NCBI GenBank assembly: GCA_027293415.1
Contig: JAPUFX010000066.1
Coordinates: forward strand, 9,779-73,778
DNA: 64,000 nucleotides
Source of the DNA: Candidatus Methylomirabilota bacterium
GTDB taxonomy: Bacteria; Methylomirabilota; Methylomirabilia; Methylomirabilales; CSP1-5
Reading direction: 5' to 3'
Part shown: piece by piece, positions 1 through 64,000 of the stretch
How the letters are laid out: the number at the start of each line of letters is the position of its first letter
How positions within the stretch are numbered: position 1 is the first letter of the stretch
Notes under the pieces: model-generated
What the model was told of the DNA's origin: nothing
Databases searched by the model: none
Seen by the model: the letters and a program-made list of their open reading frames with translations, nothing else
Position numbers and translations under genes: made by a program

Positions 1-1298
1 GCCGGTGCCCGGAGTGCGGGAGATGGGGCACTCTCGTGGAGGAGCGTCCCGTGGGAGACGGGCCGCGGGCGGGAGGAGTCCGCCATGCGTCCAGCACTCC
101 GCTTCCGATCACCGAGGTGCAAGGTCCCGCGCTCAGTCGAATCCCCACTGGATTTGCGGAGGTGGACCGAACCTTGGGGGGCGGGGTGATCCCGGGCTCG
201 GTGATTCTCGTCGGCGGCGACCCCGGCATCGGCAAGTCCACCCTCCTGCTTCAAGTCGCGGCCCGCATAGCGAGTCAGGGCCGCAAAGCCCTCTACGTCT
301 CGGGGGAAGAGTCGACCGAGCAGATCCGGGTCCGAGCGGAGCGGATCGGTGCCATGGCCTCCCAGCTCTATCTCGCCGCCGAGACGGGCCTCGAAGCGAT
401 CCTCGATCACGGGGAACGGATCCGGCCGGACTTCTTGGTGGTGGATTCCATTCAGACGACCTGTTCCGCGGCGCTCGAGTCACCGCCGGGCAGCATCAGT
501 CAGGTGCGCGAGATCGCAACCGGCCTCCTCACCTTGAGCAAGGAGCGGGGGATCAGTACGTGTCTTATCGGTCACGTCACCAAGGAGGGATCCTTCGCCG
601 GCCCCAAGGCTTTGGAGCACATCGTCGACACGGTGATTTATTTTGAAGGCGAGCGGCAATACACCTATCGGATTCTTCGGGTTACCAAGAACCGCTTCGG
701 CTCCACCAACGAAATCGGAGTGTTCGAGATGACCGAGGCCGGACTCACGGAGGTTGGCAATCCTTCCCGGGCCTTTCTGGCCGAACGATCCCAAGGAGTG
801 ATCGGCTCCGTGGTCGTGGCGACCATGGGGGGAACACGCCCGCTTCTGGTGGACATCCAAGCCCTGGTCGCCCCAACCCATGCCAGCGTTCCGCGGCGGG
901 TGGTGACGGGCGCCGATCTTCACCGGGTGGCAATTCTGTTGGCAGTCCTGGAAAAGCGGCTAGGGATGCCACTCTCCACCTGTGATGTGTTCGTCAATGT
1001 CGCCGGAGGGGTGCGGATCACCGAGCCGGCTGCAGACCTGGGTATCGTGGCGGCCGTGGCCAGTAGCTTCCGAAACATTCCTCTAGATGCTCACATGGTC
1101 TGCTTCGGTGAGGTCGGACTGACCGGAGAGATTCGGGCTGTCCGGCACGCGGCAAAGAGACTCCATGAGGCCCGGCAGCTCGGGTTTACCCGATGCCTTG
1201 TCCCCGAAACGAACGATGGTCGACAGGGGGAGGGAGGAGAGATAGAGGTCATTGGCTTAGGTACGGTGGACACCATGATGACCGTTCTCTTCCCGTGA
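1..1298 (+). CDS. radA: DNA repair protein RadA/Sms, 5' end outside window
   Basis: Frame 3 is open from the window edge. The first residues RCPECGRWGTLVEE are the end of the RadA zinc finger. Walker A GDPGIGKST, the KNRFG motif and a Lon-like C-terminal domain are present. The track GTG at 36 is internal. Confidence 0.95.
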   Translation, partial: RCPECGRWGTLVEERPVGDGPRAGGVRHASSTPLPITEVQGPALSRIPTGFAEVDRTLGGGVIPGSVILVGGDPGIGKSTLLLQVAARIASQGRKALYVSGEESTEQIRVRAERIGAMASQLYLAAETGLEAILDHGERIRPDFLVVDSIQTTCSAALESPPGSISQVREIATGLLTLSKERGISTCLIGHVTKEGSFAGPKALEHIVDTVIYFEGERQYTYRILRVTKNRFGSTNEIGVFEMTEAGLTEVGNPSRAFLAERSQGVIGSVVVATMGGTRPLLVDIQALVAPTHASVPRRVVTGADLHRVAILLAVLEKRLGMPLSTCDVFVNVAGGVRITEPAADLGIVAAVASSFRNIPLDAHMVCFGEVGLTGEIRAVRHAAKRLHEARQLGFTRCLVPETNDGRQGEGGEIEVIGLGTVDTMMTVLFP

Positions 1299-1313
1299 AT
1301 AGCAAAGAAAATT

Positions 1314-1342
1314 TTGACTGATTGATGGATTTTTGGTATCGT
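1314..1342 (+). promoter_or_regulatory. Candidate sigma70-type promoter for carD
   Basis: TTGACT (1314-1319), a 17-nt spacer, then TATCGT (1337-1342). It is followed by GAGGAG (1350-1355) and ATG 1362. Confidence 0.35.
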
Positions 1343-1361
1343 AGCCACAGAGGAGATCACG

Positions 1362-1853
1362 ATGCGGGAAATGTTCTCTGTCGGGAAGAAGGTCGTGTAT
1401 CCCACGCACGGGGTCGCCCTGATTGAGGCCATCGACGAAAAGGAAGTCTCGGGCTGTAGGCAGTCTTTTTATATATTACGAATGTTGGGTAACGATACCA
1501 CCATCATGATCCCGACCCATAATGCGAAGCGGGTCGGCCTCCGAGAGGTGATCGGTCGTTCGGAGATCCCACAGGTCATGGAAATTCTCCGACGGAAGGA
1601 TATCGAGATCTGCCCCAACTGGAATCGACGTTTTAAGGATAACTTGGAGCGGATCAAGTCCGGATCCCTCTACGAGATGGCATTAGTTTTCCGAAAGCTG
1701 GTCGTTCTCCAGAAGGAGCGGCATCTTTCCTTCGGCGAGAAGAAGATGCTCGAGAACGTCCGCCGGCTCATCGTCAGCGAGATCGCCCACGCCGCGGGGA
1801 TAGACCATGGAGAGGCGGACGGGATGGTCGAGAAAACCATCGCGACGGCGTGA
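1362..1853 (+). CDS. carD: CarD/CdnL-family RNA polymerase-binding transcription factor
   Basis: 163 aa. The N-terminus FSVGKKVVYPTHGVALIEAI is a CarD_TRCF-type RNAP-interacting domain. SD GAGGAG lies upstream. Confidence 0.85.
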   Translation: MREMFSVGKKVVYPTHGVALIEAIDEKEVSGCRQSFYILRMLGNDTTIMIPTHNAKRVGLREVIGRSEIPQVMEILRRKDIEICPNWNRRFKDNLERIKSGSLYEMALVFRKLVVLQKERHLSFGEKKMLENVRRLIVSEIAHAAGIDHGEADGMVEKTIATA

Positions 1854-1892
1854 GGTCGGGTGAGGGGGTGGTAGCTTCGCGGGAGGTGAATA

Positions 1893-2909
1893 GTGATATC
1901 AGCACAAGTTGTCAGGGGACTCTTCGTGGTCCTCTGCGGCCTTGTCGGCTTGGCGGCGGGATCGGTTTTCAAGTCCGAGAACCCGTATCTGCTCTTCGGT
2001 CTCGGCGGCGGGGTGGCCGCGGGCGTGGGCGCACTCCTCGTAGAGTGGGTCCTGAGACGAGTCCAGATCAAAGCCCTCATCAGCGGTATTATTGGTCTCT
2101 TTATCGGACTCTTTCTCGCCCGGTGGCTCCTCGACACTCTGGCGGTCCTCTTGGACCCCTTGGCCCAGCCGGTCCGGAGCTTCCTCGAGTTGCTCTTCAT
2201 GGTTGCCGTAGGCTACGTCGCTGCTGCAGTGGCAGTGGAGAAGGGAGGGGGACTCGGCATCCATGACCTGCTCCGTGCGGTGAAAGAGCAGCCTCGTTTC
2301 GAACGAAACAAGATCCTGGACACCTCGGTCATCATCGACGGCCGGATCGCCGACATCTGCGAGACGGGCTTCATGGAGGGGACGCTTATCATCCCTCAGT
2401 TTGTCCTCCGTGAGCTCCAGCACATCGCGGACTCTTCGGACCCGATCAAGCGGAATCGGGGACGGCGAGGATTAGACATCCTGCAAAAAATCCAGAAGAA
2501 TACCGATGTTCAGGTAAGGATCCACGACATGGACTTCCCGGACATCCGGGAGGTCGATGGCAAGTTGGTGGCTATGGCCAAAGCCCTCACGGCGAAGGTC
2601 GTAACCAACGATTTCAATTTGAATAAGGTAGCCGAACTCCATGGAGTGCCGGTGCTGAATATCAATGAACTGACGAATGCCCTCCGACCAGTGGTCCTTC
2701 CCGGCGAGGAGATCCGCATCTACGTGCTCAAGGAGGGGAAGGAGTACAACCAAGGGGTGGCATATCTGGATGATGGAACCATGGTCGTCATCGACAACGG
2801 CCGCCGGCACATCGGTCAGACCATCGATGTGTGTGTCACCTCGGTGCTCCAAACAACGGCGGGGCGGATGATTTTTTCCCGGCTCAAGGAAGAGGCCGAA
2901 GCTGCGTGA
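1893..2909 (+). CDS. Membrane-anchored PIN and TRAM domain protein (YacL-like)
   Basis: 338 aa. Hydrophobic N-terminal segments, a PIN-like core (ILDTSVIIDGRI...) and a TRAM-like C-terminus. Its position between radA and ispD matches Bacillus yacL. Confidence 0.75.
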   Translation: MISAQVVRGLFVVLCGLVGLAAGSVFKSENPYLLFGLGGGVAAGVGALLVEWVLRRVQIKALISGIIGLFIGLFLARWLLDTLAVLLDPLAQPVRSFLELLFMVAVGYVAAAVAVEKGGGLGIHDLLRAVKEQPRFERNKILDTSVIIDGRIADICETGFMEGTLIIPQFVLRELQHIADSSDPIKRNRGRRGLDILQKIQKNTDVQVRIHDMDFPDIREVDGKLVAMAKALTAKVVTNDFNLNKVAELHGVPVLNINELTNALRPVVLPGEEIRIYVLKEGKEYNQGVAYLDDGTMVVIDNGRRHIGQTIDVCVTSVLQTTAGRMIFSRLKEEAEAA

Positions 2910-2988
2910 CGTTGGAGTCCCCTGGTATCCGGCGTGAGTGATCGGCACGGGACGGGGTTTTATTTAAAGGTAGGTCGCAGAGCAGCTT

Positions 2989-3735
2989 ATGAGCGTGACG
3001 GCGATCGTGCCGGCCGCGGGCCTTGGCCGTCGAGTGGGAGGAGACGTCCCCAAGCAGTTCCGCCTCCTCAGAGGGATGCCCATCCTGACTCGGACCCTGC
3101 TGAACCTGACCACCTCGGGCCTCGTAGACAGGCTGATCTTGGTGGTGCCGCCTGGGACCGAGGACTGGTGCCAGAAAGAAATTATCACCCCCTATTCCCT
3201 TCCTCCCGTCATCGAAATTATCCCCGGAGGAGCCGAGCGGCAGGAGTCGGTCTTCCTGGGTCTGCAGAGGGCGACGGTGGGTACGGAACTCGTGGCGATC
3301 CATGACGCCGTTCGCCCGTTTATTTCATCCGATCTCCTTCGTCGGACCATCGAAGCAGCCCGGAGCTTTCGGGCAGCCGTGGCGGCGGTTCGGGCCACAG
3401 AGACGGTCAAAGTGGTGGAGAGCGGCTTCATTCAGCAGACCCCGTTCCGAGACCACCTCTGGATCGCCCAGACCCCTCAAATCTTTCAGCGAGATCTCAT
3501 CCAGGAGGGGGTGCGCCGAGCCGTGGCTGATGGGATTCATGGGACCGATGACGCCATGCTGGTAGAACGGCTCGGGGTCCCAGTCAAGGTCGTGGTGAGC
3601 TATCCTGAGAACATCAAAATTACGACCACCGAGGACCTAGAGCGGGCGGAACAGATCCTCAGCCGCTGGGAGGATGCGGGGTGCGGATCGGCATCGGTTA
3701 CGACATCCATCCCCTCGTCTCCGGACGCCCTCTGA
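2989..3735 (+). CDS. ispD: 2-C-methyl-D-erythritol 4-phosphate cytidylyltransferase
   Basis: N-terminus AIVPAAGLGRRVGGDVPKQF is the IspD signature. The 3' end overlaps ispF by 55 nt in another frame. Confidence 0.9.
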   Translation: MSVTAIVPAAGLGRRVGGDVPKQFRLLRGMPILTRTLLNLTTSGLVDRLILVVPPGTEDWCQKEIITPYSLPPVIEIIPGGAERQESVFLGLQRATVGTELVAIHDAVRPFISSDLLRRTIEAARSFRAAVAAVRATETVKVVESGFIQQTPFRDHLWIAQTPQIFQRDLIQEGVRRAVADGIHGTDDAMLVERLGVPVKVVVSYPENIKITTTEDLERAEQILSRWEDAGCGSASVTTSIPSSPDAL

Positions 3736-4157
3736 TTTTGGGGGGGGTCGAGATCCTGTACGAAAAGGGGCTCGACGGCCACTCAGACGCCGACGTCCTG
3801 ACGCATTCCGTGATCGATGCGGTGCTCGGGGCTGCGGGCGAAGGGGATATCGGTCACCACTTTGGGGTGAGTGATCCTCAATACCGCGACGTACGCAGTC
3901 TTCATCTCCTCGAGGAGAGCTGGCACCGGGTGAAAGCGAAAGGCTTCCGCATTGGCAACGTTGATGTGACGGTGGTGGCCGAAGCACCCCGTTTGGCCCC
4001 GCATCTGGCAGGCATGGCGGCCAACGTGTCCCAGGCATTAGAAGTAGAGACAGCCCGAATCAACATTAAGCCGACCACGGCTAAAGGTCTGGGCCCACTC
4101 GGATCCGGTGAGGGGATCGCCTGCCTCGCTGTTGTCCTCCTGGTGGAGGAGGGTTAA
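3681..4157 (+). CDS. ispF: 2-C-methyl-D-erythritol 2,4-cyclodiphosphate synthase
   Basis: MRIGIGYDIHPL...GHSDADVLTHSVIDA is the canonical IspF sequence. GTG start. Confidence 0.93.
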   Translation: MRIGIGYDIHPLVSGRPLILGGVEILYEKGLDGHSDADVLTHSVIDAVLGAAGEGDIGHHFGVSDPQYRDVRSLHLLEESWHRVKAKGFRIGNVDVTVVAEAPRLAPHLAGMAANVSQALEVETARINIKPTTAKGLGPLGSGEGIACLAVVLLVEEG

Positions 4158-4179
4158 AGGGCGCGCGTGAGCGAGTGGG

Positions 4180-5667
4180 ATGCGAATCTATAACACCCAA
4201 AGCCGACAAAAGGAGCTTTTCAAGCCGCTGACACCCGGGCAGGTCCGCATGTATGTCTGCGGGATTACGGCGTACGACCTCAGCCACATCGGCCATGCCC
4301 GGTCCGCGCTCGTCTTCGATGTGATCCGCCGGTACTTAGAATTCAAGGGGTACGAGGTTAGATTCATCCACAACTTCACGGATGTGGATGACAAAATTAT
4401 CAAAAAGGCGGAACAGAGGGGTGCTTCGGCAGGGGAAATATCCGAAGAGTACATCGCCGAGTACCAGAAGGATATGGAGAGGCTCGGGATCCTTCCCGCC
4501 ACGGTCGAGCCCAAGGCCACGGAGTACATTCCCCAAATGATCGCGCTGATCGAGCGACTTGTTGCCCGGGGCTTCGCCTACATCGTCGACGGCGATGTCT
4601 ATTTTGAGGTCAGGCGGTTCCCTCCGTACGGACGCCTGTCGGGGAAGAACCTTGACGAACTGCTGGCCGGCGCGCGTGTGGAGGTAGACGAGCGCAAGCG
4701 GGATCCGCACGACTTCGCGCTCTGGAAATCGGCAAAACCGGGCGAGCCATCGTGGGAGAGCCCATGGGGTCCAGGACGGCCGGGCTGGCACATCGAATGT
4801 TCGGCCATGTCGATGGAGCACCTCGGCGAGTCCTTTGACATCCATGGCGGCGGCGAAGACCTAATATTCCCGCACCACGATTGCGAGATCGCGCAGTCCG
4901 AGGCCGTGACGGACAAGCCCTTCGTCCGTTACTGGATCCATAATGGGTTCGTCCAGATCAACCAAGAGAAGATGTCCAAGTCCCTCGGTAATTTTTTTAC
5001 GGTCCGCGAGATTTTTGAAAAATCGCCGTATGGGGCTCCCGTCACGGCCGAGGCGCTCCGGTATTTTCTTGTCGGCACCCATTATCGAAGCCCGCTGGAT
5101 TTTTCCGATGACGGCTTGTGGGAGGCCAAACGTGCGCTGGACAGGTTCTACGACCTGTTTGTACGTCTTGACGAGTCGTCCGCAGCGAAAGGACCAGGGG
5201 ATAGGCTGTTACTATCGTTGCTTGAGCAGTTCGGCGGAGCGTTTCGCCAGGCAATGGATGATGACTTCAACACCCCAGCAGCTATTGCACAGCTCCAGGT
5301 TCTGCGCGGCGAGATGAACCGTTTGTTGGAGACCGGATTGTCCAAGGAGGCATGCGAAAGCGCGCGCGAGGAGTTTCGATCATTCGGTCGGGTGCTTGGT
5401 CTACTTCAGTTGTCGTTCCGAGAATGGGAGTTTGGGATCGTGGTCCGACCGCACACGGCTGATGTTGTCGTCGTGGGAGAGGAAGTGGAGCTGAGGCTAA
5501 GTAAGGAGTCTCTGACCGATGAAGAGATCGAGCGGCAGGTTGCCGAACGAAACGAAGCGCGGAGAAGAAAAGATTTCAAGAAGGCGGATGATATTCGGGC
5601 AGAGCTCGCCTCGTTCGGGATTACGATAGAGGATCGGCCAGATGGTACCAGCCGGTGGAAACGATGA
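4180..5667 (+). CDS. cysS: Cysteine--tRNA ligase
   Basis: 495 aa. HIGH-type motif (LSHIGHARS) and KMSKS are present. Confidence 0.95.
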
Positions 5668-6421
5668 CGCACGCGAGGTCATATATGGCCTCCGTGCTGT
5701 ACGGGAAGCGCTTCGAGCAGGGACCCGACCGCTTTTGCGGATTCTGGTCTTGCGACAGGATCGTCAATTTGCGGATCTCGCCCGGCTGGCTCGAACCGCG
5801 CGGATCCCCGTCCACATCGAGCCAAAGCAGGTACTAGATCGGCTCGTACCGGGAGGCAAACATCAAGGTGTTATCGGGGTCGTGGCAGCCAAGCGGTATG
5901 CCGATCCCCTGGACATCGTGCGGTACGCGCATCGACGCGGCGAGCCGCCGTTTCTCGTCATCCTGGACGGGGTGGAGGATCCGCACAATCTCGGTGCAGT
6001 GATTCGGACCGCCGAGGCCGTGGGGGTGCACGGCGTGGTTCTCCCCGAACGGCGCGCCGTCGGCCTCACGGGGACCGTAGCCAAAGCGTCAGCCGGGGCC
6101 CTGGAGCACGTTCGGGTCGCCCGGACACCCAATCTCTCGCGTGTGATCGAGAGTCTAAGGGCTGAGGGGCTTTGGATCTTTGCGCTGGATCACCGTGCTT
6201 CAAAGCCATACACGGCGCTGGACCTCACTGGTCCTATCGCGTTGGTTTTAGGAGGCGAAGGCAAAGGCATTCGGCCCGGCGTGCTGGACAAATGTGACGA
6301 TAGCGCCAGCATTCCGATGCAAGGGCGTGTCGAGTCGCTGAATGTGAGTGTTGCCGGTGCAGTCCTGATGTACGAGGTGCTCCGACAACGGATGCTTCAA
6401 GCGAAAATTCAAGAAAAGTAG
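5642..6421 (+). CDS. rlmB: 23S rRNA 2'-O-ribose methyltransferase, SpoU/TrmH family (RlmB-like)
   Basis: 259 aa. SpoU substrate-binding N-terminus (IYGLRAVREAL) and C-terminal SpoU motifs (LVLGGEGKGIR, ESLNVSVA). Overlaps the cysS end by 26 nt. Confidence 0.85.
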   Translation: MVPAGGNDDAREVIYGLRAVREALRAGTRPLLRILVLRQDRQFADLARLARTARIPVHIEPKQVLDRLVPGGKHQGVIGVVAAKRYADPLDIVRYAHRRGEPPFLVILDGVEDPHNLGAVIRTAEAVGVHGVVLPERRAVGLTGTVAKASAGALEHVRVARTPNLSRVIESLRAEGLWIFALDHRASKPYTALDLTGPIALVLGGEGKGIRPGVLDKCDDSASIPMQGRVESLNVSVAGAVLMYEVLRQRMLQAKIQEK

Positions 6422-6514
6422 CGAATATTGGCATGAGTATTGCTAAGCCGTGCTCCGCCAGCTGTAAGACGTTTTATTTCAAACCTTCCCGTGTTGAGTG
6501 GTGAAAATTACCCT

Positions 6515-6543
6515 TTACTTTTCGCTATAAGTGTATCACTATA
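6515..6543 (+). promoter_or_regulatory. Candidate promoter for the tRNA cluster
   Basis: TTACTT (6515-6520), a 17-nt spacer, then ACTATA (6538-6543), about 10 nt before the tRNA-Thr 5' end. Weak match. Confidence 0.25.
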
Positions 6544-6553
6544 GGGGATTGCG

Positions 6554-6629
6554 GCTGGCGTAGCTCAGCAGGTAGAGCAGCTGATTTGTAATCAGCGGGT
6601 CGGGGGTTCGAATCCTCTCGCCAGCTCCA
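6554..6629 (+). tRNA. tRNA-Thr (anticodon UGU)
   Basis: Acceptor stem gctggcg/cgccagc, anticodon stem gctga/tcagc with loop tt-TGT-aa, T-loop GGTTCGAATCC, and encoded CCA. Confidence 0.93.
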
Positions 6630-6709
6630 CGGAGGATGGGAGTCGAGAAATGAGCACGGAGAGCGAAGGCTTGCCCATTCGCTCTCCGCTCAGTGCGCTG
6701 GCCGAATGC

Positions 6710-6795
6710 GGGGAGATACCCAAGCGGCCAACGGGGGCAGACTGTAAATCTGCTGGCGCACGCCTACGGGGGTTCGAATCCTCCTCTCCCCACCA
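6710..6795 (+). tRNA. tRNA-Tyr (anticodon GUA)
   Basis: Acceptor stem ggggaga/tctcccc, anticodon loop ct-GTA-aa, a long variable arm, T-loop GGTTCGAATCC, and CCA. Confidence 0.92.
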
Positions 6796-6909
6796 CCATA
6801 TGAATGATTAAGAGGCAGCCCGAGGTTCTCAGGACGAGAGCACCCAAACGGGAAGGGCCATTTGGAGGCTTGAGAGCGCTGTTTCGTTCGGGGTTATACG
6901 CCTTGGGAT

Positions 6910-6984
6910 GCGGGAATAGCTCAGTGGTAGAGCGCGAGCCTTCCAAGCTCGGGGTCGCGGGTTCGAATCCCGTTTCCCGCTCCA
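6910..6984 (+). tRNA. tRNA-Gly (anticodon UCC)
   Basis: Acceptor stem gcgggaa/ttcccgc, anticodon loop ct-TCC-aa, T-loop GGTTCGAATCC, and CCA. Confidence 0.93.
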
Positions 6985-7058
6985 GCCCGTTTCCATCCCG
7001 GAAAAACGACTCACGGACGGCGGGGGCGCACGGGCCTCACCGAGGCACCTCGAGGAGG

Positions 7059-8318
7059 GTGCGTCCTTGGTGTGTGGTTATCAGCGTCGGGTTCCTCTGC
7101 ACGGGGGTTCCGTTGGCCGCCCAGGCGGTTCCGCTGGCCACTCGGGATGTCGCCACGCATAATCAACGAGGGGTGGAACTCAGTGCCAAGGGGGAGCATC
7201 GCGAGGCGATTGCCGAGTTTGAAAGAGCCTTAAGCCTCGCCCCATCCCATCCGGTGGTCCGGCGGAATCTGGCTCATGCGCACGGAAATCGTGCCGCCCT
7301 GCTGCTTCGGGAGCAGGCCTTCCAGGAGGCGGCGGATCAGTACCAGGCGGCGATTGAGCTGTCACCAAAGGAGCAACGATTTTACGTGGGGCTCGGGGTG
7401 GCTTTTCTCGCCCTCCGGGAGATGCCCCAGGCCGTGGAGGTTTTCAGGCAGGCCCGCGATCTCGACCCACAGAATGTAGAAGTCTATCGGTATCTGGGGG
7501 AGACCTATTACCGACAGGGGGATCCCAAGGAGGCAGTGAGGACCTGGGAAGAAGGGCTGAGAATCCGCCCTGGGGATCAGGAGCTCGAACGGCGTATCGC
7601 CCAAGTCGAAGGGGAACGGCAGGTTCACGAAAGGTACGAGCACCAGACCGGGCACCACTTTGCCCTCCGGTACGTGGGTGAGGTTCCCGAAGAGCTGGGT
7701 GGGGAGATCCTCGAGCTACTGGAACAGGCGTACGACGAGGTGGGGTACGACCTGAACCACTATCCCCAGGACACGGTTGAGGTCATTATCTATTCCGATG
7801 CCGACTTTCAACGGGTCACTCATCTGCCGGGATGGGTTTCTGCGGCATTTGAAGAACGGGGGAGTCGGATCCGCATTCCCATCCGGGGGATCAGGCAGGG
7901 CACAGATCTTCGAGCGCTGTTGTACCATGAATACACCCATGTGGTCATTCGGGACGTTACGGGTGGGAAGGTCCCCACCTGGTTGAATGAGGGATTGGCC
8001 CTGATAGAGCAGCGGACTCCTTTGGATGGCGCGGTCGGGACGGTCCGGCAACTGGCGGACGAGAAGAAACTCCCCTCGTTGGGTGCCCTGAATGGCTCCT
8101 TTGTGAAACTCACAGGGCCGGAGGCGAGTGTTGCCTACGCCGTCAGTTATACGGCCGCCAAATTTCTCATCGAGCGGTGGAGCCGCTGGGACGCGCAGCG
8201 ACTCCTTCGACAGCTCGGCGAGGGGTTGCCCTTTGAAGAAGCGCTGGAGGAGACCACTCGACTGACGCTACCGGAGTTCGAGCAAGAATGGCGCGAATGG
8301 CTCGTTAGGGGATATTGA
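7059..8318 (+). CDS. Secreted TPR-repeat protein with C-terminal MA-clan zinc-peptidase-like domain
   Basis: Signal-like segment WCVVISVGFLCTGVPLAAQA, TPR-like repeats, then HEYTH (HExxH) followed by NEGLA. The track ORF start 6804 runs through tRNA-Gly, so the start was moved to in-frame GTG 7059 (alternative 7074). The start is uncertain. Confidence 0.7.
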   Translation: MRPWCVVISVGFLCTGVPLAAQAVPLATRDVATHNQRGVELSAKGEHREAIAEFERALSLAPSHPVVRRNLAHAHGNRAALLLREQAFQEAADQYQAAIELSPKEQRFYVGLGVAFLALREMPQAVEVFRQARDLDPQNVEVYRYLGETYYRQGDPKEAVRTWEEGLRIRPGDQELERRIAQVEGERQVHERYEHQTGHHFALRYVGEVPEELGGEILELLEQAYDEVGYDLNHYPQDTVEVIIYSDADFQRVTHLPGWVSAAFEERGSRIRIPIRGIRQGTDLRALLYHEYTHVVIRDVTGGKVPTWLNEGLALIEQRTPLDGAVGTVRQLADEKKLPSLGALNGSFVKLTGPEASVAYAVSYTAAKFLIERWSRWDAQRLLRQLGEGLPFEEALEETTRLTLPEFEQEWREWLVRGY

Positions 8319-8412
8319 TTAAGGTGGTAATGCTTCAGGAGGAGAGTCAGAGAGAGAGATAAGGGGCCGGCAGTCCGTCTGTAGGAAACGGATCATCCCG
8401 GATCGTTCCGGG

Positions 8413-8488
<76 letters not shown>

Positions 8489-8540
8489 CAACCTTCATTC
8501 ATTCGGATGTGGATGCAGCGGGGAAAGGGGGGCATCACCC

Positions 8541-9722
8541 ATGGCGAAGCAAAAATTCGCGCGGACCAAAGAGCATGTGAACGTTGGAACCATTGGGCAC
8601 ATTGACCACGGCAAGACAACGCTGACGGCGGCCATCACGAAATGTCTGCATGCGCAGAATCCCCAGGTTCAGTTCGTCCCCTTCGACCAGATCGACAAGG
8701 CCCCGGAGGAGAAGGAGCGAGGAATCACCATCGCCATAGCCCATGTGGAGTACGAGACGGCGAAGCGGCACTACGCTCATGTCGACTGTCCAGGGCACGT
8801 GGACTACATCAAGAACATGATCACGGGGGCGGCACAGATGGACGGGGCGATCCTCGTGGTGGCGGCCAATGACGGACCGATGCCCCAGACGCGGGAACAC
8901 ATCCTGCTGGCGCGGCAGGTGAACGTCCCGAGCCTGGTGGTCTTCCTGAACAAGGTGGACATGGTAGATGACCCGGAACTCCTCGAACTCGTCGAGCTGG
9001 AGCTCCAAGAGCTGCTGAGTCATTATGGCTTTCTGGGGGACCAGATCCCGATCGTCAGGGGAAGCGCGCTCAAGGCGTTGGAGACGGGTGAATGTCAGAG
9101 CATCCTCGAGCTCATGGAGGCAGTGGATAGCTACATCCCGCTCCCCGCGCGACCGATCGATAAGCCCTTCCAGATGCCGATCGAGGATGTCTTCACCATC
9201 TCGGGCCGAGGGACTGTGGTGACCGGTCGGATAGAGCGGGGGGTCATCAAGGTGGGAGAAGAGGTCCAGATCGTGGGCATCCGGGAGACCGAGAAGACCG
9301 TGGTGACCGGGGTGGAGATGTTCCGGAAGACCCTGGACCAGGGGCAAGCGGGTGATAACGTGGGTCTGCTTTTGCGGGGGACCAAGCGGGAGGAGGTGGA
9401 GCGGGGGCAAGTAGTGGCCAAGCCCGGCTCGATCACCCCCCACATCAAGTTCCAGGCGGAGTGCTACGTCCTGACCAAGGAGGAGGGGGGACGGCACACT
9501 CCCTTCTTCTCGGGGTACCGGCCCCAGTTTTATTTCCGGACCACGGACGTGACGGGGGTCGCCAGCCTGCCAGAAGGCGTTGAGATGGTGATGCCGGGAG
9601 ACAACGTGCGCCTCAGCATAGAGCTGATCCAGCCGATCGCCCTCGAGAAGGAGCTGCGGTTTGCCATCCGGGAGGGGGGCAAGACCGTAGGCGCGGGCGT
9701 CGTGAGTGAGATGGTCGGGTAG
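8541..9722 (+). CDS. tuf: Elongation factor Tu
   Basis: 393 aa. [14 protein letters not shown] and NKVD GTPase motifs. Confidence 0.98.
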
Positions 9723-9732
9723 CAACCAGGGG

Positions 9733-9801
9733 TCTGCAGCCAGTAGCCAGCTTGGGGATCCAAAAGCTGACTGCCGAAAGCTGATGGCGGACAGCTGCCA
9801 G
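9733..9801. repeat. Heptad inverted repeat, class B (GCTGAYR words)
   Basis: Left arm ctgcagccagtagccagctt, right arm aagctgactgccgaaagctgatggcggacagctgccag. The inner helix is CAGCTT/AAGCTG. Confidence 0.6.
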
Positions 9802-9811
9802 TGAGAAGAAC

Positions 9812-9961
9812 ATGCGAGAGATCATCGCCTTAGGCTGCACGGATTGCAAGCGTCGCAACTATTCGACGACGAAAAATAAGAAAAATACACCGGACCGGCT
9901 GGAGCGGAAGAAATATTGTCGGTGGTGTCGGAAGCACACCACCCACAAAGAAGTCAGGTAG
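9812..9961 (+). CDS. rpmG: 50S ribosomal protein L33 (zinc-ribbon form)
   Basis: Hand-translated 49 aa: [49 protein letters not shown]. Below the ORF-track size cutoff. Confidence 0.9.
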
Positions 9962-10131
9962 CGGTGATGGGGAAATGGTTTCGTCCTTGCGTGCGGAGGG
10001 CTTTTATGGAGGCGACCGGGAGGGCGTCGCCGGTTACGGGGGAGGCAGCCCCCGAAGCCTTTCGCCGAAGGGTGAAAAGGGAGCTTCGCTGAGGGGTGTC
10101 GGAAGGGGGTCCTGCCCCCTCCGAGGAAGGT

Positions 10132-10207
10132 AGGCCAGTAGCTCAATTGGCAGAGCACCGGTCTCCAAAACCGGCGGTTGGGGGTTCAAGTCCCTCCTGG
10201 CCTGCCA
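10132..10207 (+). tRNA. tRNA-Trp (anticodon CCA)
   Basis: Acceptor stem aggccag/ctggcct, anticodon loop ct-CCA-aa, T-loop GGTTCAAGTCC, and CCA. Confidence 0.92.
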
Positions 10208-10212
10208 GATGA

Positions 10213-10290
10213 GTTCAGGGTTGAGAGTTCAGCGTTCAGAGCTTGGGAGCTTCGGTTCTGCTCTGAACCATGAACCGTGAACTGTGAACC
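10213..10290. repeat. Heptad inverted repeat, class A (GTTCAGR words)
   Basis: Left arm GTTCAGG GTTGAGA GTTCAGC GTTCAGA GC. Right arm GC TCTGAAC CATGAAC CGTGAAC TGTGAAC. The inner 9 bp pair perfectly. Confidence 0.8.
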
Positions 10291-10304
10291 CCGGAGGGAA
10301 GTCG

Positions 10305-10499
10305 GTGCGGGACTGGATCGGGAAGACCACCCGGTTTCTGAAGGAAGTTCGGACTGAGATGGGGAAGGTGAGTTGGCCTCCGCGCAAGCAGGTCATCGGC
10401 TCGACCGCCGTCGTCATCGTCTCGGTGTTCATTGTGTCTTTATTCTTGGGACTAGTCGACGTCATTGTTCGAACGGTCATGGCGACCGTCCTTCGTTGA
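10305..10499 (+). CDS. secE: Preprotein translocase subunit SecE
   Basis: Single C-terminal TM segment and the conserved KVSWP motif. GTG 10305 follows GGAGGG. The track start GTG 10284 lies inside the repeat arm, so it is less likely. Confidence 0.85.
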   Translation: MRDWIGKTTRFLKEVRTEMGKVSWPPRKQVIGSTAVVIVSVFIVSLFLGLVDVIVRTVMATVLR

Positions 10500-10500
10500 T

Positions 10501-11055
10501 ATGAGTGTGCATACGTTAGAACAGAAAGAACAACGGTGGTACGTGGTTCACACCTACTCGGGGTTCGAGAGCAAGGTCAAGTCGAGCATCGAGCAGAGGG
10601 CGACTACCCTGGGCCTCCGAGAAAAAATCTCGGAAATCCTGATCCCCACCGAGGATGTGGTTGAACTCAAGAAGGGGAAGAAGCGAATCGCGTCCCGCAA
10701 GTTCTTTCCCGGTTACGTCCTTATCCGGATGGAGATGTCAGATGATTTGTGGTACCTGGTCCGCAGCACCCCAAAGGTGACCGGGTTTGTCGGACCCGGG
10801 ACCCGGCCCATCCCCATCCCCGAGGAGGAAGTTGCTCACATCCGCCAGCAGGTGGAGGAAGGCGCGGAGAAGCCCAAGCATAAGGTCCAGTTTGTACGGG
10901 GCGAGGCGGTCCGGGTCATTGATGGTCCCTTTACCAACTTCACCGGCATCGTTGACGAGATTAGACCCGAGAAGGGACGGCTCAAAGTTATGGTAAGCAT
11001 CTTTGGTCGACCCACGCCGGTGGATTTAGAGTTTTTGCAAGTGGAGAAAGTATAA
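10501..11055 (+). CDS. nusG: Transcription termination/antitermination factor NusG
   Basis: WYVVHTYSGFESKV NGN domain and a KOW C-terminus. ATG 10501 comes directly after the secE stop. The track start 10465 overlaps secE. Confidence 0.93.
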   Translation: MSVHTLEQKEQRWYVVHTYSGFESKVKSSIEQRATTLGLREKISEILIPTEDVVELKKGKKRIASRKFFPGYVLIRMEMSDDLWYLVRSTPKVTGFVGPGTRPIPIPEEEVAHIRQQVEEGAEKPKHKVQFVRGEAVRVIDGPFTNFTGIVDEIRPEKGRLKVMVSIFGRPTPVDLEFLQVEKV

Positions 11056-11062
11056 AGAAAAG

Positions 11063-11138
11063 CAGTCAGCAATCAGCCGTCAGCGACCAGCAAGATCAAG
11101 AGGAAATTCAGTGCTGACAGCGGACTGCTGATGGCTGG
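11063..11138. repeat. Heptad inverted repeat, class B
   Basis: Left arm CAGTCAGCAATCAGCCGTCAGCGACCAGC. Right arm GTGCTGACAGCGGACTGCTGATGGCTGG. Confidence 0.75.
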
Positions 11139-11150
11139 AGCAGGGCGACA

Positions 11151-11576
11151 ATGGCGAAGAAAGTCGTGGCAATGGTGAAGCTGCAAGTCCCGGCAGGCAA
11201 GGCGAATCCTTCTCCGCCGGTAGGTCCGGCCCTCGGGCAGCACGGTGTGAACATCATGGAGTTCTGCAAGGCCTTTAACGCAAAGACCCAACAGCAAGAG
11301 GGGCTGATCATCCCGGCGGTGATCACCGTCTATGCCGATCGTTCTTTTACCTTTATCACCAAGACCCCGCCCACCTCTATCCTGCTGAAGCAAGCTGCGG
11401 GGATCGCGCAGGCCTCTAAGGAGCCGAACCGGGTCAAGGTAGGAAAGGTGACTCGGGCCCAGGCACAAGAGATTGCCAAGACCAAGCTCCCGGACCTCAA
11501 TGCTAATTCCCTCGATGCGGCTGTCCGGATCGTGGAGGGAACGGCCCGGAGCATGGGAATCGAAGTCGTTCCATGA
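11151..11576 (+). CDS. rplK: 50S ribosomal protein L11
   Basis: 141 aa. [34 protein letters not shown]. Confidence 0.97.
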
Positions 11577-11579
11577 ATA

Positions 11580-11744
11580 CAGCTATCAGCTGTCCACTGT
11601 CCGCAGAGAACAGCTGGAAGGCCAGGAGGCTGGGACGCTAGAACACGAGAACGGGTGGATGCCGAATTCCTTGTTTGGGTTCGTGCTTTCCAGCTTACGA
11701 GCGTTCTAGCATCCCAGCAGTTTATTACGGACTACTGATAGCTG
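11580..11744. repeat. Nested long-range inverted repeat with class B words in the rplK-rplA spacer
   Basis: Outer pair cagctatcag (11580-11589) with ctgatagctg (11735-11744). Inner pair gctgggacgctagaac (11629-11644) with gttctagcatcccagc (11703-11718), 15 of 16 complementary. Confidence 0.7.
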
Positions 11745-11766
11745 GCAGCTTTGCTGGAGGAAAGGG

Positions 11767-12477
11767 GTGGCGCAGCACTCGAAGCGATTTGCCAAGGCGG
11801 TGACGACGGTGGCGGAACGGGCGCCGCAGCCCGTCGACCTCAAGACAGCCATCTCTGTGCTCAAAGCGGTGGACTCGGCCAAGTTCAACGAGACCATGGA
11901 GGTAGCGGTGCGTCTCGGCGTGGACCCGCGGAAGGCCGATCAGATGATCCGGGGGACGGTAGTCCTTCCGCACGGGACCGGCAAATCAGTCCGGGTTCTG
12001 GTCTTTGCCAAGGGAGAAAAGGAAAAAGAGGCGCAGGAGGCAGGGGCCGACCTCGTGGGTTGCGAGGATCTGATGGAGAGGATTCAGCAGGGGTGGTTGG
12101 AATTTGACCGGGCCATTGCCACGCCTGATGTCATGGGCCAAGTGGGGAAGTTGGGAAAGATCCTGGGTCCCCGGGGGCTCATGCCCAACCCCAAAACAGG
12201 GACGGTCACCTTTGATGTCGGCCGAGCGGTCAAGGAGTTTAAGGCGGGCAAAATCGAGTACCGGGTGGATAAGGCCGGCATTATCCATGCCCCTTTTGGG
12301 AAGGTCTCTTTCTCGGAGGATCAACTGACGGAGAACGCCGCCGTCCTCCTCGAGGCCCTGGTCCGGGCAAAGCCCCCGACGAGCAAGGGGAAGTTCCTCA
12401 AAGCAATTTCCATCTCTTCGACGATGGGGCCGTCGGTTCAGGTCGACGTAGGCACCATTTCCGGGGGAGCCAAGTAG
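11767..12477 (+). CDS. rplA: 50S ribosomal protein L1
   Basis: 236 aa. GTG start after GGAGGAAAGGG. Typical L1 sequence. Confidence 0.96.
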
Positions 12478-12525
12478 GCGGTCGCAGCGGAGAGCCGCGG
12501 AGGCCTCGAACGAGTAGGGAGAGAA

Positions 12526-13071
12526 GTGATGGTTCGGGTATCAGCAAGGCGCCAGGCACGGGTAGAAGAAGTCGAGCGACTGAAGGAGAGGTTTCGGGAC
12601 GCTAAGAGTATGGTCCTGACCGATTATCGGGGCCTGACGGTCGCCGAAATCACGGCGCTCCGGCGTGCGCTGCGTGAGGCCTCTGCTGAATACCGAGTCG
12701 TGAAGAATAGCCTGGCTCAACTCGCCGCTCAAGAGTTGGGGATCGAAGAGCTTGAGCGGTACTTGAAGGGACCGACAGCCGTGGCCTTCGGCTCAGGGGA
12801 TCTGGTGGCGACGGCCAAAATCCTGACTGCCTTTTCCAAGAAGGCTCCGGTCCTTCAAGTAAAGGTGGGAGTCGTGGATGGCCAGCTCCTACCACGGGAA
12901 GAGGTTCTGGCCATGACAGAGCTTCCACCTCGCGAGGTGATGCTGGCCCGTCTCTTGGGGGTCATGGCGGCCCCGCTCAGCGGTCTCGTCACCGTGCTGT
13001 CCGGCTCTCTCCGGGGGCTTGTGGTCGGCTTGGATCAGGTCCGGCAGAAAAGAGAGGGGATCGAAGGATGA
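12526..13071 (+). CDS. rplJ: 50S ribosomal protein L10
   Basis: 181 aa in the position between rplA and rplL. Start is GTG 12526 or ATG 12529. Confidence 0.93.
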
Positions 13072-13120
13072 ATCAGAGCAACATGGAACGATCCGTGGGA
13101 AACGCCGACAGGAGGGACTT

Positions 13121-13519
13121 ATGGCACAGGGAAAAGTAACGGTCCAAGATTTTCTTGAATCCATCGACACGTGGACGATCCGGGATCTTCATGAGGCGGT
13201 CAAGGCCCTCGAGGAGAAGTACGGCATATCTGCCGCCGCTGTGGCTGCGCCGGCGGCGATGGCCCCGGGGGCTGCTGCTCCCGGCGCGGTAGCGCCTGCT
13301 GAGGAGCAAACCGAGTTTGCGGTTATCCTGGCCAGTATCGGCGAGAAGAAGATCCAGGTGATCAAGGAGGTTCGGGCCATCACTAACCTGGGTTTGAAGG
13401 AGGCCAAGGACTTGGTCGATGGTGCCCCCAAGCCGGTGAGGGAGGGCGTCTCGAAGCAGGAAGCAGAAGAGATCAAGGCCAAGTTGGAAGGGGCGGGTGC
13501 CACAATCGAGGTCAAGTAG
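13121..13519 (+). CDS. rplL: 50S ribosomal protein L7/L12
   Basis: ATG 13121 after GGAGGGA. Ala-rich hinge and C-terminus [40 protein letters not shown]. The track start 13019 is a spurious extension. Confidence 0.96.
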
Positions 13520-13620
13520 CGTTGGGCATCCCAAATTTCCCGTGGAGCCGATCCCCGGCGAACAATGTTCTCGTCTGGGGACAGTCGTGGGACCTTTCAC
13601 ACTAATGAGGTGGATATAGC

Positions 13621-16600
13621 ATGGCGGTTGCAAAGACCAAGGGGGTTGAGCAGCGGACCAGCTTCGCCAAGTTTCCAGAGATTATTGCCATTCCCAATCT
13701 GATCGATATTCAACGCCGCTCCTTTCTGCAGTTTCTGCAGATGGAGGAACCGTCAGAGCGGCGGGACGAGACCGGACTTCAAGGGGTCTTTCGCAGCGTT
13801 TTTCCCATCAGCGATTACGACGATTCGGCTTCCCTTGAGTTCGTCAAATACGATTTCGGGGAACCGAAGTACACGCCGGAGGAGTGTCGGGAAAAGGGGA
13901 TGACCTTTTCGGTCCCCCTGAAAGTTACCCTGCGCTTGGTCGTCTGGGAAAAATCGGGTAACGGGTCCCGTGGAATCCGGGATGTCAAGGAGCAGGAGGT
14001 CTACCTGGGGGAAATGCCCCTGATGAGCCAGCATGGCACCTTCACCATCAACGGGACAGAGCGCGTGGTGGTGAGCCAGCTGCACCGATCTCCCGGAGCC
14101 TTCTTCGATCACGACGCGGGTAAGACGCATAGTAGTGGGAAGATCCTCCATCACGCGCGGCTGATCCCGTACCGGGGCTCGTGGCTCGAATTCGAGTTCG
14201 ATGCCAATGACATCCTCCATGTCCGGGTAGATCGGCGGCGGAAGTTTTTCGTCACTATTCTCCTCCGGGCTATCGGTTATGGATCGAACGAAGAGATCTT
14301 CTCCCTCTTCTATGAACGGGATACGGTTCGCTTCGACGGGAGCCGCAACCAGGTCTTGGAGGGACTAAGCCCTGGGTGGCGGACCGCCAAAGATCTCACA
14401 GATCCCAAGGGGAAAGAGGTCGTCTTACACCGGGGGAAACGGATCAGCGCGGCGGCCCTCAAGGAGCTTCAGACGGCCCGGGTGAAAGAGGTCCCGATCT
14501 ACCGGGAGGATCTCGTCGGTCGGATCTTGGCCGTTGATGTCGTCGATCAGCAGACAGGAGAGGTACTCGCGGAGGCCAAGGACAAGATCGACGAAAAGAC
14601 ATTGGGCAAATTTGCTGACCGAGGGGTGCGGAAGATTCATCTCCTTCGCGGCGGCGGTGAGCGCGAGGTCTTTGAGATGCGCGAGACGATCCTCCGGGAC
14701 CCCACGAGGTCGGCGGAAGACGCCCTGGTGGAGATCTACCGGCGGATGCGTCCGGGCGATCCACCAACGCTGGAGAGTGCCCGGACGTTGCTTCACAATA
14801 TGTTTTTCAACCCACGCCGATACGATCTCTCGAAGGTGGGGCGATTTAAACTGAATAGCAAGCTTGGCATGGAGACGCCGCTCGACGTCCGGGTCCTCCA
14901 GAAAGGGGATATCGTCGCGGTGGTCCAGTACTTGCTCAACTTGAGGCACGGTGAGGGCCATGTGGACGACATCGACCATTTGGGCAACCGCCGTGTCCGG
15001 TCAGCGGGGGAACTCTTGGAGGAACAGTTCCGCATTGGCCTTTCGCGGATGGAGCGAGCAGTGCGGGAACGCATGAGCACCCAAGACGTAGAAACGCTCA
15101 TGCCCCACGATCTGGTAAATGCCAAGCCGGTCTCGGCTGCCCTGAAGGAGTTTTTCGGTTCCTCGCAGCTCTCCCAGTTTATGGACCAGACCAATCCGTT
15201 AGCCGAGCTCACGCACAAGCGGCGGCTGTCCGCCCTCGGGCCGGGTGGGCTCTCCCGGGAGCGGGCCGGGTTCGAGGTACGAGACGTCCATCCCACCCAT
15301 TACGGACGGATGTGTCCTATCGAAACCCCGGAGGGGCCGAACGTCGGGTTGATTTCCTCCCTCTCCACGTATGGCCGGGTCAATGAATTCGGCTTCATCG
15401 AAACGCCGTACCGGAAAGTCCGCGATGGCCGGGTCACGGACGAGATCGAGTATCTGACGGCCGATGTCGATGAGCGGTCCATCATCGCCCAGGCCAATGC
15501 CCAAACCGATGCCCGCGGCCGGTTAACGAATGAACGAGTGCAGGCTCGTATCGGTGGCAACTTCATCATGGCTCCACGCGAGAAGGTTGCCTTCATGGAC
15601 GTTTCCCCCAAGCAGTTGGTGGGGGTCTCTAGCGCCCTCATCCCCTTCCTCGAGCATGACGATGCCAATCGGGCCCTCATGGGGGCAAATATGCAGCGGC
15701 AGGCGGTCCCCCTCCTCCGGCCCACCGCTCCGATCGTAGGCACGGGGATGGAGTCGGTGGCGGCGCAGGACTCAGGAGCGGTGGTGATGGCCCGGCGGTC
15801 AGGGGTGGTGGAATCCGTCTCGGCGAATCGGGTTATCATCCGCGTAGACGGGGATCGGCAGGAAAAGCTTGTGGTTTCCAATATCGACATCTACGCCCTG
15901 CTGAAGTTCGAGCGGAGCAATCAGAATACCTGTATCAACCAGAATCCTGTCGTGAAGGTGGGCCAACGGGTGAAGAAGGGGCAGGTCATTGCGGACGGTC
16001 CCGCGACCCAGAACGGTGAGCTCGCGTTGGGGCAGAATGTGCTGGTTGCCTTCATGCCCTGGGGTGGCTATAACTTCGAGGACGCCATCCTGATCAGCGA
16101 GCGCTTGCTAAAAGATGACCGGTACACCTCCATCCATATCGAAGAGTTTGAAATCGAGGCCAGGGATACGAAGCTGGGGAAGGAGGACATTACCCGGGAT
16201 ATCCCCAATGTCGGCGAGGAGGCGTTGAAAGATCTGGACGAGAGTGGAATCGTCCGGATCGGGGCCGAGGTGAGGCCTGGAGATATCCTGATAGGGAAGG
16301 TCACCCCGAAGGGGGAGACGATGCTAACGCCGGAAGAGCGCCTGCTTCGCGCCATCTTCGGTGAAAAGGCTGAGGATGTCCGGGACGCCTCGCTCTATGT
16401 CCCACCGGGGATCCATGGCACCGTGGTGGAGGTGAAAGTCTTCTGTCGAAAGGGGGTGGACAAGGACGAGCGCGCCAAGTCGATCGAAGATGAGGAGATC
16501 GGCCGACTGCAGAAAGACTTCGACGACGAGATCACCATTATCGGTAACGAGCGCGACCGGCAGGTTCGGGGTCTCCTCACCGGCCGGATCGTGGGGAAGG

Positions 16601-17577
16601 ATGTGAAGGCGAGAGGAAGCCGGAAGGTTCTAGTTCCGAAGCGCAAGAAGCTGACAGCAGAACTGCTCGATAGCTTTGGTGTGTGGGAACTCCAGGAAAT
16701 CGCCAATGTCTTACCCGAAGAGATGGCCCGAGAGGTGGAGCAGGTGGTTACCACGGCCGATAATCAGATTCACGTGCTGCAGACCCTGTTGGATAATCGG
16801 ATTGCCCGTCTCCGGAAGGGGGATGAACTCGCCCCGGGCGTCTTCAAAATGGTGAAGATTTATGTGGCGATGAAACGGAAGCTCTCGGTCGGGGACAAGA
16901 TGGCCGGCCGTCATGGCAATAAAGGGGTCATCTCCAAAATTCTCCCCGAAGAGGACATGCCCTATCTCCCCGACGGGACCCCGATAGAGGTGGTCCTCAA
17001 TCCGTTAGGCGTGCCTTCCCGCATGAACGTTGGGCAGATCCTGGAGACCCACGTGGGCTGGGCCGCGAAAGCGCTGGGCCTCACTGTGGACTCCCCCGTC
17101 TTCGACGGCCCGTCGGAGAAGCAGATTAAGGACCTTTTGAAGAAAGCGGGCCTGCCCGAATCTGGGAAGACCGTCCTTTACGATGGGCGGACGGGCAAAC
17201 CGTTTCATCAACCGGTCACCGCTGGATACTTGTACCTGATGAAGCTGGCCCATTTGGTGGAGGATAAGATCCATGCCCGTTCCATCGGTCCCTATTCCCT
17301 CGTCACTCAGCAGCCGTTGGGAGGCAAGGCGCAGTTCGGCGGTCAGCGCTTTGGGGAAATGGAGGTCTGGGCGCTGGAGGCGTATGGGGCGGCCCATACG
17401 CTGCAAGAAGTCTTGACCGTCAAGTCCGATGACGTGGTGGGGCGGACGAAGATGTACGAATCGATCGTCAAGGGGGACTGCACATTGGAACCAGGACTGC
17501 CAGAGTCCTTTAATGTCTTGGTCAAGGAACTGCAGAGCCTTTGCCTGGATGTGGATCTGGTCACGGACAAGAGTTGA
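13621..17577 (+). CDS. rpoB: DNA-directed RNA polymerase subunit beta
   Basis: 1318 aa with conserved beta-subunit blocks throughout. Confidence 0.99.
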
Positions 17578-17604
17578 ACGGGGGGCTTTAAGTGGGGTCG
17601 CACA

Positions 17605-17654
17605 GGATCAGGTCAGGGCTCGGCTGCTCCTGCTCGGTTCCCGACGCCTGATCC
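17605..17654. repeat. Inverted repeat (GGATCAGG/CCTGATCC) in the rpoB-rpoC spacer, heptad-like variant
   Basis: An 8-bp perfect stem (17605-17612 with 17647-17654) flanks the gctcgg ctgctcc tgctcgg direct repeats. Confidence 0.5.
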
Positions 17655-17689
17655 GTAAGTGCTACGCACGATAAAGGGAGGAGAAGCGA

Positions 17690-20600
17690 GTGGATAAGTT
17701 TTTCGGGTTTTTCGACGAAAAGCCCATCGACCCTACGAGTTTCAAGGGCATCCGGATTGGGCTGGCTTCGCCAGAGAAGATCCGTTCCTGGTCCCATGGC
17801 GAGGTAAAGAAGCCGGAGACGATCAACTACCGGACTTTCAAGCCGGAGCGGGACGGGCTCTTCTGCGCCAAGATCTTCGGCCCCACCAAGGACTGGGAGT
17901 GTAACTGTGGCAAGTTTAAGGGGATCAAGCATCGAAACGTCGTCTGTGATAAGTGCGGGGTAGAGGTCATCCGGTCCAAGGTGCGGCGCCAGCGCCTGGG
18001 ACATATCGAGCTGGCCTCCCCCGTCGTCCATATTTGGTTCTTTAAATCGATTCCCTCACGGATCGGCTATCTCCTGAACATGTCCCTTCGAGATCTGGAG
18101 AAGGTCCTCTACTTCGAGGAGTATGTGGTTATGGATCCGGGGAACACCCCCCTCAAGCTCAATGAACTCCTGAACGAGGACCGGTATCGGAAGCTCCAGG
18201 AAGAGTACGGGGATGGTTTTAAGGTGGGATTGGGGGCCGAGGCCATTCGGACCATCATGAGGCGGTTGGACATTCGGAAGCTGGCAGAGGAGTTGCGGGC
18301 CAAGATGCAGCAGGAGACCTCCCAGCAGGCCCGGAAGAAAATCGTGAAGCGTCTCCGGATCATGGATGCCTTCCTGACATCGGGGAACAAGGCCGAGTGG
18401 ATGATCCTCGAGGTGATCCCAGTGCTCCCTCCGGAACTCAGGCCTTTGGTTCCGCTGGATGGGGGCCGTTTTGCCACATCCGATCTGAACGACCTCTACC
18501 GTCGGGTCATCAACCGGAATAATCGGTTGAAGCGACTCATGGAGCTTCGGGCCCCCGATATCATCATCCGCAATGAAAAGCGGATGCTCCAAGAGGCAGT
18601 GGACGCCCTTTTCGACAACGGGAGGCGAGGGCGGGCCTTGAAGGGTCAGAACAATCGTCCGCTCAAGTCCCTCTCCGATATGCTGAAGGGGAAGCAGGGC
18701 CGGTTTCGCCAGAACCTCTTGGGGAAGCGTGTGGATTATTCCGGCCGCTCGGTCATCGTGGTGGGGCCGGAACTCAAACTCCACCAGTGCGGTTTGCCAA
18801 AGAAGATGGCCCTGGAGCTGTTCAAGCCGTTTGTTTTTCGGAAGCTGCTCCAACAGCATGAAACCGTCACCACTATCAAGAGCGTCAAGAAGCTGGTCGA
18901 GAAGGGTCGTCCAGAAGTGTGGGACGCCCTGGAGGAGGTGATCCGCGAGCATCCCGTCCTGCTGAACCGGGCCCCGACACTGCATCGCCTAGGGATCCAG
19001 GCCTTCGAGCCCATGCTGGTGGAGGGAGAGGCCATCAAGATCCATCCCCTCGTCTGCGCCGCCTTCAACGCCGACTTCGACGGAGACCAGATGGCGGTCC
19101 ATGTGCCGCTGTCGTTCGAGGCACAATTGGAGGCTCGGGTCCTGATATGGGCGCCTCACAATATCTTTTCTCCGGCCAATGGCACCCCGTTGGCCGCGCC
19201 GACCCAGGATATCGTGCTCGGCCTCTACTATCTCACCAAAGCCCGGAACGATGAAAAGGGGGAAGGGAAAGTCTTTGGCTCGATGGAGGAGGCCCGCGCT
19301 GTCTACGATGCTGAGGAGGTGGGGCTCCATGCCCGGGTCAAGCTGCGGTGGGATGGGGAGATGATCGATACCACGGTGGGGTGTGTTCTCTTCAACGAGA
19401 TCCTCCCCCGGCAGCTCCGGTTTATCAACCAGGAGATGAGTAAGCGAGAACTCGCCCGGTTGATCTCGCAGTGTTTTTACATCCTGGGCAACGCCGAGAC
19501 GGTGGAGCTCTTGGATAACCTGAAGGACCTGGGCTTCCGGTATGCCACGTTAGCCGGCATCTCTATTGGGATCGATGATCTGCACATCCCCTCGCGGAAA
19601 GAGGAGATCATCGAGATGGCCCGGAAGGAGGTTATCAAGATCGAGCAGGAGTACCTGGACGGTCTGATCACCAAAGGGGAACGCTACAACAAGATTATCG
19701 ACATCTGGACCCAGGTGTCAGAGCGGGTCTCCGAGGAGCTCTTCCGGGAGATCGAAGGGATGAAGGATGGAGAGTTCAACCCGGTCTTCATGATGGCCGA
19801 TTCCGGCGCACGGGGGAGCAAGCAGCAGATTCGGCAACTGGCCGGGATGCGGGGCCTCATGGCGAAGCCCTCAGGGGAGATCATCGAGACCCCGATCACG
19901 AGTAACTTCCGGGAGGGCCTGACGGTGCTCCAGTACTTCATCTCGACCCACGGGGCCCGGAAAGGGTTGGCCGATACGGCGCTCAAGACCGCCGACTCTG
20001 GCTATCTCACGCGGCGGTTGGTGGATGTGGCCCAGGATGTTCTCGTCAACGTGCGGGATTGTGGCAGCCCCAACGGAATCTGGGTGACCGCCCTGGTGGA
20101 GGCAGGAGAGATCATCCAGCCGCTCCGGGATCGGATCCTGGGTCGGGTTGCGCTGGATGATGTGACCGATCCGTTCACCGGTGAGACCATCCTCGAGGCC
20201 AATTTGGAGATGACGGAACCGCTGGCGGCTCGGATCGAAGAGGCCGGCATCGACAGAGTGAAGATTCGATCGGTCCTCACGTGTGAGGCCAGGCGAGGGA
20301 CGTGTATCATGTGCTATGGCCGGAACCTGGCAACCGGTCGGTTGGTCGAGCTCGGAGAGGCCGTGGGGGTGTTGGCCGCCCAGTCTATTGGCGAGCCGGG
20401 GACGCAGCTCACCATGCGGACGTTCCACATCGGCGGTACCGCAACCCGTCTGGCGGAGCAGACCACCCTGGAAAATAAGTTTGCGGGGACTGTACAGTTT
20501 CACACTGTCCGGACGGTCCGAAACGCTGCCGGGGATCTGGTCGTCATGAACAGGAATGGCTCCATGTCTATCGTGGACGAAAAGGGGCGCAAAAAGGAGG

Positions 20601-21817
20601 TCTATCAGGTCGTCTACGGGGCCCGATTGAAGGTGCAGGACGGCAAACAGGTGGCCTCGGGCACGACGTTGGCAGAATGGGATCCCTTCGCCTCGGTGAT
20701 TCTCTCGGAGGCCTCTGGCCGGGTGGTGGTCAAGGATGTCATCGAGGGGGTGACGATGAACGAAGAGGTGGATGAGGTCACCGGGCTGGCTCAACGGGTG
20801 ATTGTGGAGCACGGCAAGGAAGACCTCCAGCCCCGGGTCTCGGTGAAAGACAAGAAAGGGGCCACGCTCTTCCGGACGCTCCTGCCGGTCGGCGCCCACC
20901 TCATGGTGCAAGATGCTCAAGCGATCTCCGCTGGCGATGCCGTCGTCAAGATCCCTCGGGAGACGGCCAAGACCAAGGACATTACCGGGGGTCTCCCACG
21001 GGTCGCGGAGCTCTTTGAGGCCCGGCGGCCCCGCGAGGCGGCCGTTATCTCGGAGGTCGACGGCCGGGTGGGCTTTGCCGGCATGGCGAAAGGGATGCGG
21101 AAGATCGTCATCCACACCGAGGGCGGTGAGACCCGGGAGTATCTCATCCCTCGGGGTAAGCATATCAACGTGCTCGAGGGGGATGAGATCAAGGCTGGGG
21201 AGGCTCTGATGGATGGACCCATCAATCCCCACGATATCTTGGACGTCCTCGGAGATCAGGAGCTGCAGCGCTACCTGGTCAACGAGGTTCAGGAGGTGTA
21301 TCGCCTTCAGGGGGTCAACATTAACGATAAGCACATTGAGGTCATCGTGCGCCAGATGCTGAAGCGGGTGCGCATCGAGACGGTTGGTGACACCAACTTC
21401 CTCGTGGGAGAACACGTGGACAAGCACCTATTCCTTGAAGAAAACCAGAGGGTCTTGGCTGCCGGGGGAGCCCCCGCCACCGCCAAACCGCTCCTCTTGG
21501 GCATCACCAAGGCTTCCCTGTCCACGGATAGTTTCATGTCCGCTGCATCTTTCCAGGAGACCACCAAGATCCTCACCGAAGCCGCCATCAATGGCGCCTG
21601 GGACGAGCTGCGCGGCCTCAAGGAAAACGTCATCATGGGCCGCCTGATTCCAGCGGGCACGGGGATGTCGTGGTACCGTGAAACGACCGTTAGTGCTCCG
21701 GAGACTTCAACAGAGGTCGAGGAAGGTCAGCATCCTTCCGGCGGAGTGATCGCGGCGACGGAACTCATGAAGATCGATGCGGAAAAATCGCTTGACAATG
21801 GGAGAGATGACGTTTAA
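17690..21817 (+). CDS. rpoC: DNA-directed RNA polymerase subunit beta'
   Basis: 1375 aa. NADFDGDQM catalytic motif and zinc-binding Cys cluster. GTG start after AGGGAGGAG. Confidence 0.99.
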
Positions 21818-21856
21818 TTTGTGGAGGTTTAGGGAGAATTTAGTCGAGGTTTGGCA

Positions 21857-22234
21857 GTGCCGACGATTAACCAGCTAGTTCGCAAGGGACGAGAGCCGAT
21901 ACGGAAGAAGGAAAAGGCCCCCGCCCTCCAGGGCTCGCCTCAGAAACGGGGGGTCTGCATCCGTGTCTACACGAGTACCCCCAAGAAGCCGAACTCGGCC
22001 CTCCGAAAGGTGGCTCGGGTACGCTTGACCAATGGGATTGAGGTAACCACTTACATTCCGGGGATTGGACATAACCTGCAGGAACACTCCATCGTTCTGA
22101 TCCGCGGAGGACGGGTGAAAGACCTACCTGGCGTCCGGTATCATGTGATCCGTGGGACCCAGGACACCGCCGGGGTCCAGGATCGCCGGCAAGGGCGGTC
22201 CCTTTACGGGGCAAAAAGGCCCAAGTCGAGTTGA
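21857..22234 (+). CDS. rpsL: 30S ribosomal protein S12
   Basis: GTG 21857 gives the canonical [12 protein letters not shown]-terminus. The track TTG 21851 adds 2 residues. Confidence 0.95.
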
Positions 22235-22240
22235 TCGGAT

Positions 22241-22292
22241 GCGGCACTGAGAGGCTCCTCTCCTCGACCCCTCGGTGCCGCTTTTCGTTTTT
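22241..22292 (+). terminator. Terminator-like hairpin plus T-tract between rpsL and rpsG (possible attenuator or S7 operator)
   Basis: gcggcactgagagg (22241-22254) pairs with cccctcggtgccgc (22268-22281), 12 of 14 complementary. It is followed by ttttcgttttt. Confidence 0.45.
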
Positions 22293-22322
22293 GGCGGCAA
22301 TTGGTGAATTGAAGGTGAGTGA

Positions 22323-22793
<471 letters not shown>

Positions 22794-22862
22794 AAAGGCC
22801 CCCATCCCGTCTGAGCATTGGGAGAGGGGCCTTCGATGTGTAAGCAGAGGGAGTGAGACAGG

Positions 22863-24941
22863 GTGACGGTTAAGGTAGCCAAGGATCGCATTCGAAATAT
22901 CGGGATTATGGCCCACATCGATGCGGGGAAGACGACCACCACCGAACGCGTCCTTTACTATACCGGGAGGACGCACCGAATGGGCGAGGTGGATAGCGGA
23001 TCCGCAGAGATGGATTGGATGGAGCAGGAGAAAGAGCGAGGGATCACTATCACGTCCGCCTCCACCACCTGCTTCTGGCGCGATTATCAAATCAATATTA
23101 TCGATACCCCAGGGCACGTCGACTTCACTGTAGAGGTCGAGCGGTCGCTCCGGGTCCTGGACGGGGCTGTGATGATCTTCGATGCGGTTGCTGGGGTGGA
23201 ACCGCAGTCAGAGACGGTCTGGCGGCAGGCGGACAAGTATCACGTGCCTCGCGTCGCGTTCGTCAACAAAATGGACCGGGTTGGGGCTGACTTCTTCATG
23301 TCGGTGGGGTCCATCGCCGAGCGGCTCGGGGCGCATCCAGTGCCGATGCAGCTCCCACTAGGACAGGAGGCGAGCTATGCTGGCGTCATCGATTTGATCC
23401 GGATGCAAGCCATCGTCTGGGAGGAGGAGTCCTTAGGGGCCGAGTTTCAGATGAGAGAGATTCCTTCGGAGTGTACGGATCAGGCCCTGCAGTACCGCGA
23501 AAAGCTCCTGGAGGCGGTCGCGGAACAGGACGAGTCCTTGCTTCGCAAGTATGTCGAGGGGCGGGAGATCTCGGAACAGGAAATTCGGGCGGCGATCCGT
23601 AAGGCAACATTGGCCCTGAAAATCACACCGGTCATCTGTGGGGCCTCTTTCAGAAATAAGGGAGTTCAACCCTTGCTGGACGCGGTTGTGGATTATCTAC
23701 CCTCGCCCGTGGATCTCCCTCCGGTCACCGGGGTGAATCCCAAGACGGGTGAGGAAGAGAAACGATCGCCGGTCGATGAGGAACCACTGGCCGCTTTGGC
23801 CTTCAAGCTCGTGGCTGACCCCTACGTCGGTCAGCTCTGTTATTTTCGGGTGTATTCCGGAACCATGGAGTCCGGCACCTCCGTCTATAATCCCACCAGG
23901 CGGGTTCGAGAACGGATCGGCCGCCTCCTCCGAATGCACGCCAACAAGCGCGAAGAGGTGAAGAGCGTTCAGGCGGGGAACATCGCCGCTGCCGTCGGCC
24001 TGAAAAGTGCCAAGACGGGTGATACCCTGTGCAATGAAGGTCACCAGATCTTGCTTGAGGCCATTGAGTTTCCGACGCCGGTCCTTTCGGTGGCCATCGA
24101 GCCCAAGACCAAAGAGGGGGCCGAAAGACTTTCCCTCGCACTTCAGGCCTTGGCCAATGAGGATCCCACGTTCCAGACCCGGGGGGACGAGGAGACCGGC
24201 CAGACCATCATTTCTGGCATGGGAGAACTTCACCTCGAGATCATCGTGGATCGCCTCCTCCGGGAGTTCAAGGTGGAAGCCAACGTCGGGCGGCCTCAGG
24301 TGGCTTACCGCGAGACCATCACGCGTCCAGTCGAGGTGGAAAAGAAGTTCGTCCGGCAGACCGGAGGCCGGGGGCAGTACGCCCATGTCTACCTTCACGT
24401 GGAGCCCCAGCAGGCTGGGAGTGGCTTTCGGTTTGAGAAGAAGATTGTGGGAGGGGCGATCCCCCGGGAGTTCATCCCGGCAGTAGAGAAGGGGGTCCGG
24501 GAGGCAGCCGAGAGCGGGATGCTGGCCGGCTATCCGGTGGTCGACATCACGGTGACGCTGACCGACGGATCCTACCATGAGGTAGACTCCTCCGATCTGG
24601 CGTTCAAGATTGCCGGCTCCATGGCTTTCAAGGACGCGGTAAAGCAGGGCCACCCGATCCTCCTCGAGCCGGTGGTGCAGGTGGACGTTGTGGTGCCGGA
24701 GGAGTTTCTCGGCGAGGTGATCAGGGATTTGAACTCTCGGCGGGGTCGGGTTGTGGGGATCGAGACGCGGCCGGCGGCTCGGGTTGTGCGGGCGGAGGTT
24801 CCCCTGGCTACCATGTTTGGTTACGCAACCGATATGAGGTCGGCAACCCAGGGCCGGGCAACCTACACCATGCAGTTCGCTCGCTACGAGCCGCTCCCTG
24901 GAAGTCTTGCCGAGGAGATCATGGGGCGGGTGGCCAGTTGA
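22863..24941 (+). CDS. fusA: Elongation factor G
   Basis: 692 aa. [14 protein letters not shown] and NKMD motifs. Sits in the str-operon position. Confidence 0.97.
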
Positions 24942-24989
24942 ACGCCCCCTTTTTCTCAGATGGCGACCACAGTAATTTCCATTGCGATT

Positions 24990-25033
24990 TCAGCAGCCCA
25001 GCCCATGAAGTTGACTGCTTGTAGCTGACGGCG
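24990..25033. repeat. Degenerate class B-like word run in the fusA-rpsJ spacer
   Basis: tcagcagcccagc ... gactgcttgtagctgacggcg. Only weak arm complementarity. Confidence 0.3.
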
Positions 25034-25052
25034 GAGGACGGAGAGCCCAGGG

Positions 25053-25361
25053 ATGGAAGCGGAACGGATTCGGATACGGCTGAAGGCTTACGACCACCGG
25101 ATTTTGGATCAGTCCGCGAAGGAGATCGTAAGCACGGCCGAGCGAACAGGGGCAGGGGTTTCGGGACCTATTCCCCTTCCGACGAAGATCAGCCGGTACA
25201 CGGTCCTCCGCTCCCCGCACGTGGATAAGAAGTCGCGGGAACAGTTTGAGATCCGCATTCATGTCCGCCTTTTGGATATCCTGCGGCCCACGCCTCAGAC
25301 GGTGGATGCCCTCATGCGGTTGGACTTGCCGGCGGGGGTTGATGTTGAAATCAAACTCTAG
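25053..25361 (+). CDS. rpsJ: 30S ribosomal protein S10
   Basis: 102 aa. [14 protein letters not shown]. Confidence 0.97.
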
Positions 25362-25362
25362 T

Positions 25363-25452
25363 GTCCACAGTCCAAAGTCCAAGGTCGAAAAAGAGCAAAA
25401 CACCTGGTGACTTTGGACGTTGGACATTGGGCATCAGACAGACGTTGGACAT
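25363..25452. repeat. Heptad inverted repeat, class C (GTCCAAN words)
   Basis: Left arm GTCCACA GTCCAAA GTCCAAG GTC. Right arm GACTTTG GACGTTG GACATTG, plus an extra GACGTTGGACAT at 25441-25452. Confidence 0.8.
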
Positions 25453-25458
25453 TTCGTC

Positions 25459-26148
25459 ATGCAGATGGGTATTGGATTGCTCGGTAGGAAAGTAGGGATG
25501 ACCCAGATCTTTGATCAAGGGGGACGGGCCGTTCCCGTCACCGTGGTGGAGGCCGGCCCCTGTACCGTCGTCCAAAAGAAGGGTCTGGAAAAGGATGGCT
25601 ACGAGGCGGTCCAGCTCGGCTACCTTCCGGAAAAGCCAAAGCGCGTCCGCAAACCGATGAGCGGTCACTTCGGTAAAGGCAAGGTACCCCCCTTGCGGCA
25701 TCTTCAGGAGATGCGACTTCATTCGGCAGCCGAGTATCAGGTGGGCCAGACCCTGACGGTCGGCCTCTTTGCAGAAGGGGAAGAGGTCGTGGTGACCGGG
25801 ACGTCGAAGGGGCGGGGTTTCCAGGGCGGCGTGAAACGCTGGGGCTACCGGGGTGGCGCGAAGAGTCACGGATCCATGTTCCACAGGGCGGTGGGGTCGA
25901 TCGGTGCTTCTTCCTATCCCTCGCGAGTGTTTAAGGGCCACCATATGCCCGGGCGCATGGGGGGAGAGCGGGTGACGATCCGGGGACTCCATGTGGTCCG
26001 GCGGGATTCTGATCGAAACCTCCTGCTAATTCGTGGAGCGCTCCCCGGACCTCAGGGCGGTCTACTTACTGTTCGCAAGACGGGCAAGGCGGCCCTTGGC
26101 AGCGAACCGACGACGCCCCCGGAGAGAACTGCCGGGTCGAAAGCATAA
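25459..26148 (+). CDS. rplC: 50S ribosomal protein L3
   Basis: GLLGRKVGMTQIF N-terminus. Start is ATG 25459 or 25465. The track start 25420 lies in the repeat. C-terminal extension of about 20 aa. Confidence 0.93.
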   Translation: MQMGIGLLGRKVGMTQIFDQGGRAVPVTVVEAGPCTVVQKKGLEKDGYEAVQLGYLPEKPKRVRKPMSGHFGKGKVPPLRHLQEMRLHSAAEYQVGQTLTVGLFAEGEEVVVTGTSKGRGFQGGVKRWGYRGGAKSHGSMFHRAVGSIGASSYPSRVFKGHHMPGRMGGERVTIRGLHVVRRDSDRNLLLIRGALPGPQGGLLTVRKTGKAALGSEPTTPPERTAGSKA

Positions 26149-26188
26149 CCCGGCGGGACGTGGATGCCTCAGCGCTGAGAGAGTAACG

Positions 26189-26818
26189 ATGACTCGGGTT
26201 CTTGACGTGGTAAACCCACAAAACGAGAAGGTGGACGAGGTCGTCCTGTCTGAGGCCGTGTTTGGAGTTCCGGTCAAAGGGCACCTCCTTCACGAGGCCG
26301 TCCGGTGGCAGCGGGCAAGACAGCGGCGGGGAACTGCCTCGACGAAAGGGCGTTCCGAGGTCTCGGGAGGTGGGAGGAAGCCATGGCGTCAGAAGGGGAC
26401 CGGTCGAGCGCGAGCGGGGAGCAACCGTTCACCCCTGTGGCGACACGGGGGTATCAGCCATGGCCCGAAACCAAGGGATTGGAGTTTTCGCTTCCCGAAG
26501 GCACTCAGACGGGACGCCCTGCGCACCGCTCTCTCCACCAAGATCGCGGCGCGAGAGGTTCGGATCCTAGAAGACTTAACCATGGATCGGCCTAGTACGA
26601 AGACCTTCCAGAGTCTGCTAAAGGGTCTCGGCATTACCGGCAAGGTATTGGTGGTGACTTCTCAGAGGGAGGAGGCAGTGGAGAAGTCTGCCCGGAACCT
26701 CCCGCGGGTCAAGGTTCTCCTTGCCCAGGGAGTGAACGTCTCCGATGTGTTGAACGCTGACGCTATCCTGTTCACCCGCGAGGCGCTCGTCAAGGTCGAG
26801 GAGGCCCTGACTCCATGA
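26189..26818 (+). CDS. rplD: 50S ribosomal protein L4
   Basis: ATG 26189 gives a 209-aa L4 (MTRVLDVVNPQNEKV...). The track start 26033 overlaps rplC. Confidence 0.93.
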   Translation: MTRVLDVVNPQNEKVDEVVLSEAVFGVPVKGHLLHEAVRWQRARQRRGTASTKGRSEVSGGGRKPWRQKGTGRARAGSNRSPLWRHGGISHGPKPRDWSFRFPKALRRDALRTALSTKIAAREVRILEDLTMDRPSTKTFQSLLKGLGITGKVLVVTSQREEAVEKSARNLPRVKVLLAQGVNVSDVLNADAILFTREALVKVEEALTP

Positions 26819-27102
26819 GGGAGCCGCACCAGATCGTCCGTCGACCTGTTGTGACCGAGAAGGGGACGGCCCTGAAAGAGCATAACAAGTACCTCTTTGA
26901 GGTGGATCGGCGGGCCAACAAGGTCCAGATCAGACAGGCGGTGGAGGCCCTCTTTAACGTAAAGGTTGCCGCCGTCCATACCGTGGCCATGCGAGGGAGA
27001 GTGAAACGCCTCGGGCGATTTGTGGGACGCACCTCAGATTGGAAGAAAGCCATTGTAACCCTCAGCGAGGGGCACAGCATCGAGCTCTTTGAAGGCGTTT
27101 AG
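26815..27102 (+). CDS. rplW: 50S ribosomal protein L23
   Basis: 95 aa. ATGA overlap with the rplD stop. Confidence 0.95.
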   Translation: MREPHQIVRRPVVTEKGTALKEHNKYLFEVDRRANKVQIRQAVEALFNVKVAAVHTVAMRGRVKRLGRFVGRTSDWKKAIVTLSEGHSIELFEGV

Positions 27103-27186
27103 CAACTGGCAATCTGCTGTCTGCTATCTAGCTCTTCTCAAGGAAATGTTGACTGCTGATGGCTGACAGCTGGCAGCTGAAGAGCG
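27103..27186. repeat. Heptad inverted repeat, class B
   Basis: Left arm GCAACTG GCAATCT GCTGTCT GCTATCT AGC. Right arm GCTGATG GCTGACA GCTGGCA GCTGAAG AGC. Starts directly after the rplW stop. Confidence 0.75.
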
Positions 27187-27192
27187 GAAGAT

Positions 27193-28032
27193 ATGGGAAT
27201 TAAAAATTACAAGCCGACTTCATCCGGCCGTCGATTCCAGTCGGTGGCCACATTTGATGAGCTCACGAGGAAGCGGCCAGTCAAGGGTCTCGTGGCTTCC
27301 CTCCGCAGGAGGGGTGGGCGCAATGACCAGGGCCGGATGACGGTACGCCACCAGGGGGGAGGGCATAAGCGAAGGTACCGTCTTGTCGATTTCAGGCGAG
27401 ATAAGGTTGGTATTCCGGCGAAGGTCGCCAGCGTCGAGTACGACCCGAATCGCTCAGCGCGAATTGCTCTTTTGCATTACGCGGATGGTGAGAAGCGTTA
27501 CATCTTGGCTCCCGGTGGACTCGAGGTCGGCGCGCAGGTCATGTCCGGCCCCCAAGCTGAGATCAGCGTGGGGAATGCCCTGCCGCTCAGGGTCATTCCA
27601 CTCGGGTCGGTGGTTCACAATATCGAGCTTTCGCAGGGCAAAGGGGGACAACTCTGTCGGAGCGCGGGAGCCTCGGCGCAACTGATGGCGAGGGAGGAAA
27701 ATCGAGCCCTCCTCAAGCTCCCGTCGGGGGAGGTCCGGAAGGTTCACGTGGATTGCCTAGCCACCCTCGGCCAGGTGGGCAACATCGAGCACGAGAATGT
27801 CACCTTGGGTAAGGCGGGGCGCGCTCGTTGGCTCGGCATCCGGCCATCGGTGCGGGGGGTGGCGATGAACCCGCACGATCACCCGTTAGGAGGGGGTGAG
27901 GGCAAGAGTGCAGGGGGCCGACATCCATGCACCCCTTGGGGAAAGCCGACCAAGGGCTACAAAACACGCCAGAAGAGAAAATGGTCTGACCGCGAGATTG
28001 TCACTCGGCGTACTCGCCGTAAGCGGAAGTGA
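27193..28032 (+). CDS. rplB: 50S ribosomal protein L2
   Basis: 279 aa. [15 protein letters not shown] with a conserved C-terminal region. Confidence 0.98.
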
Positions 28033-28054
28033 TTCACCGCCGGAGGTAGTTTCG

Positions 28055-28339
28055 ATGGGGCGATCGTTAAAGAAGGGACCGTACATCGATCCCAAGCTGC
28101 TGAAAAAGATTGAAGACATGAATCGGACGCGGGACCACCGTGTCATCAAGACCTGGTCCCGCCGATCGACTATCACCCCGGAGTTCGTGGGCCATACGCT
28201 GGCGGTGCATAACGGGAAGAAGTTCATTCCAATCTATGTGACCGAGAACATGGTAGGCCACAAGCTGGGTGAGTTCTCCCCCACCCGGACCTTCCGAGCA
28301 CACAGCGGGCGCACGGCCAAGACGACCGCCTTAAAGTGA
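28055..28339 (+). CDS. rpsS: 30S ribosomal protein S19
   Basis: ATG 28055 after [24 protein letters not shown]. Confidence 0.96.
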
Positions 28340-28416
28340 GGAGGGAAGGCCTTCACCGGCGAGGCGAATATGGCTGAGATGTGTCGCGGGGTGGACAACG
28401 GACGGCGGGAGCGAGC

Positions 28417-28761
28417 ATGGAGACGCGGGCGGTCCTCAAATTTGTGAGAGTGCCACCCCGGAAGGCTCGACTGGTCGTCGATCTCATCCGGGGTCAGGAT
28501 GTGGGGCAGGCCCTGACCATTGTCCGCTATACCCCGAAGCGGGCGGCCCGAATCGTCGAGAAGCTGTTGAGGTCCGCCATGGCCAATGCGCAACATAACC
28601 ATGGCGTGCGGGATGTGGAGCGCCTGTTTGTAAAGGCCGCCACGGTTGACGAGGGCCCTCGGGGGAAGCGGTGGGTACCCAGGGCGATGGGAAGGGCAAC
28701 TCCGATACAAAAACGGACCAGTCATATTACCATTGTGCTAGAGGAACGTCCGGCTTCATAG
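28417..28761 (+). CDS. rplV: 50S ribosomal protein L22
   Basis: ATG 28417. [26 protein letters not shown]. Confidence 0.94.
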
Positions 28762-28775
28762 ATTGGGGGCGAGAC

Positions 28776-29489
28776 ATGGGACAAAAAGTCCATCCCGAGG
28801 GATTTCGATTGGGGTACATCAAGACCTGGAAATCGCGGTGGTTCGCGACCAGGGCGTATGCAGATCAGCTCCACGAAGACCTCAAGATCCGTCGGCACCT
28901 CAAGGAGAGACTGTACCACGCCGGCGTCTCCCGCATCGAGTTTGAGCGCAAAGCAAATCAGCTCCGCATCATCGTTCGAGCCGCGCGCCCCGGCATCATC
29001 ATCGGCAGAAAAGGTTCCGAGGTCGACAAGATTCGCCAAGAGCTTGCGGCCATGACCGATAAGGAGCTTCAACTCGACATCACCGAAGTCCGGAAGGCGG
29101 AGACCAACGCGCAGTTGGTAGCGGAGGCCACGGCGGCCCAGCTGGAGAGGCGGGTGGCCTTCCGTCGAGCCATGAAAAGGGCGGTCCAGTCCGCCATCCG
29201 GTTGGGGGCGCAGGGGGTGAAGATCATGGTCTCGGGGCGGCTGGGGGGGGCGGAGATTGCCCGGACCGAATGGTACCGGGAGGGGCGGGTTCCCCTCCAT
29301 ACCCTTCGGGCCGACATCGATTACGGCTTTGCCGAGGCGAGGACGAGCTATGGAAGGATTGGAGTCAAGACATGGATCTTTCACGGGGAGGTCATACCCG
29401 AGGCCGTGGCGGAAGGGGAAAGGCCCACGGTCCCAGACGTCCGTGAGGAGAGGCAGCGGCGCCGAAGAAAGGGTGTCGCTGAGAAGTAG
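28776..29489 (+). CDS. rpsC: 30S ribosomal protein S3
   Basis: ATG 28776. [24 protein letters not shown]. Arg-rich C-terminal tail. Confidence 0.96.
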
Positions 29490-29498
29490 GAGCCGTCG

Positions 29499-29924
29499 AT
29501 GTTGATGCCCAAGCGGACCAAGTATCGGAAACAGCAGCGAGGGCGGACAAAAGGGAAAGCGAAAGGGGGCACCGCGCTTGCCTTTGGTGAGTACGGCCTG
29601 AAGGCCCTGGAGCCAGCCTGGGTGACCAACCGCCAGATTGAGGCAGCCCGGCGGTCCATTACCAGGTATGTGAAAAGAGGCGGCAAGTTGTGGATTCGGA
29701 TCTTCCCAGACAAACCGCTCACGGCCAAGCCGGCGGAGACTCGGATGGGAAAGGGGAAGGGTGCAGTGGAGGGCTGGGTTGCGGTCGTGAAGCCAGGTCG
29801 GATTCTTTACGAGATGAAGGGGGTTAGTGAAGCCGAGGCTCGGGAGGCGCTGCGTCTGGCGGCTCACAAGTTACCTATTGCCACGAAGTTCGTCACGCGG
29901 TCCAAGGGGACACTGGGCGAATGA
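29499..29924 (+). CDS. rplP: 50S ribosomal protein L16
   Basis: 141 aa. [16 protein letters not shown]. Confidence 0.97.
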
Positions 29925-30139
29925 AAGTCAGGGATCTCCGGGAGATGACCACTGAGGAACTCCACCAAAAGCGGGGTGATGTCAGAGAGGATCTCTTCCG
30001 TCTGAGGATGCGGAAGGCCGTGGCGCAGTTGGAGAATCCCATACGCCTTCGCCAGCTCCGACGAGATGTTGCTCGGATCGAGACCCTCCTGCGAGAGCGG
30101 GAACGGGGCCAGGACCGGGGTCCCGAGGAGTCGGGGTAG
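29921..30139 (+). CDS. rpmC: 50S ribosomal protein L29
   Basis: 72 aa. ATGA overlap with rpl[13 protein letters not shown]. Confidence 0.93.
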
Positions 30140-30140
30140 A

Positions 30141-30401
30141 ATGATGCAGCAGCGCAGCCGGCGGAAGGTGTTCACGGGGACCGTGGTCAGCGACCGGATG
30201 CAGAAAACGGTGGTGGTGTCTGTTGAGCGGTCTTTCCGGCACCCCAAGTATAACAAGCTGTTGCGCCGTCGGACCAAGCTGAAGGCCCACGACGAAGAGC
30301 AGAAATGCCGGGTTGGGGACAAGGTCAGGATCATGGAGACCCGTCCCCTGAGCCGAGACAAACGATGGCGTATCATCGAGGTCGTCCAAAAGGCCGTATG
30401 A
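30141..30401 (+). CDS. rpsQ: 30S ribosomal protein S17
   Basis: ATG 30141 comes 1 nt after the rpmC stop. [22 protein letters not shown]. Confidence 0.94.
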
Positions 30402-30453
30402 GATATGTGTGGTGCGCATCGCGCACTGAGAGGCGCGACGGCAGGAATCGATC

Positions 30454-30822
30454 ATGGTTGGGCTCAGGACAATTCTGGATGTGGCAGACAACTCGGGGGC
30501 CAAGCGGATCTCCGTCATCAAGGTCCTCGGAGGTTCCGCGAAACGGTATGGGCGAATCGGGGATGTCATCGTGGCGAACGTCAAGGAGGCCCTCCCTGAG
30601 GGATCGGTGAAGAAGGGAGATGTGGTCCGGGCGGTGGTGGTCCGGACGGCGAAGGAAGTCAGGCGTACCGACGGGTCTCACATTAAGTTCGACCGGAATG
30701 CGGCGGTCCTGATCAACGAGCAAAACAATCCCCTTGGGACCCGGATCTTCGGCCCCGTCGCTCGCGAGCTTCGAGAGAAGCAGTTTATGAAAATCATCTC
30801 GTTGGCCCCAGAGGTGGTCTGA
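30454..30822 (+). CDS. rplN: 50S ribosomal protein L14
   Basis: 122 aa. [19 protein letters not shown]. Confidence 0.97.
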
Positions 30823-30870
30823 GGGGGCTCAGATTTAACGGCTGGGAACAGGAAAAGGTCAGGGGACAAC

Positions 30871-31200
30871 ATGGCGGTGCGGACGGTGCTTCCGATTCGG
30901 AAGAATGATCTGATCATGGTCATGGCTGGAAAGGATAGGGGGAAGAGGGGGAAAGTTTTGAGAGTCAATCCGAAAGCTGGAACGGTGGTGGTCGAACGGA
31001 TCAATGTCGTGAAGCGACACACCCGTCCCGGAGGGGTGAGCCAGCAGGGAGGGATTATCGAGAAGGAGTCTCCCCTTCACGTCTCCAACGTCATGGTCAT
31101 CTGTTCCCATTGTGACCGACCAGTTCGAACCGGGCACAGCTTCCTCGCCGATGGGAAAAAGGTTCGGGTCTGTAAACAGTGTGGCGAGGCCGTGGATTAG
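30871..31200 (+). CDS. rplX: 50S ribosomal protein L24
   Basis: 109 aa with a KOW motif ([16 protein letters not shown]). Confidence 0.94.
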
Positions 31201-31210
31201 GGAGAAGGCG

Positions 31211-31825
31211 ATGGCGGAAACGGCGAAAAAGAAGGGCGAAAAGGCGCCGAAACCTGAGGCAAAGTCTCCGGCTGCCCCCAAGTCTCCGTCCCGGCTTCGA
31301 GAGCGGTATCATCGAGAGATGGTTCCCGCCCTCATGAAGCGGTTCGGATTCAAGAACCTCTTTCAAGTTCCCCGCCCTGTGAAGGTGATCATCAACATGG
31401 GGCTGGGCGAAGCGGTGGGGAATATCAAGGTCATTGATAGTGCCGTCGGGGAGCTGGCGACCATCACCGGGCAGCGGCCCGTGGTGACCCGGGCCAAGAA
31501 ATCAGAGGCGGGCTTCAAGCTCCGAACCGGGATGCCCATCGGCTGTAAGGTGACTCTCCGGGGGGATCGGATGTACGAGTTCTTGGACCGGTTTCTGAAT
31601 ATTGCTCTGCCGAGGATCCGGGACTTTCGGGGCGTCTCCCCTCATTCATTTGACGGACGCGGCAATTATGCGTTGGGAGTCAAAGAGCAGGTCATCTTCC
31701 CCGAGATTAAGTACGACAAGGTCGATATGGTCCGGGGGATGGATGTCTGCATCCACACCACTGCCCAAAACGATGAGGAGGCCCGCGCCCTGCTGGAGCA
31801 ACTTGGATTTCCTTTTCGGTCCTGA
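31211..31825 (+). CDS. rplE: 50S ribosomal protein L5 with a Lys/Pro/Ala-rich N-terminal extension
   Basis: ATG 31211 after GGAGAAGG. An extension of about 25 aa ([25 protein letters not shown]) precedes the conserved [19 protein letters not shown] core. No later in-frame start precedes the conserved region. Confidence 0.92.
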
Positions 31826-31837
31826 GGGAGGGGGAGT

Positions 31838-32023
31838 GTGGCAAAAAAAGCCCTCGTGGTGAAGGCGCAGCGGGCGCCAAAGTTTCGGGTGCGGCAGTAT
31901 CACCGGTGTCGGATCTGTGGCCGCCCCCGGGGCTATCTCAGACGGTTCGCCATGTGCCGGGTCTGCTTCCGGCACTTGGCCCTCCGGGGAGAGGTTCCCG
32001 GTGTTGTCAAGGCCAGTTGGTAA
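31838..32023 (+). CDS. rpsZ: 30S ribosomal protein S14, type Z (zinc-binding)
   Basis: 61 aa. [20 protein letters not shown]. Confidence 0.95.
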
Positions 32024-32030
32024 CTTGCCA

Positions 32031-32117
32031 GTTCAGAGTTCATGGTTCACAGTTCAGGGTCGGGTGAGCACGATGACCTTGTACAAGTCCCTGAATCATG
32101 CACCGTAAACCCTGAAC
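32031..32117. repeat. Heptad inverted repeat, class A
   Basis: Left arm GTTCAGA GTTCATG GTTCACA GTTCAGG GTC. Right arm CCTGAAT CATGCAC CGTAAAC CCTGAAC. Confidence 0.8.
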
Positions 32118-32128
32118 GGAGTAGCTCA

Positions 32129-32524
32129 ATGTTGACCGATCCGATTGCCGATATGCTTACTCGCCTGCGGAACGCAAACGCGGCAGGGCACGAGAAAGTG
32201 GATATCCCGTTGTCGCGGCTCAAGGTGGAGATTGCGCGGATCCTGAAGAAAGAGGGTTTCGTCAAAGGCTATAAGGTCATCGATCAAGACATACAAGATA
32301 TTCTTCGGGTCTATCTGAAGTACGGTTCCGGCAACGAGCGGGTCCTCCGCGGGATTACCCGGACCAGTAAGCCGGGGCTCCGGGTCTACGCCCGGTCCCG
32401 CAAGATTCCCCGAGTCCTGAGCGGCATGGGGATTGCGATCATCTCTACCTCCAAGGGGATCATGACCGATCGGGAGGCGCGGAACCAAGGAGTAGGAGGC
32501 GAGGTTCTCTGCCACGTCTGGTAA
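32129..32524 (+). CDS. rpsH: 30S ribosomal protein S8
   Basis: ATG 32129. [16 protein letters not shown]. The track start 32042 lies within the repeat. Confidence 0.96.
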
Positions 32525-32528
32525 CGAC

Positions 32529-32597
32529 AGTCCGACGTCCACAGTCCAAGGTCCAACGTCGGTAATGGGAAAGGTCCTGTGACTTTGGACTTCGGAC
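32529..32597. repeat. Heptad inverted repeat, class C
   Basis: Left arm AGTCCGAC GTCCACA GTCCAAG GTCCAAC GTC. Right arm GGTCCTGT GACTTTG GACTTCG GAC. Confidence 0.8.
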
Positions 32598-32614
32598 CCT
32601 TTAGGGTGATTACG

Positions 32615-33154
32615 ATGTCGCGGGTTGGCCGGCTGCCCATTTCCATCCCGAGTGATGTTCAGGTCTCCGTGCTCAACGGTTCCGTTGAAGTGCAGGGGCC
32701 AAATGGGCAGCTCGTGCTAGATGTGCACCCGGTCATCCGTGTCCGTGTAGAAGATGGAAAAGTTCTCTGCGACCGTTCGACTGATCAAAAACCCCACCGG
32801 GCCCTCCACGGGCTTACGCGGGCGCTGATCGCGAATATGATCCGAGGGGTGACCCAAGGATTTGAGAAGAAGCTGGAGCTGGCCGGCGTCGGTTATCGCG
32901 CTCAGGTCCAGGGTCAGACGCTTACGTTGAGCCTCGGGTATACGAACCCCGTGGTATACATGGTGCCTCCCGATATCAAGGCAACCGTGGAGGGCACGAC
33001 GCTGATCACGGTCTCCGGGATTGACAAGCAACGTGTGGGGGAAGTCGCCGCCAAGATCCGGGGCTTGCGGCCCCCGGAACCGTATAAGGGGAAGGGGGTC
33101 AAGTATGTGGGTGAGCGGATCCGTCGCAAAGCCGGAAAGGCCGGGGCGAAGTAG
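32615..33154 (+). CDS. rplF: 50S ribosomal protein L6
   Basis: ATG 32615. MSRVGRLPISIPSDVQV. Confidence 0.95.
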   Translation: MSRVGRLPISIPSDVQVSVLNGSVEVQGPNGQLVLDVHPVIRVRVEDGKVLCDRSTDQKPHRALHGLTRALIANMIRGVTQGFEKKLELAGVGYRAQVQGQTLTLSLGYTNPVVYMVPPDIKATVEGTTLITVSGIDKQRVGEVAAKIRGLRPPEPYKGKGVKYVGERIRRKAGKAGAK

Positions 33155-33162
33155 AGGGAGTT

Positions 33163-33537
33163 GTGAGCACGATTGATTGGACGAAGAAGCGGCTTGCCCG
33201 GCGGAGACGGCATCGGCGAGTGCGGAAAAGGGTCGTTGGCGTGCCTGATCAGCCTCGCCTGTCGATTTTCAAGTCTCGCCGCCATATCTACGCACAGATC
33301 ATCAACGATTTGGAGGGGCGGACGCTAGCGGCCGCTTCCACCGTCTCACCGGAATTCAAGGGCAAGGGGGGAAATCGGACAAAGGCCGATGCCGCCAAGG
33401 TCGTAGGGGAGATCCTGGCGGACAAGGCCCTCAAGCACGAGATCCGGCGAGTGGTCTTCGACCGGGGCGGGTACAAATTCCATGGACGGGTCAAGGCCTT
33501 GGCGACCGGGGCCCGGGAAAAGGGATTGACCTTCTGA
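33163..33537 (+). CDS. rplR: 50S ribosomal protein L18
   Basis: 124 aa. GTG start after GAGGGAG. C-terminus YKFHGRVKALATGAREKGLTF. Confidence 0.95.
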   Translation: MSTIDWTKKRLARRRRHRRVRKRVVGVPDQPRLSIFKSRRHIYAQIINDLEGRTLAAASTVSPEFKGKGGNRTKADAAKVVGEILADKALKHEIRRVVFDRGGYKFHGRVKALATGAREKGLTF

Positions 33538-33549
33538 TGGAGGAGGTTT

Positions 33550-34089
33550 GTGGCGACCGAACAAATCAATAGCCAAGCCTTGAACCTGGTCGAACGCGTC
33601 ATCCACATTAACCGCGTGGGAAAGGTGGTCAAGGGTGGCCGCCGCTTCAGCTTCAGCGCCTTGGTCACGGTAGGGGACCAGGCGGGGCACGTAGGGCTCG
33701 GACTGGGAAAGGCCCACGAAGTTCCGGAAGCGATTCGGAAGGGGATCGAGGCAGCCAAGAAACGCCTGATCAAGGTTCGACTCAAGGGGCGGACAATTCC
33801 TCACAGGATCCTCGGGAAGTACGGGGCAGGGCTCGTCCTGATGAAGCCGGCCTCGGAGGGGACCGGGATTGTGGCGGGTGGTGCCGCGCGAGCGGTCTTC
33901 GAGGCGGCTGGTGTTCAGAACATTCGGGCGAAGTCTTTAGGCAGCGCCAATCCCCACAATGTGGCCAAGGCGACCATGGCCGGTCTCCAGGCTCTTCGTT
34001 CTCCCGATGAGATCGGCTTGCTCCGGGGAAAGAAAGGGGAAGAGGCTGAGGAGGGACTGGGAGTGTCCGATGAGACTTCACGAGCTTAG
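33550..34089 (+). CDS. rpsE: 30S ribosomal protein S5
   Basis: 179 aa. GTG start after [28 protein letters not shown]. Short acidic C-terminal extension. Confidence 0.96.
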
Positions 34090-34519
34090 CCCGGCTCCTG
34101 GCTCGCGAAAGAAGCGAAAGCGGGTGGGGCGGGGCCCGGGATCAGGACACGGGCAGACTTCGGGCCGGGGGGACAAGGGGCAGAAGGCCCGGTCGGGGGT
34201 GAGTATCCCACCCTGGTTTGAAGGAGGCCAGATGCCGCTCACCCGGCGCCTTCCAAAGCGGGGCTTTCGGAATCGCTTTCGAAAGGAGTTTGCCATCGTC
34301 AATCTCCGGGATCTGGATCGGATCGAAGCCGGGACGACGGTCACTCCTCTTCTCCTCCTGGAACGAGGTCTCATCAAGGGGGTAAAGGACGGGGTCAAGG
34401 TTCTGGGAGATGGAAATCTTTCGCATCCCGTCACGGTGGAGGCGCACCGCTTTTCTGAGGCTGCCCTCCGTAAGATCGACGCCGCAGGAGGGGCGGTCAA
34501 GGTAATCGAGGAGCCATGA
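34070..34519 (+). CDS. rplO: 50S ribosomal protein L15
   Basis: ATG 34070. [28 protein letters not shown]. Overlaps the rpsE end by 20 nt, leaving no room for rpmD. Confidence 0.94.
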
Positions 34520-35823
34520 GCGACTTCGCCAATATCTTCAAAGTCCCCGAACTCAGGAAGCGCCTCCTCTTCACCGGCCTGATCCTTATCGTCTACCGCA
34601 TCGGGGCGCACATCCCTACCCCTGGTATCGATGCGGCGGCATTGGGTGATATCTTCGCCAGGGCTGGCGGCACGCTCTTTGGCTTCTTCGATCTCTTCTC
34701 CGGTGGGGCATTACGGCGCGCCAGTATCTTCGCCCTCGGGATCATGCCCTATATCGATGCCTCGATCATTCTTCAGCTCTTGGCGGTGGTCGTTCCGTAT
34801 ATCGAGCGGCTCCAAAAAGAGGGGGCCGAGGGGCGGAAAAAGATTACCATGTATACCCGGTACGGGACGGTCCTCATCGCCGTGATCCAGGGGATGGGCA
34901 TTGCCATCGGGCTGGAGGGGATCACCGCGGAATCGGGGGCGCTGGTCGTGCCCAATCCCGGCTGGGGCTTTCGCATCATGACCACCCTGACCCTGACCGC
35001 CGGCAGCATCCTTCTGATGTGGTTGGGAGAGCAGATTTCAGAGCGGGGGATCGGCAATGGGATCTCACTTCTCATCTTTGCCGGAATCATCGTGAACCTT
35101 CCCTCGGCAATTTACCTTTCCTTCCAACTCATCCGGACCGGTGAGATGAAGGCCTACGTTTTCCTCTTTATCATAGTCGTTATGGTCGTAGTGGTGGCCG
35201 GGGTGGTCATTATGACGTTAGGCCAGCGGCCTATTCCAGTCCAGTATGCCAAACGGGTCGTTGGCAGGAGGGTATACGGAGGACAGGCAACACATATCCC
35301 CTTACGGGTGAACACGGCCGGCGTGATCCCTGTCATTTTCGCCGCTTCAATCATCGTGTTGCCGGCGACGGTGGCCCAGTTTATCGCGCATCCCTGGATG
35401 CAGTCGGTGGCGCAGGTACTCTCGCCGGGGTCGATCAGTTACTTTGCGCTCTACGGCGGGAGTATCATTTTCTTCACCTACTTCTATACCGCTATCATCT
35501 TTAACCCCGCCGATGTCGCGGAAAACTTGAAAAAATACGGGGGCTTCGTCCCAGGTATCCGCCCGGGCGCGAGGACGGCGGAGTATGTTGAAAAGGTGCT
35601 CGACCGGGTCACCTTCGTCGGGGCCATCTACCTGGCGCTGATCTCCATTTTTCCGGAAGTCCTGATCATGTGGGCGAATGTCCCCTTCTTCTTCGGCGGG
35701 ACCTCCCTGCTCATCGTGGTCGGCGTCGCTTTGGATACCGCGCAGCAGATCGAGGCCCATCTCGTGATGCGCCACTATGAAGGGTTCCTCAAGAAGGGAA
35801 AGATGAAGGGGCGAACCTTCTGA
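34516..35823 (+). CDS. secY: Preprotein translocase subunit SecY
   Basis: 435 aa polytopic membrane protein. ATGA overlap with rplO. Confidence 0.97.
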
Positions 35824-35866
35824 AACTTGAAGGCGGTGGTTTTTTCGATATGCTAAGAGTTTAGGC

Positions 35867-36511
35867 ATGCAAGTCATCCTCCTCGGCCCTCCCGGGGCGG
35901 GCAAGGGGACCCAAGCCAAGATGCTGACCGAGCAATATGGGGTTCCCCAGATCTCCACCGGGGATATCCTGCGGGCCGCTGTGACTGCGGGGACTCCTCT
36001 CGGGAAAGAGGCCAAGACGTACATGGACCGGGGGGCGTTGGTCCCGGACGAGGTCGTGATCGGTATCGTCCGCGACCGCCTGACCGAGTCTGACTGTCAG
36101 GCAGGGTATCTTCTCGACGGTTTTCCCCGGACCGTGGCGCAAGCGGAGGCGCTGACGCGCATGCTGAAAGAGTTGGGGACGTCACTCCCCACCGTAGTGA
36201 GCCTCGACGTAACAGAAGAGGAATTGATCCGCCGCCTCGCCGGACGGCGAACGTGCCAGGCCTGTGGAGAACCCTTTCATGTGGAATTTCATCCTCCTCG
36301 GGTTGGCGGCATTTGTGACAAGTGCAGCGGGAATCTCATCCAACGGGACGATGATCAGGAAGAGACGGTCCGTCGGCGCCTCCAGGTCTATCGCGAGCAG
36401 ACCGAGCCGCTGATCGGGTATTATCAGAGGCAGGGACGGTTGAAGACGGTCAAGGGGCTGGGAGACACGGGAGACATCTTTGCACGGATATCGAGGGTCC
36501 TTGAAGGGTGA
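35867..36511 (+). CDS. adk: Adenylate kinase (zinc-lid type)
   Basis: [11 protein letters not shown]-loop. Lid sequence CQACGEPFH...CDKCSG. Confidence 0.96.
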
Positions 36512-37301
36512 GACGGTCAAACTGCCGCTCCGCAGTCCCATAGAGTACAAAGCACTGTGGGAGGTGGATCGTATAGGTCAGGCCAGCCGGCTCGTTGCCG
36601 AGGCGTTGTTGGCCCTCCGGGAGGAGAGCCAACCCGGGGTGAAGACGGCAGAACTCGATCGTTTTGCCGAGGCCTTTCTCCTCGAACGGGGAGCGCAAGC
36701 TGCCTTCAAGGGATACCGGGGTTATCCGTGTACCGTGTGCACCTCGGTAAACGAAGAGGTAGTGCACGGTCTTCCCTCCGAGCGCAGGCTTCAGGAAGGA
36801 GAGATCGTGAGTTTAGACCTTGGGGCGATTGTGGAAGGGTATTATGGAGATGCGGCGCTGACCGTTCCTGTCGGGGAAATTTCTCCAGAAGCGAGGCGAC
36901 TCCTCGAGGTCACCCGCGAGGCACTGCACCGCGGGATCGCGGCAGCGGTGTCTGGTCAGCACCTGACAGATATCTCCCATGCGATTCAGACTCACGTGGA
37001 GGCTGATGGCTTCTCGGTGGTTCGGATCTTCGTTGGGCATGGAATTGGGCGGGCCCTACACGAAGAGCCTCAAATCCCCAACTTTGGCCCCCCGGGTCGT
37101 GGGCCACTCCTGAAGCCTGGAATGGTTCTGGCCATTGAACCCATGGTGAATGCCGGGACCCACGAGGTGACCATCCTCGAGGATCGATGGACCGCGGTGA
37201 CCCAGGATGGTTCGCTGTCTGCCCACTTTGAGCACACGATTGTCATCACCGAAAAGGGCCCCGAAATTCTCACCCGTTCCGAAACGGGAGAAACTTGGTA
37301 G
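36480..37301 (+). CDS. map: Type I methionine aminopeptidase
   Basis: Conserved metal ligands ([24 protein letters not shown]). The start is uncertain: TTG 36480 or TTG 36501, both overlapping the adk end. Confidence 0.9.
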
Positions 37302-37308
37302 GAGGTCG

Positions 37309-37602
37309 ATGCGCAAGAGGTCCGCTGGACAGCGCAGAAAGAGGTCCGCTGGACAGCGCAAAAAGAAGTCCGCTGGACAAACCCAAAAGAAGGAAGAGGC
37401 GATCGAGGTCGAAGGGACCGTGGTCGAGCCCTTGCCGAACGCCATGTTTCGGGTGGAGTTCGAGACGGGCCACAAAGTGCTGGCCCACATATCGGGGAAG
37501 ATGCGGATGCATTTTATCCGGATCCTCCCGGGGGATAAAGTTATTGTGGAGCTCAGTCCCTACGATCTGAGCCGAGGTCGCATCATTTATCGCCATAAGT
37601 AG
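37309..37602 (+). CDS. infA: Translation initiation factor IF-1 with a repeat-encoded basic N-terminal extension
   Basis: ATG 37309 after AGGAGGT. The conserved core is [68 protein letters not shown]. It is preceded by [28 protein letters not shown]. No in-frame start lies closer to the core. Confidence 0.9.
37315..37386 (+). repeat. 24-bp tandem repeat x3 inside the infA 5' coding region
   Basis: Copy 1: aagaggtccgctggacagcgcaga. Copy 2: aagaggtccgctggacagcgcaaa. Copy 3: aagaagtccgctggacaaacccaa. Confidence 0.9.
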
Positions 37603-37604
37603 TT

Positions 37605-37677
37605 GTCGGCTGTCAGCAGTCCGCAGTCAGCTTTGACCCGCGATAGTAATTGCTGACAGCTGATGGTTGACAGCAGG
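37605..37677. repeat. Heptad inverted repeat, class B
   Basis: Left arm GTCGGCT GTCAGCA GTCCGCA GTCAGCT. Right arm GCTGACA GCTGATG GTTGACA GCAGG, running into the rpmJ SD AGGAGG. Confidence 0.8.
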
Positions 37678-37685
37678 AGGCTGAA

Positions 37686-37799
37686 GTGAAGGTGCGGGCG
37701 TCGGTAAAACGAATCTGTGAGAAGTGCAAGGTAATCAAGCGGAAAGGGGTTGTCCGGATCGTCTGCGAAAACCCTCGACACAAACAGCGACAGGGCTAG
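37686..37799 (+). CDS. rpmJ: 50S ribosomal protein L36 (zinc form)
   Basis: Hand-translated 37 aa: [40 protein letters not shown] start after AGGAGG. Below the ORF-track cutoff. Confidence 0.92.
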
Positions 37800-37863
37800 C
37801 GCAGACAGAAGACCGATGACCGTCGTAACCGGGTCGTCGATCAACGGATGACGAGGAGGACAA

Positions 37864-38235
37864 ATGGCGCGAATCGCAGGCGTGGATCTTCCGCGCGAGA
37901 AACGGCTGGAGGTGGCTCTCACTTACATCTTTGGGATCGGTCGCTCGTCTTCTCGCAGGATCCTGAGTGAGGCCAATGTCAGCACTGATGTGCGCGTGAA
38001 GAACTTGACCGAAGATGAGGTGAATCGCATTCGGCGGGTGATCGAGGAACAGTTTAAGGTCGAGGGAGACCTCCGTCGAGATGTGGGCATGAACATCAAG
38101 CGACTTATGGACATCGGCAGCTACCGGGGTCTCAGACATCGACGGGGGCTTCCGGTCCGGGGCCAGCGGACTCATACGAATGCCCGGACCCGGAAAGGCC
38201 CTCGCCGCACGGTAGGTGCCCGGCGGAAGAGGTAG
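37864..38235 (+). CDS. rpsM: 30S ribosomal protein S13
   Basis: 123 aa. [14 protein letters not shown]. Confidence 0.97.
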
Positions 38236-38245
38236 GAGGGAAACC

Positions 38246-38650
38246 ATGGCGGCAACGCGACGACGGGGAGGGGCCCGGGCCGTTCCCAAGAGGGAGGCCA
38301 AGAACATCACACAAGGAGTCGCCCATGTCCAGGCCACCTTCAATAATACCATCGTGACCATTACCGACCCGCAGGGGAATGTGGTGACCTGGGCCAGTGC
38401 CGGCAGTGTGGGCTTCAAGGGGTCACGAAAGAGTACTCCTTTTGCTGCTCAGACTGCCGCGGAGAATGCGGCTCAGAAAGCCATGTCGCATGGGATGAGA
38501 GAGGTGAGGGTCTATGTGAAGGGCCCGGGGGCTGGTCGGGAGGCGGCGATCCGAGCACTGCAGGCAGCGGGACTCGAGATTACGACGATCAAAGATGCGA
38601 CGCCCGTTCCGCACAATGGCTGCCGCCCGCCGAAGCGTCGGAGGGTATGA
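38246..38650 (+). CDS. rpsK: 30S ribosomal protein S11
   Basis: ATG 38246 after [24 protein letters not shown]. Confidence 0.96.
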
Positions 38651-38668
38651 CGGGAAGGAGTCTCAACT

Positions 38669-39298
38669 GTGGCACGATATACCGGTTCTGTTTGTAAACT
38701 GTGTCGACGGGAAGGATTGAAACTGTTCCTGAAAGGGGACCGGTGCTTCAGTCCCAAGTGTGCCATTGAGAAGCGCAACTACCCCCCGGGCGAGCACGGA
38801 CAACGGCGTGTGAAGAAGGTAACTGACTATGGGCTTCAGCTGCGCGAAAAGCAAAAGATGAAGCGGGTTTACAGCATCTTGGAGCGGCAATTCCGCAACT
38901 ATTTCCATATGGCCGAGCGACAGAAAGGAATGACCGGGGAGAATCTTCTCCGCTTGTTGGAGCGGCGGCTGGATAATGTGGTCTACCGTGTAGGCTTTGC
39001 CTCGTCTCGGGTTGAGGCTCGCCAGATCGTCAGACATGGTCACCTCTTGGTGAATGGCCGGAGGGTAGACATTCCTTCCTATCTGGTTCGGCCTGGAGAC
39101 CACGTGCAGGTCTCGGACAAAAGTCGTGAAATGCTGGCGATCAAGGCGGCCTTGGAGGGGGTCAAGAAGCGGGAACTTCCCTCCTGGCTTGAGTTGGATC
39201 CCCAGGCCATGCGGGGTGTGGTCCGGGCCCTCCCTGCTCGGGAAGATATCGTCATTCCGGTCCAAGAGCAGTTGGTGGTGGCCCTGTATTCTAAATAG
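38669..39298 (+). CDS. rpsD: 30S ribosomal protein S4
   Basis: 209 aa. [19 protein letters not shown] start. Confidence 0.97.
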
Positions 39299-39351
39299 CG
39301 CCGCGTAGCGCACAAGTCCCCCTTGGGGCGGGGACACGGAGGTTGTCGTTG

Positions 39352-40341
39352 ATGCTGCAAAAAGTAAAAGGTTTTCACAAGCCGAAGGGGCTAGAGTGTG
39401 AGCTCGAGACCTTGACGAGTACTTACGGGAAGTTCATTGCCGAGCCATTGGAACGGGGATTCGGCCAGACCTTGGGGAACTCCCTGCGCCGGATCCTCCT
39501 CTCCTCCATCGAGGGGGGGGCGGTGACCACGGTCCGGATCGCGAGTGTCCACCATGAGTTTTCCACCATCCCTGGTGTGAAGGAAGACGTAACCGATCTT
39601 ATCCTGAATATCAAAGGCCTCCGCGTCAAGATGGCAGTGGAGGGGCCGAAGACTCTACACCTGAAGGCCACCGGCCCGGGAGAGGTCCGGGCTTCCCAGA
39701 TTGTGTCCGATGCCGAGGTGGAGATTGTGGACCCCAACTTTTATATTGCAACTCTCGACAAAGATGGGCAGTTGCAGATGGAGATTGAGGTGGGCAGGGG
39801 GCGGGGTTACGCTTCTGCAGAGCGGAACAAGCGGGAGAATCAACCTGTGGATGTTATCGCCGTCGATTCAGTCTTCTCTCCCATCGTTCGGGTCAACTAC
39901 CAGGTGGAAGATACGCGGGTGGGTCACGCCACCGATTATAACAAGCTGACCCTCGAGGTCTGGACCGATGGAAGTATACTGCCGAAAGAGGCGGTGGTCT
40001 CTGCGGCCCGGATCCTCAAAGATCATCTCAACATCTTCAGCACCTTTGATGAGAGAGATGAGGAGCCGGAGCGGGTGGCGGATGCGGAGAAAGAGCGCCT
40101 CGTTGAATATCTGGCCCGAAGCGTGGATGAGTTGGAACTCTCTGTCCGCTCGGCCAACTGTCTCAAGAATTCCGATATTCAATATATCTGGCAGCTGGTT
40201 CAAAAGAGCGAGGCCGAGATGCTCAAGACCAAGAACTTCGGGCGGAAATCCTTGAACGAGATCAAAGAGATCTTATCCGGAATGGACCTCCATTTCGGGA
40301 TGAACCTTGACAACATTCCCGGCGGTCCCTGGTCAGCCTAA
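39352..40341 (+). CDS. rpoA: DNA-directed RNA polymerase subunit alpha
   Basis: ATG 39352 lies 9 nt after GGAGG (the track TTG 39343 is the alternative). Alpha NTD and CTD ([12 protein letters not shown]). Confidence 0.96.
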
Positions 40342-40374
40342 GAGGAGGACCGACGAAGGTTGAGGGGATAACGG

Positions 40375-40803
40375 ATGCGGCATCGGAAACTTCGAAGGAA
40401 GCTCGGACGGACTTCGGCTCATCGAGAGGCCTTGCTGCGCAACCTGACGACTTCTCTGCTTCTCTATGAGAAGATCATCACGACTGTCGCTAAGGCCAAG
40501 GAGCTTCGCAAGATCGCGGAGCGGATGATCACGCTGGCCAAACGAAATGATCTGCACGCCCGCCGACAAGCGGCAGACGTAATCCAGAATGAGCGGGTGT
40601 TGAAGAAGCTCTTTGAGACCATCGGCGAGCGGTACCGGGGGCGCAACGGGGGCTACACCCGAATTACCAAGCTCGAGTATCGGGTGGGGGATGGGGCCCC
40701 CCTGGCTGCGGTCGAACTGGTGGGCGCTGAGGTGAGCCCTGAGGTGGCGGCCAAGCGCGGGAAGAAGGAGAAAAAGAAAGAGAAACAAGCCGCTTCCCCC
40801 TAA
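40375..40803 (+). CDS. rplQ: 50S ribosomal protein L17 with a Lys-rich C-terminal tail
   Basis: 142 aa. [24 protein letters not shown]. Tail is [16 protein letters not shown]. Confidence 0.96.
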
Positions 40804-40820
40804 CCCCTTTCGCCACGAGT

Positions 40821-40857
40821 AGCCCTGGAACAACTACGGTTTCAGGGCTTTTCTTTT
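40821..40857 (+). terminator. Rho-independent terminator after rplQ
   Basis: Stem agccctg / cagggct with a 14-nt loop, followed by TTTTCTTTT. Confidence 0.7.
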
Positions 40858-40869
40858 GCCCGGCCTGTG

Positions 40870-41334
40870 CTACTCCTCCTCTATTGTGCCAGTGTACTCG
40901 ATGGCGATCCCCCGCCGTACGCTCTGCGAGGCAGGACACCCCTTCTCATGGATTTCGATCGCCCGCTCAGCGTCCGAACGTTTTCCCTGAGGAACCTTCA
41001 CGTGATAGCGCACGCTGATCTTGGTGATCAGCGGGTGCCCATCGACGTTTTCAATAGAGCCCTCGACCTCTGACCAGAGTTTATCCGGGTGCGTCGGAAT
41101 CTTCCGCGCCGCTAGCGCCACGGCTAGCGTGCCCGTCATTCAGCCCGCCACAGCAGAAATCACGTGATCGAGCGTGGTCGGCAAATCCTCTTCCGGCTCC
41201 ACCCCGTAAAATTTCTTGATCCCGCCGTGGATCCCGTAGTGCACCGGCTCCGTGAATGACTCGATGTAGGCTCGCCGGACCGGCCCTTTGTCTTTGAAGA
41301 TCTTGGTCTTCGAGGTGTGGATCAGTTCTCCCAT
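40870..41334 (-). CDS. OsmC/YhfA-family protein with an in-frame TGA at the conserved Cys position (candidate selenoprotein; track ORFs 41140..41334 and 40870..41139 joined)
   Basis: The two adjacent same-frame minus ORFs read ...DHVISAVAG-TGA-MTGTLAVALAARK... . The second family Cys is present in HEKGCPASQS. A strong SD AGGAGG precedes ATG 41334. The joined length of 154 codons fits the family. Confidence 0.6.
41108..41132 (-). promoter_or_regulatory. SECIS-like mRNA hairpin downstream of the in-frame UGA
   Basis: The mRNA reads UGA AUG ACG GGC A CGCUAGC CGUGGC GCUAGCG GC. A 7-bp perfect stem plus 2 extra pairs starts about 11 nt after the UGA, with G and U in the 6-nt apical loop. Confidence 0.45.
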
Positions 41335-41561
41335 GGTCTCCTCCTGTCTTCAGCGGGGGTCAAACGATCTGCGGGGTGCTTTGCTGGTGGATTTCTACCA
41401 CCGTGTTGGGCGTGGACAAGGTACCAGGCAGGAGTCACCCGCGTCAAGGCAAACATGGTTTTAATTTTTCCCTTTACACCACGACAGGCTGTGTGCTACC
41501 TAGAAGCCCGGGGATTTCCTGCCTGCATCATCAGGTGATGCTGATCATGGGGGGGGATTCC

Positions 41562-43649
41562 ATGAAGGCTTACGAAATCACGCAGATCCGGAATGTGGGG
41601 ATCGTTGCCCATGGACAGGAGGGAAAGACCTCCTTGACGGAGGCAATCCTCTTTGACACCGGGGCGCTGACCCGCCTTGGACGAGTAGAAGAAGGGAATA
41701 CCGCGACCGACTTTGACGAGGGTGAGATCAAGCGGGGGATCAGTATCAGCTCGGCCGTCGCCTTCTGTGAGTGGAAGGGGGTCAAGGTGAATCTCATCGA
41801 TACCCCCGGCTTCTCCAACTTTCTTCCCGACACCCGGATGTGCCTGCGCGTGGCGGATATCGCCCTCATCCTGGTCAGTGCGGTGGACGGGATCAAGGTC
41901 CAGACAGAAAAGGTCTGGGGATATGCGGAGGAGTATGGCCTGCCGGGTGTCTTCTTTGCGAACAAAATGGATCGGGAACGGGCGGATCTTTTTCGTACGG
42001 TCGAGGATATTCGAAAAGGCTTGCATCCCGCAGCCATCCCCTTGCAAATCCCCATAGGGGCCGAGGCTGGCTTCCGCGGGGTGGTGGATCTGTTGGCGAT
42101 GAAGGCGTACACCTTCCAGACCGACGGATCGGGAAAGTTCAAGGAGGAGGAGATACCGGCCGAGCTCAAGGACCGGGCGGGAGAGCTCCAGCATACGCTC
42201 GTTGAGGCGGTGGCGGAGTCGGAAGATAGCTTGCTTGAGCGCTATCTCGAGAGTGGCACGCTGAGCCCCGAAGAGCTGCGGACCGGCATCCGACGGGCTA
42301 TCGCCGCCAGGAAACTCTTCCCCGTCCTTTGCGGGTCGGCGTTAAAGAACATCGGCATCCAGCCTCTACTCGATGTCTTAATCGATATCTGCCCCTCTCC
42401 CTTGGATCGGCCGCTGGTGGAGGGAAAAGACACGAAGTCAAAGGAACGGGTTTCACGGGAGGCGCGGCCAGATGCACCGCTCACGGCGTTGATCTTTAAG
42501 ACCATTGGGGATCCTTACGCCGGCAAGATCAGCGTTTTCCGGGTGTATGCCGGCCGACTGAGTACCGATAGTAGTGTGTATAACGCCGTCAAAGAGACGA
42601 GAGAGCGGATCGGACAGGTATCGCTCCTTCGGGGAAAGCACCAGGTCCCCGTCGACGAAGTGGGCCCGGGAGACATCGGAGCTGTGGTAAAGCTGAAGGA
42701 GACTAGTACAGGGGATACGCTTGCCGACGAAAAATCTTCCATCCTGCTCGACCCCCTCCCTGTGCCCACACCCCTGATTTCTTACGCCATCGCTCCCAAG
42801 TCCAAAGGAGATGAGGAAAAACTGTCTGGGGCCTTAAGCCGCCTCCTGGAAGAGGACCCTAGCCTTAAGGTGAGCCGGGACCAGCAGACCAAGGAGACCA
42901 TTATCTCCGGAATGGGGAAGGTCCACTTGGAGGTGGCGGTGGAACGACTCAAGCGGAGGTTCGGCGTAGACGTCGCCATGAAGACCCCTCGTGTACCGTA
43001 CAAGGAGACGATCCGGGGGACCGCCTCCGTGCAGGGGAAATACAAAAAACAAACGGGGGGCCGTGGACAATACGGCGACTGCTGGATCAAGCTCGAGCCC
43101 ATGCCGCGGGGTGAGAAATACGAATTTGCCAATCAGATCGTCGGCGGGGTGATCCCCAGACAATACATCCCGGCCGTGGAGAAGGGGGTCGTGGAGGCGA
43201 TGGAACGAGGGGTCTTGGCCGGCTATCCCGTGACCGGCGTCAAGGTGAGCCTCTATGATGGATCGTTCCATTCAGTGGACTCTTCGGAGATGGCCTTTAA
43301 GATCGCCGGCTCCATGGCCTTGAAGAAGGGGGTTCAACAGGCCACCCCCATCCTTCTCGAACCGATTATGGCGGTCGAGGTGAGCGCCCCCGACGATGCG
43401 ATCGGGGATGTGATCGGCGATCTCAATTCTCGGCGGGGGCGGGTCATGGGGGTAGAGGGCAGGAGCAAGGGCCAGGTCATCAAGACGCTCGTCCCTCTCG
43501 CGGAAATGCTGGAGTATGCCCCCCAGCTGCGTTCCCTGACCGCAGATCGGGGAGACTACACCATGGAGTTTTCGCATTACGAGGAAGTTCCGGCCCACAT
43601 CCAGGAAAAGCTGGTGGCCGAGGCCAAGCAGGAAGAAAAAGGGGCCTAA
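41562..43649 (+). CDS. Elongation factor G paralog (EF-G2-like translational GTPase)
   Basis: ATG 41562. 695 aa with G motifs AHGQEGKTS, DTPGF and NKMD, and EF-G domains II-V. Clearly diverged from the str-operon fusA. The track start 41376 is a spurious extension. Confidence 0.85.
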   Translation: MKAYEITQIRNVGIVAHGQEGKTSLTEAILFDTGALTRLGRVEEGNTATDFDEGEIKRGISISSAVAFCEWKGVKVNLIDTPGFSNFLPDTRMCLRVADIALILVSAVDGIKVQTEKVWGYAEEYGLPGVFFANKMDRERADLFRTVEDIRKGLHPAAIPLQIPIGAEAGFRGVVDLLAMKAYTFQTDGSGKFKEEEIPAELKDRAGELQHTLVEAVAESEDSLLERYLESGTLSPEELRTGIRRAIAARKLFPVLCGSALKNIGIQPLLDVLIDICPSPLDRPLVEGKDTKSKERVSREARPDAPLTALIFKTIGDPYAGKISVFRVYAGRLSTDSSVYNAVKETRERIGQVSLLRGKHQVPVDEVGPGDIGAVVKLKETSTGDTLADEKSSILLDPLPVPTPLISYAIAPKSKGDEEKLSGALSRLLEEDPSLKVSRDQQTKETIISGMGKVHLEVAVERLKRRFGVDVAMKTPRVPYKETIRGTASVQGKYKKQTGGRGQYGDCWIKLEPMPRGEKYEFANQIVGGVIPRQYIPAVEKGVVEAMERGVLAGYPVTGVKVSLYDGSFHSVDSSEMAFKIAGSMALKKGVQQATPILLEPIMAVEVSAPDDAIGDVIGDLNSRRGRVMGVEGRSKGQVIKTLVPLAEMLEYAPQLRSLTADRGDYTMEFSHYEEVPAHIQEKLVAEAKQEEKGA

Positions 43650-43660
43650 CGAAATTCCCC

Positions 43661-43689
43661 TTGCCTCTGGTTGGATGCTGTACTATATT
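43661..43689 (+). promoter_or_regulatory. Candidate promoter of the rimP-nusA-infB operon
   Basis: TTGCCT (43661-43666), a 17-nt spacer, then TATATT (43684-43689). Confidence 0.3.
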
Positions 43690-43702
43690 CAGGGGGAGAA
43701 AA

Positions 43703-43730
43703 GTGGGCAATAGCCCACTTTCTTATTTTC
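43703..43730 (+). terminator. Intrinsic terminator hairpin (EF-G2 terminator and/or rimP leader attenuator)
   Basis: GTGGGC aata GCCCAC followed by TTTCTTATTTTC. It ends 15 nt before the rimP ATG. Confidence 0.7.
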
Positions 43731-43744
43731 TGGGGACGGGAAAG

Positions 43745-44212
43745 ATGTCTACGGTCGATCTGGTTGTAGAGCGAGTCCGAACCGTTGCCCTTCCCCTGAT
43801 AGAAAGCCAGGGGATGACGCTGGTGGACGTGGAATTTCGTCGGGAAGCACGGGGTTGGGTGCTTCGACTGTACCTGGACCGGCCGGAGGGGGTCACACTG
43901 GAGAACTGCAGCGAGGTCAGTGCGCAGCTCTCTGACCTCTTGGACGTGGAAGGGCTCATCGAGCATCCTTATAGCTTGGAAGTTTCCTCAGCCGGATTGA
44001 ACCGCGTTCTCAAGACGCCGCAGGATTTCATGCGATTTGCTGGCCGGTTGGCCCGGCTCGAGACCGCGGCTCCTATCGGCGGGCAGCGACGGTTCCGTGG
44101 CCGATTAGAGGGATACCGGGAGGGCATGGTGATCTTGCGACAGGCCGAGGGACCGACGCTTCTTCTACCCTTAGAGGCGATTGTGAAGGCCCGGCTTGAG
44201 GTCGAACTATAG
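43745..44212 (+). CDS. rimP: Ribosome maturation factor RimP
   Basis: ATG 43745. 155 aa. Position upstream of nusA. LVDVEFRREARGWVLRLYLD. Confidence 0.88.
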   Translation: MSTVDLVVERVRTVALPLIESQGMTLVDVEFRREARGWVLRLYLDRPEGVTLENCSEVSAQLSDLLDVEGLIEHPYSLEVSSAGLNRVLKTPQDFMRFAGRLARLETAAPIGGQRRFRGRLEGYREGMVILRQAEGPTLLLPLEAIVKARLEVEL

Positions 44213-44217
44213 TGTCA

Positions 44218-44280
44218 GTCTAAGGTCCAACGTCCAAGGTCCAACGGTACGGCACCATGTAACATAGACGTTGGACCTTT
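44218..44280. repeat. Heptad inverted repeat, class C
   Basis: Left arm GTCTAAG GTCCAAC GTCCAAG GTCCAAC GGT. Right arm GACGTTGGACCTTT. Confidence 0.78.
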
Positions 44281-44296
44281 CGTGAGAGGGAGACGA

Positions 44297-45703
44297 ATGG
44301 CGCTAGATCTAATCCAGGTTATCGAGCAGATCGGACGAGAGAAAGGGATCGAACGAGAGGTGCTCATCGATGCCGTTGGGGCGGCGATCTTGTCCGCGTC
44401 TCGGAAAACCTTGGGGACTTTGTCGGAGTACCGGGTTGACTTTGATCAGGCCTCCGGGCGGTTTATTCTGTACAAGGTAAAGAAGATCGTGGAAGAGGTG
44501 ACGAATCCACGGACCGAGATGACGCTTGAAGAGGCCCGTCGGCATCAGCCAGATCTTGAACTCGGGGGTGAGTTCCGGACTGAGGTCGAACCTCCCGGCT
44601 TTGGCCGGATCGCCGCCCAAACCGCAAAGCAGGTGATCATTCAGCGGGTCCGAGAGGCGGAACGAGACAGCATCTACCAGAGCTTCAAGAACCGCGAAGG
44701 AGAACTGATTACCGGAATCGTCCAGCGGGTGGTAAAGAGTAATGTGATCGTTAATGTGGGTAAGGCGGAAGCAATTCTTCCTCCTCGGGAGCAGCTTTCA
44801 CGAGAGGATTATCGCCCTGGTGACCGGATCCGAGCCTACATCGTAGAGGTCAAGAAGGGAACACGGGGGGCTACCGTGCTCCTGTCGCGCAGCCATCCGG
44901 GGATGTTGTTGAGGCTCTTCGAGATCGAGGTTCCGGAGGTCGAGGAAGGGATTGTAGAGATCAAGGGGGTGGCTCGGGAACCGGGGGAGCGGGCTAAGAT
45001 CGCCGTCATCTCCCGTGACAGCAACGTCGACCCGGTGGGGGCTTGCGTAGGCTACCGGGGTTCCCGAGTCCAGGCGATCGTCCGGGAGTTGGGAGGCGAG
45101 AAGATCGATATCATCCCCTGGCAAGAAAGTCCGGCGAATTTCGTGCGGAATGCACTGGCCCCCGCTCAGGTGGAGTCCGTCACGGCGGATGAGTCAAGCC
45201 GCGCGCTGCATGTGCTGGTGGCGGACGAGCAGCTGTCCCTAGCCATCGGAAGACGCGGGCAGAATGCCCGCCTGGCAGCCAAGCTGGTGGGGTGGAGGGT
45301 GGACATCAAGAGTCGTGCTGAGCTTGCTCGAGAGACAGAGCAAAAAGCGAGGCAAGCTCGGGCCACCCTTGATGAGCTGGCAAGAGTCCCCGGGGTTGGC
45401 CCCAGCATCGCGGGGCGATTGGTTGAGGCCGGCTTTGAGACGCTCGATCGACTGGTGCAGGCGTCCGCGGAGGACCTGATGGCCGTCAAAGGCATCGGGC
45501 CTCGGACGGCCGACATGATCGTCACGGCCATTCAAGAACTCTTGTCCCGTCCCGCGCCGGCGAAGGAGCCAGCCGCGATCACCGAGGGAGTCCTACCTGA
45601 GGAGGAAACCGTCGGGGAAGGGGAAGCCACCGAGGAGGAGAAGGTCGTCGTGGAGGAGGAAATCCTCCAGCAGCAGCAGGCCGTCGAGCCGGAGATCGCG
45701 TAA
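44297..45703 (+). CDS. nusA: Transcription termination/antitermination factor NusA
   Basis: ATG 44297 after GAGGGAG. S1 and KH domains, a C-terminal HhH region and an acidic tail. Confidence 0.95.
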   Translation: MALDLIQVIEQIGREKGIEREVLIDAVGAAILSASRKTLGTLSEYRVDFDQASGRFILYKVKKIVEEVTNPRTEMTLEEARRHQPDLELGGEFRTEVEPPGFGRIAAQTAKQVIIQRVREAERDSIYQSFKNREGELITGIVQRVVKSNVIVNVGKAEAILPPREQLSREDYRPGDRIRAYIVEVKKGTRGATVLLSRSHPGMLLRLFEIEVPEVEEGIVEIKGVAREPGERAKIAVISRDSNVDPVGACVGYRGSRVQAIVRELGGEKIDIIPWQESPANFVRNALAPAQVESVTADESSRALHVLVADEQLSLAIGRRGQNARLAAKLVGWRVDIKSRAELARETEQKARQARATLDELARVPGVGPSIAGRLVEAGFETLDRLVQASAEDLMAVKGIGPRTADMIVTAIQELLSRPAPAKEPAAITEGVLPEEETVGEGEATEEEKVVVEEEILQQQQAVEPEIA

Positions 45704-46276
45704 ATGACTGCGGTCTCACGAGCGACTCCAGAGCGAACCTGCGTGGGTTGTGGGCGGAGACGAGAACAGGAGGAACTCGTTCGGTTCAGTGGCGGTCCGG
45801 CTGGGCTGCGCGCGTATCTGGAGAGGGGGGAAGGACGGGGAGCGTATCTCTGTCCCGACGCTGGATGCCTGGAACGGACGGTGAGGCGGAAGGCATTACA
45901 GCGAGCTCTTGGAGCGGAACTCGGCCCGTTGAGTGTTCAGCAGCTTCGGGAGTCGATCCAACAGGCAGTCCTTCAGAAGGTCCAAAGGCTCCTCGGCCTG
46001 GCTCGAAGAGCCAAAAGAGTCGTAGCGGGCTCCAGGGCGGTTTCGCGAGCGCTGCAGGCAGATAGAATTCGACTTCTCCTATTAAGTCGGGATATCTTGC
46101 CGCAAGGGGAAAAACAATTTCGGGTTGAGGCAAAGAGGCGTGGGGCTGCTATAGTGACTTTGTTCTCCCGGGATGAGCTGGGAGCGCCACTCGGCGGTCC
46201 GCGAGAAGTGGTCGGGATTTTAGATGGGAGCTTTGCCCATGGCATCCTCCAGGCCGTGCGGTACTGGATCCCGTGA
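45704..46276 (+). CDS. Fusion of YlxR/DUF448 RNA-binding domain and L7Ae/YlxQ-like domain
   Basis: The N-terminus [19 protein letters not shown] is the DUF448 signature. The C-terminal half ([34 protein letters not shown]...) is L7Ae-like. It sits between nusA and infB. Confidence 0.75.
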
Positions 46277-46326
46277 ACGACGGGGAGTGGCGGCCGGACG
46301 AGGAGCAGGAAGGGGAGGTGGTAGGC

Positions 46327-48753
46327 GTGAGTAAGATCCGGGTATTCGAGCTGGCCAAGGAGCTTGGCCTCTCCAACATAGAGGTCATCGAGCGCCTGGC
46401 AAAGGCGGGAGTCTCTGTAAAGAGCCACAGTAGCTCGGTGGACGAGGCGGCAGCCCGGGTAGTCTTATCAAAGCCAGGGGTCCGCGAAGAAAAGGTGGTA
46501 AAGAAGATAGCGAAGGAGAAACTTGCCCGAAAGCCGCCCGCGAAAGCTGAGGTAGCCAAGCGGGAAAAGGTGTCTGTTGAGGCAAAGCCTACCCCTGAGC
46601 GAAAAGTGGCAGCGAGACCGATCCCTGCGCCGCCTAGTCCGGCCCCAGAGGTGGAGACCAAGCCGAAGTCTCCGCCGACAGCGGTGAAGCGTCCCAGGGA
46701 GAAGGCCTCTCCCCGGCCCCCGGCCCGAGAGAAAGAGACGGTGGCCGTGAAGCCCAGACCTGCCACGGCGCCGCCCAAGCCGGCCGCACCACCCACACCT
46801 CCTTCGGAGGTAAAGCGTCCCCCAGTTGGGGTTCATCCTCCAGGGACTCCTGTAATAGAAAAGAGGGCTCCGGTGGCGGAACCGCCGTCCCGAGTGACGG
46901 CAGAACCGGCAGCGCCGACCGTCCCGGCCCCGCCGAAGGCGCCCGAGGTCACGGAACCGGTGAGCCCCCCGCTTGCCAAGGTAATCAAGATTCCTGAAAC
47001 GATCACCGTGAAGGAGTTCAGCGAGAAACTCGGCACTAGCCCCAGTGAGATCATTAAGAAGTTGATGAAGATGGGGATCATGGCCACCGTCAACCAGAAC
47101 CTGAATCCCGAACTGGTGAAGCAGGTTGCGGCTAAGATGGGTTTTGATGTGGAGATGGCCCCGGTTGAAGAGGTCGTCGCCGAAGTCGAGGACCCAACCC
47201 AACTCCGCTCCAGGCCACCCGTGGTGACGGTCATGGGGCATGTCGATCACGGGAAAACCTCTCTACTGGACGCCATCCGGCATACCGACGTCATTGCTGA
47301 AGAGGTGGGAGGAATCACTCAGCATATCGGTGCATATGAGGTGGAGCTCCCCCCGGACACTTCGGAAAAGTTTCCCGGTGGTCGCGTGGTCTTTCTAGAT
47401 ACCCCTGGGCATGAAGCCTTCACCTCGATGCGGGCGCGGGGGGCACGTGTGACCGATGTGGTGGTGTTAGTCGTGGCCGCCGATGACGGGGTGATGCCCC
47501 AGACCGTTGAGGCCATAAATCATGCCAAGGATGCGAATGTTCCGATTCTGGTCGCCATTAACAAGATCGACAAGCCGGACGCGGACCCCAACCGGGTGAA
47601 GCAGCAGCTGTCCGAATATGGGCTCATCCCGGAGGAGTGGGGGGGACAAACCATCTTTGTTGAAGTCTCTGCCAAAAATCGACTCGGTATCGAGGATCTC
47701 TTGGAAATGCTCCTCCTGCAGGCAGAGATCATGGAGCTGAAGGCGAATCCTTTCAAGCCGGCGAGAGGAGTGGTGGTCGAGGCGAAACTCGACCGGGGCC
47801 GGGGTCCGGTGGCCACCGTGCTCGTTCAACAGGGGACGCTCAGGATCGGGGATGTGTTCGTGGTCGGCAGTCGGTATGGGCGTGTCCGAGCCTTGTTCAG
47901 CGACAAAGGGCAAAAAGTTCAAGAGGTCGGCCCCGCGACCCCGGTGGAGATCTTGGGTCTCTCCGGTGTTCCGGGCGCCGGGGATGCCTTCGGCGCGGTC
48001 GCTGACGAGCGGAAGGCCCGGCAGGTAGCCTTGATCCGCCAGCAGCAGCAGCGGGACGATGTATTTGCCGCCCAACGCCGCCTGACGCTCGACGACCTGC
48101 ATGATCGGATCAGGAAGGGGGAGGTGAAGGAGCTCCGGCTGGTCCTCAAAGGGGACGTCCAGGGCTCCATCGAGCCGGTTAGGGAGTCACTGGAGCGGTT
48201 GAGCTCCCCAGAAATCAAGTTGAGGGTGATCCACTCAGGCGTGGGAGGGGTGAGTGAGTCAGATGTCATGCTTGCCTCCGCCTCGAATGCGATCATTCTC
48301 GGTTTCAATGTGCGCCCTGATCCGAAGGCCCAAAGGCTGGCGGGACAGGCGGCGGTGGAAATGCGGCTGTACACGGTCATCTACGATGCGGTCGCCGAGA
48401 TCAGGAAGGCGATGGAAGGGATGCTGGAGCCCCACTATGTCGAGCGGGGCATGGGTCGGGCCGAAGTCCGGGCTACTTTCAGCGTCCCCAAGCTCGGGAC
48501 GGTTGCCGGCTGCTACGTCAGCGATGGGAAGATCCTTCGGGATAGCGCCATGCGCCTTATCCGCGATAGCCGGGTCATCCATGAAGGGAAGATTGCCTCG
48601 CTCCGCCGCTTCAAAGAAGATGTCCGTGAAGTCCAGAGCGGCTATGAGTGTGGCATCGGTTTGCTGAACTTCAGCGATATCAAGGCGGGAGACATCATCG
48701 AGGTGTTCGAGCTGGTCCCCGTAGCCCCCAAGCTGCAACCGACCCATAATTGA
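46327..48753 (+). CDS. infB: Translation initiation factor IF-2
   Basis: GTG 46327 after GGAGGTG gives [13 protein letters not shown], the canonical IF-2 N-terminus. Pro/Ala/Lys-rich linker. [14 protein letters not shown] and NKID motifs. The track start 46273 is a possible alternative. Confidence 0.95.
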
Positions 48754-48762
48754 GGACGACCC

Positions 48763-48797
48763 GTTCACTGAGATTGGTGAACAGGCCATGCTGAACC
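48763..48797. repeat. Mini class A-like hairpin (GTTCAC/GTGAAC plus CTGAACC)
   Basis: gttcac tgagattg gtgaac, followed by ctgaacc 8 nt downstream. Confidence 0.4.
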
Positions 48798-48804
48798 GGG
48801 GGCA

Positions 48805-49110
48805 ATGATGGTTGTGGGAACCTGTCGGCTAGAGCTCAGGATCCCTCACACCTCTTCGCTGAAGGGGAAGAGGCAGGTCCTGCGCAGCATTAAGGATCGG
48901 GTGCGGAGTCGGTTCAACGTTTCCATCGCCGAAGTGGGCTATCTCGAGGAATGGCAGCGGGCGACGTTAGCCGTGGCCTGCGTGAGCAACGAGGCCAAGA
49001 GGGTAGATGAGGTGCTGAACAAGGTGGTCGATCTCATTGAAGGACACGGGTTAGCCCTGCTCGTGGATTACGACATTGATGTCGTCGTCCACGGTGACGG
49101 GTTTGCCTGA
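48805..49110 (+). CDS. DUF503 (YlxP-like) protein
   Basis: 101 aa. Position between infB and rbfA. GTCRLELRIPHTSSLKGKRQV. Confidence 0.8.
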   Translation: MMVVGTCRLELRIPHTSSLKGKRQVLRSIKDRVRSRFNVSIAEVGYLEEWQRATLAVACVSNEAKRVDEVLNKVVDLIEGHGLALLVDYDIDVVVHGDGFA

Positions 49111-49140
49111 AGTCGAGGGGGGGACTTTCCGAAAGGGTCT

Positions 49141-49503
49141 GTGGCGATGTCGCGGGCAGCACGAGTGGGGGATCTGTTGAAAGAGGAGATCAGTGACCTC
49201 CTGCTGCGCAACATCAGGGATCCTCGGATCGGGTTCGTGACCATCACCGAGGTGCATGTGAGTGCCGATCTCCGGCATGCCCGAGTCTATTTCGTGACTC
49301 ACGAGGGCGGTGAGGAGCAACAGCGTACCCTGGAAGGGTTGGAAAGTGCTCGCGGCTACCTCCGGGGTGAGCTCGGACGACGCCTCCACCTCCGGTACGC
49401 TCCGGATCTGAGTTTCACCGTGGACGAGACCTTGGATCACAGTTTCAAGATCCGGGAGATCCTCAAGTCCTTGGAGACAGAGGTCAAGCTGGATGAGGAG
49501 TGA
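49141..49503 (+). CDS. rbfA: Ribosome-binding factor A
   Basis: 120 aa. RVGDLLKEEISDLLL...ITEVHVSADLRHARVYF. Start is GTG 49141 or ATG 49147. Confidence 0.92.
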   Translation: MAMSRAARVGDLLKEEISDLLLRNIRDPRIGFVTITEVHVSADLRHARVYFVTHEGGEEQQRTLEGLESARGYLRGELGRRLHLRYAPDLSFTVDETLDHSFKIREILKSLETEVKLDEE

Positions 49504-50491
49504 TCTTCAAAAGATCGTGACAGCCCTGCAGAGTACTGCCTCAGTGGCCATCCTCTCGCACATCCATCCGGAAGGAGATACTATCGGCTCCGCATTAGGA
49601 TGCCATCTCACGTTGAAGGCTTTGGGAAAGGAGGTGGCCACCTTTAACCCAGATCCGGTTCCGAAGAACCTGCGCGGCTTGCCGGGGGCAGGTGAGGTGA
49701 TCCAGGCAGACCGGCTGCTCCGTTCCTTTGACTGTTATCTTGCCGTGGATGCCACGGACCCCGGGCGCCTGGGCGGGTTGCTCAGCGGGGTGGCAACCGG
49801 AAGTCTGGTGATCAATATCGACCACCACATCAGCAATACCCGCTTTGGGACGTATAACTGGGTGGATCCGGAAGCTGCAGCCACTGGCGAGATGATCTAT
49901 CACCTGATCGAGGAGATGGGAACTCCTCTTTCCCGCGAGATTGCCACCAACCTCTATGTCGCAATCCTGACCGATACCGGCTCCTTTCACTATGCCAATA
50001 CCACCCCACGGGCCCTTCGCGTGGCGGCAGCGCTGATTGAAGCCGGGGTCGTTCCCCAAAAGGTGGCGGACCTGCTTTTTGATCAGTGCGAGGTTGAGGA
50101 GCTCCTTCTCCTGGGAACTCTCCTCACGAAAATGCAGCTCTCGTCCGATGGGGTAGTGGCGTGGATGGAGGTGACTCAGCAAATGCTGGAGCAGGAGGGG
50201 CTTGGGAAGGATGCCTTGGAAGGTCTGATCAACTACCCCCGTTCGATCAAGGGAGTGGCAGTCGCCTTGCTCTTCAAGGAGGAGGCCCAGGAGGCGGTGC
50301 GGGTCAGTCTCCGATCGAAAGGGGACGTGGACGTGGCGGCCGTGGCCAAAGCCTTCCAGGGAGGCGGGCATAAGAATGCTGCCGGCTGTACCCTGATCGG
50401 CCCGCTGCCGGAGGTTCGGGAGCGTGTCTTCGGGGAGATCCGTCGGGTTGTTACAGTGACGGGAGACGAATCTGCTGATGGCAAGGGCTGA
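49493..50491 (+). CDS. nrnA: DHH/DHHA1 phosphoesterase (NrnA-like oligoribonuclease/pAp phosphatase)
   Basis: SHIHPEGDTIGS, IDHH and GGGHKNAAG motifs. Confidence 0.85.
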   Translation: MRSDLQKIVTALQSTASVAILSHIHPEGDTIGSALGCHLTLKALGKEVATFNPDPVPKNLRGLPGAGEVIQADRLLRSFDCYLAVDATDPGRLGGLLSGVATGSLVINIDHHISNTRFGTYNWVDPEAAATGEMIYHLIEEMGTPLSREIATNLYVAILTDTGSFHYANTTPRALRVAAALIEAGVVPQKVADLLFDQCEVEELLLLGTLLTKMQLSSDGVVAWMEVTQQMLEQEGLGKDALEGLINYPRSIKGVAVALLFKEEAQEAVRVSLRSKGDVDVAAVAKAFQGGGHKNAAGCTLIGPLPEVRERVFGEIRRVVTVTGDESADGKG

Positions 50492-51443
50492 AGGCCGAGA
50501 GATCTACGGGGTTCTCAATATCAATAAATCGGCAGGGATGACCTCCCATGACGTGGTAGATGCCGTGCGACGGCTGTACCACGTCCGAAAGGTCGGACAT
50601 ACGGGGACATTGGATCCTCGGGGGACCGGCGTCCTTCCCTTGTGTCTGGGCCGGGCCACAAAAATTGCTCAATTCCTCACCACCGCCGACAAGGAGTACG
50701 AGATAGTGGTCCATCTCGGGGTGGCCACCGATACGCAGGATGCCGATGGCAAGGTCATTGGCGAGGCGGAGGTCCGAGTGACGCGGGAGGAGGTGGAACG
50801 GGCCCTGACGGGTTTTGTGGGGGAAATTCAGCAAGTCCCCCCCCTCTTCTCAGCGAAACGGGTACGGGGAGAGCGCCTGTACAAGCTGGCCCGCCGCGGA
50901 GAGGACGTTCCGCGGCAACCCGTGACGATTCAGATCTATGGCATACGTCTCATCTCCTTCAATTCCCCTTTTGTGGGGCTCTGGGTTCACTGCAGCAAGG
51001 GGACCTACGCACGAACACTCTCCGATGATCTGGGAAAGAGGCTGGGCTGTGGCGCCCACCTGTACAGCCTGGTCCGGATTCGGGCGGGGCGCTTCGAGCT
51101 GAAGGATGCCCTGAGCCTGAGCGACCTCACGGTCTTGGTGGCGGCTGGCCGGGGGGAGGAACCGCTCATCACCGTCGAGGAGGCTCTCGGCCACATCCCG
51201 GCAGTGCGGATCTTACCTGAAGCTTCCCACCTTATTCTCCATGGCTCGCCGGTCACCGCTGCGCAAGTGGTCAGTGTTCCCTCGGAGATAAAAAGGGGGG
51301 TGCTGGTCCGGGTTTTGGGGTTCCGGCGGCAACTCTTGTCGCTGGCCACAGCCACGGTAGACGCGGCGGACTTTACCCGGGTGGACCCACGCCGGGCAGT
51401 CCTGACACCGGTTCGGGTTTTCAGTTCTCCTCAAAGCCATTAA
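50478..51443 (+). CDS. truB: tRNA pseudouridine(55) synthase
   Basis: GVLNINKSAGMTSHDVV...GHTGTLDP catalytic Asp motif. Confidence 0.94.
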   Translation: MARAEGREIYGVLNINKSAGMTSHDVVDAVRRLYHVRKVGHTGTLDPRGTGVLPLCLGRATKIAQFLTTADKEYEIVVHLGVATDTQDADGKVIGEAEVRVTREEVERALTGFVGEIQQVPPLFSAKRVRGERLYKLARRGEDVPRQPVTIQIYGIRLISFNSPFVGLWVHCSKGTYARTLSDDLGKRLGCGAHLYSLVRIRAGRFELKDALSLSDLTVLVAAGRGEEPLITVEEALGHIPAVRILPEASHLILHGSPVTAAQVVSVPSEIKRGVLVRVLGFRRQLLSLATATVDAADFTRVDPRRAVLTPVRVFSSPQSH

Positions 51444-51447
51444 GACC

Positions 51448-52422
51448 ATGGAGATCATTCGCGACATCGCAAACGTGGGGAAGAGATCCTTTCCGCACGT
51501 AGCGGCCGCCATTGGCACCTTTGACGGGGTCCACGCCGGTCACCAGCGGATCATTCGCCGAGTGGTTGAACGATCCCGGGAGGTGGGGGGGACGGGGGTC
51601 GCCTTCACCTTCATCAACCACCCGCTGGAGATCCTTGACCCGGGACGGGCTCCAAAGCTTATTACCCCCTCCCCGATCAAGGAACGCGTCCTCAGGGCCC
51701 TCGGGGTGGACTTGATGGTCGCCATCCCCTTTACGGAAGCCTTGGCAGACATGGAGGCAGAAGCCTTCGTCGTGGACATCCTCCGGAAGAGACTGCAAGT
51801 GGAGTTTCTCTGCATGGGATTTGATTTCGGCTTCGGCAGGAGTCGTCAGGGGACGCCGGAATTTCTCAACACGCTGGCAAAGGACCTCGGGTTTCAGGTC
51901 GAGGTGGTCCCGCCGATTACAGTCGATGGGACGGTCGTGAAATCGGCCGTCATCCGGGATCTGTTGCAGCGAGGGAAGGTGGGTGAGGCAGCCCAGTATC
52001 TCACCCGACCTTACGCCGTATTTGGCGAAATCGTCCCCGGCGTAGGCAGAGGGAAAGACCTGGGATTTCCGACGGCCAATTTGGCCCCATCTCAGCACTT
52101 TCTCATCCCTGATGGGGTCTACGCGGGTCGGGCCTACATCGGAGGACGGGGGTGCGATACGGCAATCAACGTCGGCATGGCCCCCACATTCGGGGACCGA
52201 GAGCGCCGCGTGGAAGCCCATCTCCTGGACATTCAAGAAGATCGGGCGCCCGCGTATGGACAAGCCGTGGTTGTCAGTTTCTGGGAGCGGATCCGAGATG
52301 AGGTCCGATTCGCCTCTCCTGAGGAGTTAAAAGCCCAGGTGGCGCGGGACATTCGGCGGGCCAGAGAGATCCTCAGCCAGCCTGCTATCGAGGATCCGGC
52401 AGATTGGGCTTTACAGGAGTAG
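51448..52422 (+). CDS. ribF: Bifunctional riboflavin kinase / FMN adenylyltransferase
   Basis: 324 aa. IGTFDGVHAGHQ N-terminal motif and a C-terminal riboflavin kinase domain. Confidence 0.94.
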   Translation: MEIIRDIANVGKRSFPHVAAAIGTFDGVHAGHQRIIRRVVERSREVGGTGVAFTFINHPLEILDPGRAPKLITPSPIKERVLRALGVDLMVAIPFTEALADMEAEAFVVDILRKRLQVEFLCMGFDFGFGRSRQGTPEFLNTLAKDLGFQVEVVPPITVDGTVVKSAVIRDLLQRGKVGEAAQYLTRPYAVFGEIVPGVGRGKDLGFPTANLAPSQHFLIPDGVYAGRAYIGGRGCDTAINVGMAPTFGDRERRVEAHLLDIQEDRAPAYGQAVVVSFWERIRDEVRFASPEELKAQVARDIRRAREILSQPAIEDPADWALQE

Positions 52423-52467
52423 GGTCCTATGTTACCATCCGTCTCGGTTGGGAGAGGGGTTAAGGTC

Positions 52468-52737
52468 GTGGCAAAGGATCTGGCCAGAAAACAGGAGGTA
52501 GTGCAAGACTATCACCTTCATGACCGTGATACCGGCTCGCCAGAAGTCCAGGTTGCCCTTCTCACCACGCGGATCGAATATTTAAGCCAGCACCTGACCC
52601 TCCACAAGAAGGACCACCATTCCCGTCGGGGTCTGCTCAGAATGGTGGGCCGTCGACGGAAGCTCCTCGATTATCTGAAAAGTAAGGATGTGGAGCGATA
52701 TCGGAAGCTCATCCAACGACTGGGGATTCGTCGCTAG
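52468..52737 (+). CDS. rpsO: 30S ribosomal protein S15
   Basis: GTG 52468 gives 89 aa. [37 protein letters not shown]. The track start 52429 is an extension. Confidence 0.94.
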
Positions 52738-52778
52738 CGAACCCGTATTCTCTCGTGGGCGTTTTCCCACGGCGTGGT

Positions 52779-52824
52779 GCCCGCGACAGATGGCAGCGTC
52801 GAGGTCATCTTTCGCGGGCTTTTT
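52779..52824 (+). terminator. Terminator-like hairpin in the rpsO-pnp spacer
   Basis: gcccgcga (52779-52786) pairs with tcgcgggc (52812-52819), followed by TTTTT. It is preceded by a small hairpin, cgtggg cgtttt cccacg (52754-52771). Confidence 0.5.
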
Positions 52825-52855
52825 CACATAAATTCGGAAGGAGATACTCAAAACG

Positions 52856-55042
52856 ATGGTCGAATGCGTACAGATAGAGATCGATGGACGACAGTTCTCT
52901 CTCGAGGCAGGCCGGGTGGCCCGTCAGTCGAACGGGGCGGTCTGGGTTCGCTATGGGGATACGGTGGTCTTGGTCACGGCAGTGGCCGCGAAGCAGCCCC
53001 GGGAGGGGATCGACTTTTTCCCTCTGACTGTGGATTACCAGGAGCGGGCCTACGCTGCCGGGATGATCCCCGGGGGATTTTTCAAGCGGGAAGGTCGACC
53101 CCGGGATCAGGAGACCATCGCCGCTCGACTGATTGATCGGCCCATCCGTCCGCTCTTCCCCAAGGGCTTCCGCCGCGATGTTCAGATCATCGCGACCGTC
53201 CTCTCTGCTGACCAGGAAAACGACCCTGATGTGCTCGCCATGGTGGGGGCCTCGGCGGCCCTGACCATCTCGCCCATTCCCTTCTTGGGTCCGATCGGTG
53301 CCGTTCGGATCGGGCGCGCGCGCGGCCGGCTCATTCCGAATCCTACCTACAAACAGGTGGAGGAGTCGGACTTGGACATGGTGATCGCCGGGACGAAGGA
53401 GACGGTGGTCATGGTCGAGGTCGGGGCCAAGGAGGTACCGGAGAGCGTCGTCCTCGAAGCGATTGCCTTTGGCCAAGAGGCGATTGTCGAGATCGTCCGG
53501 ATGCAAGAAGCCTTGGCCGCAGTGGTGGGGCAGCCCAAAATCCCTTTCACTCCACCCACGGTCGATCCCGCCTTACTGGAGCGGGTGTCGGGGCTTTTTC
53601 GGGAACACATTCGGGGGCTGGCGATCCTCCATGATAAGGAGGCCCAGCAGGCCCGGCGGGAGCAGATCGCTGAGGAAACTCTGCAGGCTTTCTCCGGTGA
53701 ACCACCGGAGGTCCAGCTTCAGGTAAAGCAGATCTTGGAGAAAATCGAGCGGGAGGAGATGCGGCGGCTGATCCTAGAAGAGGGACGCCGGGCCGACGGT
53801 CGGCGCTCCGAGGAGGTCCGGCCGATCACCTGTGAGGTCGGGCTCCTGCCCCGGGCGCACGGCTCCGCCCTCTTTACCCGGGGTCAGACCCAAGCGCTGG
53901 TCACCACGACGTTAGGGACATCCGAGGACGTCCAACGTCTGGACAGCATCGAAGGGGAGGGATTCAAACGTTTCATGCTCCACTACAACTTCCCCCCGTT
54001 TAGCGTCGGGGAGGTCCGGTTTCTCCGGGGCCCCGGCCGTCGGGAGATCGGTCACGGGGCCCTGGCCGAAAGCGCCCTGCTTGCCGTCCTCCCCAGTCCT
54101 GAAGAGTTCCCGTACACCATCCGGATCGTCTCTGACATCCTGGAGAGTAATGGCTCCTCCTCCATGGCCTCGGTGTGTGGAGCGACGTTAGCGCTTATGG
54201 ACGCCGGGGTTCCCATTAAGTCGGCCATGGGGGGGGTGGCCATGGGATTGGTGATGGAAGGGGGAAAATCTGCGATCCTCACCGACATCCTGGGGCAGGA
54301 AGACCATCTCGGGGATATGGACTTCAAGGTGGCCGGAACACGGAAAGGGGTGACGGCACTGCAGATGGATATGAAAGTCCAGGGAGTCACGGCGGCCTTG
54401 ATGGGTGAGGCCTTAGAACGCGCCCGAGAGGCGCGGATGCAGGTCCTGGATGAGATGGAGAAAACGTTGGCCCAACCCCGCCCCAGCCTCTCCATCTATG
54501 CTCCGCGCTTGATCACCGTGAAGATCCCGGTGGACAAAATCCGCGAGGTGATAGGCCCCGGGGGCAAGGTCATCCGGGGCATCATCGAGGAGACCGGGTG
54601 CAAGATCAACGTCTCGGACGATGGCACGGTGGAAATCGCGTCCACGGACGAAGCGGCAGCGGAGAAGGCCCTGGCCATTGTGAACCGGATTGTCGAGGTG
54701 CCGGAGGTTGGAAAGATTTACACGGGGAAGGTGAAGCGGATCATGGACTTTGGCGCCTTCGTGGAGATCCTTCCAGGGACCGATGGCCTCCTCCACATCT
54801 CCCAGATCGCTGAGCATCGGATCAAGCAGGTTCAGGATGTCCTCTCCGAGGGAGATGAGTTGAGCGTCAAGGTAATCGAGATCGACCCATCCGGGAAGAT
54901 CCGTCTCAGTCGGAAGGAGGTCCTGCAGGCGCAGGGGGAACCGTCGGCGGTGGATCAGAAAGAGGAAAGGCCGCCTCCGCGCATGGAATGGGGGTCCAGC
55001 GGCCAGCGAGAAATGCCGCCCGGGAGCGAGGGGAGACGGTAG
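52856..55042 (+). CDS. pnp: Polyribonucleotide nucleotidyltransferase (PNPase)
   Basis: 728 aa. Two RNase PH domains, KH and S1 domains, and a C-terminal extension. Confidence 0.97.
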   Translation: MVECVQIEIDGRQFSLEAGRVARQSNGAVWVRYGDTVVLVTAVAAKQPREGIDFFPLTVDYQERAYAAGMIPGGFFKREGRPRDQETIAARLIDRPIRPLFPKGFRRDVQIIATVLSADQENDPDVLAMVGASAALTISPIPFLGPIGAVRIGRARGRLIPNPTYKQVEESDLDMVIAGTKETVVMVEVGAKEVPESVVLEAIAFGQEAIVEIVRMQEALAAVVGQPKIPFTPPTVDPALLERVSGLFREHIRGLAILHDKEAQQARREQIAEETLQAFSGEPPEVQLQVKQILEKIEREEMRRLILEEGRRADGRRSEEVRPITCEVGLLPRAHGSALFTRGQTQALVTTTLGTSEDVQRLDSIEGEGFKRFMLHYNFPPFSVGEVRFLRGPGRREIGHGALAESALLAVLPSPEEFPYTIRIVSDILESNGSSSMASVCGATLALMDAGVPIKSAMGGVAMGLVMEGGKSAILTDILGQEDHLGDMDFKVAGTRKGVTALQMDMKVQGVTAALMGEALERAREARMQVLDEMEKTLAQPRPSLSIYAPRLITVKIPVDKIREVIGPGGKVIRGIIEETGCKINVSDDGTVEIASTDEAAAEKALAIVNRIVEVPEVGKIYTGKVKRIMDFGAFVEILPGTDGLLHISQIAEHRIKQVQDVLSEGDELSVKVIEIDPSGKIRLSRKEVLQAQGEPSAVDQKEERPPPRMEWGSSGQREMPPGSEGRR

Positions 55043-55044
55043 CC

Positions 55045-56301
55045 ATGACTCCCCGTGGCGTCTATCGGAAGGAGGTCCTCGATAACGGCCTCGTCATCCT
55101 GACCGAAAGGATGCCGGAGGTGCAGTCCATCTCCATCGGGGTCTGGATCCCGGTGGGCTCTCGGAAGGAGGAGGAGAGGCAGGCGGGGATCTCCCATTTT
55201 ATCGAGCACATGCTCTTCAAGGGAACAGAGAGGCGGAGCGCCGAAGAGATTGCGGCCGCTATTGATTCTGTCGGGGGGATCCTGGACGCCTTCACTAGCC
55301 GGGAGTACACCTGCTACTATGCCAAGGTTCTAGGTGAGCACCTCCCCCTGGCCGTGGACATCCTCGCAGATCTCGTCCTCCACTCCCGCTTCGACCCAGC
55401 AGACGTTGAGAAGGAGCGGGCGGTGATCCTCCAAGAAATCAAGATGGTGGAGGACGATCCCGACGATCAGATCCACGATCTCTTCATGCAGACCATTTGG
55501 GCGGACCATCCGTTGGGTCGCCCCATCCTTGGCCGACATGAGACTCTCAGCCAGATCGGGCGGGACGAGATGGCAAAGTTTATGGACGACTCCTACCGAC
55601 CCGACCAGGCAATCATCTCTGCGGCCGGTGGTTTGGACCATCAGAGCTTGGTGGATCTCGTAGTGGCCGCCTTTGGGGACTGGGAAGGCCGCTCGCATCC
55701 GGGTCCCAGTTCACCCCCCATCTCGCGTGTGACCACGGTCAATGAGGATCGGGATCTTAGCCAGGTCCACCTCTGCCTGGGCGTGAAAGGACTCGCCTAT
55801 GTGCATCGGGACCGGTATACCTTCTCGATCCTTAATACGATACTGGGGGGTGGAATGAGCTCCCGTCTTTTCCAGGAGATCCGGGAGAAACGAGGACTCG
55901 TGTATTCCATCTACTCCTATACCGCCTCGTATCGTGATGGAGGCCTGCTGGTGGTCTATGCGGGAACCAGCAACGACCACTATCAGGAGGTGGTTGACCT
56001 CATCCAAGATAAGTTCCGGCAGATCCGGGATGAGCCGGTGGATCCCAAGGAGTTCAGGCGCGCCAAGGAACAGCTCAAGGGCAATCTCCTGCTCGGCCTC
56101 GAGAGCACGAGTAGCCGGATGACCAGGCTCGGAAAGATGTACATGTATCACAACCGCTGCTTCGGGTTGGAGGAGATCATCCAGGGGATCGAGGAAGTGA
56201 CCCCGGAGCGGCTGCAGCAGCTTACCCACTCCCTCCTTGATGGGGGGGCGTGCACGTTGGCGTCCATCGGCCGCATTCTTCAGCCCTCTCATCTATCCTG
56301 A
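55045..56301 (+). CDS. M16-family zinc peptidase (pitrilysin-like)
   Basis: ATG 55045 comes 2 nt after the pnp stop. HFIEHMLFKG is the inverted HxxEH zinc motif. Confidence 0.88.
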   Translation: MTPRGVYRKEVLDNGLVILTERMPEVQSISIGVWIPVGSRKEEERQAGISHFIEHMLFKGTERRSAEEIAAAIDSVGGILDAFTSREYTCYYAKVLGEHLPLAVDILADLVLHSRFDPADVEKERAVILQEIKMVEDDPDDQIHDLFMQTIWADHPLGRPILGRHETLSQIGRDEMAKFMDDSYRPDQAIISAAGGLDHQSLVDLVVAAFGDWEGRSHPGPSSPPISRVTTVNEDRDLSQVHLCLGVKGLAYVHRDRYTFSILNTILGGGMSSRLFQEIREKRGLVYSIYSYTASYRDGGLLVVYAGTSNDHYQEVVDLIQDKFRQIRDEPVDPKEFRRAKEQLKGNLLLGLESTSSRMTRLGKMYMYHNRCFGLEEIIQGIEEVTPERLQQLTHSLLDGGACTLASIGRILQPSHLS

Positions 56302-56373
56302 CGCCCTGAGGGGTCCTCGTTCCTGCGGGTGGCCCCCACATTCCGTTCTGCCACGGATGGAAAGTACTCAGCG

Positions 56374-57666
56374 ATGATTCGCCGCTACAGCCTTCCCCGA
56401 ATGGCCGCGATCTGGGAGCCCGAGCACCAGTTTCAGGTATGGCTACGGATCGAGGTCCTTGCCTGTGAGGCGTGGGCGCAACTCGGAAAGATCCCTAGCC
56501 AGGCTCTTGAGGAGATCAAGGCCCGGGCTGCCTTTGATATCAGGCGGATCGAGGAAGTAGAGCAGACCGTTCGTCATGAGGTCGTGGCGTTTCTTACTGC
56601 CGTGGGCGAGCGGGTCGGTCAGCCGAGCTGCTACATCCATTTTGGCCTGACCTCTTCCGACATCATGGATACTGCCTTGGCCTTCCAGCTCCAAGAGGCA
56701 GCGGAGATCATTTTGGAGGACCTGGACGCCCTGCTTGGGACCCTCAAGAGCGTGGCCAGGACCCACAAGCAGACGGTCATGGTCGGCCGGACCCATGGGG
56801 TGCATGCCGAGCCGATCACCTTCGGTCTCAAGGTGGCTCGCTGGTACAGCGAGATGCTCCGAAACCGGGAGCGGCTTGAGCAAGCCAAGGAAGCCGTTGG
56901 CTACGGCAAAGTCTCGGGGGCGGTAGGGACCTACGCCCATCTCCCCCCCTCCATCGAGGCATACGTCTGTGAGAAGTTGGGGCTGAAACCGGAGCCGATT
57001 TCGAGCCAGATCGTCCCCCGGGACCGGCATGCCCAGTTCCTTGGAACGCTGGCGATCGTCGGAGCTACGTTGGATAACATCGCCACCGAGATCCGCCACT
57101 TGCAGCGAACGGAGGTGTCAGAGGCCGCAGAGCCCTTCACGGAAGGCCAGAAGGGATCCTCGGCCATGCCGCACAAGAAGAACCCCGTGACCTGTGAGCA
57201 GATCTCGGGGTTGAACCGGGTCCTTCGGGCGAATGCCATCGCAGCCCTGGAGAATATCCCTCTGTGGCACGAACGGGACATCAGCCATTCCTCGGTGGAG
57301 CGGGTCATCCTGCCCGACTCCACCATCCTGCTCGATTACCTGCTCACGAAGATGCGGGAGGTGTTGGAAGGGCTGCAGGTGTATCCTCAACAGATGGAAC
57401 GGAACCTCCAGAGAACACATGGACTCCTCTTCTCCCAGCGAGTCCTCTTGGCGCTGACCGAGAAAAGGGTCTCTCGAGAGGTTGCCCACCACCTCGTGCA
57501 GCGGAATGCCATGAAGGCCTGGGAGGGGGAAGTGGATTTTCAGGCCCTCTTGTCGAAGGATGCAGAGGTCACCCAGTACCTTTCGGCAGACGAGATCGCG
57601 AGCTGTTTCGATCTCAAACCGTACCTGGAGCATGTGGACACCATCTTTTCCCGATTGGCCCTGTAA
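56374..57666 (+). CDS. purB: Adenylosuccinate lyase
   Basis: ATG 56374. MIRRYSLPRMAAIWEPE. The SSAMPHKKNP signature is present. Confidence 0.95.
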   Translation: MIRRYSLPRMAAIWEPEHQFQVWLRIEVLACEAWAQLGKIPSQALEEIKARAAFDIRRIEEVEQTVRHEVVAFLTAVGERVGQPSCYIHFGLTSSDIMDTALAFQLQEAAEIILEDLDALLGTLKSVARTHKQTVMVGRTHGVHAEPITFGLKVARWYSEMLRNRERLEQAKEAVGYGKVSGAVGTYAHLPPSIEAYVCEKLGLKPEPISSQIVPRDRHAQFLGTLAIVGATLDNIATEIRHLQRTEVSEAAEPFTEGQKGSSAMPHKKNPVTCEQISGLNRVLRANAIAALENIPLWHERDISHSSVERVILPDSTILLDYLLTKMREVLEGLQVYPQQMERNLQRTHGLLFSQRVLLALTEKRVSREVAHHLVQRNAMKAWEGEVDFQALLSKDAEVTQYLSADEIASCFDLKPYLEHVDTIFSRLAL

Positions 57667-57676
57667 GGGGGGGATC

Positions 57677-58390
57677 ATGGAGCGGCGCGGGAAGATCTAT
57701 GAGGGTAAAGCCAAGATCCTCTACGAGACCGACAACCCGGATTTGGTGATCCAGTACTTCAAGGATGAGGCGACGGCATTTAACGCCCAGAAGCGGGGGA
57801 TCATTGAACGGAAGGGGATCTACAACAACCGGATCTCGTCGGTCCTCTTCGAGTATTTAGGGAAACAGCGGGTCCGGACCCACTTCGTGCAGCAGCTATC
57901 CGACCGGGAGATGTTGGTCAAGCGACTCGAGATCATCAAGATCGAAGTTGTGATAAGGAATATGAGTGCCGGGAGTCTGTCCAAGCGCCTGGGCCTCGAG
58001 GAGGGTATGCCTCTCGCGGAGCCGGTCCTTGAGTTCTTTTACAAGAATGACGTCCTCAACGACCCCCTGATCAACGACGATCACGTTCGGCTTCTGAACC
58101 TTGCTACCCCGCAAGAGGTAACAGCCCTCCGAAAACGGGCCCTCCTGGTCAACCACCACCTCCGGGAGTTCCTTGATAAGTGTGATTTGATCCTGGTGGA
58201 CTTCAAGCTCGAGTTTGGGCGCCATCACGGGCAGATCTTGCTCGGCGATGAGATTACACCTGATGGGTGCCGCCTCTGGGATAAGCAGACCCTCGAGAAG
58301 ATGGACAAGGATCGATTCCGCAGAGATCTCGGCAAGGTGGAAGAGGCGTACCAGGAGGTGTACCGTCGTATCTGCGGCGACGGGGCGTAG
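57677..58390 (+). CDS. purC: Phosphoribosylaminoimidazole-succinocarboxamide synthase
   Basis: ATG 57677. IYEGKAKILYETDNPDLVIQYFKDEATAFN. Confidence 0.95.
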   Translation: MERRGKIYEGKAKILYETDNPDLVIQYFKDEATAFNAQKRGIIERKGIYNNRISSVLFEYLGKQRVRTHFVQQLSDREMLVKRLEIIKIEVVIRNMSAGSLSKRLGLEEGMPLAEPVLEFFYKNDVLNDPLINDDHVRLLNLATPQEVTALRKRALLVNHHLREFLDKCDLILVDFKLEFGRHHGQILLGDEITPDGCRLWDKQTLEKMDKDRFRRDLGKVEEAYQEVYRRICGDGA

Positions 58391-58513
58391 GGGGCGGTTC
58401 GGGAAAGGCCTCCTCATCGTCCTCTCCTCCCTCCGAGGTCGGCCTTCCCCTCACCGCTGACGCGGTACTAGCAGCGGTCCACTTGAGGCATTGGAGTAAT
58501 TGGAGTAATTTGG

Positions 58514-58536
58514 TGACAGCTGATCGCTGACAGCTC
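58514..58536. repeat. Class B word run (single arm) before purS
   Basis: tgacagc tgatcgc tgacagc tc, immediately upstream of the purS SD GGGAG. The 9-nt tandem ttggagtaa x2 at 58491-58508 lies next to it. Confidence 0.5.
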
Positions 58537-58546
58537 GGGAGACTGA

Positions 58547-58795
58547 ATGATTCGGGCAAAGGTATACGTGACACTCAAGAGGGGCGTGCTTGATCCACAG
58601 GGCGAGACGGTCAGGGGGGCGCTCGAGACGCTGGGGTTTGCGGAGGTGCAGGATGTTCGGATTGGCAAGTTTATGGTGATCACCCTCAATGCGGTGAATC
58701 GGGAAGACGCCACGAAAAGTGTAGAAGAAATGTGCAAGAAGCTCCTGGCCAACCCGGTCATCGAAGACTACCGCTTCGAGTTGGAGGAAGGGTAG
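58547..58795 (+). CDS. purS: Phosphoribosylformylglycinamidine synthase subunit PurS
   Basis: 82 aa. VYVTLKRGVLDPQGETV. Confidence 0.93.
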   Translation: MIRAKVYVTLKRGVLDPQGETVRGALETLGFAEVQDVRIGKFMVITLNAVNREDATKSVEEMCKKLLANPVIEDYRFELEEG

Positions 58796-59506
58796 GTGCG
58801 ATTCGCGATTATCGTCTTTCCCGGATCCAACTGCGAGCTGGATTGCCAGTGGGTGCTCCACAAGGTCCTGGGGCAAGAGGCAGAGCTCGTCTGGCATAAG
58901 GAAAAGGACCTGAAGGGTTACGATTGCCTGGTCTTGCCGGGGGGGTTTGCCCATGGGGATTATCTCAGAACGGGGGCCGTCGCGCGTTTCTCCCCGATCA
59001 TGAAAGCGGTAGAGCAGCACGCTCGGGGGGGCGGATTGGTGCTCGGGATCTGCAACGGATTTCAAGTTCTCTGCGAGGCCGGACTCCTCCCCGGCGTCCT
59101 GCTCAGAAACACCAGCCTGAACTTTATCTGTCGGGATGTGTACATGCGCGTGGAGACCCCGGAGACACCCTTCACGGCCACCTGCACCGCACGGCAGGTC
59201 CTGCGCGTCCCCATCAACCACAATGAGGGACGGTATTATGCGGATGCCGAGACCCTGGCACGCCTGAAAGACAACGGCCAGGTGGTGTTCCGGTATGTGA
59301 ATTCGGCAGGCGAAATTTCGGATGAGGCGAACCCGAATGGGTCGTTGGACCATATCGCCGGTGTCTGTAACGGACAGAGAAACGTCCTTGGGCTGATGCC
59401 GCACCCTGAGCGGGCGGCGGAAACAGTGCTTGGATCCGCGAGCGGCCGGATCCTTTTTGAGTCGATCATCAGCTCCGGTCAAGCCCTCTCTTCCACCAGT
59501 CGGTGA
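58796..59506 (+). CDS. purQ: Phosphoribosylformylglycinamidine synthase subunit PurQ (glutaminase)
   Basis: 236 aa. FPGSNCE...GICNGFQ catalytic Cys, and HPE at the C-terminus. Confidence 0.95.
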   Translation: MRFAIIVFPGSNCELDCQWVLHKVLGQEAELVWHKEKDLKGYDCLVLPGGFAHGDYLRTGAVARFSPIMKAVEQHARGGGLVLGICNGFQVLCEAGLLPGVLLRNTSLNFICRDVYMRVETPETPFTATCTARQVLRVPINHNEGRYYADAETLARLKDNGQVVFRYVNSAGEISDEANPNGSLDHIAGVCNGQRNVLGLMPHPERAAETVLGSASGRILFESIISSGQALSSTSR

Positions 59507-59509
59507 CGC

Positions 59510-61735
59510 ATGAAAGAACCCGCGATTACCCAAGAAACCATCGCCGCGCACAGTTTGACGCACGAGGAGTACCAGCGTATCCTCGAAATTCTGGGGCGCG
59601 AACCCACCTTTACGGAGTTAGGGATCTTCTCGGTCATGTGGTCCGAGCACTGTAGCTACAAGAGCTCCAAGGTCCATCTTCAGCACTTTCCCACCTCCGG
59701 GCCCAGGATCTTGCAAGGGCCGGGGGAAAATGCCGGGGTGGTCGACCTGGGGGAGGGGCTCACAGCCGTCTTTAAGATGGAAAGCCATAATCATCCTTCG
59801 TACATCGAGCCCTACCAAGGAGCGGCGACAGGGGTGGGTGGAATCATCCGGGACATCTTCACCATGGGGGCGCGTCCGATCATGCTCTTAGACTCCCTTC
59901 GTTTCGGCCCCCTGACCGAGGCCAAGAACCGGTATCTCATGGGTGGGGTGGTGGCAGGGATCTCCGGATACGGGAATGCGGTGGGAGTTCCCACCGTGGG
60001 AGGTGAAGTGGTCTTTGCCGACTGCTACAGCCATAACCCGCTCGTGAACGTGCTCTGTTTAGGGATCGCTCCCATCGATAAGCTCTTCTTTGCGCACGCC
60101 GGGGGGATCGGGAATCCAGTGATCTATGTAGGGGCAAAGACGGGTCGGGACGGGATCCACGGCGCGACGATGGCCTCGGAGACCTTTGACGAGAAGAGTG
60201 AGGAGCGCCGCCCCACCGTGCAGGTTGGCGATCCGTTCCGCGAGAAACTCTTGATCGAGGCCTGCCTGGAACTCATGCAGACTGATACGCTGGTTGGTGT
60301 GCAGGACATGGGAGCGGCCGGCCTCACCTGCTCGAGTTGCGAAATGGCCAGCCGGGGTGGGACCGGCGTCGAAATCGATATCCAGCTCGTTCCGCGCCGG
60401 GAAGAGGGGATGAGCCCGTACGAGGTAATGCTCTCTGAATCGCAGGAACGGATGCTGCTGGTGGTCCGCCAGGGGGCCGAGGCGACCGTTCGCGAGATCT
60501 TTGCCAAGTATGATCTCGACGCAGTGGTCGTGGGCCGGGTGACGGGCGATGGAGTAATGCGGGTGCGGGAGGGAAAACGCACCGTGGCCTCGATCCCGGT
60601 GAAGGCACTCGTGGACGATGCCCCTGTGTACCACCGACCACTGACCCGGCCCGCCTGGCAGGATGACATTCAGCGCCTGAACGTCGACGATATCCCCCTG
60701 CCTCGCGACTATGGAGACGTGCTCTTGCAACTGTTGGCCTCCCCGACCATCGCGTCGAAGGCCATGGTGTGGGAGCAGTATGATCACATGCTCTTTTTGA
60801 ACACGGTGGTTGGACCAGGCTCTGATGCGGTCGTGCTCCGACTCAAAGGGACAGAGAAAGGCATCGCGGTATCCACTGATGGGAACGGGCGATACACCTT
60901 CTTGGATCCCTTCACGGGGGGGATGATTGCTGTGGCCGAAGCGGCCCGGAACGTGGTGGCAAGCGGCGGCGAGCCCGTCGCCATCACTAACTGTCTCAAC
61001 TTCGGTGACCCGACGCGTCCCGAGATCTCCTGGCAGTTCGCCGAGGCGGTTCGCGGGATGGCGGCTGCCTGCCGCATCTTGCAGACACCGGTCACCGGAG
61101 GGAATGTGAGCTTTTACAATGAGACCATGGGAAAGGCCGTCTTCCCTACACCGATCGTGGGGATGCTGGGCATCTTGGCCCACATCTCGCACGCCACTAC
61201 CCAGACCTGGAAGGAGACCGGGGACGTAGTGGTCCTCTTGGGCGAGACACGCGAGGAGTTGGGGGGGAGTGAATATCTGAAGGTCTGCCATGGGATGGTG
61301 CAGGGCCGACCACCGACCGTGGACCTGGAGTTAGAGCGCCGGGTCCAGGGATGCTGTTTGGAAGCGATCCGGGCCGGACTGGTTCGCTCTGCCCATGACT
61401 GCTCAGACGGGGGGCTCGCGGTGACTTTAGCCGAAGGGTGCGTCAGCAATCCCGATAAGCCGATCGGCGTCGACGTAAACCTGGCGGATTCCCTCCGTCC
61501 GGATGCGCTCCTTTTTGGCGAGAGCCAGTCCCGGATACTTCTCTCCCTCCGGGAGGCGGACTTGAATAGGGTCCAGGCGATCGCCGACCACTATGGGGTG
61601 GCGGTCACTCTGATAGGGCGGACGGGCGGCTCCCGATTCATCTGCAAGGGGCAAACGTTTCATCTGGACCTGCCGCTCTCCCTTCTCGATCAGGCTTGGC
61701 GCGGAGCCGTTCCCACCTACTTCGGACAGCGTTGA
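59510..61735 (+). CDS. purL: Phosphoribosylformylglycinamidine synthase subunit PurL
   Basis: 741 aa. ESHNHPS motif. Confidence 0.96.
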
Positions 61736-61745
61736 CGGAGGAGGC

Positions 61746-63044
61746 ATGAAGACCATCAATATCGGCCTCGTGGGTTTCGGGACGGTCGGAGTCGGGGTAG
61801 TGAGGCTGTTCCAGGACCAGGCCGTGCTGCTCGAGCGACGTGTGGGGGCGCGACTCCTGGTCAAGCGGATCGCCGATATCGACCTCGCGAGGGTGCGAGA
61901 CGTGGAGGTGGATCCTAATGTCCTTACCTCGGATGCGCGAGAGGTCACCGAGGATAAGACAATCGACATCGTGATCGAGCTCATCGGGGGTACCACAGTG
62001 GCTCGCGACGTGGGGCTTGCGGCGCTGAGGAATGGGAAGCACTTGGTCACGGCCAACAAAGCCCTCCTCGCCACCCACGGCCTCGAGCTGTTTAGGGCAG
62101 CGGCCGAACACCGAGTCGATTTAGGATTTGAGGCCAGCGTCTGCGGCGGGATCCCGATCATCCGGGCGGTCCGAGAGGGTCTCGTTGCCAACCGAATCCT
62201 CTCCATTACCGGAATTGTGAACGGTACCTGCAACTATATCCTCACGAAAATGACGGAACTTGGAGCTCCGTTCGCAGAGGTCCTCGAAGAGGCCCAGGTC
62301 AAGGGATACGCCGAGGCAGATCCGTCGCTTGACATCGACGGCATTGATACTGCCCACAAGCTCCAGATCCTCGCCTCGATAGCCTATGGGGGCACCGTGG
62401 ACTTTGATGCCATCCATATCGAGGGGATCCGCGAGGTCGACCCCGCGGATATCCAGTATGCAAAGGAGCTGGGATACCGGATCAAGCTGTTAGCCATCGC
62501 CAAAGAGGCCGATGGCAAGGTCGAGGTACGGGTTCACCCCACCTTGGTCCCCGAAGACCACCTGCTTGCCCCAGTCGGGGGGGTCTATAACGCCGTCTAT
62601 ATCGTGGGTGACGCCACCGGATCCTTGATGTTTTCCGGAAGGGGAGCCGGGCAGATGCCGACGGCCAGCGCCGTCGTCAGCGACGTTGTCGAGATCGCCC
62701 AGAACATCCTCCATGGGCGCCCGTCGAGACCATCGCATGTCCGTGAGATCGCCGGTGAGGGCTTGAGGATTCGACCCATGGAGCAGGTCCGGACCCGGTA
62801 CTACCTGCGGGTGATGGCTGTCGACAAGCCGGGAGTTCTCTCAAAGGTCTCGGGGATCCTTGGAGAGCACGACATCTCTATCGCTTCAGTGATCCAGAAG
62901 GGGCGGCATGCCAAAGCAAGTGTCCCAGTCGTCATGATGACCCACGAGGCGGTGGAGGGAGCGATGCAAAAAGCTCTTGGAGGGATCAAGGCCCTCGATG
63001 CGGTGACGGGGAAGACGATCTGCATCCGTGTCGAGGAAGCCTGA
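61746..63044 (+). CDS. hom: Homoserine dehydrogenase
   Basis: 432 aa. NAD-binding N-terminus GLVGFGTVG, catalytic domain and a C-terminal ACT domain. Confidence 0.94.
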   Translation: MKTINIGLVGFGTVGVGVVRLFQDQAVLLERRVGARLLVKRIADIDLARVRDVEVDPNVLTSDAREVTEDKTIDIVIELIGGTTVARDVGLAALRNGKHLVTANKALLATHGLELFRAAAEHRVDLGFEASVCGGIPIIRAVREGLVANRILSITGIVNGTCNYILTKMTELGAPFAEVLEEAQVKGYAEADPSLDIDGIDTAHKLQILASIAYGGTVDFDAIHIEGIREVDPADIQYAKELGYRIKLLAIAKEADGKVEVRVHPTLVPEDHLLAPVGGVYNAVYIVGDATGSLMFSGRGAGQMPTASAVVSDVVEIAQNILHGRPSRPSHVREIAGEGLRIRPMEQVRTRYYLRVMAVDKPGVLSKVSGILGEHDISIASVIQKGRHAKASVPVVMMTHEAVEGAMQKALGGIKALDAVTGKTICIRVEEA

Positions 63045-63047
63045 TAA

Positions 63048-63158
63048 GTTCACGGTTCAGAGTTCAGAGTTGAGAGTGCAGAGTGCAGAGTTCAGGGAAA
63101 GGATAACACCTTTTTTTTGCTGTTTCAGCGCTGAACCCTGAACCATGAACCCTGAACG
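63048..63158. repeat. Heptad inverted repeat, class A (largest copy)
   Basis: Left arm GTTCACG GTTCAGA GTTCAGA GTTGAGA GTGCAGA GTGCAGA GTTCAGG. The centre contains a T8 run. Right arm GCTGAAC CCTGAAC CATGAAC CCTGAAC. Confidence 0.85.
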
Positions 63159-63162
63159 AAGT

Positions 63163-64000
63163 ATGGAGTTTGGCGTGAGGTGGCACGGCGTTATACATCG
63201 GTATCGGGATTATTTACCGGTGACGGAAAAAACCCCAGTAATCACCCTCCAGGAGGGAAACACCCCCCTGATTCGGGCGGACCGCCTCGGGGAAGCCCTG
63301 GATTCCCGGGTTGAGCTCTTTCTGAAGTTCGAAGGTGCGAATCCCACCGGTTCCTTCAAAGACCGCGGGATGACAGTTGCCATCAGCAAAGCGTTGGAAG
63401 AAAAGATGACCGCGGTCGTCTGCGCCTCTACGGGGAACACCTCCGCTTCGGCTTCCGCGTACGCCGCCCGGGCCGGGTGCCGTGCCTATGTCGTGGTCCC
63501 CAAGGGCAACGTCGCCATGGGGAAGATCTCGCAGGCCCTGGTGCACGGCGCGAGGCTCATCCCGCTGCAGGGCAACTTCGACGAGGCCTTCGAGATCGTC
63601 AAGGAAATCTCAGAAAAGTATCCGGTCGCCTTGGTCAATTCGATTAATCCCTTCCGCATCGAGGGGCAGAAGACGGCTGCTTTCGAGGTCTGCGAGCAAC
63701 TCGAGAGAAGCCCGGACCGTGTGTTTATCCCGGTCGGAAATGCCGGGAATATCAGCGCGTACTGGAAGGGCTTTCGGGAGTACCGAGAGGCGGGACGGAT
63801 TCAGGGCCTTCCCCGGATGATTGGCTGGCAGGCTGAGGGGGCCGCGCCGATAGTGCGAGGAGCGGTGGTGAAGCATCCCGAAACGGTCGCGTCGGCGATT
63901 CGCATCGGCAACCCCGCCAACTGGTCTATGGCGCGGGCAGCCATCGAAGAGTCCCAGGGGGAGATCGGGCTCGTGTCGGATGCCGAGATCCTCGACGCCT
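63163..64000 (+). CDS. thrC: Threonine synthase, 3' end outside window
   Basis: Frame 1 is open to the window end, so it is absent from the ORF track. Hand translation gives [36 protein letters not shown]...[15 protein letters not shown], including the PLP-Lys motif. GTG 63175 is an alternative start. Confidence 0.9.

Follow-up and report, generated by a model that had tools for sequence, protein, structure and literature searches.

Heptad hairpins between genes of the window

The window, i.e. the whole stretch of 64,000 nt analysed here, belongs to the MAG of an uncultured candidate-division NC10 / Methylomirabilales bacterium. It contains 10 strong elements, besides three to four spacers with weak cases, in which runs of 7-nt words and of their complements lie on either side of a unique centre. 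A preliminary description had reported such tandem arrays with an inverted partner as one architecture common to co-directional spacers; the arrays are present where it had placed them, and the gene identities were confirmed at all 11 junctions that it had named. Each element begins 0-8 nt past the upstream stop codon and ends shortly before the ribosome-binding site (RBS) of the next gene, which was consistently outside the stem in the spacer sequences inspected. The centres differ in every element and only a 5-6-nt word is common to the copies, positions 6-7 of the unit being free. The predicted stem comprises 20-35 bp, with a loop of 10-30 nt and a dG of -26 to -47 kcal/mol. The arms are complementary runs, but not the plain reverse complements first described, as the stem is imperfect and made up of short helices (mostly 2-6 bp) interrupted mainly by symmetric internal loops of 1x1 (85) and 2x2 (28).

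All elements are given on the + strand. The spacer between tRNA-Trp and secE holds a class A hairpin (10211..10291; dG -38.8, z -4.45), with 4.5 units of GTTCAGN in the left arm (10211-10242), a centre of 17 nt and 4.5 units of NNTGAAC in the right arm (10260-10291). Between nusG and rplK, a class B hairpin (11062..11141; dG -28.9, z -2.3) has a GTCAGCN-type left arm (11062-11091) and a GCTGAYR-type right arm (11113-11141). The 190-nt spacer between rplK and rplA is occupied by a nested element (11580..11750; dG -80.6, z -5.1), whose outer class B heptad arms (11580-11606 and 11728-11750) have a second long hairpin (11629-11718) inside. In the class C hairpin between rpsJ and rplC (25362..25453; dG -33.4, z -5.8), the left arm (25362-25387, GTCCAAN) lies directly 3' of the stop codon and the right arm (25408-25433, NTTGGAC) shows a 25-nt duplication extending to 25453.

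A class B-like hairpin separates rplW from rplB (27108..27179; arms 27108-27132 and 27151-27179; dG -27.7, z -2.6), followed by a class A hairpin between rpsN(Z) and rpsH (32028..32119; dG -35.4, z -3.5), with a left arm at 32028-32059 and a right arm, degenerate in part, at 32089-32119. Class C is found between rpsH and rplF (32528..32598; arms 32528-32562 and 32573-32598; dG -31.3, z -2.9) and class B between infA and rpmJ (37603..37675; arms 37603-37631 and 37652-37675; dG -30.8, z -4.4). The class C hairpin between rimP, whose product was confirmed as RimP, and nusA (44214..44279; dG -26.1, z -3.6) combines a long left arm (44214-44247) with a short right arm (44267-44279). The largest element, of class A, lies between hom and thrC (63046..63157; dG -44.7, z -5.9), confirmed as genes for homoserine dehydrogenase and a PALP-domain threonine-synthase-like protein; its left arm (63046-63097, 7 units) and right arm (63123-63157, 5 units) flank a 25-nt centre with a T8 run.

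The degenerate B-like element between tuf and rpmG (9732..9799; arms 9732-9751 and 9766-9799) folds no better than shuffles (z -0.9), and the orthologous spacer of L229 has only 38 nt and no repeats. What is left of a heptad hairpin of the CGATGAC type between rpmJ and rpsM (37802..37847; z -0.4) is short, was missing from the preliminary list and is recognisable only through the full-size heptad hairpins at this junction in L224, L226 and L227. The purC-purS spacer holds a lone class B array (58512..58536, three GCTGAYR units; z +0.6), for which no convincing inverted partner was found. The earlier figure of about 15 spacers is therefore an overcount, with 10 strong elements, weak ones at these three junctions and none between fusA and rpsJ, a candidate rejected at z = +1.5.

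Repeat statistics and folding

With a cut-off of at least 11/14 matches, 15 of 16 period-7 segments fall in intergenic DNA, which makes up 4,178 nt or 6.5% of the window; none of the other periods scanned in the window showed such an intergenic concentration except 14. In intergenic DNA, 66 cases of a 5-mer repeated at +7 compare with 5-11 cases for other spacings. The pattern GTTCANNGTTCA has 12 matches in the window (0.04 expected), GTCCANNGTCCA has 7 (0.14 expected) and CAGC-N3-CAGC-N3-CAGC has 4 (0.01 expected). All of them are in spacers.

Folding, which the same description had proposed as a check, gave z-scores of -2.3 to -5.9 against shuffles for 9 of the 10 elements in the main folding set, and 10 of the 11 spacers that it had named fold far better than shuffled sequences. 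Its remark that the stem could pair in several registers was correct: alternative pairings offset by exactly 7 nt cost only 0.2-6 kcal/mol over the best fold in 7 of 9 elements tested, with a -7-shifted register 1 kcal/mol above the best at nusG-rplK and a +7-shifted one within 0.2 kcal/mol at infA-rpmJ. In the remaining two, the alternative registers are offset by 14 and 21 nt and cost 8-13 kcal/mol more. Folding of the sense strand is favoured over that of the antisense strand by 2.7 kcal/mol (n = 45, p ~5e-4), but shuffled sequences have the same strand bias (-3.0 kcal/mol), so the difference is not a G-U mark of transcript-level selection.

Variation among strains and NC10 genomes

Strains that are ~99% identical or closer differ by exact 7-nt indels. 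In L008, the right arm of the tRNA-Trp-secE element is short of exactly one unit and the nusG-rplK element has one additional unit (TGCTGAC), and L131 has 7 additional nt (GGACATT) between rpsH and rplF. Exact gain or loss of 7-nt units is a signature of slipped-strand mispairing. Between the window and L142, which are 96.9% identical overall, 19.9% of positions differ in the elements, compared to 5.5% for the remaining intergenic DNA and 2.3% for coding sequence, i.e. the elements diverge at ~4 times the rate of other spacer DNA.

The comparison of orthologous spacers, also suggested at the outset, showed that six junctions (rpsJ>rplC, rplW>rplB, rpsN>rpsH, rpsH>rplF, infA>rpmJ and rpmJ>rpsM) are occupied across eight NC10 genomes, among which the S8 protein shows 75-100% identity. 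L228 keeps the tRNA-Trp-secE element and, between rplK and rplA, the outer heptad stem only. Elements are lost in distant relatives at rplW>rplB in L227, where the genes abut, and at nusG>rplK in L229 and L230. The rpsN-rpsH element is of class A in all eight genomes and the rplW-rplB element of class B in all relatives but L227. The infA-rpmJ hairpin is of class C in 6 of 7 relatives, whereas the window shares class B with L226, and at rpsH-rplF a class A hairpin is found instead in L142 and L222, with flanks identical to those of L223. Such switches at fixed junctions (C to A and B to C) leave the arms complementary, as does the word change from GTCCAA/TTGGAC to GTCCGA/TCGGAC, and compensatory change was seen at 5 of 21 consensus pairs of the rpsJ-rplC element in six NC10 sequences. 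The three word classes first proposed do occur in the window, but the list is open-ended, relatives adding CGATGAC, GGTGATT, GGGTTAG and GGAATGN.

Evolution by gain and loss of units, by their homogenisation and by joint change of both arms is shown in part. Slippage alone leaves the period of 7 unaccounted for, as well as the difference in class of a whole spacer between genomes with flanks identical over 120-240 nt.

Occurrence elsewhere and relation to known repeats

A set of 120 loci drawn from many phyla contained inverted heptad pairs in 35, often spanning the distance from gene end to gene start. The same architecture, built from arbitrary words, is present in Acidobacteriota, Planctomycetota, Verrucomicrobiota and Bacteroidota as well as in viral contigs. 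As heptad hairpins occupy every kind of intergenic region in other genomes, and hom-thrC carries one here, the tie to translation operons suggested earlier reflects the content of the window. CRISPR identity was rejected, in agreement with the preliminary description. Its statement that the elements are not a named family holds in that an Rfam search gave no match even at E <= 1, but they belong to the heptanucleotide-repeat kind (STRR / long simple-sequence repeat).

The classic STRR consensus heptamers, CCCCAGT, TTGGTCA and CAACAGT, are absent from these elements, which have other words and an NC10 / Methylomirabilota instead of a cyanobacterial host. Both consist of tandem 7-bp units in intergenic DNA, often between co-transcribed genes, with inverted arrays that give a stem-loop. 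The resemblance is more than the conceptual one first noted, since cyanobacterial 7-bp STRR arrays that form hairpins between genes transcribed together, hupS-hupL among them, are already published, with transcript stability or translational coupling put forward as roles and pausing/termination as one possibility (PMC2670836). The elements are a fast-evolving relative of these repeats, and their description as heptanucleotide simple-sequence repeats in a palindromic layout, or STRR-like 'heptad hairpins', is well supported. Judging by the literature searched, new features are their presence at ribosomal-protein and rpoBC-cluster junctions, the phylum-wide orthologous series, the switching of classes and the polymorphism of 7 nt between strains.

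Heptanucleotides are, as summarised in PMC4679880, the commonest long simple-sequence repeat in repeat-rich genomes, non-coding and put down to polymerase slippage (Mrazek et al. 2007), a mechanism that the exact 7-nt indels fit; according to that summary the arrays there are direct, whereas the elements of the window are distinguished by the pairing with an inverted array and by a conserved stem. Closer in layout are the 'global regulator sites' (classes 1-3) of Geobacter metallireducens, multicopy intergenic pairs of opposite-strand arrays of 3-5 tandem 7-9-nt units at variable distance, e.g. between proB and proA (Aklujkar et al. 2009, PMC2700814). They belong to another phylum, include 8-9-nt units, were read by their authors as IHF/HU binding sites and, unlike the present elements, were described without comparative or folding analysis. 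The TAACTGA heptamers of marine Beggiatoaceae, Cyanobacteria and Bacteroidetes likewise form arrays upstream of start codons, including those of ribosomal-protein operons, in scattered phyla, but they use one word, are nearly all direct (169 direct sets vs one inverted) and lie within a few nt of the start codon, taking the place of the RBS (MacGregor 2015, PMC4679880).

The REP/BIME/REPIN sequences of Proteobacteria are also extragenic imperfect palindromes, abundant between co-directional and convergent genes, which form non-terminator mRNA hairpins and differ at individual sites from strain to strain. REPs reproduce a conserved sequence of 20-40 nt that has a conserved 5' tetranucleotide, and they are linked to a RAYT transposase. 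Here, the shared word has only 5-6 nt, the arms are internally periodic and the centres unique, the last being the reason why REP/MITE-like copies were rejected.

Origin and possible role

The elements are probably slippage-driven, self-complementary spacer RNA that would fold away untranslated intercistronic sequence, which is the reading we find most likely. The arrays would pair in nucleic acid that is single-stranded, be it the polycistronic mRNA or DNA in a transient single-stranded state. Extrusion of a cruciform from duplex DNA is strongly disfavoured by central spacers of 10-30 nt, which points to single-stranded RNA or DNA as the species that folds. Units would be homogenised and both arms altered together, so that the stem survives drift or replacement of the word, and arm complementarity may be upheld by selection for the stem or by hairpin-templated copying (quasipalindrome correction). 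A self-pairing spacer may be tolerated or selected as harmless or mildly useful in the operon transcript. The hairpin might keep Rho as well as endo- and exonucleases off the otherwise naked, untranslated RNA, and might draw the upstream stop codon near the downstream start codon, which would keep transcript integrity and translational coupling despite spacers of 70-130 nt. An identical role has been proposed for the cyanobacterial STRR hairpins.

Against this, complementarity could come from template switching without selection, and the very fast divergence and junction losses fit neutrality equally. It is conceivable, although rather unlikely, that the hairpins are a functionless mutational by-product, in which slippage expands any 7-nt duplication arising in a spacer already present, hairpin-templated repair copies one arm onto the other and the result persists only as harmless. 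The fourfold divergence, the unit indels between near-identical strains, the arbitrary words across genomes, the restriction to junctions with a spacer, the losses in L227, L229 and L230 and the absence of a sense-strand-specific signal in composition-controlled folding would all be expected. However, unconstrained slippage should lead to collapse or to runaway arrays, and to unequal arm lengths, whereas six junctions keep hairpins of similar size (65-135 nt) with flanking genes only 75-80% identical, and the RBS consistently stays free.

Exchange of mobile cassettes, REPIN/MITE-like through a RAYT-type or other recombinase or as hairpins swapped between lineages at fixed sites, is improbable. 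It would explain that at rpsH>rplF the class A spacer of L142 and the class C spacer of L223 are 54% identical between flanks that are 100% identical, that the SNP density of flanks is no higher or lower than background, that class at rpsH>rplF and infA>rpmJ is incongruent with the flanking-gene tree, with type-specific 3' tails, and that several copies per class occur per genome and elements also in viral contigs. Mosaics among close strains could, however, be chimeric metagenome assemblies, and same-type distant spacers share 0.59-0.73 identity, barely over the same-class unrelated baseline of 0.58-0.59 (maximum 0.70). Nor is there support for the RAYT mobilisation first envisaged: the centres are unique, the elements have neither conserved termini nor a GTAG motif nor target duplications, the window genes include no transposase, and classes are constant over deep divergence (A at rpsN>rpsH, B at rplW>rplB).

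The plasmid omega repressor, a ribbon-helix-helix protein, binds direct and inverted heptads (WATCACW), and IHF/HU/gyrase binding has been proposed for BIMEs. Heptad-reading proteins thus exist, a polymerising DNA binder would impose a strict 7-bp period, and binding was the Geobacter authors' own interpretation of their paired sites (PMC2700814). Arrays of duplex-DNA sites for a 7-bp-reading protein (omega-type repressor or IHF/HU/gyrase) are nevertheless very improbable here, with at least six unrelated words in one lineage, close strains that have different words at one and the same site, free unit positions 6-7, and complementary arms and compensatory changes that such a protein would not need.

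Stable hairpins inside operons, and the pausing/termination named as possible for an STRR hairpin (PMC2670836), could suggest U-tract-less attenuators setting the stoichiometry of downstream genes, but this is barely credible next to ribosomal protein genes, whose products are required in equal amounts. Intrinsic terminators were rejected, in line with the preliminary description, as a terminator scan picked up none of the elements and no stem is followed by a T-tract. The operon end after rplQ, in contrast, uses a canonical hairpin and T-tract terminator (40821-40849).

Gene map of the window

The gene map was assembled from the gene calls of near-identical public contigs and from Pfam. Public collections record the proteins of the window as coming from MAGs of candidate division NC10 / Candidatus Methylomirabilales. 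The window, with 59.7% G+C, runs from radA-carD to cysS-rlmB, then through four tRNA genes, tuf, rpmG and tRNA-Trp, secE-nusG-rplKAJL-rpoBC, rpsLG-fusA, the S10, spc and alpha operons and a second EF-G gene, and ends with rimP-nusA-infB to rpsO-pnp, pur genes and hom-thrC. Only osmC and a small neighbouring gene (40870-41334) are off the + strand. The gene identities given in the preliminary description for eleven junctions were all correct according to this map. The second EF-G paralogue (41562-43649) lies 3' of the divergently oriented osmC-like gene pair and of the alpha-operon terminator (40821-40849).

The infB gene carries an in-frame 81-nt indel between near-identical strains, with 853 residues in the public contig L132 (3738-6299) and 826 in the window (46273-48753). 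The stretch between map and infA (37309-37401) could be taken for a spacer, yet it probably encodes protein. It contains a 24-nt unit (8 codons, rich in Lys/Arg) repeated three times (37315-37389) and was rejected as a member of the repeat family, being an in-frame N-terminal extension of infA; in the relatives L226 and L227 the same ATG opens almost straight into IF-1.

A family of heptad hairpins in the spacers

Intergenic DNA amounts to 4,178 nt, or 6.5% of the window, and 15 of the 16 period-7 segments fall within it when the gene map is applied. Periods 6, 9 and 12 are confined to coding DNA, and periods 4, 5, 8, 10, 11 and 13 are rare. Tandem Repeats Finder reported period-7 and period-14 arrays at the sites proposed from the sequence alone, and 5-mers in the spacers recur 7 nt downstream 66 times, compared to 5-11 times at neighbouring spacings. 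Three word classes were distinguished, A (GTTCAGR/YCTGAAC), B (GTCAGCN/GCTGAYR) and C (GTCCAAN/NTTGGAC). Compared with the expectation from dinucleotide shuffles, there are 12 matches to two units of class A (0.04 expected), 7 to two units of class C (0.14 expected) and 4 to three units of class B (0.01 expected), all in spacers.

Nine of ten elements fold far better than their shuffles (z from -2.3 to -5.9, dG from -26 to -45 kcal/mol), and the 190-nt rplK-rplA spacer forms a nested double hairpin (dG -80.6 kcal/mol, z = -5.1). The heptad hairpins are thus a genuine repeat family, on statistically overwhelming evidence, and the shared architecture of tandem heptads with inverted partners that had been proposed for them holds, the period-7 excess being restricted to spacers and the folds beating shuffles. 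The number of members had been put at about 15, which was too high. As tuf-rpmG (z = -0.9), purC-purS and rpmJ-rpsM are weak or marginal and fusA-rpsJ is no better than chance, the count is ten strong and three marginal elements. The rpmJ-rpsM element is a short remnant in the window and a full heptad hairpin in relatives, whereas purC-purS, whose fold does not exceed its shuffles (z = +0.6), was retained as a lone array only. The fusA-rpsJ spacer, with a period-7 score of 10 of 14, was rejected because its fold is no better than shuffles (z = +1.5). The genes flanking the window elements are all co-directional.

The stems are imperfect and consist of short helices, mostly of 2-6 bp. The interruptions between them are mainly symmetric loops (1x1 and 2x2) and in some cases bulged whole units. 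Of the nine elements tested, seven can also pair with a shift of exactly 7 nt at an energy 0.2-6 kcal/mol above that of the best fold, in agreement with the earlier suggestion that the arms can pair in several registers.

Some spacers have additional features. A second long hairpin (11629-11718) is nested within the rplK-rplA heptad stem and is missing from the relative L228; a search for an L1-type leader at this nested hairpin gave no Rfam match. The right arm of the rpsJ-rplC element contains a 25-nt direct duplication (GACGTTGGACATT...; 25416-25453) that is lacking in L142, a close relative. The 170-nt rpmG-tRNA-Trp spacer (9962-10131) has a very stable fold (-78 kcal/mol) without heptads; in L229 this spacer contains a GGAATGN/NCATTCC heptad hairpin instead.

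Variation among close strains

Four spacers from tuf to rplA were compared with those of contigs that share more than 99% identity with the window, and their length differences consist of whole units only. L008 differs by the loss of 7 nt and the gain of 7 nt (TGCTGAC), and L131 has gained 7 nt (GGACATT) at rpsH-rplF. The longer rplK-rplA spacer of L010 was rejected as an expansion, as it is a scaffold gap of Ns. These strains show, in part, evolution by unit slippage.

L142 is 96.9% identical to the window over 20 kb, with differences of 19.9% in the elements, 5.5% in other spacers and 2.3% in genes. Three of its elements are essentially different sequences: rpsH-rplF is class C in the window and class A in L142, infA-rpmJ is class B in the window and class C in L142, and rpsJ-rplC is class C in both but made up of other units. 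The flanking genes show just the background density of SNPs.

Conservation and turnover across NC10

Relatives were reached through exact look-ups and homologous proteins. Homologues of S8 (97, 95, 94, 83, 82 and 75% identity) led to six further NC10 genomes and those of NusG to three more; a metagenome scan with S8 yielded L142 as the only close relative, the other 79 loci being from other phyla. Throughout the NC10 relatives compared, the same junctions hold heptad hairpins. The rpsN-rpsH element is class A in every genome, and rplW-rplB is class B in all except L227, in which the element is absent and the genes abut. The rpsJ-rplC element belongs to class C (in L227 as a GTTCGAC variant), whereas rpsH-rplF is class C or A and infA-rpmJ class B or C depending on the genome, and rpmJ-rpsM has further words outside the three classes. 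In the most distant lineages, repeats are lost at some junctions and hairpins with new words (GGGTTAG, GGAATGN) are gained at others. The two arms match each other in every case, as in GTCCAA/TTGGAC and GTCCGA/TCGGAC. The RNAalifold consensus of six rpsJ-rplC spacers contains 21 pairs, 5 of them with compensatory change. Coordinated turnover of both arms is also shown in part.

Replacement of the word class at fixed sites

The class found at rpsH-rplF and infA-rpmJ is scattered over the lineages, at odds with the tree of the flanking genes. Between L142 (class A) and L223 (class C), the flanks are identical over at least 120 nt and 240 nt, and the spacers are 54% identical. Such scatter may result from cassette exchange, recurrent switching or old polymorphism. 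The presence of type-specific heads and tails is a hint of old age for the two spacer types; as same-type spacers of distant lineages have an identity of 0.59-0.73, barely above the baseline of 0.58-0.59 for unrelated spacers of the same class, it is these short ends only that speak for ancient shared alleles. For close strains, the mosaics might come from chimeric assembly of mixed strains.

Occurrence in other phyla and in viral contigs

Further copies were found in four other NC10 contigs (L040, L041, L043 and L125). A pattern scan for four GTTCANN units, using one genome per GTDB species, gave at least 120 loci, those listed belonging to Acidobacteriota, Planctomycetota, Verrucomicrobiota, Bacteroidota, Cyanobacteria, Desulfobacterota, Gemmatimonadota, Methylomirabilota and others. 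Among the 120 loci listed, 35 have at least one inverted pair of heptad arrays within 150 nt. Two to four hairpins of unrelated words are found together on several 8-kb loci (e.g. L014, L044, L078, L092 and L115). The hairpins often span the interval from the end of one gene to the start of the next, as at ybaB-recR in L036 and at four consecutive junctions in L078, and by crude ORF calling their context in other phyla is co-directional in 22 cases, convergent in 10 and divergent in 5. As the words differ among loci, what stays constant is the period together with the palindromic arrangement. In Acidobacteriota, hairpins of different words occupy up to four junctions within 8 kb (L078, 3233-6222; L014, 2355-7815; L044, 803-3651), and these contigs suggest hundreds to thousands of heptad hairpins per genome.

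In IMG/VR, a 30-base palindromic pattern matched 12 stretches on 8 viral contigs. Several GGTTCAG-type hairpins each are present on high-G+C contigs (L240, 3375-3448 and 4479-4553; L242, 43-115 and 3232-3304; L232; L235), and these share a common centre (GACGCGCAAGCGG), so that copying in that host or virus may involve the entire element. Together, the occurrences in Acidobacteriota, Planctomycetota, Verrucomicrobiota, Bacteroidota and viral contigs indicate that the palindromic heptad form is widespread and under-described.

Possible roles and rival explanations

We infer that the stem most likely acts in the operon mRNA as a compact protective spacer, which would be proof against nucleases and Rho and would keep the stop codon near the next start codon. 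A complete lack of function of the heptad hairpins is the main rival reading. The sense strand does fold better than the antisense strand (31 versus 14 spacers, -2.7 kcal/mol, p ~5e-4), but mononucleotide shuffles show the same bias (-3.0); the sense advantage is therefore a matter of base composition, and it was discarded as a sign of selection on the transcript. Non-palindromic centres of 10-30 nt argue energetically against cruciform extrusion from duplex DNA, so that folding would be favoured in single-stranded nucleic acid, either RNA or the DNA exposed during replication.

A mobile-element reading is disfavoured. Like REP, BIME and REPIN sequences, the heptad hairpins are extragenic, lie between co-directional or convergent genes and are rare in promoter regions, but REP copies share one conserved palindromic sequence that includes the centre or the ends, and the heptad hairpins do not. 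Copies of the same class share the word only, with unrelated centres and about 58% identity of the spacers overall, which argues against copying of the REP, REPIN or MITE type. MITEs, which have terminal inverted repeats with a target-site duplication and a conserved internal sequence, are not matched either, as both flanking duplications and a common internal sequence are absent from the spacer sequences, and no RAYT (IS200/IS605-like TnpA) or other transposase was found among the genes of the 64-kb window.

A DNA-binding array is likewise disfavoured for elements with such variable words, although paired opposite-strand arrays of tandem 7-9-nt units in Geobacter metallireducens, e.g. at proB-proA, were read as IHF/HU sites (PMC2700814). 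The attenuator reading, which would suit stable stems within operons, is also disfavoured: the T-tract after the stem is absent from every element and a terminator scan flagged none of them, whereas it detected the ordinary terminator that closes the alpha operon behind rplQ, and the elements are thus not ordinary terminators, as had been noted. In a promoter consensus scan, promoter-like matches were at chance level.

Relation to known repeats

The elements had not been recognised as a named repeat family. Rfam at the gathering threshold indeed recognized only 5 tRNAs and left the spacers unmatched even at E <= 1, but the elements do fit a known kind, the heptanucleotide-repeat hairpin resembling the cyanobacterial STRR (short tandemly repeated repetitive) sequences. 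Cyanobacterial heptanucleotide repeats have been known since about 1990. STRR are usually 7 bp repeats able to form hairpins (PMC2670836). The heptad hairpins likewise have units of exactly 7 nt (Tandem Repeats Finder periods, exact 7-nt indels), are intergenic, dispersed and multicopy, with ten strong copies within 64 kb, and form inverted arrays whose stem-loop (by the z scores) lies between co-transcribed genes as at hupS-hupL. They differ in their host, which is an NC10 bacterium (Methylomirabilales) and not a cyanobacterium, and in their words, GTTCAGN, GTCAGCN and GTCCAAN, which are not canonical STRR words. They are therefore best filed among STRR-like heptanucleotide-repeat hairpins, as a new member. 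According to a summary of the work of Mrazek and co-workers, heptanucleotides are the commonest long simple-sequence repeat, and polymerase slippage was suggested; TAACTGA direct repeats of Beggiatoaceae also occur inside ribosomal-protein operons (PMC4679880). In the literature searched, no description was found of such elements, or of their comparative behaviour, in NC10 or Acidobacteriota.

Other likenesses were dismissed. In a CRISPR array, direct repeats of 23-50 nt alternate with unique spacers of about the same length; here the 7-nt units are contiguous and have an inverted partner, which rules such an array out, as proposed earlier, and the sole CRISPR-like Rfam match (E = 0.88) is inside a gene elsewhere. 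Integron attC core sites read GTTRRRY/RYYYAAC; the likeness of GTTCAGR/YCTGAAC to these and to the tRNA T-loop was dropped, as both matches are partial and in the opposite orientation.

A much bolder reading, which we consider improbable, would make the hairpins a class of bacterial genome element in its own right, one that spans phyla, is generated or exchanged by a separate mechanism and has a register-sliding stem functional in operon mRNA. A sequence-independent process, either a property of the replisome or of repair or a dedicated enzyme, might write period-7 palindromes into spacers. Alternatively, interchangeable hairpin cassettes might be swapped at fixed intercistronic sites, with old alternative types (A and C at rpsH-rplF, B and C at infA-rpmJ) kept among NC10 lineages and their viruses.

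Strain markers and minor observations

What makes the family interesting is why its unit has 7 nt and how one class comes to replace another. The locus provides an orthologous series missing from the cyanobacterial cases, covering the same junctions of highly conserved operons from strains 99.9% identical to lineages 75% identical in S8, and displaying unit-by-unit slippage, concerted arm change and wholesale class replacement. With this series, stem selection versus templated repair, action at the RNA or DNA level, and evolution in situ versus cassette exchange become directly testable with public metagenomes, metatranscriptomes and two-cistron reporters. The spacers are also strain-level markers and a likely source of metagenome assembly bubbles.

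Two words of distant relatives resemble unrelated heptamers. At tRNA-Trp-secE in L230 (~750-857), GGGTTAG/CCCTAAA resembles the plant telomere heptamer, and at rpmJ-rpsM in L227, AGTGATT (reverse complement AATCACT) agrees with WATCACW, the heptad to which plasmid omega repressors bind. The two likenesses are probably coincidental.

Follow-up and report, generated by a model that had tools for sequence, protein, structure and literature searches.

The spacer between rplK and rplA in a Methylomirabilota (NC10) genome contains a compound palindrome of periodic words, in which a hairpin of tandem octamers is nested within a hairpin of tandem heptamers. The outer layer is one member of a family of word hairpins that occupy intercistronic spacers in the same DNA, while the inner layer is present once and is strongly conserved in a related genome. 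We consider this structural and evolutionary description very probably correct. The account as a whole, in which the palindrome would also act within the rplK-rplA intercistronic mRNA by looping itself out, has in our estimate about an even chance of being right. The architecture of the spacer is unusual and apparently undescribed, with a conserved core and a narrow distribution.

Results

The window, by which we mean the whole 64-kb stretch of DNA that was analyzed, comes from a Methylomirabilota genome whose nearest species-level relatives are named Methylomirabilales or NC10. Genes are found in the order tuf, rpmG, tRNA-Trp, secE, nusG, rplK, rplA, rplJ, rplL, rpoB, and the rplK-rplA spacer is 190 nt long (Table 1). 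An identical L1 protein is encoded on 22 public contigs, where the gene order is conserved; the species is also represented by 10 public contigs with identical gene calls, in which the spacer is either unchanged or differs by one SNP, at 11611 or 11614.

Table 1. Coordinates of the rplK-rplA element, its surroundings and related hairpins in the window
Feature	Position	Strand	Details
rplK leader hairpin (companion element)	11062-11141	+	heptamer words; fills the nusG-rplK spacer (11056-11150)
rplK	11151-11576	+	
rplK stop codon	11574-11576	+	TGA; outer helix begins 3 nt downstream
Outer 5' arm	11580-11595	+	CAGCTATCAG (11580-11589) plus GTCC (11592-11595); within heptamer-word array 11575-11608
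Two small local MFE hairpins	11597-11625	+	11597-11613 and CUGG-AAGG-CCAG 11614-11625
Inner 5' arm	11613-11652	+	five tandem octamers: GCTGGAAG GCCAGGAG GCTGGGAC GCTAGAAC ACGAGAAC
Inner stem, 5' strand	11629-11644	+	GCTGGGACGCTAGAAC; words 3 and 4
Apical core	11653-11678	+	GGGTGGATGCCGAATTCCTTGTTTGG; no word structure
Inner 3' arm	11679-11718	+	five tandem octamers: GTTCGTGC TTTCCAGC TTACGAGC GTTCTAGC ATCCCAGC
3' block	11695-11727	+	approximately AGCGTTCYAGSATCCCAGCAKTTTATTRC
Inner stem, 3' strand	11703-11718	+	
Outer 3' arm	11729-11744	+	GGACTACTGATAGCTG; within heptamer-word array 11723-11751
rplA Shine-Dalgarno (SD)	11754-11764	+	GGAGGAAAGGG; SD plus GTG start, 11754-11769
rplA	11767-12477	+	GTG start at 11767
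Further family sites (a)	9773-9801, 10208-10298, 11056-11141, 25352-25444, 27098-27184, 32020-32125		
Further family sites (b)	32527-32611, 37598-37680, 44213-44279, 58505-58535, 63041-63187		

A nested palindrome of octamer and heptamer words

A first-pass annotation of the window had proposed that the spacer folds into a nested long-range structure, and both of the pairings that it named are present: 11580-11589 is complementary to 11735-11744 at 10/10 positions and 11629-11644 to 11703-11718 at 15/16. An inverted-repeat search returned the inner pair as 16 nt with 94% complementarity and the outer pair as 11580-11595 / 11729-11744 (16 nt, 88%), that is, the perfect 10/10 pairing plus GTCC/GGAC. 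When the spacer was shuffled with dinucleotides preserved, a 16-nt inverted repeat with no more than one mismatch never arose (0/1000) and a perfect 10-nt inverted repeat arose in 13/1000 shuffles. The + strand RNA has a predicted folding energy of -80.6 kcal/mol (z -3.94), a stability equaled by none of 200 shuffles, and its minimum free energy (MFE) structure holds exactly the outer and inner helices. The - strand folds at -79.9 kcal/mol (z -6.75), so that on both strands the spacer folds far better than shuffled controls. Since the two strands fold equally well, the element is a palindrome at the DNA level without strand preference, and folding does not in itself demonstrate a role at the RNA level. 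A further complementarity inside the inner stem, gaacacgagaac with ggttcgtgc, exists but is weak (8/9 with one bulge). At its right end the structure is separated from the rplA SD by 9 nt.

Both layers are built of tandem words. In the outer arms these are heptamers (CAGCTAT CAGCTGT CCACTGT ... / ... ACGGACT ACTGATA GCTGGCA; consensus CAGCNNN and complement), and with period-7 autocorrelations of 0.68 and 0.54 in the two arms the class B words that had been reported at both ends of the spacer are real. The inner arms consist of octamers (consensus GCYRGRAS and complement) with period-8 autocorrelations of 0.69 in the 5' arm and 0.65 in the 3' arm (over 11676-11720), neither of which was reached in 2000 shuffles. 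In the inner 3' arm the words of the 5' arm recur as reverse complements, though in scrambled order, and as a consequence the best fold pairs words 3 and 4 with the last two 3' words. Words 1 and 2 self-fold in this structure (CUGG-AAGG-CCAG), and the hairpin that they form at 11614-11625 is what the register shift leaves over; an alternative, competing pairing is also present (11612-11622 / 11685-11695). The suggestion that the spacer might hold a composite repeat element thus found support, in the form of an octamer-word hairpin nested in a heptamer-word hairpin.

Apart from the inner arms the 64 kb contain no period-8 array, and neither a pattern search allowing 3 mismatches nor blastn-short found a second copy of the inner element there. 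Other repeats noted in the window were a 24-nt unit (AAGAGGTCCGCTGGACAGCGCAGA) present three times in tandem at 37315-37386, with copies 96% and 75% identical to the first, and a 300-nt direct repeat of 69% identity (24432-24731 vs 43125-43424). The copies of the latter lie within ORFs of 692 aa (22863-24941) and 757 aa (41376-43649) and are probably paralogous domains.

A family of heptamer-word hairpins in intercistronic spacers

The window contains 17 period-7 arrays, as against 1-3 arrays each for periods 4, 5, 8, 10 and 11, and nearly all of the 17 are arms of intergenic hairpins. Their words fall into three classes (CAGCNNN, GTTCANN and GTCCANN); class A and class C words each keep a constant orientation relative to transcription in 3/3 cases. 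With the outer stem of the rplK-rplA element included, the family has at least 10 members in intercistronic spacers of the window, ranging in length from 58 to 165 nt. Each of the nine other word spacers forms one long imperfect hairpin (z -2.2 to -4.7). The + strand folds better in five of the 10 hairpins, the - strand in three, and the two strands equally in two, rplK-rplA among them. Members have words in common and not sequence, identity within the family being 72-88% over 25 nt.

The hairpins fill their spacers and only the SD is left over. Measured from the upstream stop codon, the nine intercistronic hairpins (counting rplK-rplA) have their 5' base at -7 to +9 nt, and none of the 10 hairpins has its 3' base more than about 22 nt from the start codon that follows. 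Most are found inside ribosomal-protein and translation operons, each ending before the next SD, and the genes that follow them include rplK, rplA, rplC, rplB, rpsH, rplF, rpmJ, nusA and secE. We found no description of spacer hairpins made of degenerate 7- or 8-nt words for NC10 bacteria in the literature searched. In an NC10-like contig labeled Sulfotelmatobacter (L015) the nusG-rplK spacer holds a hairpin of another heptamer word at about 1080-1150 (GCGGAAT / complement ATTCCGC), an observation suggesting that the habit of writing hairpins in words may reach more distant Methylomirabilota with other vocabularies.

Conservation of the inner element and turnover of words

The clearest view of constraint comes from L011, a relative whose L1 protein is 88% identical to that of the window. 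Leaving aside a single word indel in each (8 nt and 7 nt, respectively), the two genomes share 95% identity over the inner 114 nt and 97% over the nusG-rplK leader hairpin, the latter being the value also found for the tRNA-Trp gene. By comparison, third codon positions are 70-78% identical (about 72% as the yardstick for the leader), five other spacers 56-71%, the outer arms 68-78%, and the tuf-rpmG and tRNA-secE word spacers 56-65% with many gaps. Six substitutions were seen in the inner 114 nt where, at a neutral divergence of roughly 27%, about 30 would be expected. The best conserved part of the inner element is its non-repetitive apical core, in which there is one difference, at 11658, and the 20-mer 11659-11678 is identical. 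Recombination as the source of this identity was considered and argued against, given that the coding sequence on either side shows no such rise. L091 and L104 are as distant from the window as L011 at third positions; here the leader is 82% and 60% identical, respectively, and the 3' block 73% and 87%. As far as sequence comparison can tell, the pattern implies a lineage-specific element that is probably under constraint in one sub-lineage. Its absence from relatives as close as L011 (L091, L102 and L104) means that any function would have to be dispensable or very young.

Partial versions of the element occupy the same site in a graded series of relatives. The rplK-rplA spacers of L013 and L014 (L1 74% identical) measure 10-17 nt. 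Among relatives with 83-86% identity in L1, three (L012, L092 and L094) have a hairpin of about 107 nt made of heptamer words only and a fourth (L096) has a spacer of merely 43 nt. At 88-89% identity, L102 has a 72-nt heptamer hairpin (heptamer-only hairpins span 72-108 nt overall), and L091, L103 and L104 have a recognizable inner 3' arm resembling AGCGTTCYAGSATCCCAGCAKTTTATTRC without the 5' octamer arm. The full inner element is present in L011, L098 and L100, in each case with one additional octamer. The core 20-mer was found exactly in three metagenome contigs, always at rplK-rplA; they represent a close strain with an extra octamer (GACGCTAG), and in two of the three an A-to-G change makes the inner stem perfect. 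Graded partial versions at one site point to evolution in place, and we read the outer layer as an older hairpin common to a family-level clade and the inner layer as one that arose in place at its apex.

Change has proceeded by whole words. Relative to the window, indels are +8 nt in L098, L100 and L011 and +7 nt in the L011 leader, the last being an extra heptamer (TGCTGAC) in the 3' arm, and the words of L011 pair in another register than those of the window. Fold z values of orthologous spacers run from -4.0 to +0.6 (L011 -1.5, L104 -0.5, L091 +0.6). Among six variants placed on the proposed structure one compensatory pair was seen, a result that is not significant, being matched by 87/500 shuffles. 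An alignment of the outer stem across the whole clade was given up, the pairing partners and registers not being the same from one lineage to the next.

A side observation concerns the rplA end of two of these loci. L011 (2730-2765) and L012 (1882-1913) have a small hairpin that pairs with the rplA SD (UUCUGA-GAGAAAG-UCGGAGG and CUUCCGA-GACGAAG-UCGGAGG, respectively); the corresponding segment of roughly 11 nt is lost or lacking in the window, where the SD is predicted to be free. A 405-aa L1 match (P0002) was considered as an L11-L1 fusion and rejected in favor of an unrelated duplicated or chimeric L1.

Search for an L1 operator

The first-pass annotation had also raised the possibility of a relocated L1 operator. 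The element (11580-11744) does lie between the rplK stop codon ending at 11576 and the rplA start at 11767, but "relocated" would be the wrong word for an operator there: Cyanobacteria, Actinobacteria and Chloroflexi normally have their L1 site immediately in front of rplA, Firmicutes have one of their two sites there (Fu et al. 2013, PMC3616713), and dual L1 sites are known (PMC3616713; PMC10931766). Rfam returned only tRNAs for the 64 kb at the gathering score and nothing relevant for the region 10900-12700 at E values up to 10. The lack of an L1 leader match is itself uninformative, since in a control with Rfam 15 the Firmicute loci that match an L1 motif descriptor gave no L1 family at the gathering threshold either. 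Rfam likewise gave no L10_leader match in the rplA-rplJ spacer, a family that was detected in the Bacillota/Clostridia loci L029 and L047; this spacer (12478-12528) is only 51 nt long and there is no obvious separate rplJ leader in the lineage of the window.

The descriptor was derived from the E. coli leader, three Firmicute spacers and the M. vannielii site. It calls for (i) a closing stem of 3-12 bp; (ii) a 5' GA/AA bulge after G; (iii) a second stem starting with G; (iv) a 3' internal loop G...A of 5-8 nt and (v) a closing strand starting with C. It recovers the E. coli site (GGG-GA-GCCUCU..AGAGGC-GUUAUUA-CCC), four Firmicute sites (L024, L029 and two in L067) and that of M. vannielii; the sites recovered go beyond those of the derivation by the Megasphaera leader site. 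In its strict form it found no match in the leader or rplK-rplA spacer of the window or in the NC10 relatives, and a relaxed scan gave 1 match vs 2.6 in shuffles. Local alignment of the elements to E. coli 23S 2093-2196 scored at the shuffle expectation (with E. coli as the only reference), and for the whole E. coli 23S molecule, the L1 stalk and the L11-binding region all alignment scores fell within the shuffle distribution. Four strings put forward as rRNA mimics (GGAGGCU, GGACGCYAG, GCCAGGAKGYUGG and GGUGGAUGCC) were rejected as chance-level matches. Also rejected was a switch in which anti-SD-like CUUUCC/AUCCC would alternate between the SD and SD-like 5' words, as the predicted unpaired probability of the rplA SD stayed at 0.58-0.71 in all folding scenarios tried, whether or not the 5' arms were masked.

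Known L1 mRNA sites resemble the present case in location, in the occurrence of a second conserved structured element before rplK and in being structured RNA near an SD. They are, however, hairpins of an irregular kind that measure roughly 30-40 nt and imitate 23S H77/H78 by means of a GGRAG bulge motif (PMC3616713), whereas the rplK-rplA element is a 165-nt nested hairpin of tandem words with neither a GGRAG motif nor similarity to E. coli rRNA. The proposal of a relocated L1 operator is thus not supported, and the element is no L1 operator of the canonical kind. In the rplK-rplA spacers of four Gemmatimonadota loci (L044, L045, L071 and L083) we noted a common block just before rplA, ACCACCC..GAGCCGCCAG..GGUGGGAGG..GCCGGCUCG. 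This block contains an L1-site signature, GGUGGGAGG, in an arrangement that falls outside the descriptor, and judging by this resemblance it is a possible variant L1 operator.

Discussion

An older heptamer hairpin (CAGCNNN and complement) fills the rplK-rplA spacer throughout the family-level clade, and a second hairpin, of octamers, has grown at its apex in the lineage of the window. A tentative scenario that accommodates the geometry of the spacer is as follows. On the polycistronic mRNA the outer helix would loop out the 165-nt insert; with the rplK stop codon 3 nt before the base of the helix and the rplA SD 9 nt after it, the two would be held close together and the SD would stay single-stranded. 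A long untranslated gap would in this way be kept compact, coupling of rplA to rplK translation would be preserved and exposure to Rho and nucleases would be limited. We infer this coupling and compaction mechanism from geometry; it is offered tentatively, and we think it somewhat more apt to be wrong than right. The conserved inner hairpin probably contributes a further function that is lineage-specific and depends on sequence, for example as a binding platform or as a processing or stability site for some factor, and the conserved rplK leader may likewise serve a sequence-specific factor.

It is conceivable, although rather unlikely, that the palindrome is instead a functionless by-product of slippage or template switching, which make palindromic arrays that would be tolerated because they fold on themselves; the nested structure would then be one array expanded inside another. 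Several of our observations are in keeping with such an origin, namely the whole-word indels that distinguish close strains, the register shifts and scrambled word order, the wide span of fold z values in orthologous spacers (-4.0 to +0.6), the lack of covariation and the tuf-rpmG and tRNA-secE word spacers being just 56-65% identical to those of L011. Slippage debris accounts in this way for the dynamics of the words but not for identities to L011 of 95% in the inner element and 97% in the leader, where third positions stand at 70-78%. It is also at odds with the non-repetitive apical core being conserved best, with the precise placement of hairpins between stop codon and SD at nine intercistronic spacers and with the orientation of class A and class C words, which relative to transcription is constant in 3/3 cases each. 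Insertion of a MITE or REP-like mobile palindrome, with the 16-nt inner arms as its terminal inverted repeats, might seem to be suggested by the way such repeats bound a 90-nt unit and by the presence of the inner element in some close relatives and not in others. We consider it extremely improbable and largely refuted, the element being single-copy in the window and its core 20-mer confined to rplK-rplA in the metagenomes. Furthermore, the flanks (ccaggag / agtttat) show no target-site duplication, the arms consist of octamers in tandem and vary by word indels where a mobile element would have fixed termini, and the relatives carry graded partial versions at the same site.

An independent small gene in the spacer, either an sRNA on one of the strands or a 16-codon ORF running from ATG 11659 to TAG 11709 (MPNSLFGFVLSSLRAF), is likewise very improbable. 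The stronger fold z of the - strand (-6.75) would fit the former and the only three-state site of the core, 11679 (G, C or T), which is a synonymous Gly third position, would fit the latter. Against an sRNA, we found no promoter-like site on either strand of 10900-12000 and no terminator-like site in that interval (GCAGCUUUGCUGGAGG follows the outer 3' arm), and there was no Rfam match at E up to 10. As for the ORF, it lacks an SD at the proper spacing, in L011 its TAG stop has become TGG and is read through, its third positions are far too conserved for constraint on a protein only, and the core with its ATG is absent from L091, L103 and L104; it is unlikely to be a gene. A further alternative is that the inner element and the rplK leader form a pair of non-canonical operators that bind L1 (or L11) and repress translation, an arrangement comparable to the dual L1 sites known in Firmicutes, Thermus and Thermotoga. 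The two elements occupy exactly the positions of known L1 sites (PMC3616713; PMC10931766) and are the only noncoding segments of the region that are conserved like tRNA against L011. In addition, two words of the 5' arm (CCAGGAGG and CUGGAAGG) are SD-like and resemble GGRAGG, and in the 3' flank AGUUUAUUAC is reminiscent of the loop GUUAUUA in the E. coli operator. The last of these likenesses fades on inspection, as AGUUUAUUAC reads as a degenerate heptamer word and is AGUUGAGUG in L091; masking of the 5' arm leaves the SD unoccluded; and the motif lacks its closing helix, for which CUGG would be expected after the 3' loop. Moreover, the strict descriptor finds nothing and its relaxed form falls below shuffles, similarity to the E. 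coli L1 stalk or L11-binding region does not go beyond shuffles, and the element is missing from equally close relatives. Position and conservation are what speaks for a non-canonical L1 or L11 operator, and we judge the pairing of the two elements as such operators distinctly unlikely.

A broader proposal, which we think quite improbable, is that the word hairpins serve as operators for a dedicated system of post-transcriptional control in the Methylomirabilales lineage of the window. In translation operons the relative output of the cistrons would then be governed by an RNA-binding protein that reads the repeats, or by a double-strand-specific nuclease, acting through 7-nt word classes before rplK, rplA, rplC, rplB, rpsH, rplF, rpmJ, nusA and secE and through an 8-nt class at rplK-rplA only. 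The rplK leader and the octamer element would together form the lineage-specific replacement for autoregulation by L1.

There is precedent for several features of these hairpins. Intercistronic processing hairpins are known from the RNase III site in the E. coli rplL-rpoB spacer and from the phage T7 R-sites, and REP/BIME elements have roles in mRNA stabilization. Like hairpins of the RNase III type, the element in the window is a long imperfect double-stranded hairpin between cistrons of a translation/transcription operon; it has no sequence relation to them. The likeness to REP/BIME elements (PMC3733652) is that of imperfect palindromes situated in intergenic regions, within operons and at many sites per genome, for which mRNA stability and operon polarity are plausible roles. 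REPs, however, have units of 20-40 nt that carry a conserved tag (GTAG or CGTC) and recur in near-identical form (PMC3733652), whereas the hairpins of the window measure 58-165 nt, have a 7- or 8-nt periodicity and site-specific sequence, and carry neither tag; their copies are not near-identical and the inner element is single-copy.

Among published systems, the closest counterpart is the tandem heptamer found before start codons in Beggiatoaceae and cyanobacteria (PMC4679880). Such repeats comprise the cyanobacterial STRR and TAACTGA, the latter in Beggiatoaceae, Cyanobacteria and Bacteroidetes (MacGregor 2015, PMC4679880). As in STRR/TAACTGA, the words of the window are 7-nt tandem units that lie in intergenic regions directly before start codons, also within ribosomal-protein operons, and that differ in copy number among relatives; the role of STRR/TAACTGA is thought to be post-transcriptional (PMC4679880). 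The outer arms of the rplK-rplA spacer fit this description, being tandem 7-nt units in an intergenic position near a start codon. STRR/TAACTGA themselves are near-exact direct repeats of one heptamer and are predicted to be unstructured (PMC4679880), whereas in the window the words are degenerate, at least three heptamer classes and one octamer class occur, and each array is paired with an inverted array to give a long imperfect hairpin. With an inner period of 8, degenerate words and inverted pairing, the arrays of this spacer are a variant of tandem heptamer repeats and not the same repeat.

If the palindrome proves to be nothing but slippage debris, it will serve as a warning that in such genomes strong folding z-scores do not on their own indicate a regulatory RNA. 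If the loop-out mechanism is true, it shows how a 165-nt insert fits between ribosomal-protein genes that are normally coupled while stop codon and ribosome binding site stay adjacent. The analysis also exposes a genome-wide style of spacer, in which hairpins are written in degenerate 7- or 8-nt words. Finally, to our knowledge no ribosomal leaders have been described in the phylum Methylomirabilota, and the sharply conserved rplK leader and inner element are concrete candidates for a new ribosomal-protein regulatory RNA.

Follow-up and report, generated by a model that had tools for sequence, protein, structure and literature searches.

The two spacers on either side of rpsH in the spc operon of this bacterium, a Candidatus Methylomirabilis (NC10), are each filled by a long hairpin built from tandem 7-nt words (heptads), and these elements probably belong to a slippage-prone repeat family, resembling the STRR repeats of cyanobacteria, that has no specificity for rpsH. 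The 64-kb stretch of DNA analysed here (the window) contains nine such heptad hairpins, the pair at rpsH included, and all nine lie in spacers between genes on the same strand, to which the hairpins are restricted. Judged by its sequences, the family spans the NC10 lineage and uses the words GTTCAnn, GTCCAnn and GTCAGCn, which are other than those of STRR. Whole heptads are gained and lost between near-identical strains, and elements can vanish completely, as at rplW-rplB in locus L104 and at rpsH-rplF in locus L010.

The elements on either side of rpsH

As set by the borders of rpsZ, rpsH and rplF, the two spacers measure 105 nt and 90 nt. The Pfam families of S14, S8 and L6 are recorded for identical genes in other assemblies, and the closest named relatives of S8 come from NC10/Methylomirabilis. 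The locus is made up as follows:

31838..32023, + strand: rpsZ (zinc-type S14, 61 aa), open reading frame, PF00253 on the orthologous gene; flanks the first element
32024..32128, + strand: rpsZ-rpsH spacer, 105 nt, with a class A heptad hairpin
32030..32060, + strand: class A 5' arm, four heptads CAGTTCA GAGTTCA TGGTTCA CAGTTCA, then GGG (TRF, inverted repeat I1)
32089..32117, + strand: class A 3' arm, CCCTGAA TCATGCA CCGTAAA CCCTGAAC, degenerate complement heptads (inverted repeat I1)
32118..32121, + strand: GGAG, probable rpsH ribosome-binding site (from sequence), directly 3' of the hairpin, with the ATG 7 nt on
32129..32524, + strand: rpsH (S8, 131 aa), open reading frame, PF00410
32525..32614, + strand: rpsH-rplF spacer, 90 nt, with a class C heptad hairpin
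32527..32560, + strand: class C 5' arm, ACAGTCC GACGTCC ACAGTCC AAGGTCC AACGTC (TRF periods 7 and 14; inverted repeats I2-I4)
32573..32597, + strand: class C 3' arm, GGTCCTG TGACTTT GGACTTC GGAC, with a ±7-nt copy-number polymorphism among strains
32603..32609, + strand: AGGGTGA, probable rplF ribosome-binding site (from sequence)
32615..33154, + strand: rplF (L6, 179 aa), open reading frame

Each spacer holds four to five heptads in tandem, of the form nnGTTCA in the upstream and nnGTCCA in the downstream spacer, followed by a loop and complementary heptads, and is predicted to fold into a long hairpin with periodic mismatches. TRF detects period 7 in the upstream spacer at 32030-32057, and the arms of inverted repeat I1 (32031-32059 and 32089-32117; 29 nt each, 76% complementary) match exactly the class A element that the first-pass annotation had described as filling positions 32031-32117. 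The RNA fold of this element reaches -35.7 kcal/mol (z -2.44), with weak outer pairs of the minimum-energy fold extending into the GGAG site, and its 3' arm together with the ribosome-binding site can be aligned across NC10 lineages. The downstream spacer has period 7 at 32530-32560 (TRF) and inverted-repeat arms at 32530-32554 and 32573-32597 (25 nt each, 80% complementary); the class C element placed earlier at 32529-32597 agrees with the TRF result and with the arms, which span 32530-32597. This element folds at -32.1 kcal/mol (z -1.56), and the AGGGTGA site lies partly within a 4-bp mini-hairpin of the minimum-energy fold. The elements can mislead gene callers, as in-frame starts within them would add 29 codons to rpsH and 12 to rplF.

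The heptad family in the window and across NC10

Three classes of hairpin are distinguished by their words, namely GTTCA (class A), GTCAGC-type (class B) and GTCCA (class C). Besides the pair at rpsH, the window contains the following members:

10211..10293, + strand: class A, between a tRNA gene and secE; fold -41.5 kcal/mol, z -3.46
11061..11125, + strand: class B (GTCAGC-type heptads), nusG-rplK; fold -31.4 kcal/mol, z -1.85
25357..25440, + strand: class C, rpsJ-rplC; fold -35.7 kcal/mol, z -4.25
27103..27180, + strand: class B, rplW-rplB; fold -28.6 kcal/mol, z -1.28
37603..37665, + strand: class B, after infA (infA-rpmJ); fold -35.3 kcal/mol, z -1.21
44216..44275, + strand: class C, between probable rimP (open reading frame ending at 44212) and probable nusA; fold -29.4 kcal/mol, z -3.10
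63046..63161, + strand: class A, the largest, with seven 5'-arm heptads, after the open reading frame ending at 63044; fold -44.9 kcal/mol, z -4.52

The open reading frame ending at 44212 is probably rimP, a name taken from gene order alone, with nusA as the probable next gene, while the one ending at 63044 is probably hom. Class B also occupies the rplW-rplB junction in L089, L092, L098 and L101.

The signal is specific to a spacing of seven, as the window holds 11 period-7 autocorrelation segments and 0-2 each for periods 5, 6 and 8-11, and mononucleotide shuffles of the window yield a mean of 0.06 period-7 segments. GTCCA, GTTCA and TGAAC lead the 5-mers repeated exactly 7 nt apart, each with six such recurrences against about 0.05 expected from the counts of these words. 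The z-scores of the nine single hairpins are modest, ranging from -1.2 to -4.5, and the case for the hairpins at rpsH rests on periodicity, inverted architecture and recurrence. Every element consists of a short array of one 7-nt word, then a loop and then the complementary array, and it is invariably the 5' arm that carries the word (15:0 in NC10). Taking this as an orientation relative to transcription was rejected: the polarity is the same read on either strand and is therefore uninformative on the direction of transcription.

Matches between elements are confined to the heptad arrays, loops and flanks differ, and neither a master copy nor common loops were found among them. A search of the whole window against Rfam 15, including its ribosomal-protein leader families, returned tRNAs alone at the gathering score, and positions 31000-33500 gave zero matches at E <= 10. 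A terminator scan of 24500-38500 found 13 terminator-like sites, a count equal to that in shuffles, with none on an element, and a promoter scan of the same region placed no site on any element. What comes after the hairpins is a ribosome-binding site and not the run of T that follows the G+C-rich stem of an intrinsic terminator, and terminator features are absent from them.

The first-pass annotation had put these spc-operon junctions in most bacteria at a few to a few tens of nt, which holds in 78 loci from outside NC10, where the median spacers are 20 nt (S14-S8) and 15 nt (S8-L6). The rpsZ-rpsH junction carries a heptad hairpin in 9/9 NC10 lineages, always of the GTTCA class, and the rpsH-rplF junction in 8/9, where GTTCA and GTCCA are distributed patchily, even among assemblies about 98% identical. 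Both junctions are filled in NC10 lineages as distant as 74% S8 identity, the single downstream loss being that of L010, which has just 30 nt downstream of rpsH. Period-7 segments number 39 in 117 kb of NC10 loci versus 16 in 605 kb of loci from other phyla, the relatives being represented by pieces of 12 kb. Heptad structure is thus present in the spacers of the related genomes, the comparison that had been proposed as a check. An assembly artefact, also raised there, is ruled out because the same spacers were recovered in at least eight independent assemblies, which agree with one another. A metagenome scan with the S8 protein gave, among the matches listed, one NC10 locus, a duplicate of L090.

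The same words, hairpin form and polarity appear in many viral contigs. There, GTTCA arrays are accompanied by a complementary array downstream in 42/161 cases and upstream in 1, and the word lies in the 5' arm in a ratio of 54:3. The valid control, GCTTAnn x4, occurs in 59 stretches; CCTGAnn x4 was discarded as a control, being the class A complement in another register.

Strain variation and competing explanations

Among eight strains at least 99.5% identical to the window, the sole indels in about 6 kb add or remove 7 nt within the downstream element, in its 3' arm. The resulting alleles of the rpsH-rplF spacer measure 83 nt (L006), 90 nt (the window and L002) and 97 nt (L001 and others) and fold at -22.5, -32.1 and -36.7 kcal/mol, respectively. 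One GGTTCAT unit likewise separates the upstream spacers of L104 and L105. A second kind of change emerges from two close pairs, L089 versus L092 (98.4% identical) and L104 versus L105 (97.8% identical), in which the flanking genes show 0-2 mismatches per 100 nt against 35-51 mismatches plus gaps in the spacers. Both rpsH-flanking spacers differ between L089 and L092, while L104 and L105 differ in the downstream spacer and share the upstream one save for the one heptad, hence exchange at one spacer can take place independently of the other. The exchanged stretch runs from stop codon to start codon, including the non-repeat tail and the ribosome-binding site. Sites in conflict with the strain tree were found in spacers only, and heptad-free spacers of the same operon evolve like their coding flanks. 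A gradual in-place change of T to C that turns class A into class C was considered for L104 and L105 and rejected, since their heptads do not line up in register and their tails are different as well. The flanks of exchanged spacers show no donor-type sites, and homologous recombination from a divergent donor is constrained to tracts of less than about 220 nt upstream and about 290 nt downstream. The earlier reading of independent events on either side of rpsH therefore stands as regards the distinct classes and their independent evolution, but the arrangement is not peculiar to this genome or to rpsH, given the NC10-wide occupancy and the seven further hairpins.

These observations bear unequally on the possible origins of the elements. 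Small non-autonomous mobile DNA of the MITE or REP/REPIN-like kind, moved by a transposase acting in trans that recognises the hairpin and prefers to insert between stop codon and ribosome-binding site, would account for the exchange of spacers as sharp-edged units between assemblies about 98% identical, and a structure-specific enzyme would impose a fixed polarity, the recurrence of words, form and polarity in viral contigs being of a piece with this. In addition, the rplW-rplB junction offers a filled and an empty site, with a spacer of 83 nt in L105 and overlapping stop and start codons (TAATG) in L104, and short ATGGG-like repeats lie at the borders in this single pair. However, deletion between microhomologies explains those borders equally well, no target-site duplications were seen at the rpsH spacers in the close-pair comparisons, and neither consistent duplications nor terminal inverted repeats distinct from the arrays were seen at exchanged or filled sites. 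The copies also share heptad words only, without a master copy, and the exchanged stretch extends beyond the repeat to the start codon, which leaves a mobile element an improbable source. A role at the DNA level, as periodic protein-binding sites or as cruciforms affecting replication or chromosome structure, would fit the identity of architecture and polarity on both strands and the similar folding energy of the two strands, but hardly deserves credence: the elements are found only in the intercistronic spacers of operons that are co-directional and probably highly expressed, the promoter scan of 24500-38500 placed no site on them, no candidate protein was identified, and the 7-nt period is out of step with the DNA helical repeat.

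At the RNA level, the adjacency to rpsH had prompted the suggestion that the elements relate to autoregulation by S8, and as translational operators bracketing rpsH they would be in keeping with the known role of S8 in the spc operon of E. coli. The E. coli operator, which mimics helix 21 of 16S rRNA, is located at the start of rplE and not beside rpsH, whereas the NC10 elements lie on either side of rpsH, and no more than 10 nt separate rplX from rplE. Hairpins of the same classes stand at seven junctions unrelated to S8, L104 and L105 encode an identical S8 protein with a GTCCA element downstream in one and a GTTCA element in the other, and Rfam yields no match even at E <= 10; the suggestion thus fails, and an S8 operator is very improbable. 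It is less remote, although still rather unlikely, that the hairpins are selected operon RNA elements, acting as stability barriers or as RNase III or RNase E sites that set the ratios of ribosomal proteins, with heptads as the raw material. Occupancy of 9/9 lineages upstream and 8/9 downstream despite sequence turnover supports this, as does the fact that the upstream element can be aligned clade-wide over its 3' arm and ribosome-binding site. Double-strand-specific RNases need long stems, for which 25-35 bp suffices, and the stems measure 25-35 bp. Folding is slightly more stable for the sense than for the antisense strand (-33.1 versus -31.1 kcal/mol, p ~0.03), and the sense strand is richer in G-U pairs (88/847 versus 59/799), an asymmetry that hints at an RNA-level constraint, yet the statistic is weak, as the 28 spacers compared are non-independent. 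RNAalifold on nine orthologous upstream spacers returned four trivial pairs only, and no compensatory changes are shown in this alignment, which fails in the 5' arm because slipping of the heptad register destroys positional homology. Against a tuned processing site also stand the variation of class, length and stability among near-identical strains and the outright loss of elements in close relatives without visible compensation (rplW-rplB in L104, rpsH-rplF in L010).

A slippage-prone heptad-hairpin family without rpsH specificity hence remains the reading that we favour. Arrays would lengthen and shorten by slipped-strand mispairing, and they would build up at operon junctions in which stop and start codons do not overlap. 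The elements would then be transcribed within the spc-operon mRNA. In the minimum-energy folds, the median distance is 2 nt from the stop codon to the stem and 11 nt from the end of the stem to the start codon, and each stem may accordingly run from a few nt past the upstream stop codon up to the ribosome-binding site of the next gene, or end shortly ahead of that site. The additional 70-100 nt would in this way be looped out, with the stop codon and the next start site kept close, and it is proposed that a ribosome terminating on the upstream gene would therefore open the base of the stem, so that coupling is preserved and the insertion tolerated. Expression or mRNA stability could be tuned by stem length, which changes in 7-nt steps. 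Such a function of the hairpins in coupling and looping-out is put forward tentatively and is open to real doubt.

Slippage alone does not explain the inverted pairing, the position of the word in the 5' arm or the exchange of whole spacers without marks in the flanks, and the deep-clade occupancy of both junctions could reflect selection for function rather than mere tolerance. A bolder and decidedly improbable proposal is that 5'-arm-polar hairpins with GTNCA words form one class across phyla, comprising NC10 and many phage contigs, with a conserved factor that makes or recognises them; in NC10 they would be exchangeable intercistronic couplers, adjustable by 7 nt, through which essential operons have their translation or stability tuned, and divergent spacer alleles would persist or be swapped within species.

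Few known gene arrays are as compact and conserved as ribosomal-protein operons. That two of their junctions are filled, clade-wide in nitrite-dependent methane oxidisers, by an unstable repeat hairpin of 80-130 nt indicates that large structured inserts are tolerated and perhaps exploited. The 7-nt alleles and the spacer swaps between strains about 98% identical form a natural series for asking whether an STRR affects coupling, mRNA stability or nothing, and the spacers flanking rpsH are sensitive strain markers for Methylomirabilis populations.

Comparison with known systems

In the literature on Methylomirabilis and NC10, no description of heptamer or hairpin repeats was found. Elsewhere, the REP, BIME and REPIN elements of proteobacteria are abundant, short, imperfect intergenic palindromes that are often located within operons and stabilise the upstream mRNA; the sequence of the REP family is conserved and includes a GTAG-type foot, and REPs are linked to RAYT (IS200/IS605-like) transposases. 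The NC10 elements are similar in being an intergenic palindromic family that evolves within genomes, but REPs have no internal 7-nt periodicity, and the NC10 copies have no family consensus beyond the short heptad word. Among long simple repeats (units of 5-11 nt) of prokaryotes, heptanucleotide units are the commonest and polymerase slippage is blamed, according to the summary in PMC4679880. The NC10 elements share the 7-nt unit, the non-coding location and the slippage-type variation in copy number, while their inverted pairs, polarity and whole-spacer replacement lie outside that description, as summarised there, of direct tandem arrays.

TAACTGA heptamer direct repeats occur in marine Beggiatoaceae, some cyanobacteria and Bacteroidetes, and a post-transcriptional role has been proposed for them, with single-stranded binding proteins as suggested partners (MacGregor 2015, PMC4679880). 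Like the NC10 elements, they form intergenic heptamer arrays of variable copy number, often just before start codons, and are found within ribosomal-protein operons, e.g., upstream of L3, S4 and fusA (PMC4679880). In contrast to the inverted pairs of NC10, nearly all of these arrays are direct, with 1/170 sets being indirect (PMC4679880), and they use a single word where NC10 uses several. In the window, TAACTGA and its complement occur once and twice, respectively, and never in tandem.

Of the known kinds, the cyanobacterial STRR heptamer hairpin is the closest. The classical STRR words are CCCCAAT, TTGGTCA and CAACAGT, none of which occurs as a tandem in the 64-kb window, and the hosts are filamentous cyanobacteria instead of the phylum NC10. 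Furthermore, the inverted-pair hairpin of fixed polarity is the rule in NC10 and occasional in STRR, and occupation of orthologous, essential ribosomal-protein junctions throughout a deep clade, as in NC10, was not found reported for STRR. Both have 7-nt units in short tandem arrays that are dispersed between genes, here at nine loci in 64 kb, and the cyanobacterial ttgtcag repeats (PMC2408588) are near the GTCAGC-type word of class B. The likeness extends to arrays able to pair as a hairpin within an operon spacer, since the hupS-hupL intergenic region of several cyanobacteria, including Nostoc, Anabaena and Lyngbya, contains hairpins made of 7-bp STRR repeats, for which a role in transcript stability or translational coupling has been suggested (PMC2670836).

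Two hairpins bracketing rpsH

The locus belongs to a plus-strand ribosomal-protein gene cluster, of which it forms the spc part, and both spacers adjoining rpsH, of 105 nt (rpsZ-rpsH) and 90 nt (rpsH-rplF), hold a heptad hairpin, namely an array of 7-nt words, a loop and a complementary array.

rpsH and its neighbors (Pfam families were found on the same genes in other assemblies)
31838-32023, plus strand, rpsZ (S14 family)
32129-32524, plus strand, rpsH (S8 family)
32615-33154, plus strand, rplF (L6 family)

In the upstream element, the 5' arm CAGTTCA GAGTTCA TGGTTCA CAGTTCA GGG is separated by a 28-nt loop from the 3' arm CCCTGAA TCATGCA CCGTAAA CCCTGAAC; the arms (32031-32059 and 32089-32117) are 29 nt each and 76% complementary. 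The downstream element reads ACAGTCC GACGTCC ACAGTCC AAGGTCC AACGTC before its loop and GGTCCTG TGACTTT GGACTTC GGAC after it, with arms (32530-32554 and 32573-32597) that are 80% complementary. TRF reports period 7 at 32030-32057 and 32530-32560, which, with the inverted-repeat arms, bears out the coordinates and description of both elements in the first-pass annotation. The predicted RNA folds have energies of -35.7 kcal/mol (z -2.44) for the upstream and -32.1 kcal/mol (z -1.56) for the downstream spacer, both with stems of 4-6-bp blocks and regular mismatches between them. The z-scores of the individual folds are modest, and the case is made by the periodicity, the inverted arrangement of the arms and the recurrence of the elements. 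Eight independent assemblies encoding an identical S8 protein have these two spacers as well, hence the assembly error considered in the first-pass annotation is excluded.

The rpsH frame has an earlier ATG at 32042 and stays open through the class A element (32042-32128), giving a 160-aa ORF, and a GTG at 32579 likewise adds 12 codons to rplF (32579-32614). Homologues start with MLTDPIAD (rpsH) and MSRVGR (rplF), and gene callers could over-extend both genes into the elements.

The heptad family in the window and beyond

Among short periods in the window, period 7 alone is enriched: it has 11 segments, whereas periods 5, 6 and 8-11 have 0-2 each and shuffled sequence averages 0.06. When all 5-mers are counted without bias, those recurring most often exactly 7 nt apart are GTCCA, GTTCA and TGAAC, with six occurrences each (about 0.05 expected from abundance). 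Three word classes are distinguished, A (GTTCAnn), B (GTCAGCn) and C (GTCCAnn), and they form nine hairpins, all between same-strand genes (9/9). None of the nine matches any Rfam family (0/9), and a scan of 24500-38500 places no terminator or promoter features on the elements.

Heptad hairpins of the window
10211-10293, tRNA-secE, class A
11061-11125, nusG-rplK, class B
25357-25440, rpsJ-rplC, class C
27103-27180, rplW-rplB, class B
32024-32128, rpsZ-rpsH, class A
32525-32614, rpsH-rplF, class C
37603-37665, after infA, class B
44216-44275, before probable nusA, class C
63046-63161, after probable hom, class A

The infA reading frame contains at its 5' end a 24-nt tandem repeat (37315-37392, about 3.2 copies, unit AAGAGGTCCGCTGGACAGCGCAAA), so that a basic 8-residue unit (KRSAGQRR-like) stands in triplicate at the IF1 N-terminus; each repeat unit holds a small GTCC..GGAC palindrome. 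The window and its NC10 relatives L089 and L092 have three copies, L098 has two, and the more distant NC10 lineages have a single one.

The S8 protein of the window is identical or nearly so to proteins named NC10 or Methylomirabilis. In 78 loci of other phyla the median spacers are 20 nt (S14-S8) and 15 nt (S8-L6), in agreement with the earlier remark that these junctions are normally short. Across nine NC10 lineages, with S8 identities to the window from 100% down to 74%, every upstream spacer, of 68-133 nt, has GTTCA heptads. Downstream, the spacer measures 80-104 nt, except in L010, where it is cut to 30 nt; its heptads are GTCCA in the window, L092, L098 and L104, and GTTCA in L089, L100, L101 and L105. 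Some further cluster junctions hold elements in part of the NC10 lineages only, and others are invariably tight (rplD-rplW, -4; rplP-rpmC, -4 to -1; rpmC-rpsQ, about 1; rplO-secY, -4). Within 33550-34519, rpsE and rplO share a 20-nt overlap, rpmD (L30) being absent between these genes in the window and its closest relatives, and in L104 and L105 this junction is a 316-406-nt gap.

Period-7 segments number 39 in 117 kb of NC10 loci versus 16 in 605 kb of other phyla. A few assemblies of Thermodesulfovibrionales, Nitrospiraceae and Peptococcaceae also carry heptad hairpins, built from other words, in spacers between ribosomal-protein genes, which extends the phenomenon beyond NC10. Their words are lineage-specific, e.g., GGCTCAT/GGCTGAT and GAGTGMT, and the sites in these other-phylum loci include L053:128-230 and 2846-2920, L065:2190-2880 and 3448-3545, L060:5361-5410, L072 and L088, several arrays having inverted partners.

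An S8-specific role, at which the first-pass annotation had hinted, is very unlikely: same-class hairpins occupy seven junctions without relation to S8, and assemblies with an identical S8 protein differ in downstream class. The E. coli S8 operator lies elsewhere, at the start of rplE, where the window has a 10-nt spacer. The inference of independent events on the two sides of rpsH holds as far as it goes. The hairpins are not confined to rpsH, and at its junctions they are old occupants with quick turnover.

Heptad steps and spacer replacement between strains

Among eight strains at least 99.5% identical to the window, the sole indels in about 6 kb are steps of ±7 nt in the downstream 3' arm (+7 nt, GGACATT; -7 nt, GGACTTC), and the resulting spacer alleles of 83, 90 and 97 nt fold at -22.5, -32.1 and -36.7 kcal/mol, respectively. 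Likewise, a single GGTTCAT unit distinguishes the upstream element of L104 from that of L105. Larger changes are seen in two pairs of NC10 relatives, L089/L092 (98.4% identical over 12.4 kb) and L104/L105 (97.8% identical), where the genes flanking the spacers show 0-2 differences per 100 nt and the spacers 35-51 differing positions plus gaps, the replaced stretch spanning from stop codon to start codon. In a four-way comparison, every site in conflict with the strain tree falls within one of the two spacers (41 and 46 sites), with 0 in the adjoining 400-nt bins. Each spacer combination recurs in several independent assemblies and thus represents a real haplotype. The replacement may proceed by recombination over very short tracts, by exchange between alleles that coexist, or by mobility. 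Elements can also be lost, as rplW and rplB overlap as TAATG in L104 and are separated by 83 nt in L105. The natural allele series makes element function testable. The 83-nt rplW-rplB spacer of L105 has weak GGTGT-type periodicity and short ATGGG-like repeats at its borders, and L104:1020-1110 and L105:930-1110 form a natural empty-site/filled-site pair.

Heptad-free spacers of the same operon, e.g., rpsQ-rplN (52 nt) and secY-adk (43-44 nt), evolve no faster than genes. The secY-adk spacer (35824-35866), conserved in length in all NC10 lineages, has a short stem followed by a T run (GGCGGTGGTTTTTT) and may serve as an attenuator or terminator inside the operon. The rpsQ-rplN spacer (30402-30453), which contains the GC-rich palindrome GCGCATCGCGC, and the heptad-free 77-nt rpsS-rplV spacer (28340-28416) are about as conserved as coding sequence within the Methylomirabilis genus and may hold other structured elements.

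Polarity, proposed working and known systems

In paired elements the GT-word array is always the 5' arm and its complement the 3' arm (15:0 in the NC10 data). The polarity reads the same on both strands and is hence uninformative on transcription direction, yet it is a real restriction on element architecture. In viral contigs, arrays of at least four units number >120 stretches for GTTCA, 104 for GTCCA and 59 for a valid control word; a complementary array lies downstream in 42/161, 12/118 and 1/62 cases and upstream in 1/161, 2/118 and 2/62, respectively. Several phage heptad hairpins immediately precede a ribosome-binding site and ATG. Phage contigs with same-polarity GTTCA-heptad hairpins span 24% to 67% G+C, some with 3-6 copies; examples are L127:1983-2080, 4267-4350 and 5519-5600 (minus strand), L124, L112 and L118.

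What is directly observed is where the elements sit, how they are built, that they change in heptad-sized steps, that whole spacers are replaced and that the elements can be dispensed with; they would be transcribed as part of the operon mRNA. In minimum-energy folds, the median distance is 2 nt from the upstream stop codon to the beginning of the stem and 11 nt from its end to the next start codon, with the ribosome-binding site inside the stem in several cases. The hairpin could thus loop out the added sequence, so that stop and start sites stay close, and a ribosome terminating on the upstream gene would melt the stem base. This would account for the tolerance of inserts precisely at junctions without stop/start overlap. 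A weak excess of fold stability and G-U pairs on the sense strand is compatible with an RNA-level constraint, but not decisive.

Literature searches found no account of such repeats in Methylomirabilis. TAACTGA direct repeats of Beggiatoaceae also occur within ribosomal-protein operons (PMC4679880), but are direct repeats of a single word, whereas the NC10 elements are inverted-pair hairpins with three words. REP elements resemble the NC10 elements as intergenic hairpins, but lack their 7-nt periodicity. Most similar are the STRR heptamer repeats of cyanobacteria, including a hairpin form between hupS and hupL, for which roles in transcript stability or translational coupling have been suggested (PMC2670836), and the looping-out role proposed here agrees with these. 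The NC10 elements are classed with the known heptamer-array hairpins, and what is new is the phylum, the three related words, the fixed polarity and the exchange of whole spacers.

Follow-up and report, generated by a model that had tools for sequence, protein, structure and literature searches.

A repeat-encoded basic N-terminal tail on the translation initiation factor IF-1 of a Methylomirabilales bacterium

Accounts of translation initiation factor IF-1 usually present it as a bare OB fold and regard tails as additions found on its archaeal and eukaryotic homologues. The infA gene considered here comes from a host in the Methylomirabilales (NC10), a group related to methane oxidizers, and lies in a 64-kb stretch of DNA, the whole of which (64,000 nucleotides) was analyzed and is called the window below. 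According to the ORF list and its translation, the gene occupies positions 37309-37602 of the plus strand and encodes 97 amino acids, 25-27 of which stand ahead of the canonical IF-1 residues. Do these additional residues belong to the protein at all, how did they arise, and what might they do? The object is an IF-1 that bears a young, repeat-built, basic N-terminal tail, predicted to be disordered, and is thus a known protein in a new form.

This is the ordinary infA of the organism, found where it is expected, between map and rpmJ. The map gene (methionine aminopeptidase, Peptidase_M24; 36480..37301, plus strand, from the ORF list) lies directly upstream, and its counterparts in relatives match PF00557. 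Downstream, rpmJ (ribosomal protein L36; 37686..37799, plus strand) is recognized from the sequence, its translation and the ORF list, with PF00444 at the same position in relatives. The ORF list and the genes called in relatives together give the canonical order secY-adk-map-infA-rpmJ-rpsM-rpsK-rpsD-rpoA. No second copy of infA occurs within the 64-kb window, and no promoter-like site was found between map and infA. The canonical IF-1 body, comprising the OB fold together with the stop codon, spans 37387..37602 on the plus strand. Over this body the infA model TIGR00008 scores 123 bits against a cut-off of 61.15, with profile positions 1-69 of 69 falling on residues 28-96, while PF01176 scores 101 bits against 30.2 on residues 32-95. 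The same residues 28-96 align without a gap to residues 3-71 of Escherichia coli IF-1. As to length, IF-1 is expected to have about 71-73 residues and a start that precedes the G of E-G-[TR]-V by 10-11 codons; the start here lies 35 codons before that G. A length of about 72 residues is a typical rather than a defining trait of IF-1, and the product is IF-1 with an appendage.

The start codon ATG at 37309..37311 (plus strand) is the sole in-frame ATG, GTG or TTG 5' of the core. Between it and the GTG that lies within the core motif GTVVE, the sequence contains no in-frame ATG, GTG or TTG. The map stop codon TAG (37299-37301) is overlapped by a Shine-Dalgarno-like AGGAGGT at 37300..37306 of the plus strand, which ends some 2-3 nt 5' of the ATG. 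The junction reads TGG TAG GAGGTCG ATG CGC, followed by three units of 24 bp and then by AAG AAG GAA GAG GCG ATC GAG GTC GAA GGG. A sequence-only reading of this locus had singled out ATG 37309, 25 codons 5' of the core, as the only in-frame start with a Shine-Dalgarno sequence, and the sequence is as it described, with the caveat that the spacer between AGGAGG (37300-37305) and the ATG is short, at only 3 nt. The same AGGAGGT is present in every two-unit and three-unit relative and missing in the one-unit and 96-residue relatives, in which the ATG nevertheless stands 6-8 nt past the map stop. Both the short spacer and the lack of a Shine-Dalgarno sequence at this place in the one-unit and 96-residue relatives speak against translation from ATG 37309. 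That relatives devoid of the element retain the 6-8 nt spacing from stop to ATG suggests termination-reinitiation coupling. Initiation at ATG 37309 would then probably be coupled to the termination of map 7 nt upstream, with the newly acquired AGGAGGT helping initiation in the window's own clade.

Three head-to-tail copies of a 24-bp unit, a length divisible by three, make up the array at 37315-37386. Unit 1 (37315..37338, plus strand) is AAGAGGTCCGCTGGACAGCGCAGA and encodes KRSAGQRR; unit 2 (37339..37362, plus strand) is AAGAGGTCCGCTGGACAGCGCAAA, ends in CAAA and encodes KRSAGQRK; and unit 3 (37363..37386, plus strand) is AAGAAGTCCGCTGGACAAACCCAA and encodes KKSAGQTQ. This last unit is the oldest, being common to the two-unit and one-unit relatives. 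Units 1 and 2 differ at 1 of 24 nt, units 2 and 3 at 5 of 24, and units 1 and 3 at 6 of 24, which reproduces, coordinates included, the earlier claim that three tandem 24-bp units with 1/24 and 5/24 differences encode the extension. Tandem Repeats Finder reports a 24-bp period over 37315-37379 (2.7 copies, 95% match, score 116), and 3.2 copies at 78% when the array is extended to 37392. This is the sole high-scoring tandem repeat in the window. The 24-bp unit was found nowhere else in the 64-kb window, and none of 100 shuffles matched. A dispersed or mobile repeat was considered and rejected, the unit being unique to the infA site in that window.

The nearest relatives recovered by homology search are labelled Methylomirabilales or candidate division NC10, and their IF-1 proteins fall into length classes that follow the number of units. 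Proteins of 97 residues have three units, with either R or P at one tail position among the members. Those of 89 residues have two units, including a more diverged form, MRRKRAGQAKKKEQGQTTKKEE. Those of 80 or 81 residues have a single unit, with the N-termini MAKKNTGQTKKEE and MGKKDAGPTKKKEE. A further class of 96 residues has three diverged units and the N-terminus MAKRRGGQRRKTRRGQTKKTGQEQTKKEE, and proteins of 72 residues have none. Copy-number variation among relatives, which the sequence-only reading had proposed to look for by comparing infA genes, is therefore a fact, with 0, 1, 2 or 3 units found. Across the Methylomirabilales the eight-codon unit has the consensus K-[KR]-x-x-G-Q-x-[KRQ].

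The map-infA junction was compared in 15 distinct haplotypes. Twelve loci were retrieved regardless of their upstream frame, eight of them by a core DNA pattern in metagenomes and four through a 66-residue protein call at NCBI. In 15 of 15 haplotypes an ATG follows the map stop by 6-8 nt, and the distance from this ATG to the GAAGAGGCGATC anchor is 33, 36, 60, 81 or 84 nt, always divisible by three. The one-unit and 96-residue forms begin MAK, as canonical IF-1 does. The fixed position past the map stop, the frame-preserving lengths and the MAK starts in relatives lead us to take ATG 37309 as the ancestral IF-1 start. On these sequence comparisons, the tail was inserted, and then grew, between the ancestral start residues (M-A/R-K, codons 1-3) and KEEAIE, and was not gained by recruiting an upstream start. 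Any 24-bp unit keeps the frame automatically, which weakens the argument from frame.

Flanking DNA dates the last step. Over flanks of about 3 kb, the two-unit relatives (L085-L087) share 96.6-97.0% identity with the window, and the flanks of the other three-unit relatives are 96-98% identical to it; for the one-unit, 96-residue and diverged two-unit classes the figure is 75-85%. In neighbor-joining trees of both flanks, the three-unit clade is monophyletic, the two-unit lineage is its sister, and the one-unit form is the outgroup. A two-unit lineage with about 97% flank identity as sister to the three-unit clade points to one recent duplication from two units to three. The most parsimonious account would have the first 24-bp unit duplicated once, in frame, in the common ancestor of a species-level clade, and the simplest history overall would take the array from one to two units long ago and from two to three later. 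Units 1 and 2 differ by 1-3 nt depending on the clade member, in agreement with a clade-level age of the duplication. The recent in-frame duplication that had been proposed from the near-identity of two copies is thus upheld by the flank trees and the two-unit sister, as an event common to a species-level clade and not private to this genome. Some Methylomirabilota genomes (L004, L056) have no tail, which makes the tail dispensable within the phylum. As judged from these comparisons, the tail in Methylomirabilales is clearly secondary and was derived inside one bacterial order.

The segment so added is strongly basic. The first 28 residues contain 13 K/R and no D/E, while the core is net neutral with ten of each, and the calculated pI rises from about 9.2 without the tail to 10.8 with it. 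An AlphaFold2 model built on a 47-sequence family alignment has a low overall mean pLDDT of 61 and was used only for the boundary between order and disorder and for the match of the OB core. In this model, residues 1-31 lack secondary structure (mean pLDDT 48-49 over residues 1-30) and the OB fold begins at residue 32, with five strands in residues 32-93; the tail is accordingly predicted to be intrinsically disordered. In Foldseek, solved bacterial IF-1 structures match the core, and the core only, with 66-70 aligned columns, an rmsd of 1.7-2.3 A and E-values down to 1e-9. Within the tail pN is about equal to pS, compared with a ratio of approximately 0.1-0.3 in the core; pooled non-synonymous to synonymous changes number 10:3 in the tail versus 7:28 in the core (Fisher p = 5e-4). 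With pN near pS, codon-level selection cannot separate a relaxed coding sequence from a non-coding one. The tail residues change fast, and the frame and the basic composition are kept. At the RNA level, no folding signal was detected over 37270-37420 (z = -0.94), and an Rfam scan of the window returned only five tRNAs, all distant from infA.

Basic N-terminal tails on IF-1 also occur in other phyla. A cross-phylum sample of 80 species-representative loci was drawn from among the matches listed for peptide patterns that universal IF-1 motifs had saturated, and the closest relatives are not included. In most of these 80 loci the start codon precedes the G of EG[TR]V by 10-11 codons, and only a few have an obligatory extension: Vulcanimicrobiota, some Actinomycetota and one other Methylomirabilota genome. 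The Vulcanimicrobiota N-terminus is MARRRRGGQRPDRRKKKADRAAATATPKEEAIE, and in one of these loci (L073) an in-frame TAG immediately precedes the ATG; the tails of some Actinomycetota are shorter but also basic (MAKNKEKA...). With a Vulcanimicrobiota-type query, the best 120 matches are mostly 95-100 residues long (range 89-126). A conserved basic tail of about 24 residues, MAR[KR]RGGR.P.R.K...KAAKTATPKEE, is found on the IF-1 of metagenome-assembled genomes (MAGs) labelled Eremiobacterota/Vulcanimicrobiota and Acidobacteriota; labels among these matches include Eremiobacteraeota and Ca. Acidoferrales/Acidiferrales, the latter belonging to Acidobacteriota in the NCBI taxonomy. Like the protein studied here, IF-1 of the Eremiobacterota/Acidobacteriota type has an obligatory basic N-tail with no start codon near the core. 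Its tail, in contrast, is unrelated in sequence, contains no tandem repeat and is much more uniform in length than that of Methylomirabilales. The presence of unrelated basic tails in several phyla indicates that basic N-tails arose on IF-1 more than once, and this recurrence, together with one well-conserved tail, makes it more likely that such tails are of use. A full-text literature search, whose limited coverage is not proof of absence, found no paper that deals with an N-terminal tail of a bacterial IF-1 or with the IF-1 of Methylomirabilis. Nor did a literature search find one on the 95-100-residue IF-1 of Eremiobacterota/Acidobacteriota, although these proteins are present in databases.

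Several explanations that would make less of the tail have to be weighed, and two of them concern its very existence as protein. Short tandem repeats may be mis-assembled and the window belongs to a metagenome-type genome, such that an assembler might have collapsed or expanded the repeat and made the three copies artefactual. The array is only 72 bp long, however, less than one sequencing read; related three-unit haplotypes bear their own substitutions within the units; and the exact 97-residue protein is indexed in 38 blocks of a public assembly collection. Tail DNA identical to that of the window occurs in three Logan assemblies from different runs and in GCA_023644445.1 and GCA_041931505.1. 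The chance of an artefact is accordingly negligible, and the assembly error that the sequence-only reading had named as fatal to its case is excluded by the identical tail DNA in independent assemblies. The other explanation places the start of translation at the non-canonical ATC at 37402..37404 (plus strand; Ile32), leaving the repeats as an untranslated leader between map and infA. This is in effect the annotation of four NCBI MAG records (GCA_041931505.1, GCA_036445175.1, GCA_036475795.1 and GCA_036445295.1; loci L108-L111), in which the same or near-identical DNA is given a 66-residue protein, MEVEGTVVE... (P0128). Reading of the DNA shows that the called start of these records is ATC, with the Shine-Dalgarno sequence, the ATG and the three units in frame upstream. 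A purine-rich AAGGAAGAGG just 5' of the ATC and the lack of codon-level purifying selection in the tail would fit such a start, and genes for IF-3 provide a precedent for a non-AUG start codon, AUU. The 66-residue product, on the other hand, would fall short of all solved IF-1 sequences, none of which has fewer than 71 residues, and would lack KKEEA, which corresponds to TIGR00008 profile positions 1-4 and E. coli residues 3-6. The stretch AAG GAA GAG GCG ATC is itself coding in the 72-residue relatives that start MAKEEAIE. An ATC start is also at odds with the ATG that follows the map stop by 6-8 nt in each of the 15 haplotypes, with the five leader lengths that are all multiples of three, with the perfect AGGAGGT 5' of the ATG in the window's clade, and with the 97 residues given by the other gene callers (JGI, Logan and ENA collections). 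The loss of the conserved KKEEA, the fixed position of the ATG and length changes divisible by three make an ATC start improbable. The initiation at a non-canonical codon next to the core that had been foreseen as a refutation thus exists as an annotation in four MAGs, yet is unlikely given the loss of KKEEA and the haplotypes. That the tail is translated as part of IF-1 is, in our judgment, highly probable. The disagreement between pipelines, 97 versus 66 residues, leaves the feature partly hidden in NCBI protein records.

Two further explanations leave the protein as read and take away the purpose of the peptide. The tail may be translated but neutral, the outcome of slippage expansion of a purine-rich 24-bp unit that is tolerated where the N-terminus of IF-1 faces away from essential contacts. 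The near-equality of pN and pS, against some 0.1-0.3 in the core, favors this account, as do the occurrence of 0-3 copies within one phylum (and of two versus three at roughly 97% flank identity), the free drift of the unit residues and the predicted disorder. Set against it are a basic, acid-free composition kept even between classes with no more than 75-85% flank identity, several sublineages that keep and lengthen their tails with no loss, the conservation in other phyla of independent basic IF-1 tails of comparable length, and a functional basic tail at the homologous position of eIF1A (PMC5756025). We regard neutrality as somewhat unlikely, though a serious contender. A function at the RNA level, with the purine-rich, Shine-Dalgarno-like repeats (AAGAGGT) acting as a translation enhancer or ribosome standby site for infA and the peptide as a by-product, is far less probable. 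The units do start with AAGAGGT, one mismatch away from the upstream AGGAGGT, and the 96-residue class, which has no upstream Shine-Dalgarno sequence, has AGAGGAGGAAAGAGGAG directly after the ATG. Moreover, between two members of that class (L094 and L102), synonymous changes affect 0 of about 17 tail sites versus 17 of about 50 core sites (Fisher p = 0.004). This synonymous-site effect is not seen, however, in the window's own clade. Purine-rich codons are automatic when K, R, G and E are encoded, the internal Shine-Dalgarno-like motifs have no start codon at a usable downstream distance, and folding is unremarkable (z = -0.94).

The best reading, which we hold with moderate confidence and by analogy with eIF1A, is that the locus would specify a translated, disordered, RNA-attracting basic tail on the factor that occupies the 30S A site. 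Provided that the tail is translated, we give even chances to a selected role in contacting RNA or the ribosome. Since IF-1 and eIF1A share an OB fold and an A-site position, the tail would leave the OB fold where the N-terminal tail of eIF1A does. From there it could serve as an electrostatic arm that touches 16S rRNA, mRNA or the anticodon region of the initiator tRNA, and such contact might raise affinity for the 30S subunit or stabilize initiation complexes. Reach and charge (approximately +5, +8 and +13) would depend on how many units are present, with no specific motif being formed. The proposal of the sequence-only reading that the tail contacts rRNA or mRNA is likewise one that we infer by analogy. 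Basic low-complexity tails are common on RNA-binding proteins, and the constraint on the IF-1 tail is weak.

A wider form of this idea is that bacteria have independently evolved an eIF1A-like arm, in Methylomirabilales by tandem duplication and in the MAGs labelled Eremiobacterota/Acidobacteriota by another route. Such an arm would extend from the A site toward the mRNA and the initiator-tRNA anticodon and alter the stability of the initiation complex or the stringency of start-site choice; in Methylomirabilales this effect would be tuned through unit number. We put it forward as a speculation, and a doubtful one. What the locus offers is a bacterial IF-1 tail with eIF1A-like length and charge character at the homologous position, for which steps of 0, 1, 2 and 3 units are visible in living relatives. 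Should it touch mRNA, tRNA or rRNA, the tail would provide a natural bacterial test bed for a basic tail on an A-site factor and a case of convergent evolution between domains. If it is neutral, it would be a clean example of slippage-driven low-complexity growth in a highly conserved bacterial gene.

Canonical IF-1, such as the 72-residue E. coli protein (PDB 1AH9) or that of Thermus thermophilus on the 30S subunit (PDB 1HR0), belongs to the same family (TIGR00008/PF01176), has the same OB fold and, as seen above for E. coli, shares the gap-free core and the map-infA-rpmJ position. It differs in lacking the 25-27 K/R-rich, repeat-encoded N-terminal residues found here. The match to solved bacterial IF-1 proteins (71-87 residues) begins at query residues 26-28 in every case, and none covers the tail.

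A closer parallel to the tail itself is found in eIF1A. This factor and IF1 are homologues at the same A-site position of the small subunit, and eIF1A has, in addition, a helical subdomain and a disordered tail at both the N- and the C-terminus (PMC6122471); archaeal aIF1A has a basic N-tail in shortened form (PMC6412873). In yeast eIF1A, the tail residues K7, K10, R13, R14 and K16 contact mRNA positions +4 to +6, the anticodon and 18S rRNA, and the basic tail residues stabilize the closed complex (PMC5756025). A phmmer comparison with human eIF1A, the sequence of which was checked against PDB chains, aligns residues 6-95 of the window's IF-1 to residues 8-94 of 144. The first OB strand lies at residue 38 in both proteins, and hence the N-terminal length of the three-unit IF-1 equals that of eIF1A. 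Foldseek superposes the OB core on the OB domains of eIF1A and aIF1A at 1.7-2.0 A. Like the tail of the window's protein, the N-terminal tail of eIF1A is disordered, basic, nearly equal in length and placed at the homologous position, a correspondence that holds as analogy only. Homology between the two tails was considered and rejected: addition of the tail raises the phmmer score against eIF1A from 11.3 to 16.8 bits, and this gain of about 5 bits is compositional. The protein likewise falls outside the eIF1A/aIF1A family, with 28.3 bits for TIGR00523 against a cut-off of 102.9 and 16-22 bits for the aIF-1A models against cut-offs of 91-130. The C-terminal helical subdomain of eIF1A and aIF1A, and the acidic C-tail of the eukaryotic factor, are absent here, the protein ending in ...GRIIYRHK after the last OB strand. 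The bacterial tail also has no conserved counterpart of the G8-G9 or R13-type motif of eIF1A, and compared with the eIF1A tail it is variable in copy number and weakly constrained in position.

The extensions of ribosomal proteins and the tails of histones are likewise K/R-rich, unstructured termini on a conserved nucleic-acid-binding fold, and they are thought to act through electrostatic contacts with RNA or DNA (review, PMC11764897). Such extensions are mostly of ancient origin and conserved in position, whereas the IF-1 tail is a young feature, built from repeats whose copy number varies, and is carried by an initiation factor.

Public annotation is divided over where infA starts, and with it over the basic N-terminal tail of IF-1. 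In four NC10 MAGs (GCA_041931505.1, GCA_036445175.1, GCA_036475795.1, and GCA_036445295.1; loci L108-L111), the NCBI annotation begins infA at an ATC codon, which corresponds to window 37402-37404 (+), and yields a product of 66 aa (1501-1701 in loci L108-L110; 1346-1546 in L111). The approximately 100 nt called intergenic under this start hold the AGGAGGT, the ATG and all three in-frame units. Other gene callers return a product of 97 aa, and some public protein records therefore do not show the tail.

Two of these loci differ from the window within the units. Base 5 of both unit 1 and unit 2 (window 37319 and 37343) is G in both copies of the window, encoding KR and KR, and A in both copies of L109 and L111, encoding KK and KK. 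This joint difference between genomes, as read from the sequences, hints that the two young units may undergo concerted evolution or gene conversion with one another, with parallel mutation being a possible alternative.

In the Methylomirabilales relatives with a diverged three-unit tail (the 96-aa class; L094, L100, L102, and L106), synonymous divergence across tail codons 2-26 is lower than in the core. Between L094 and L102, synonymous differences number 0 at approximately 17 sites in the tail, as compared to 17 at approximately 50 sites in the core (Fisher p = 0.004). The clade of the window itself lacks this reduction. Constraint on codons or on the RNA close to the start may account for the low tail divergence in the 96-aa class, as may recombination. 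The L094 contig (GCA_044240405.1) departs from the usual gene order: at 2346-2555, downstream of infA, rpmJ-rpsM-rpsK do not come next, and the genes 3' of infA are an opposite-strand HicB-like antitoxin and a large unannotated ORF. Either the otherwise invariant synteny is broken here or the contig is chimeric.

In the window, the spacer between infA and rpmJ is filled by a long, imperfect hairpin of approximately 73 nt (GUUGUCGGCUGUCAGC...GCUGACAGCUGAUGGUUGACAGC; window 37602-37674), whose 3' end lies just ahead of the rpmJ AGGAGG and GTG start. Its minimum free energy is -37.8 kcal/mol (105 nt folded), only weakly better than that of shuffled sequences (z = -1.8); a role of the hairpin in mRNA processing or stability is possible. 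The window has two other, small tandem repeats: AGTTCAG x 7 scores 63 at 63047-63095, and a unit of 14 bp x 2.1 scores 51 at 44218-44246. Upstream of the ribosomal-protein region, a standard tRNA cluster, Thr(TGT)-Tyr-Gly(TCC) followed by Thr(GGT) and Trp(CCA), occupies 6554-10207, an ordinary tuf/secE-nusG-type context.

Basic IF-1 tails also occur in other phyla. IF-1 proteins from MAGs labelled Eremiobacterota/Vulcanimicrobiota and Ca. Acidiferrales (Acidobacteriota) form a large group (P0093 and P0138-P0254; loci L073 and L080, with the match starting at 1501 in both), and most of the best 120 matches to the Vulcanimicrobiota-type protein are 95-100 aa long. Some Actinomycetota IF-1 (L005, L044, and L067) carry shorter tails of the MAKNKEKA... 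type. The N-terminal tail common to the large group, MAR[KR]RGGR.P.R.K...KAAKTATPKEE, is basic, conserved and non-repetitive.
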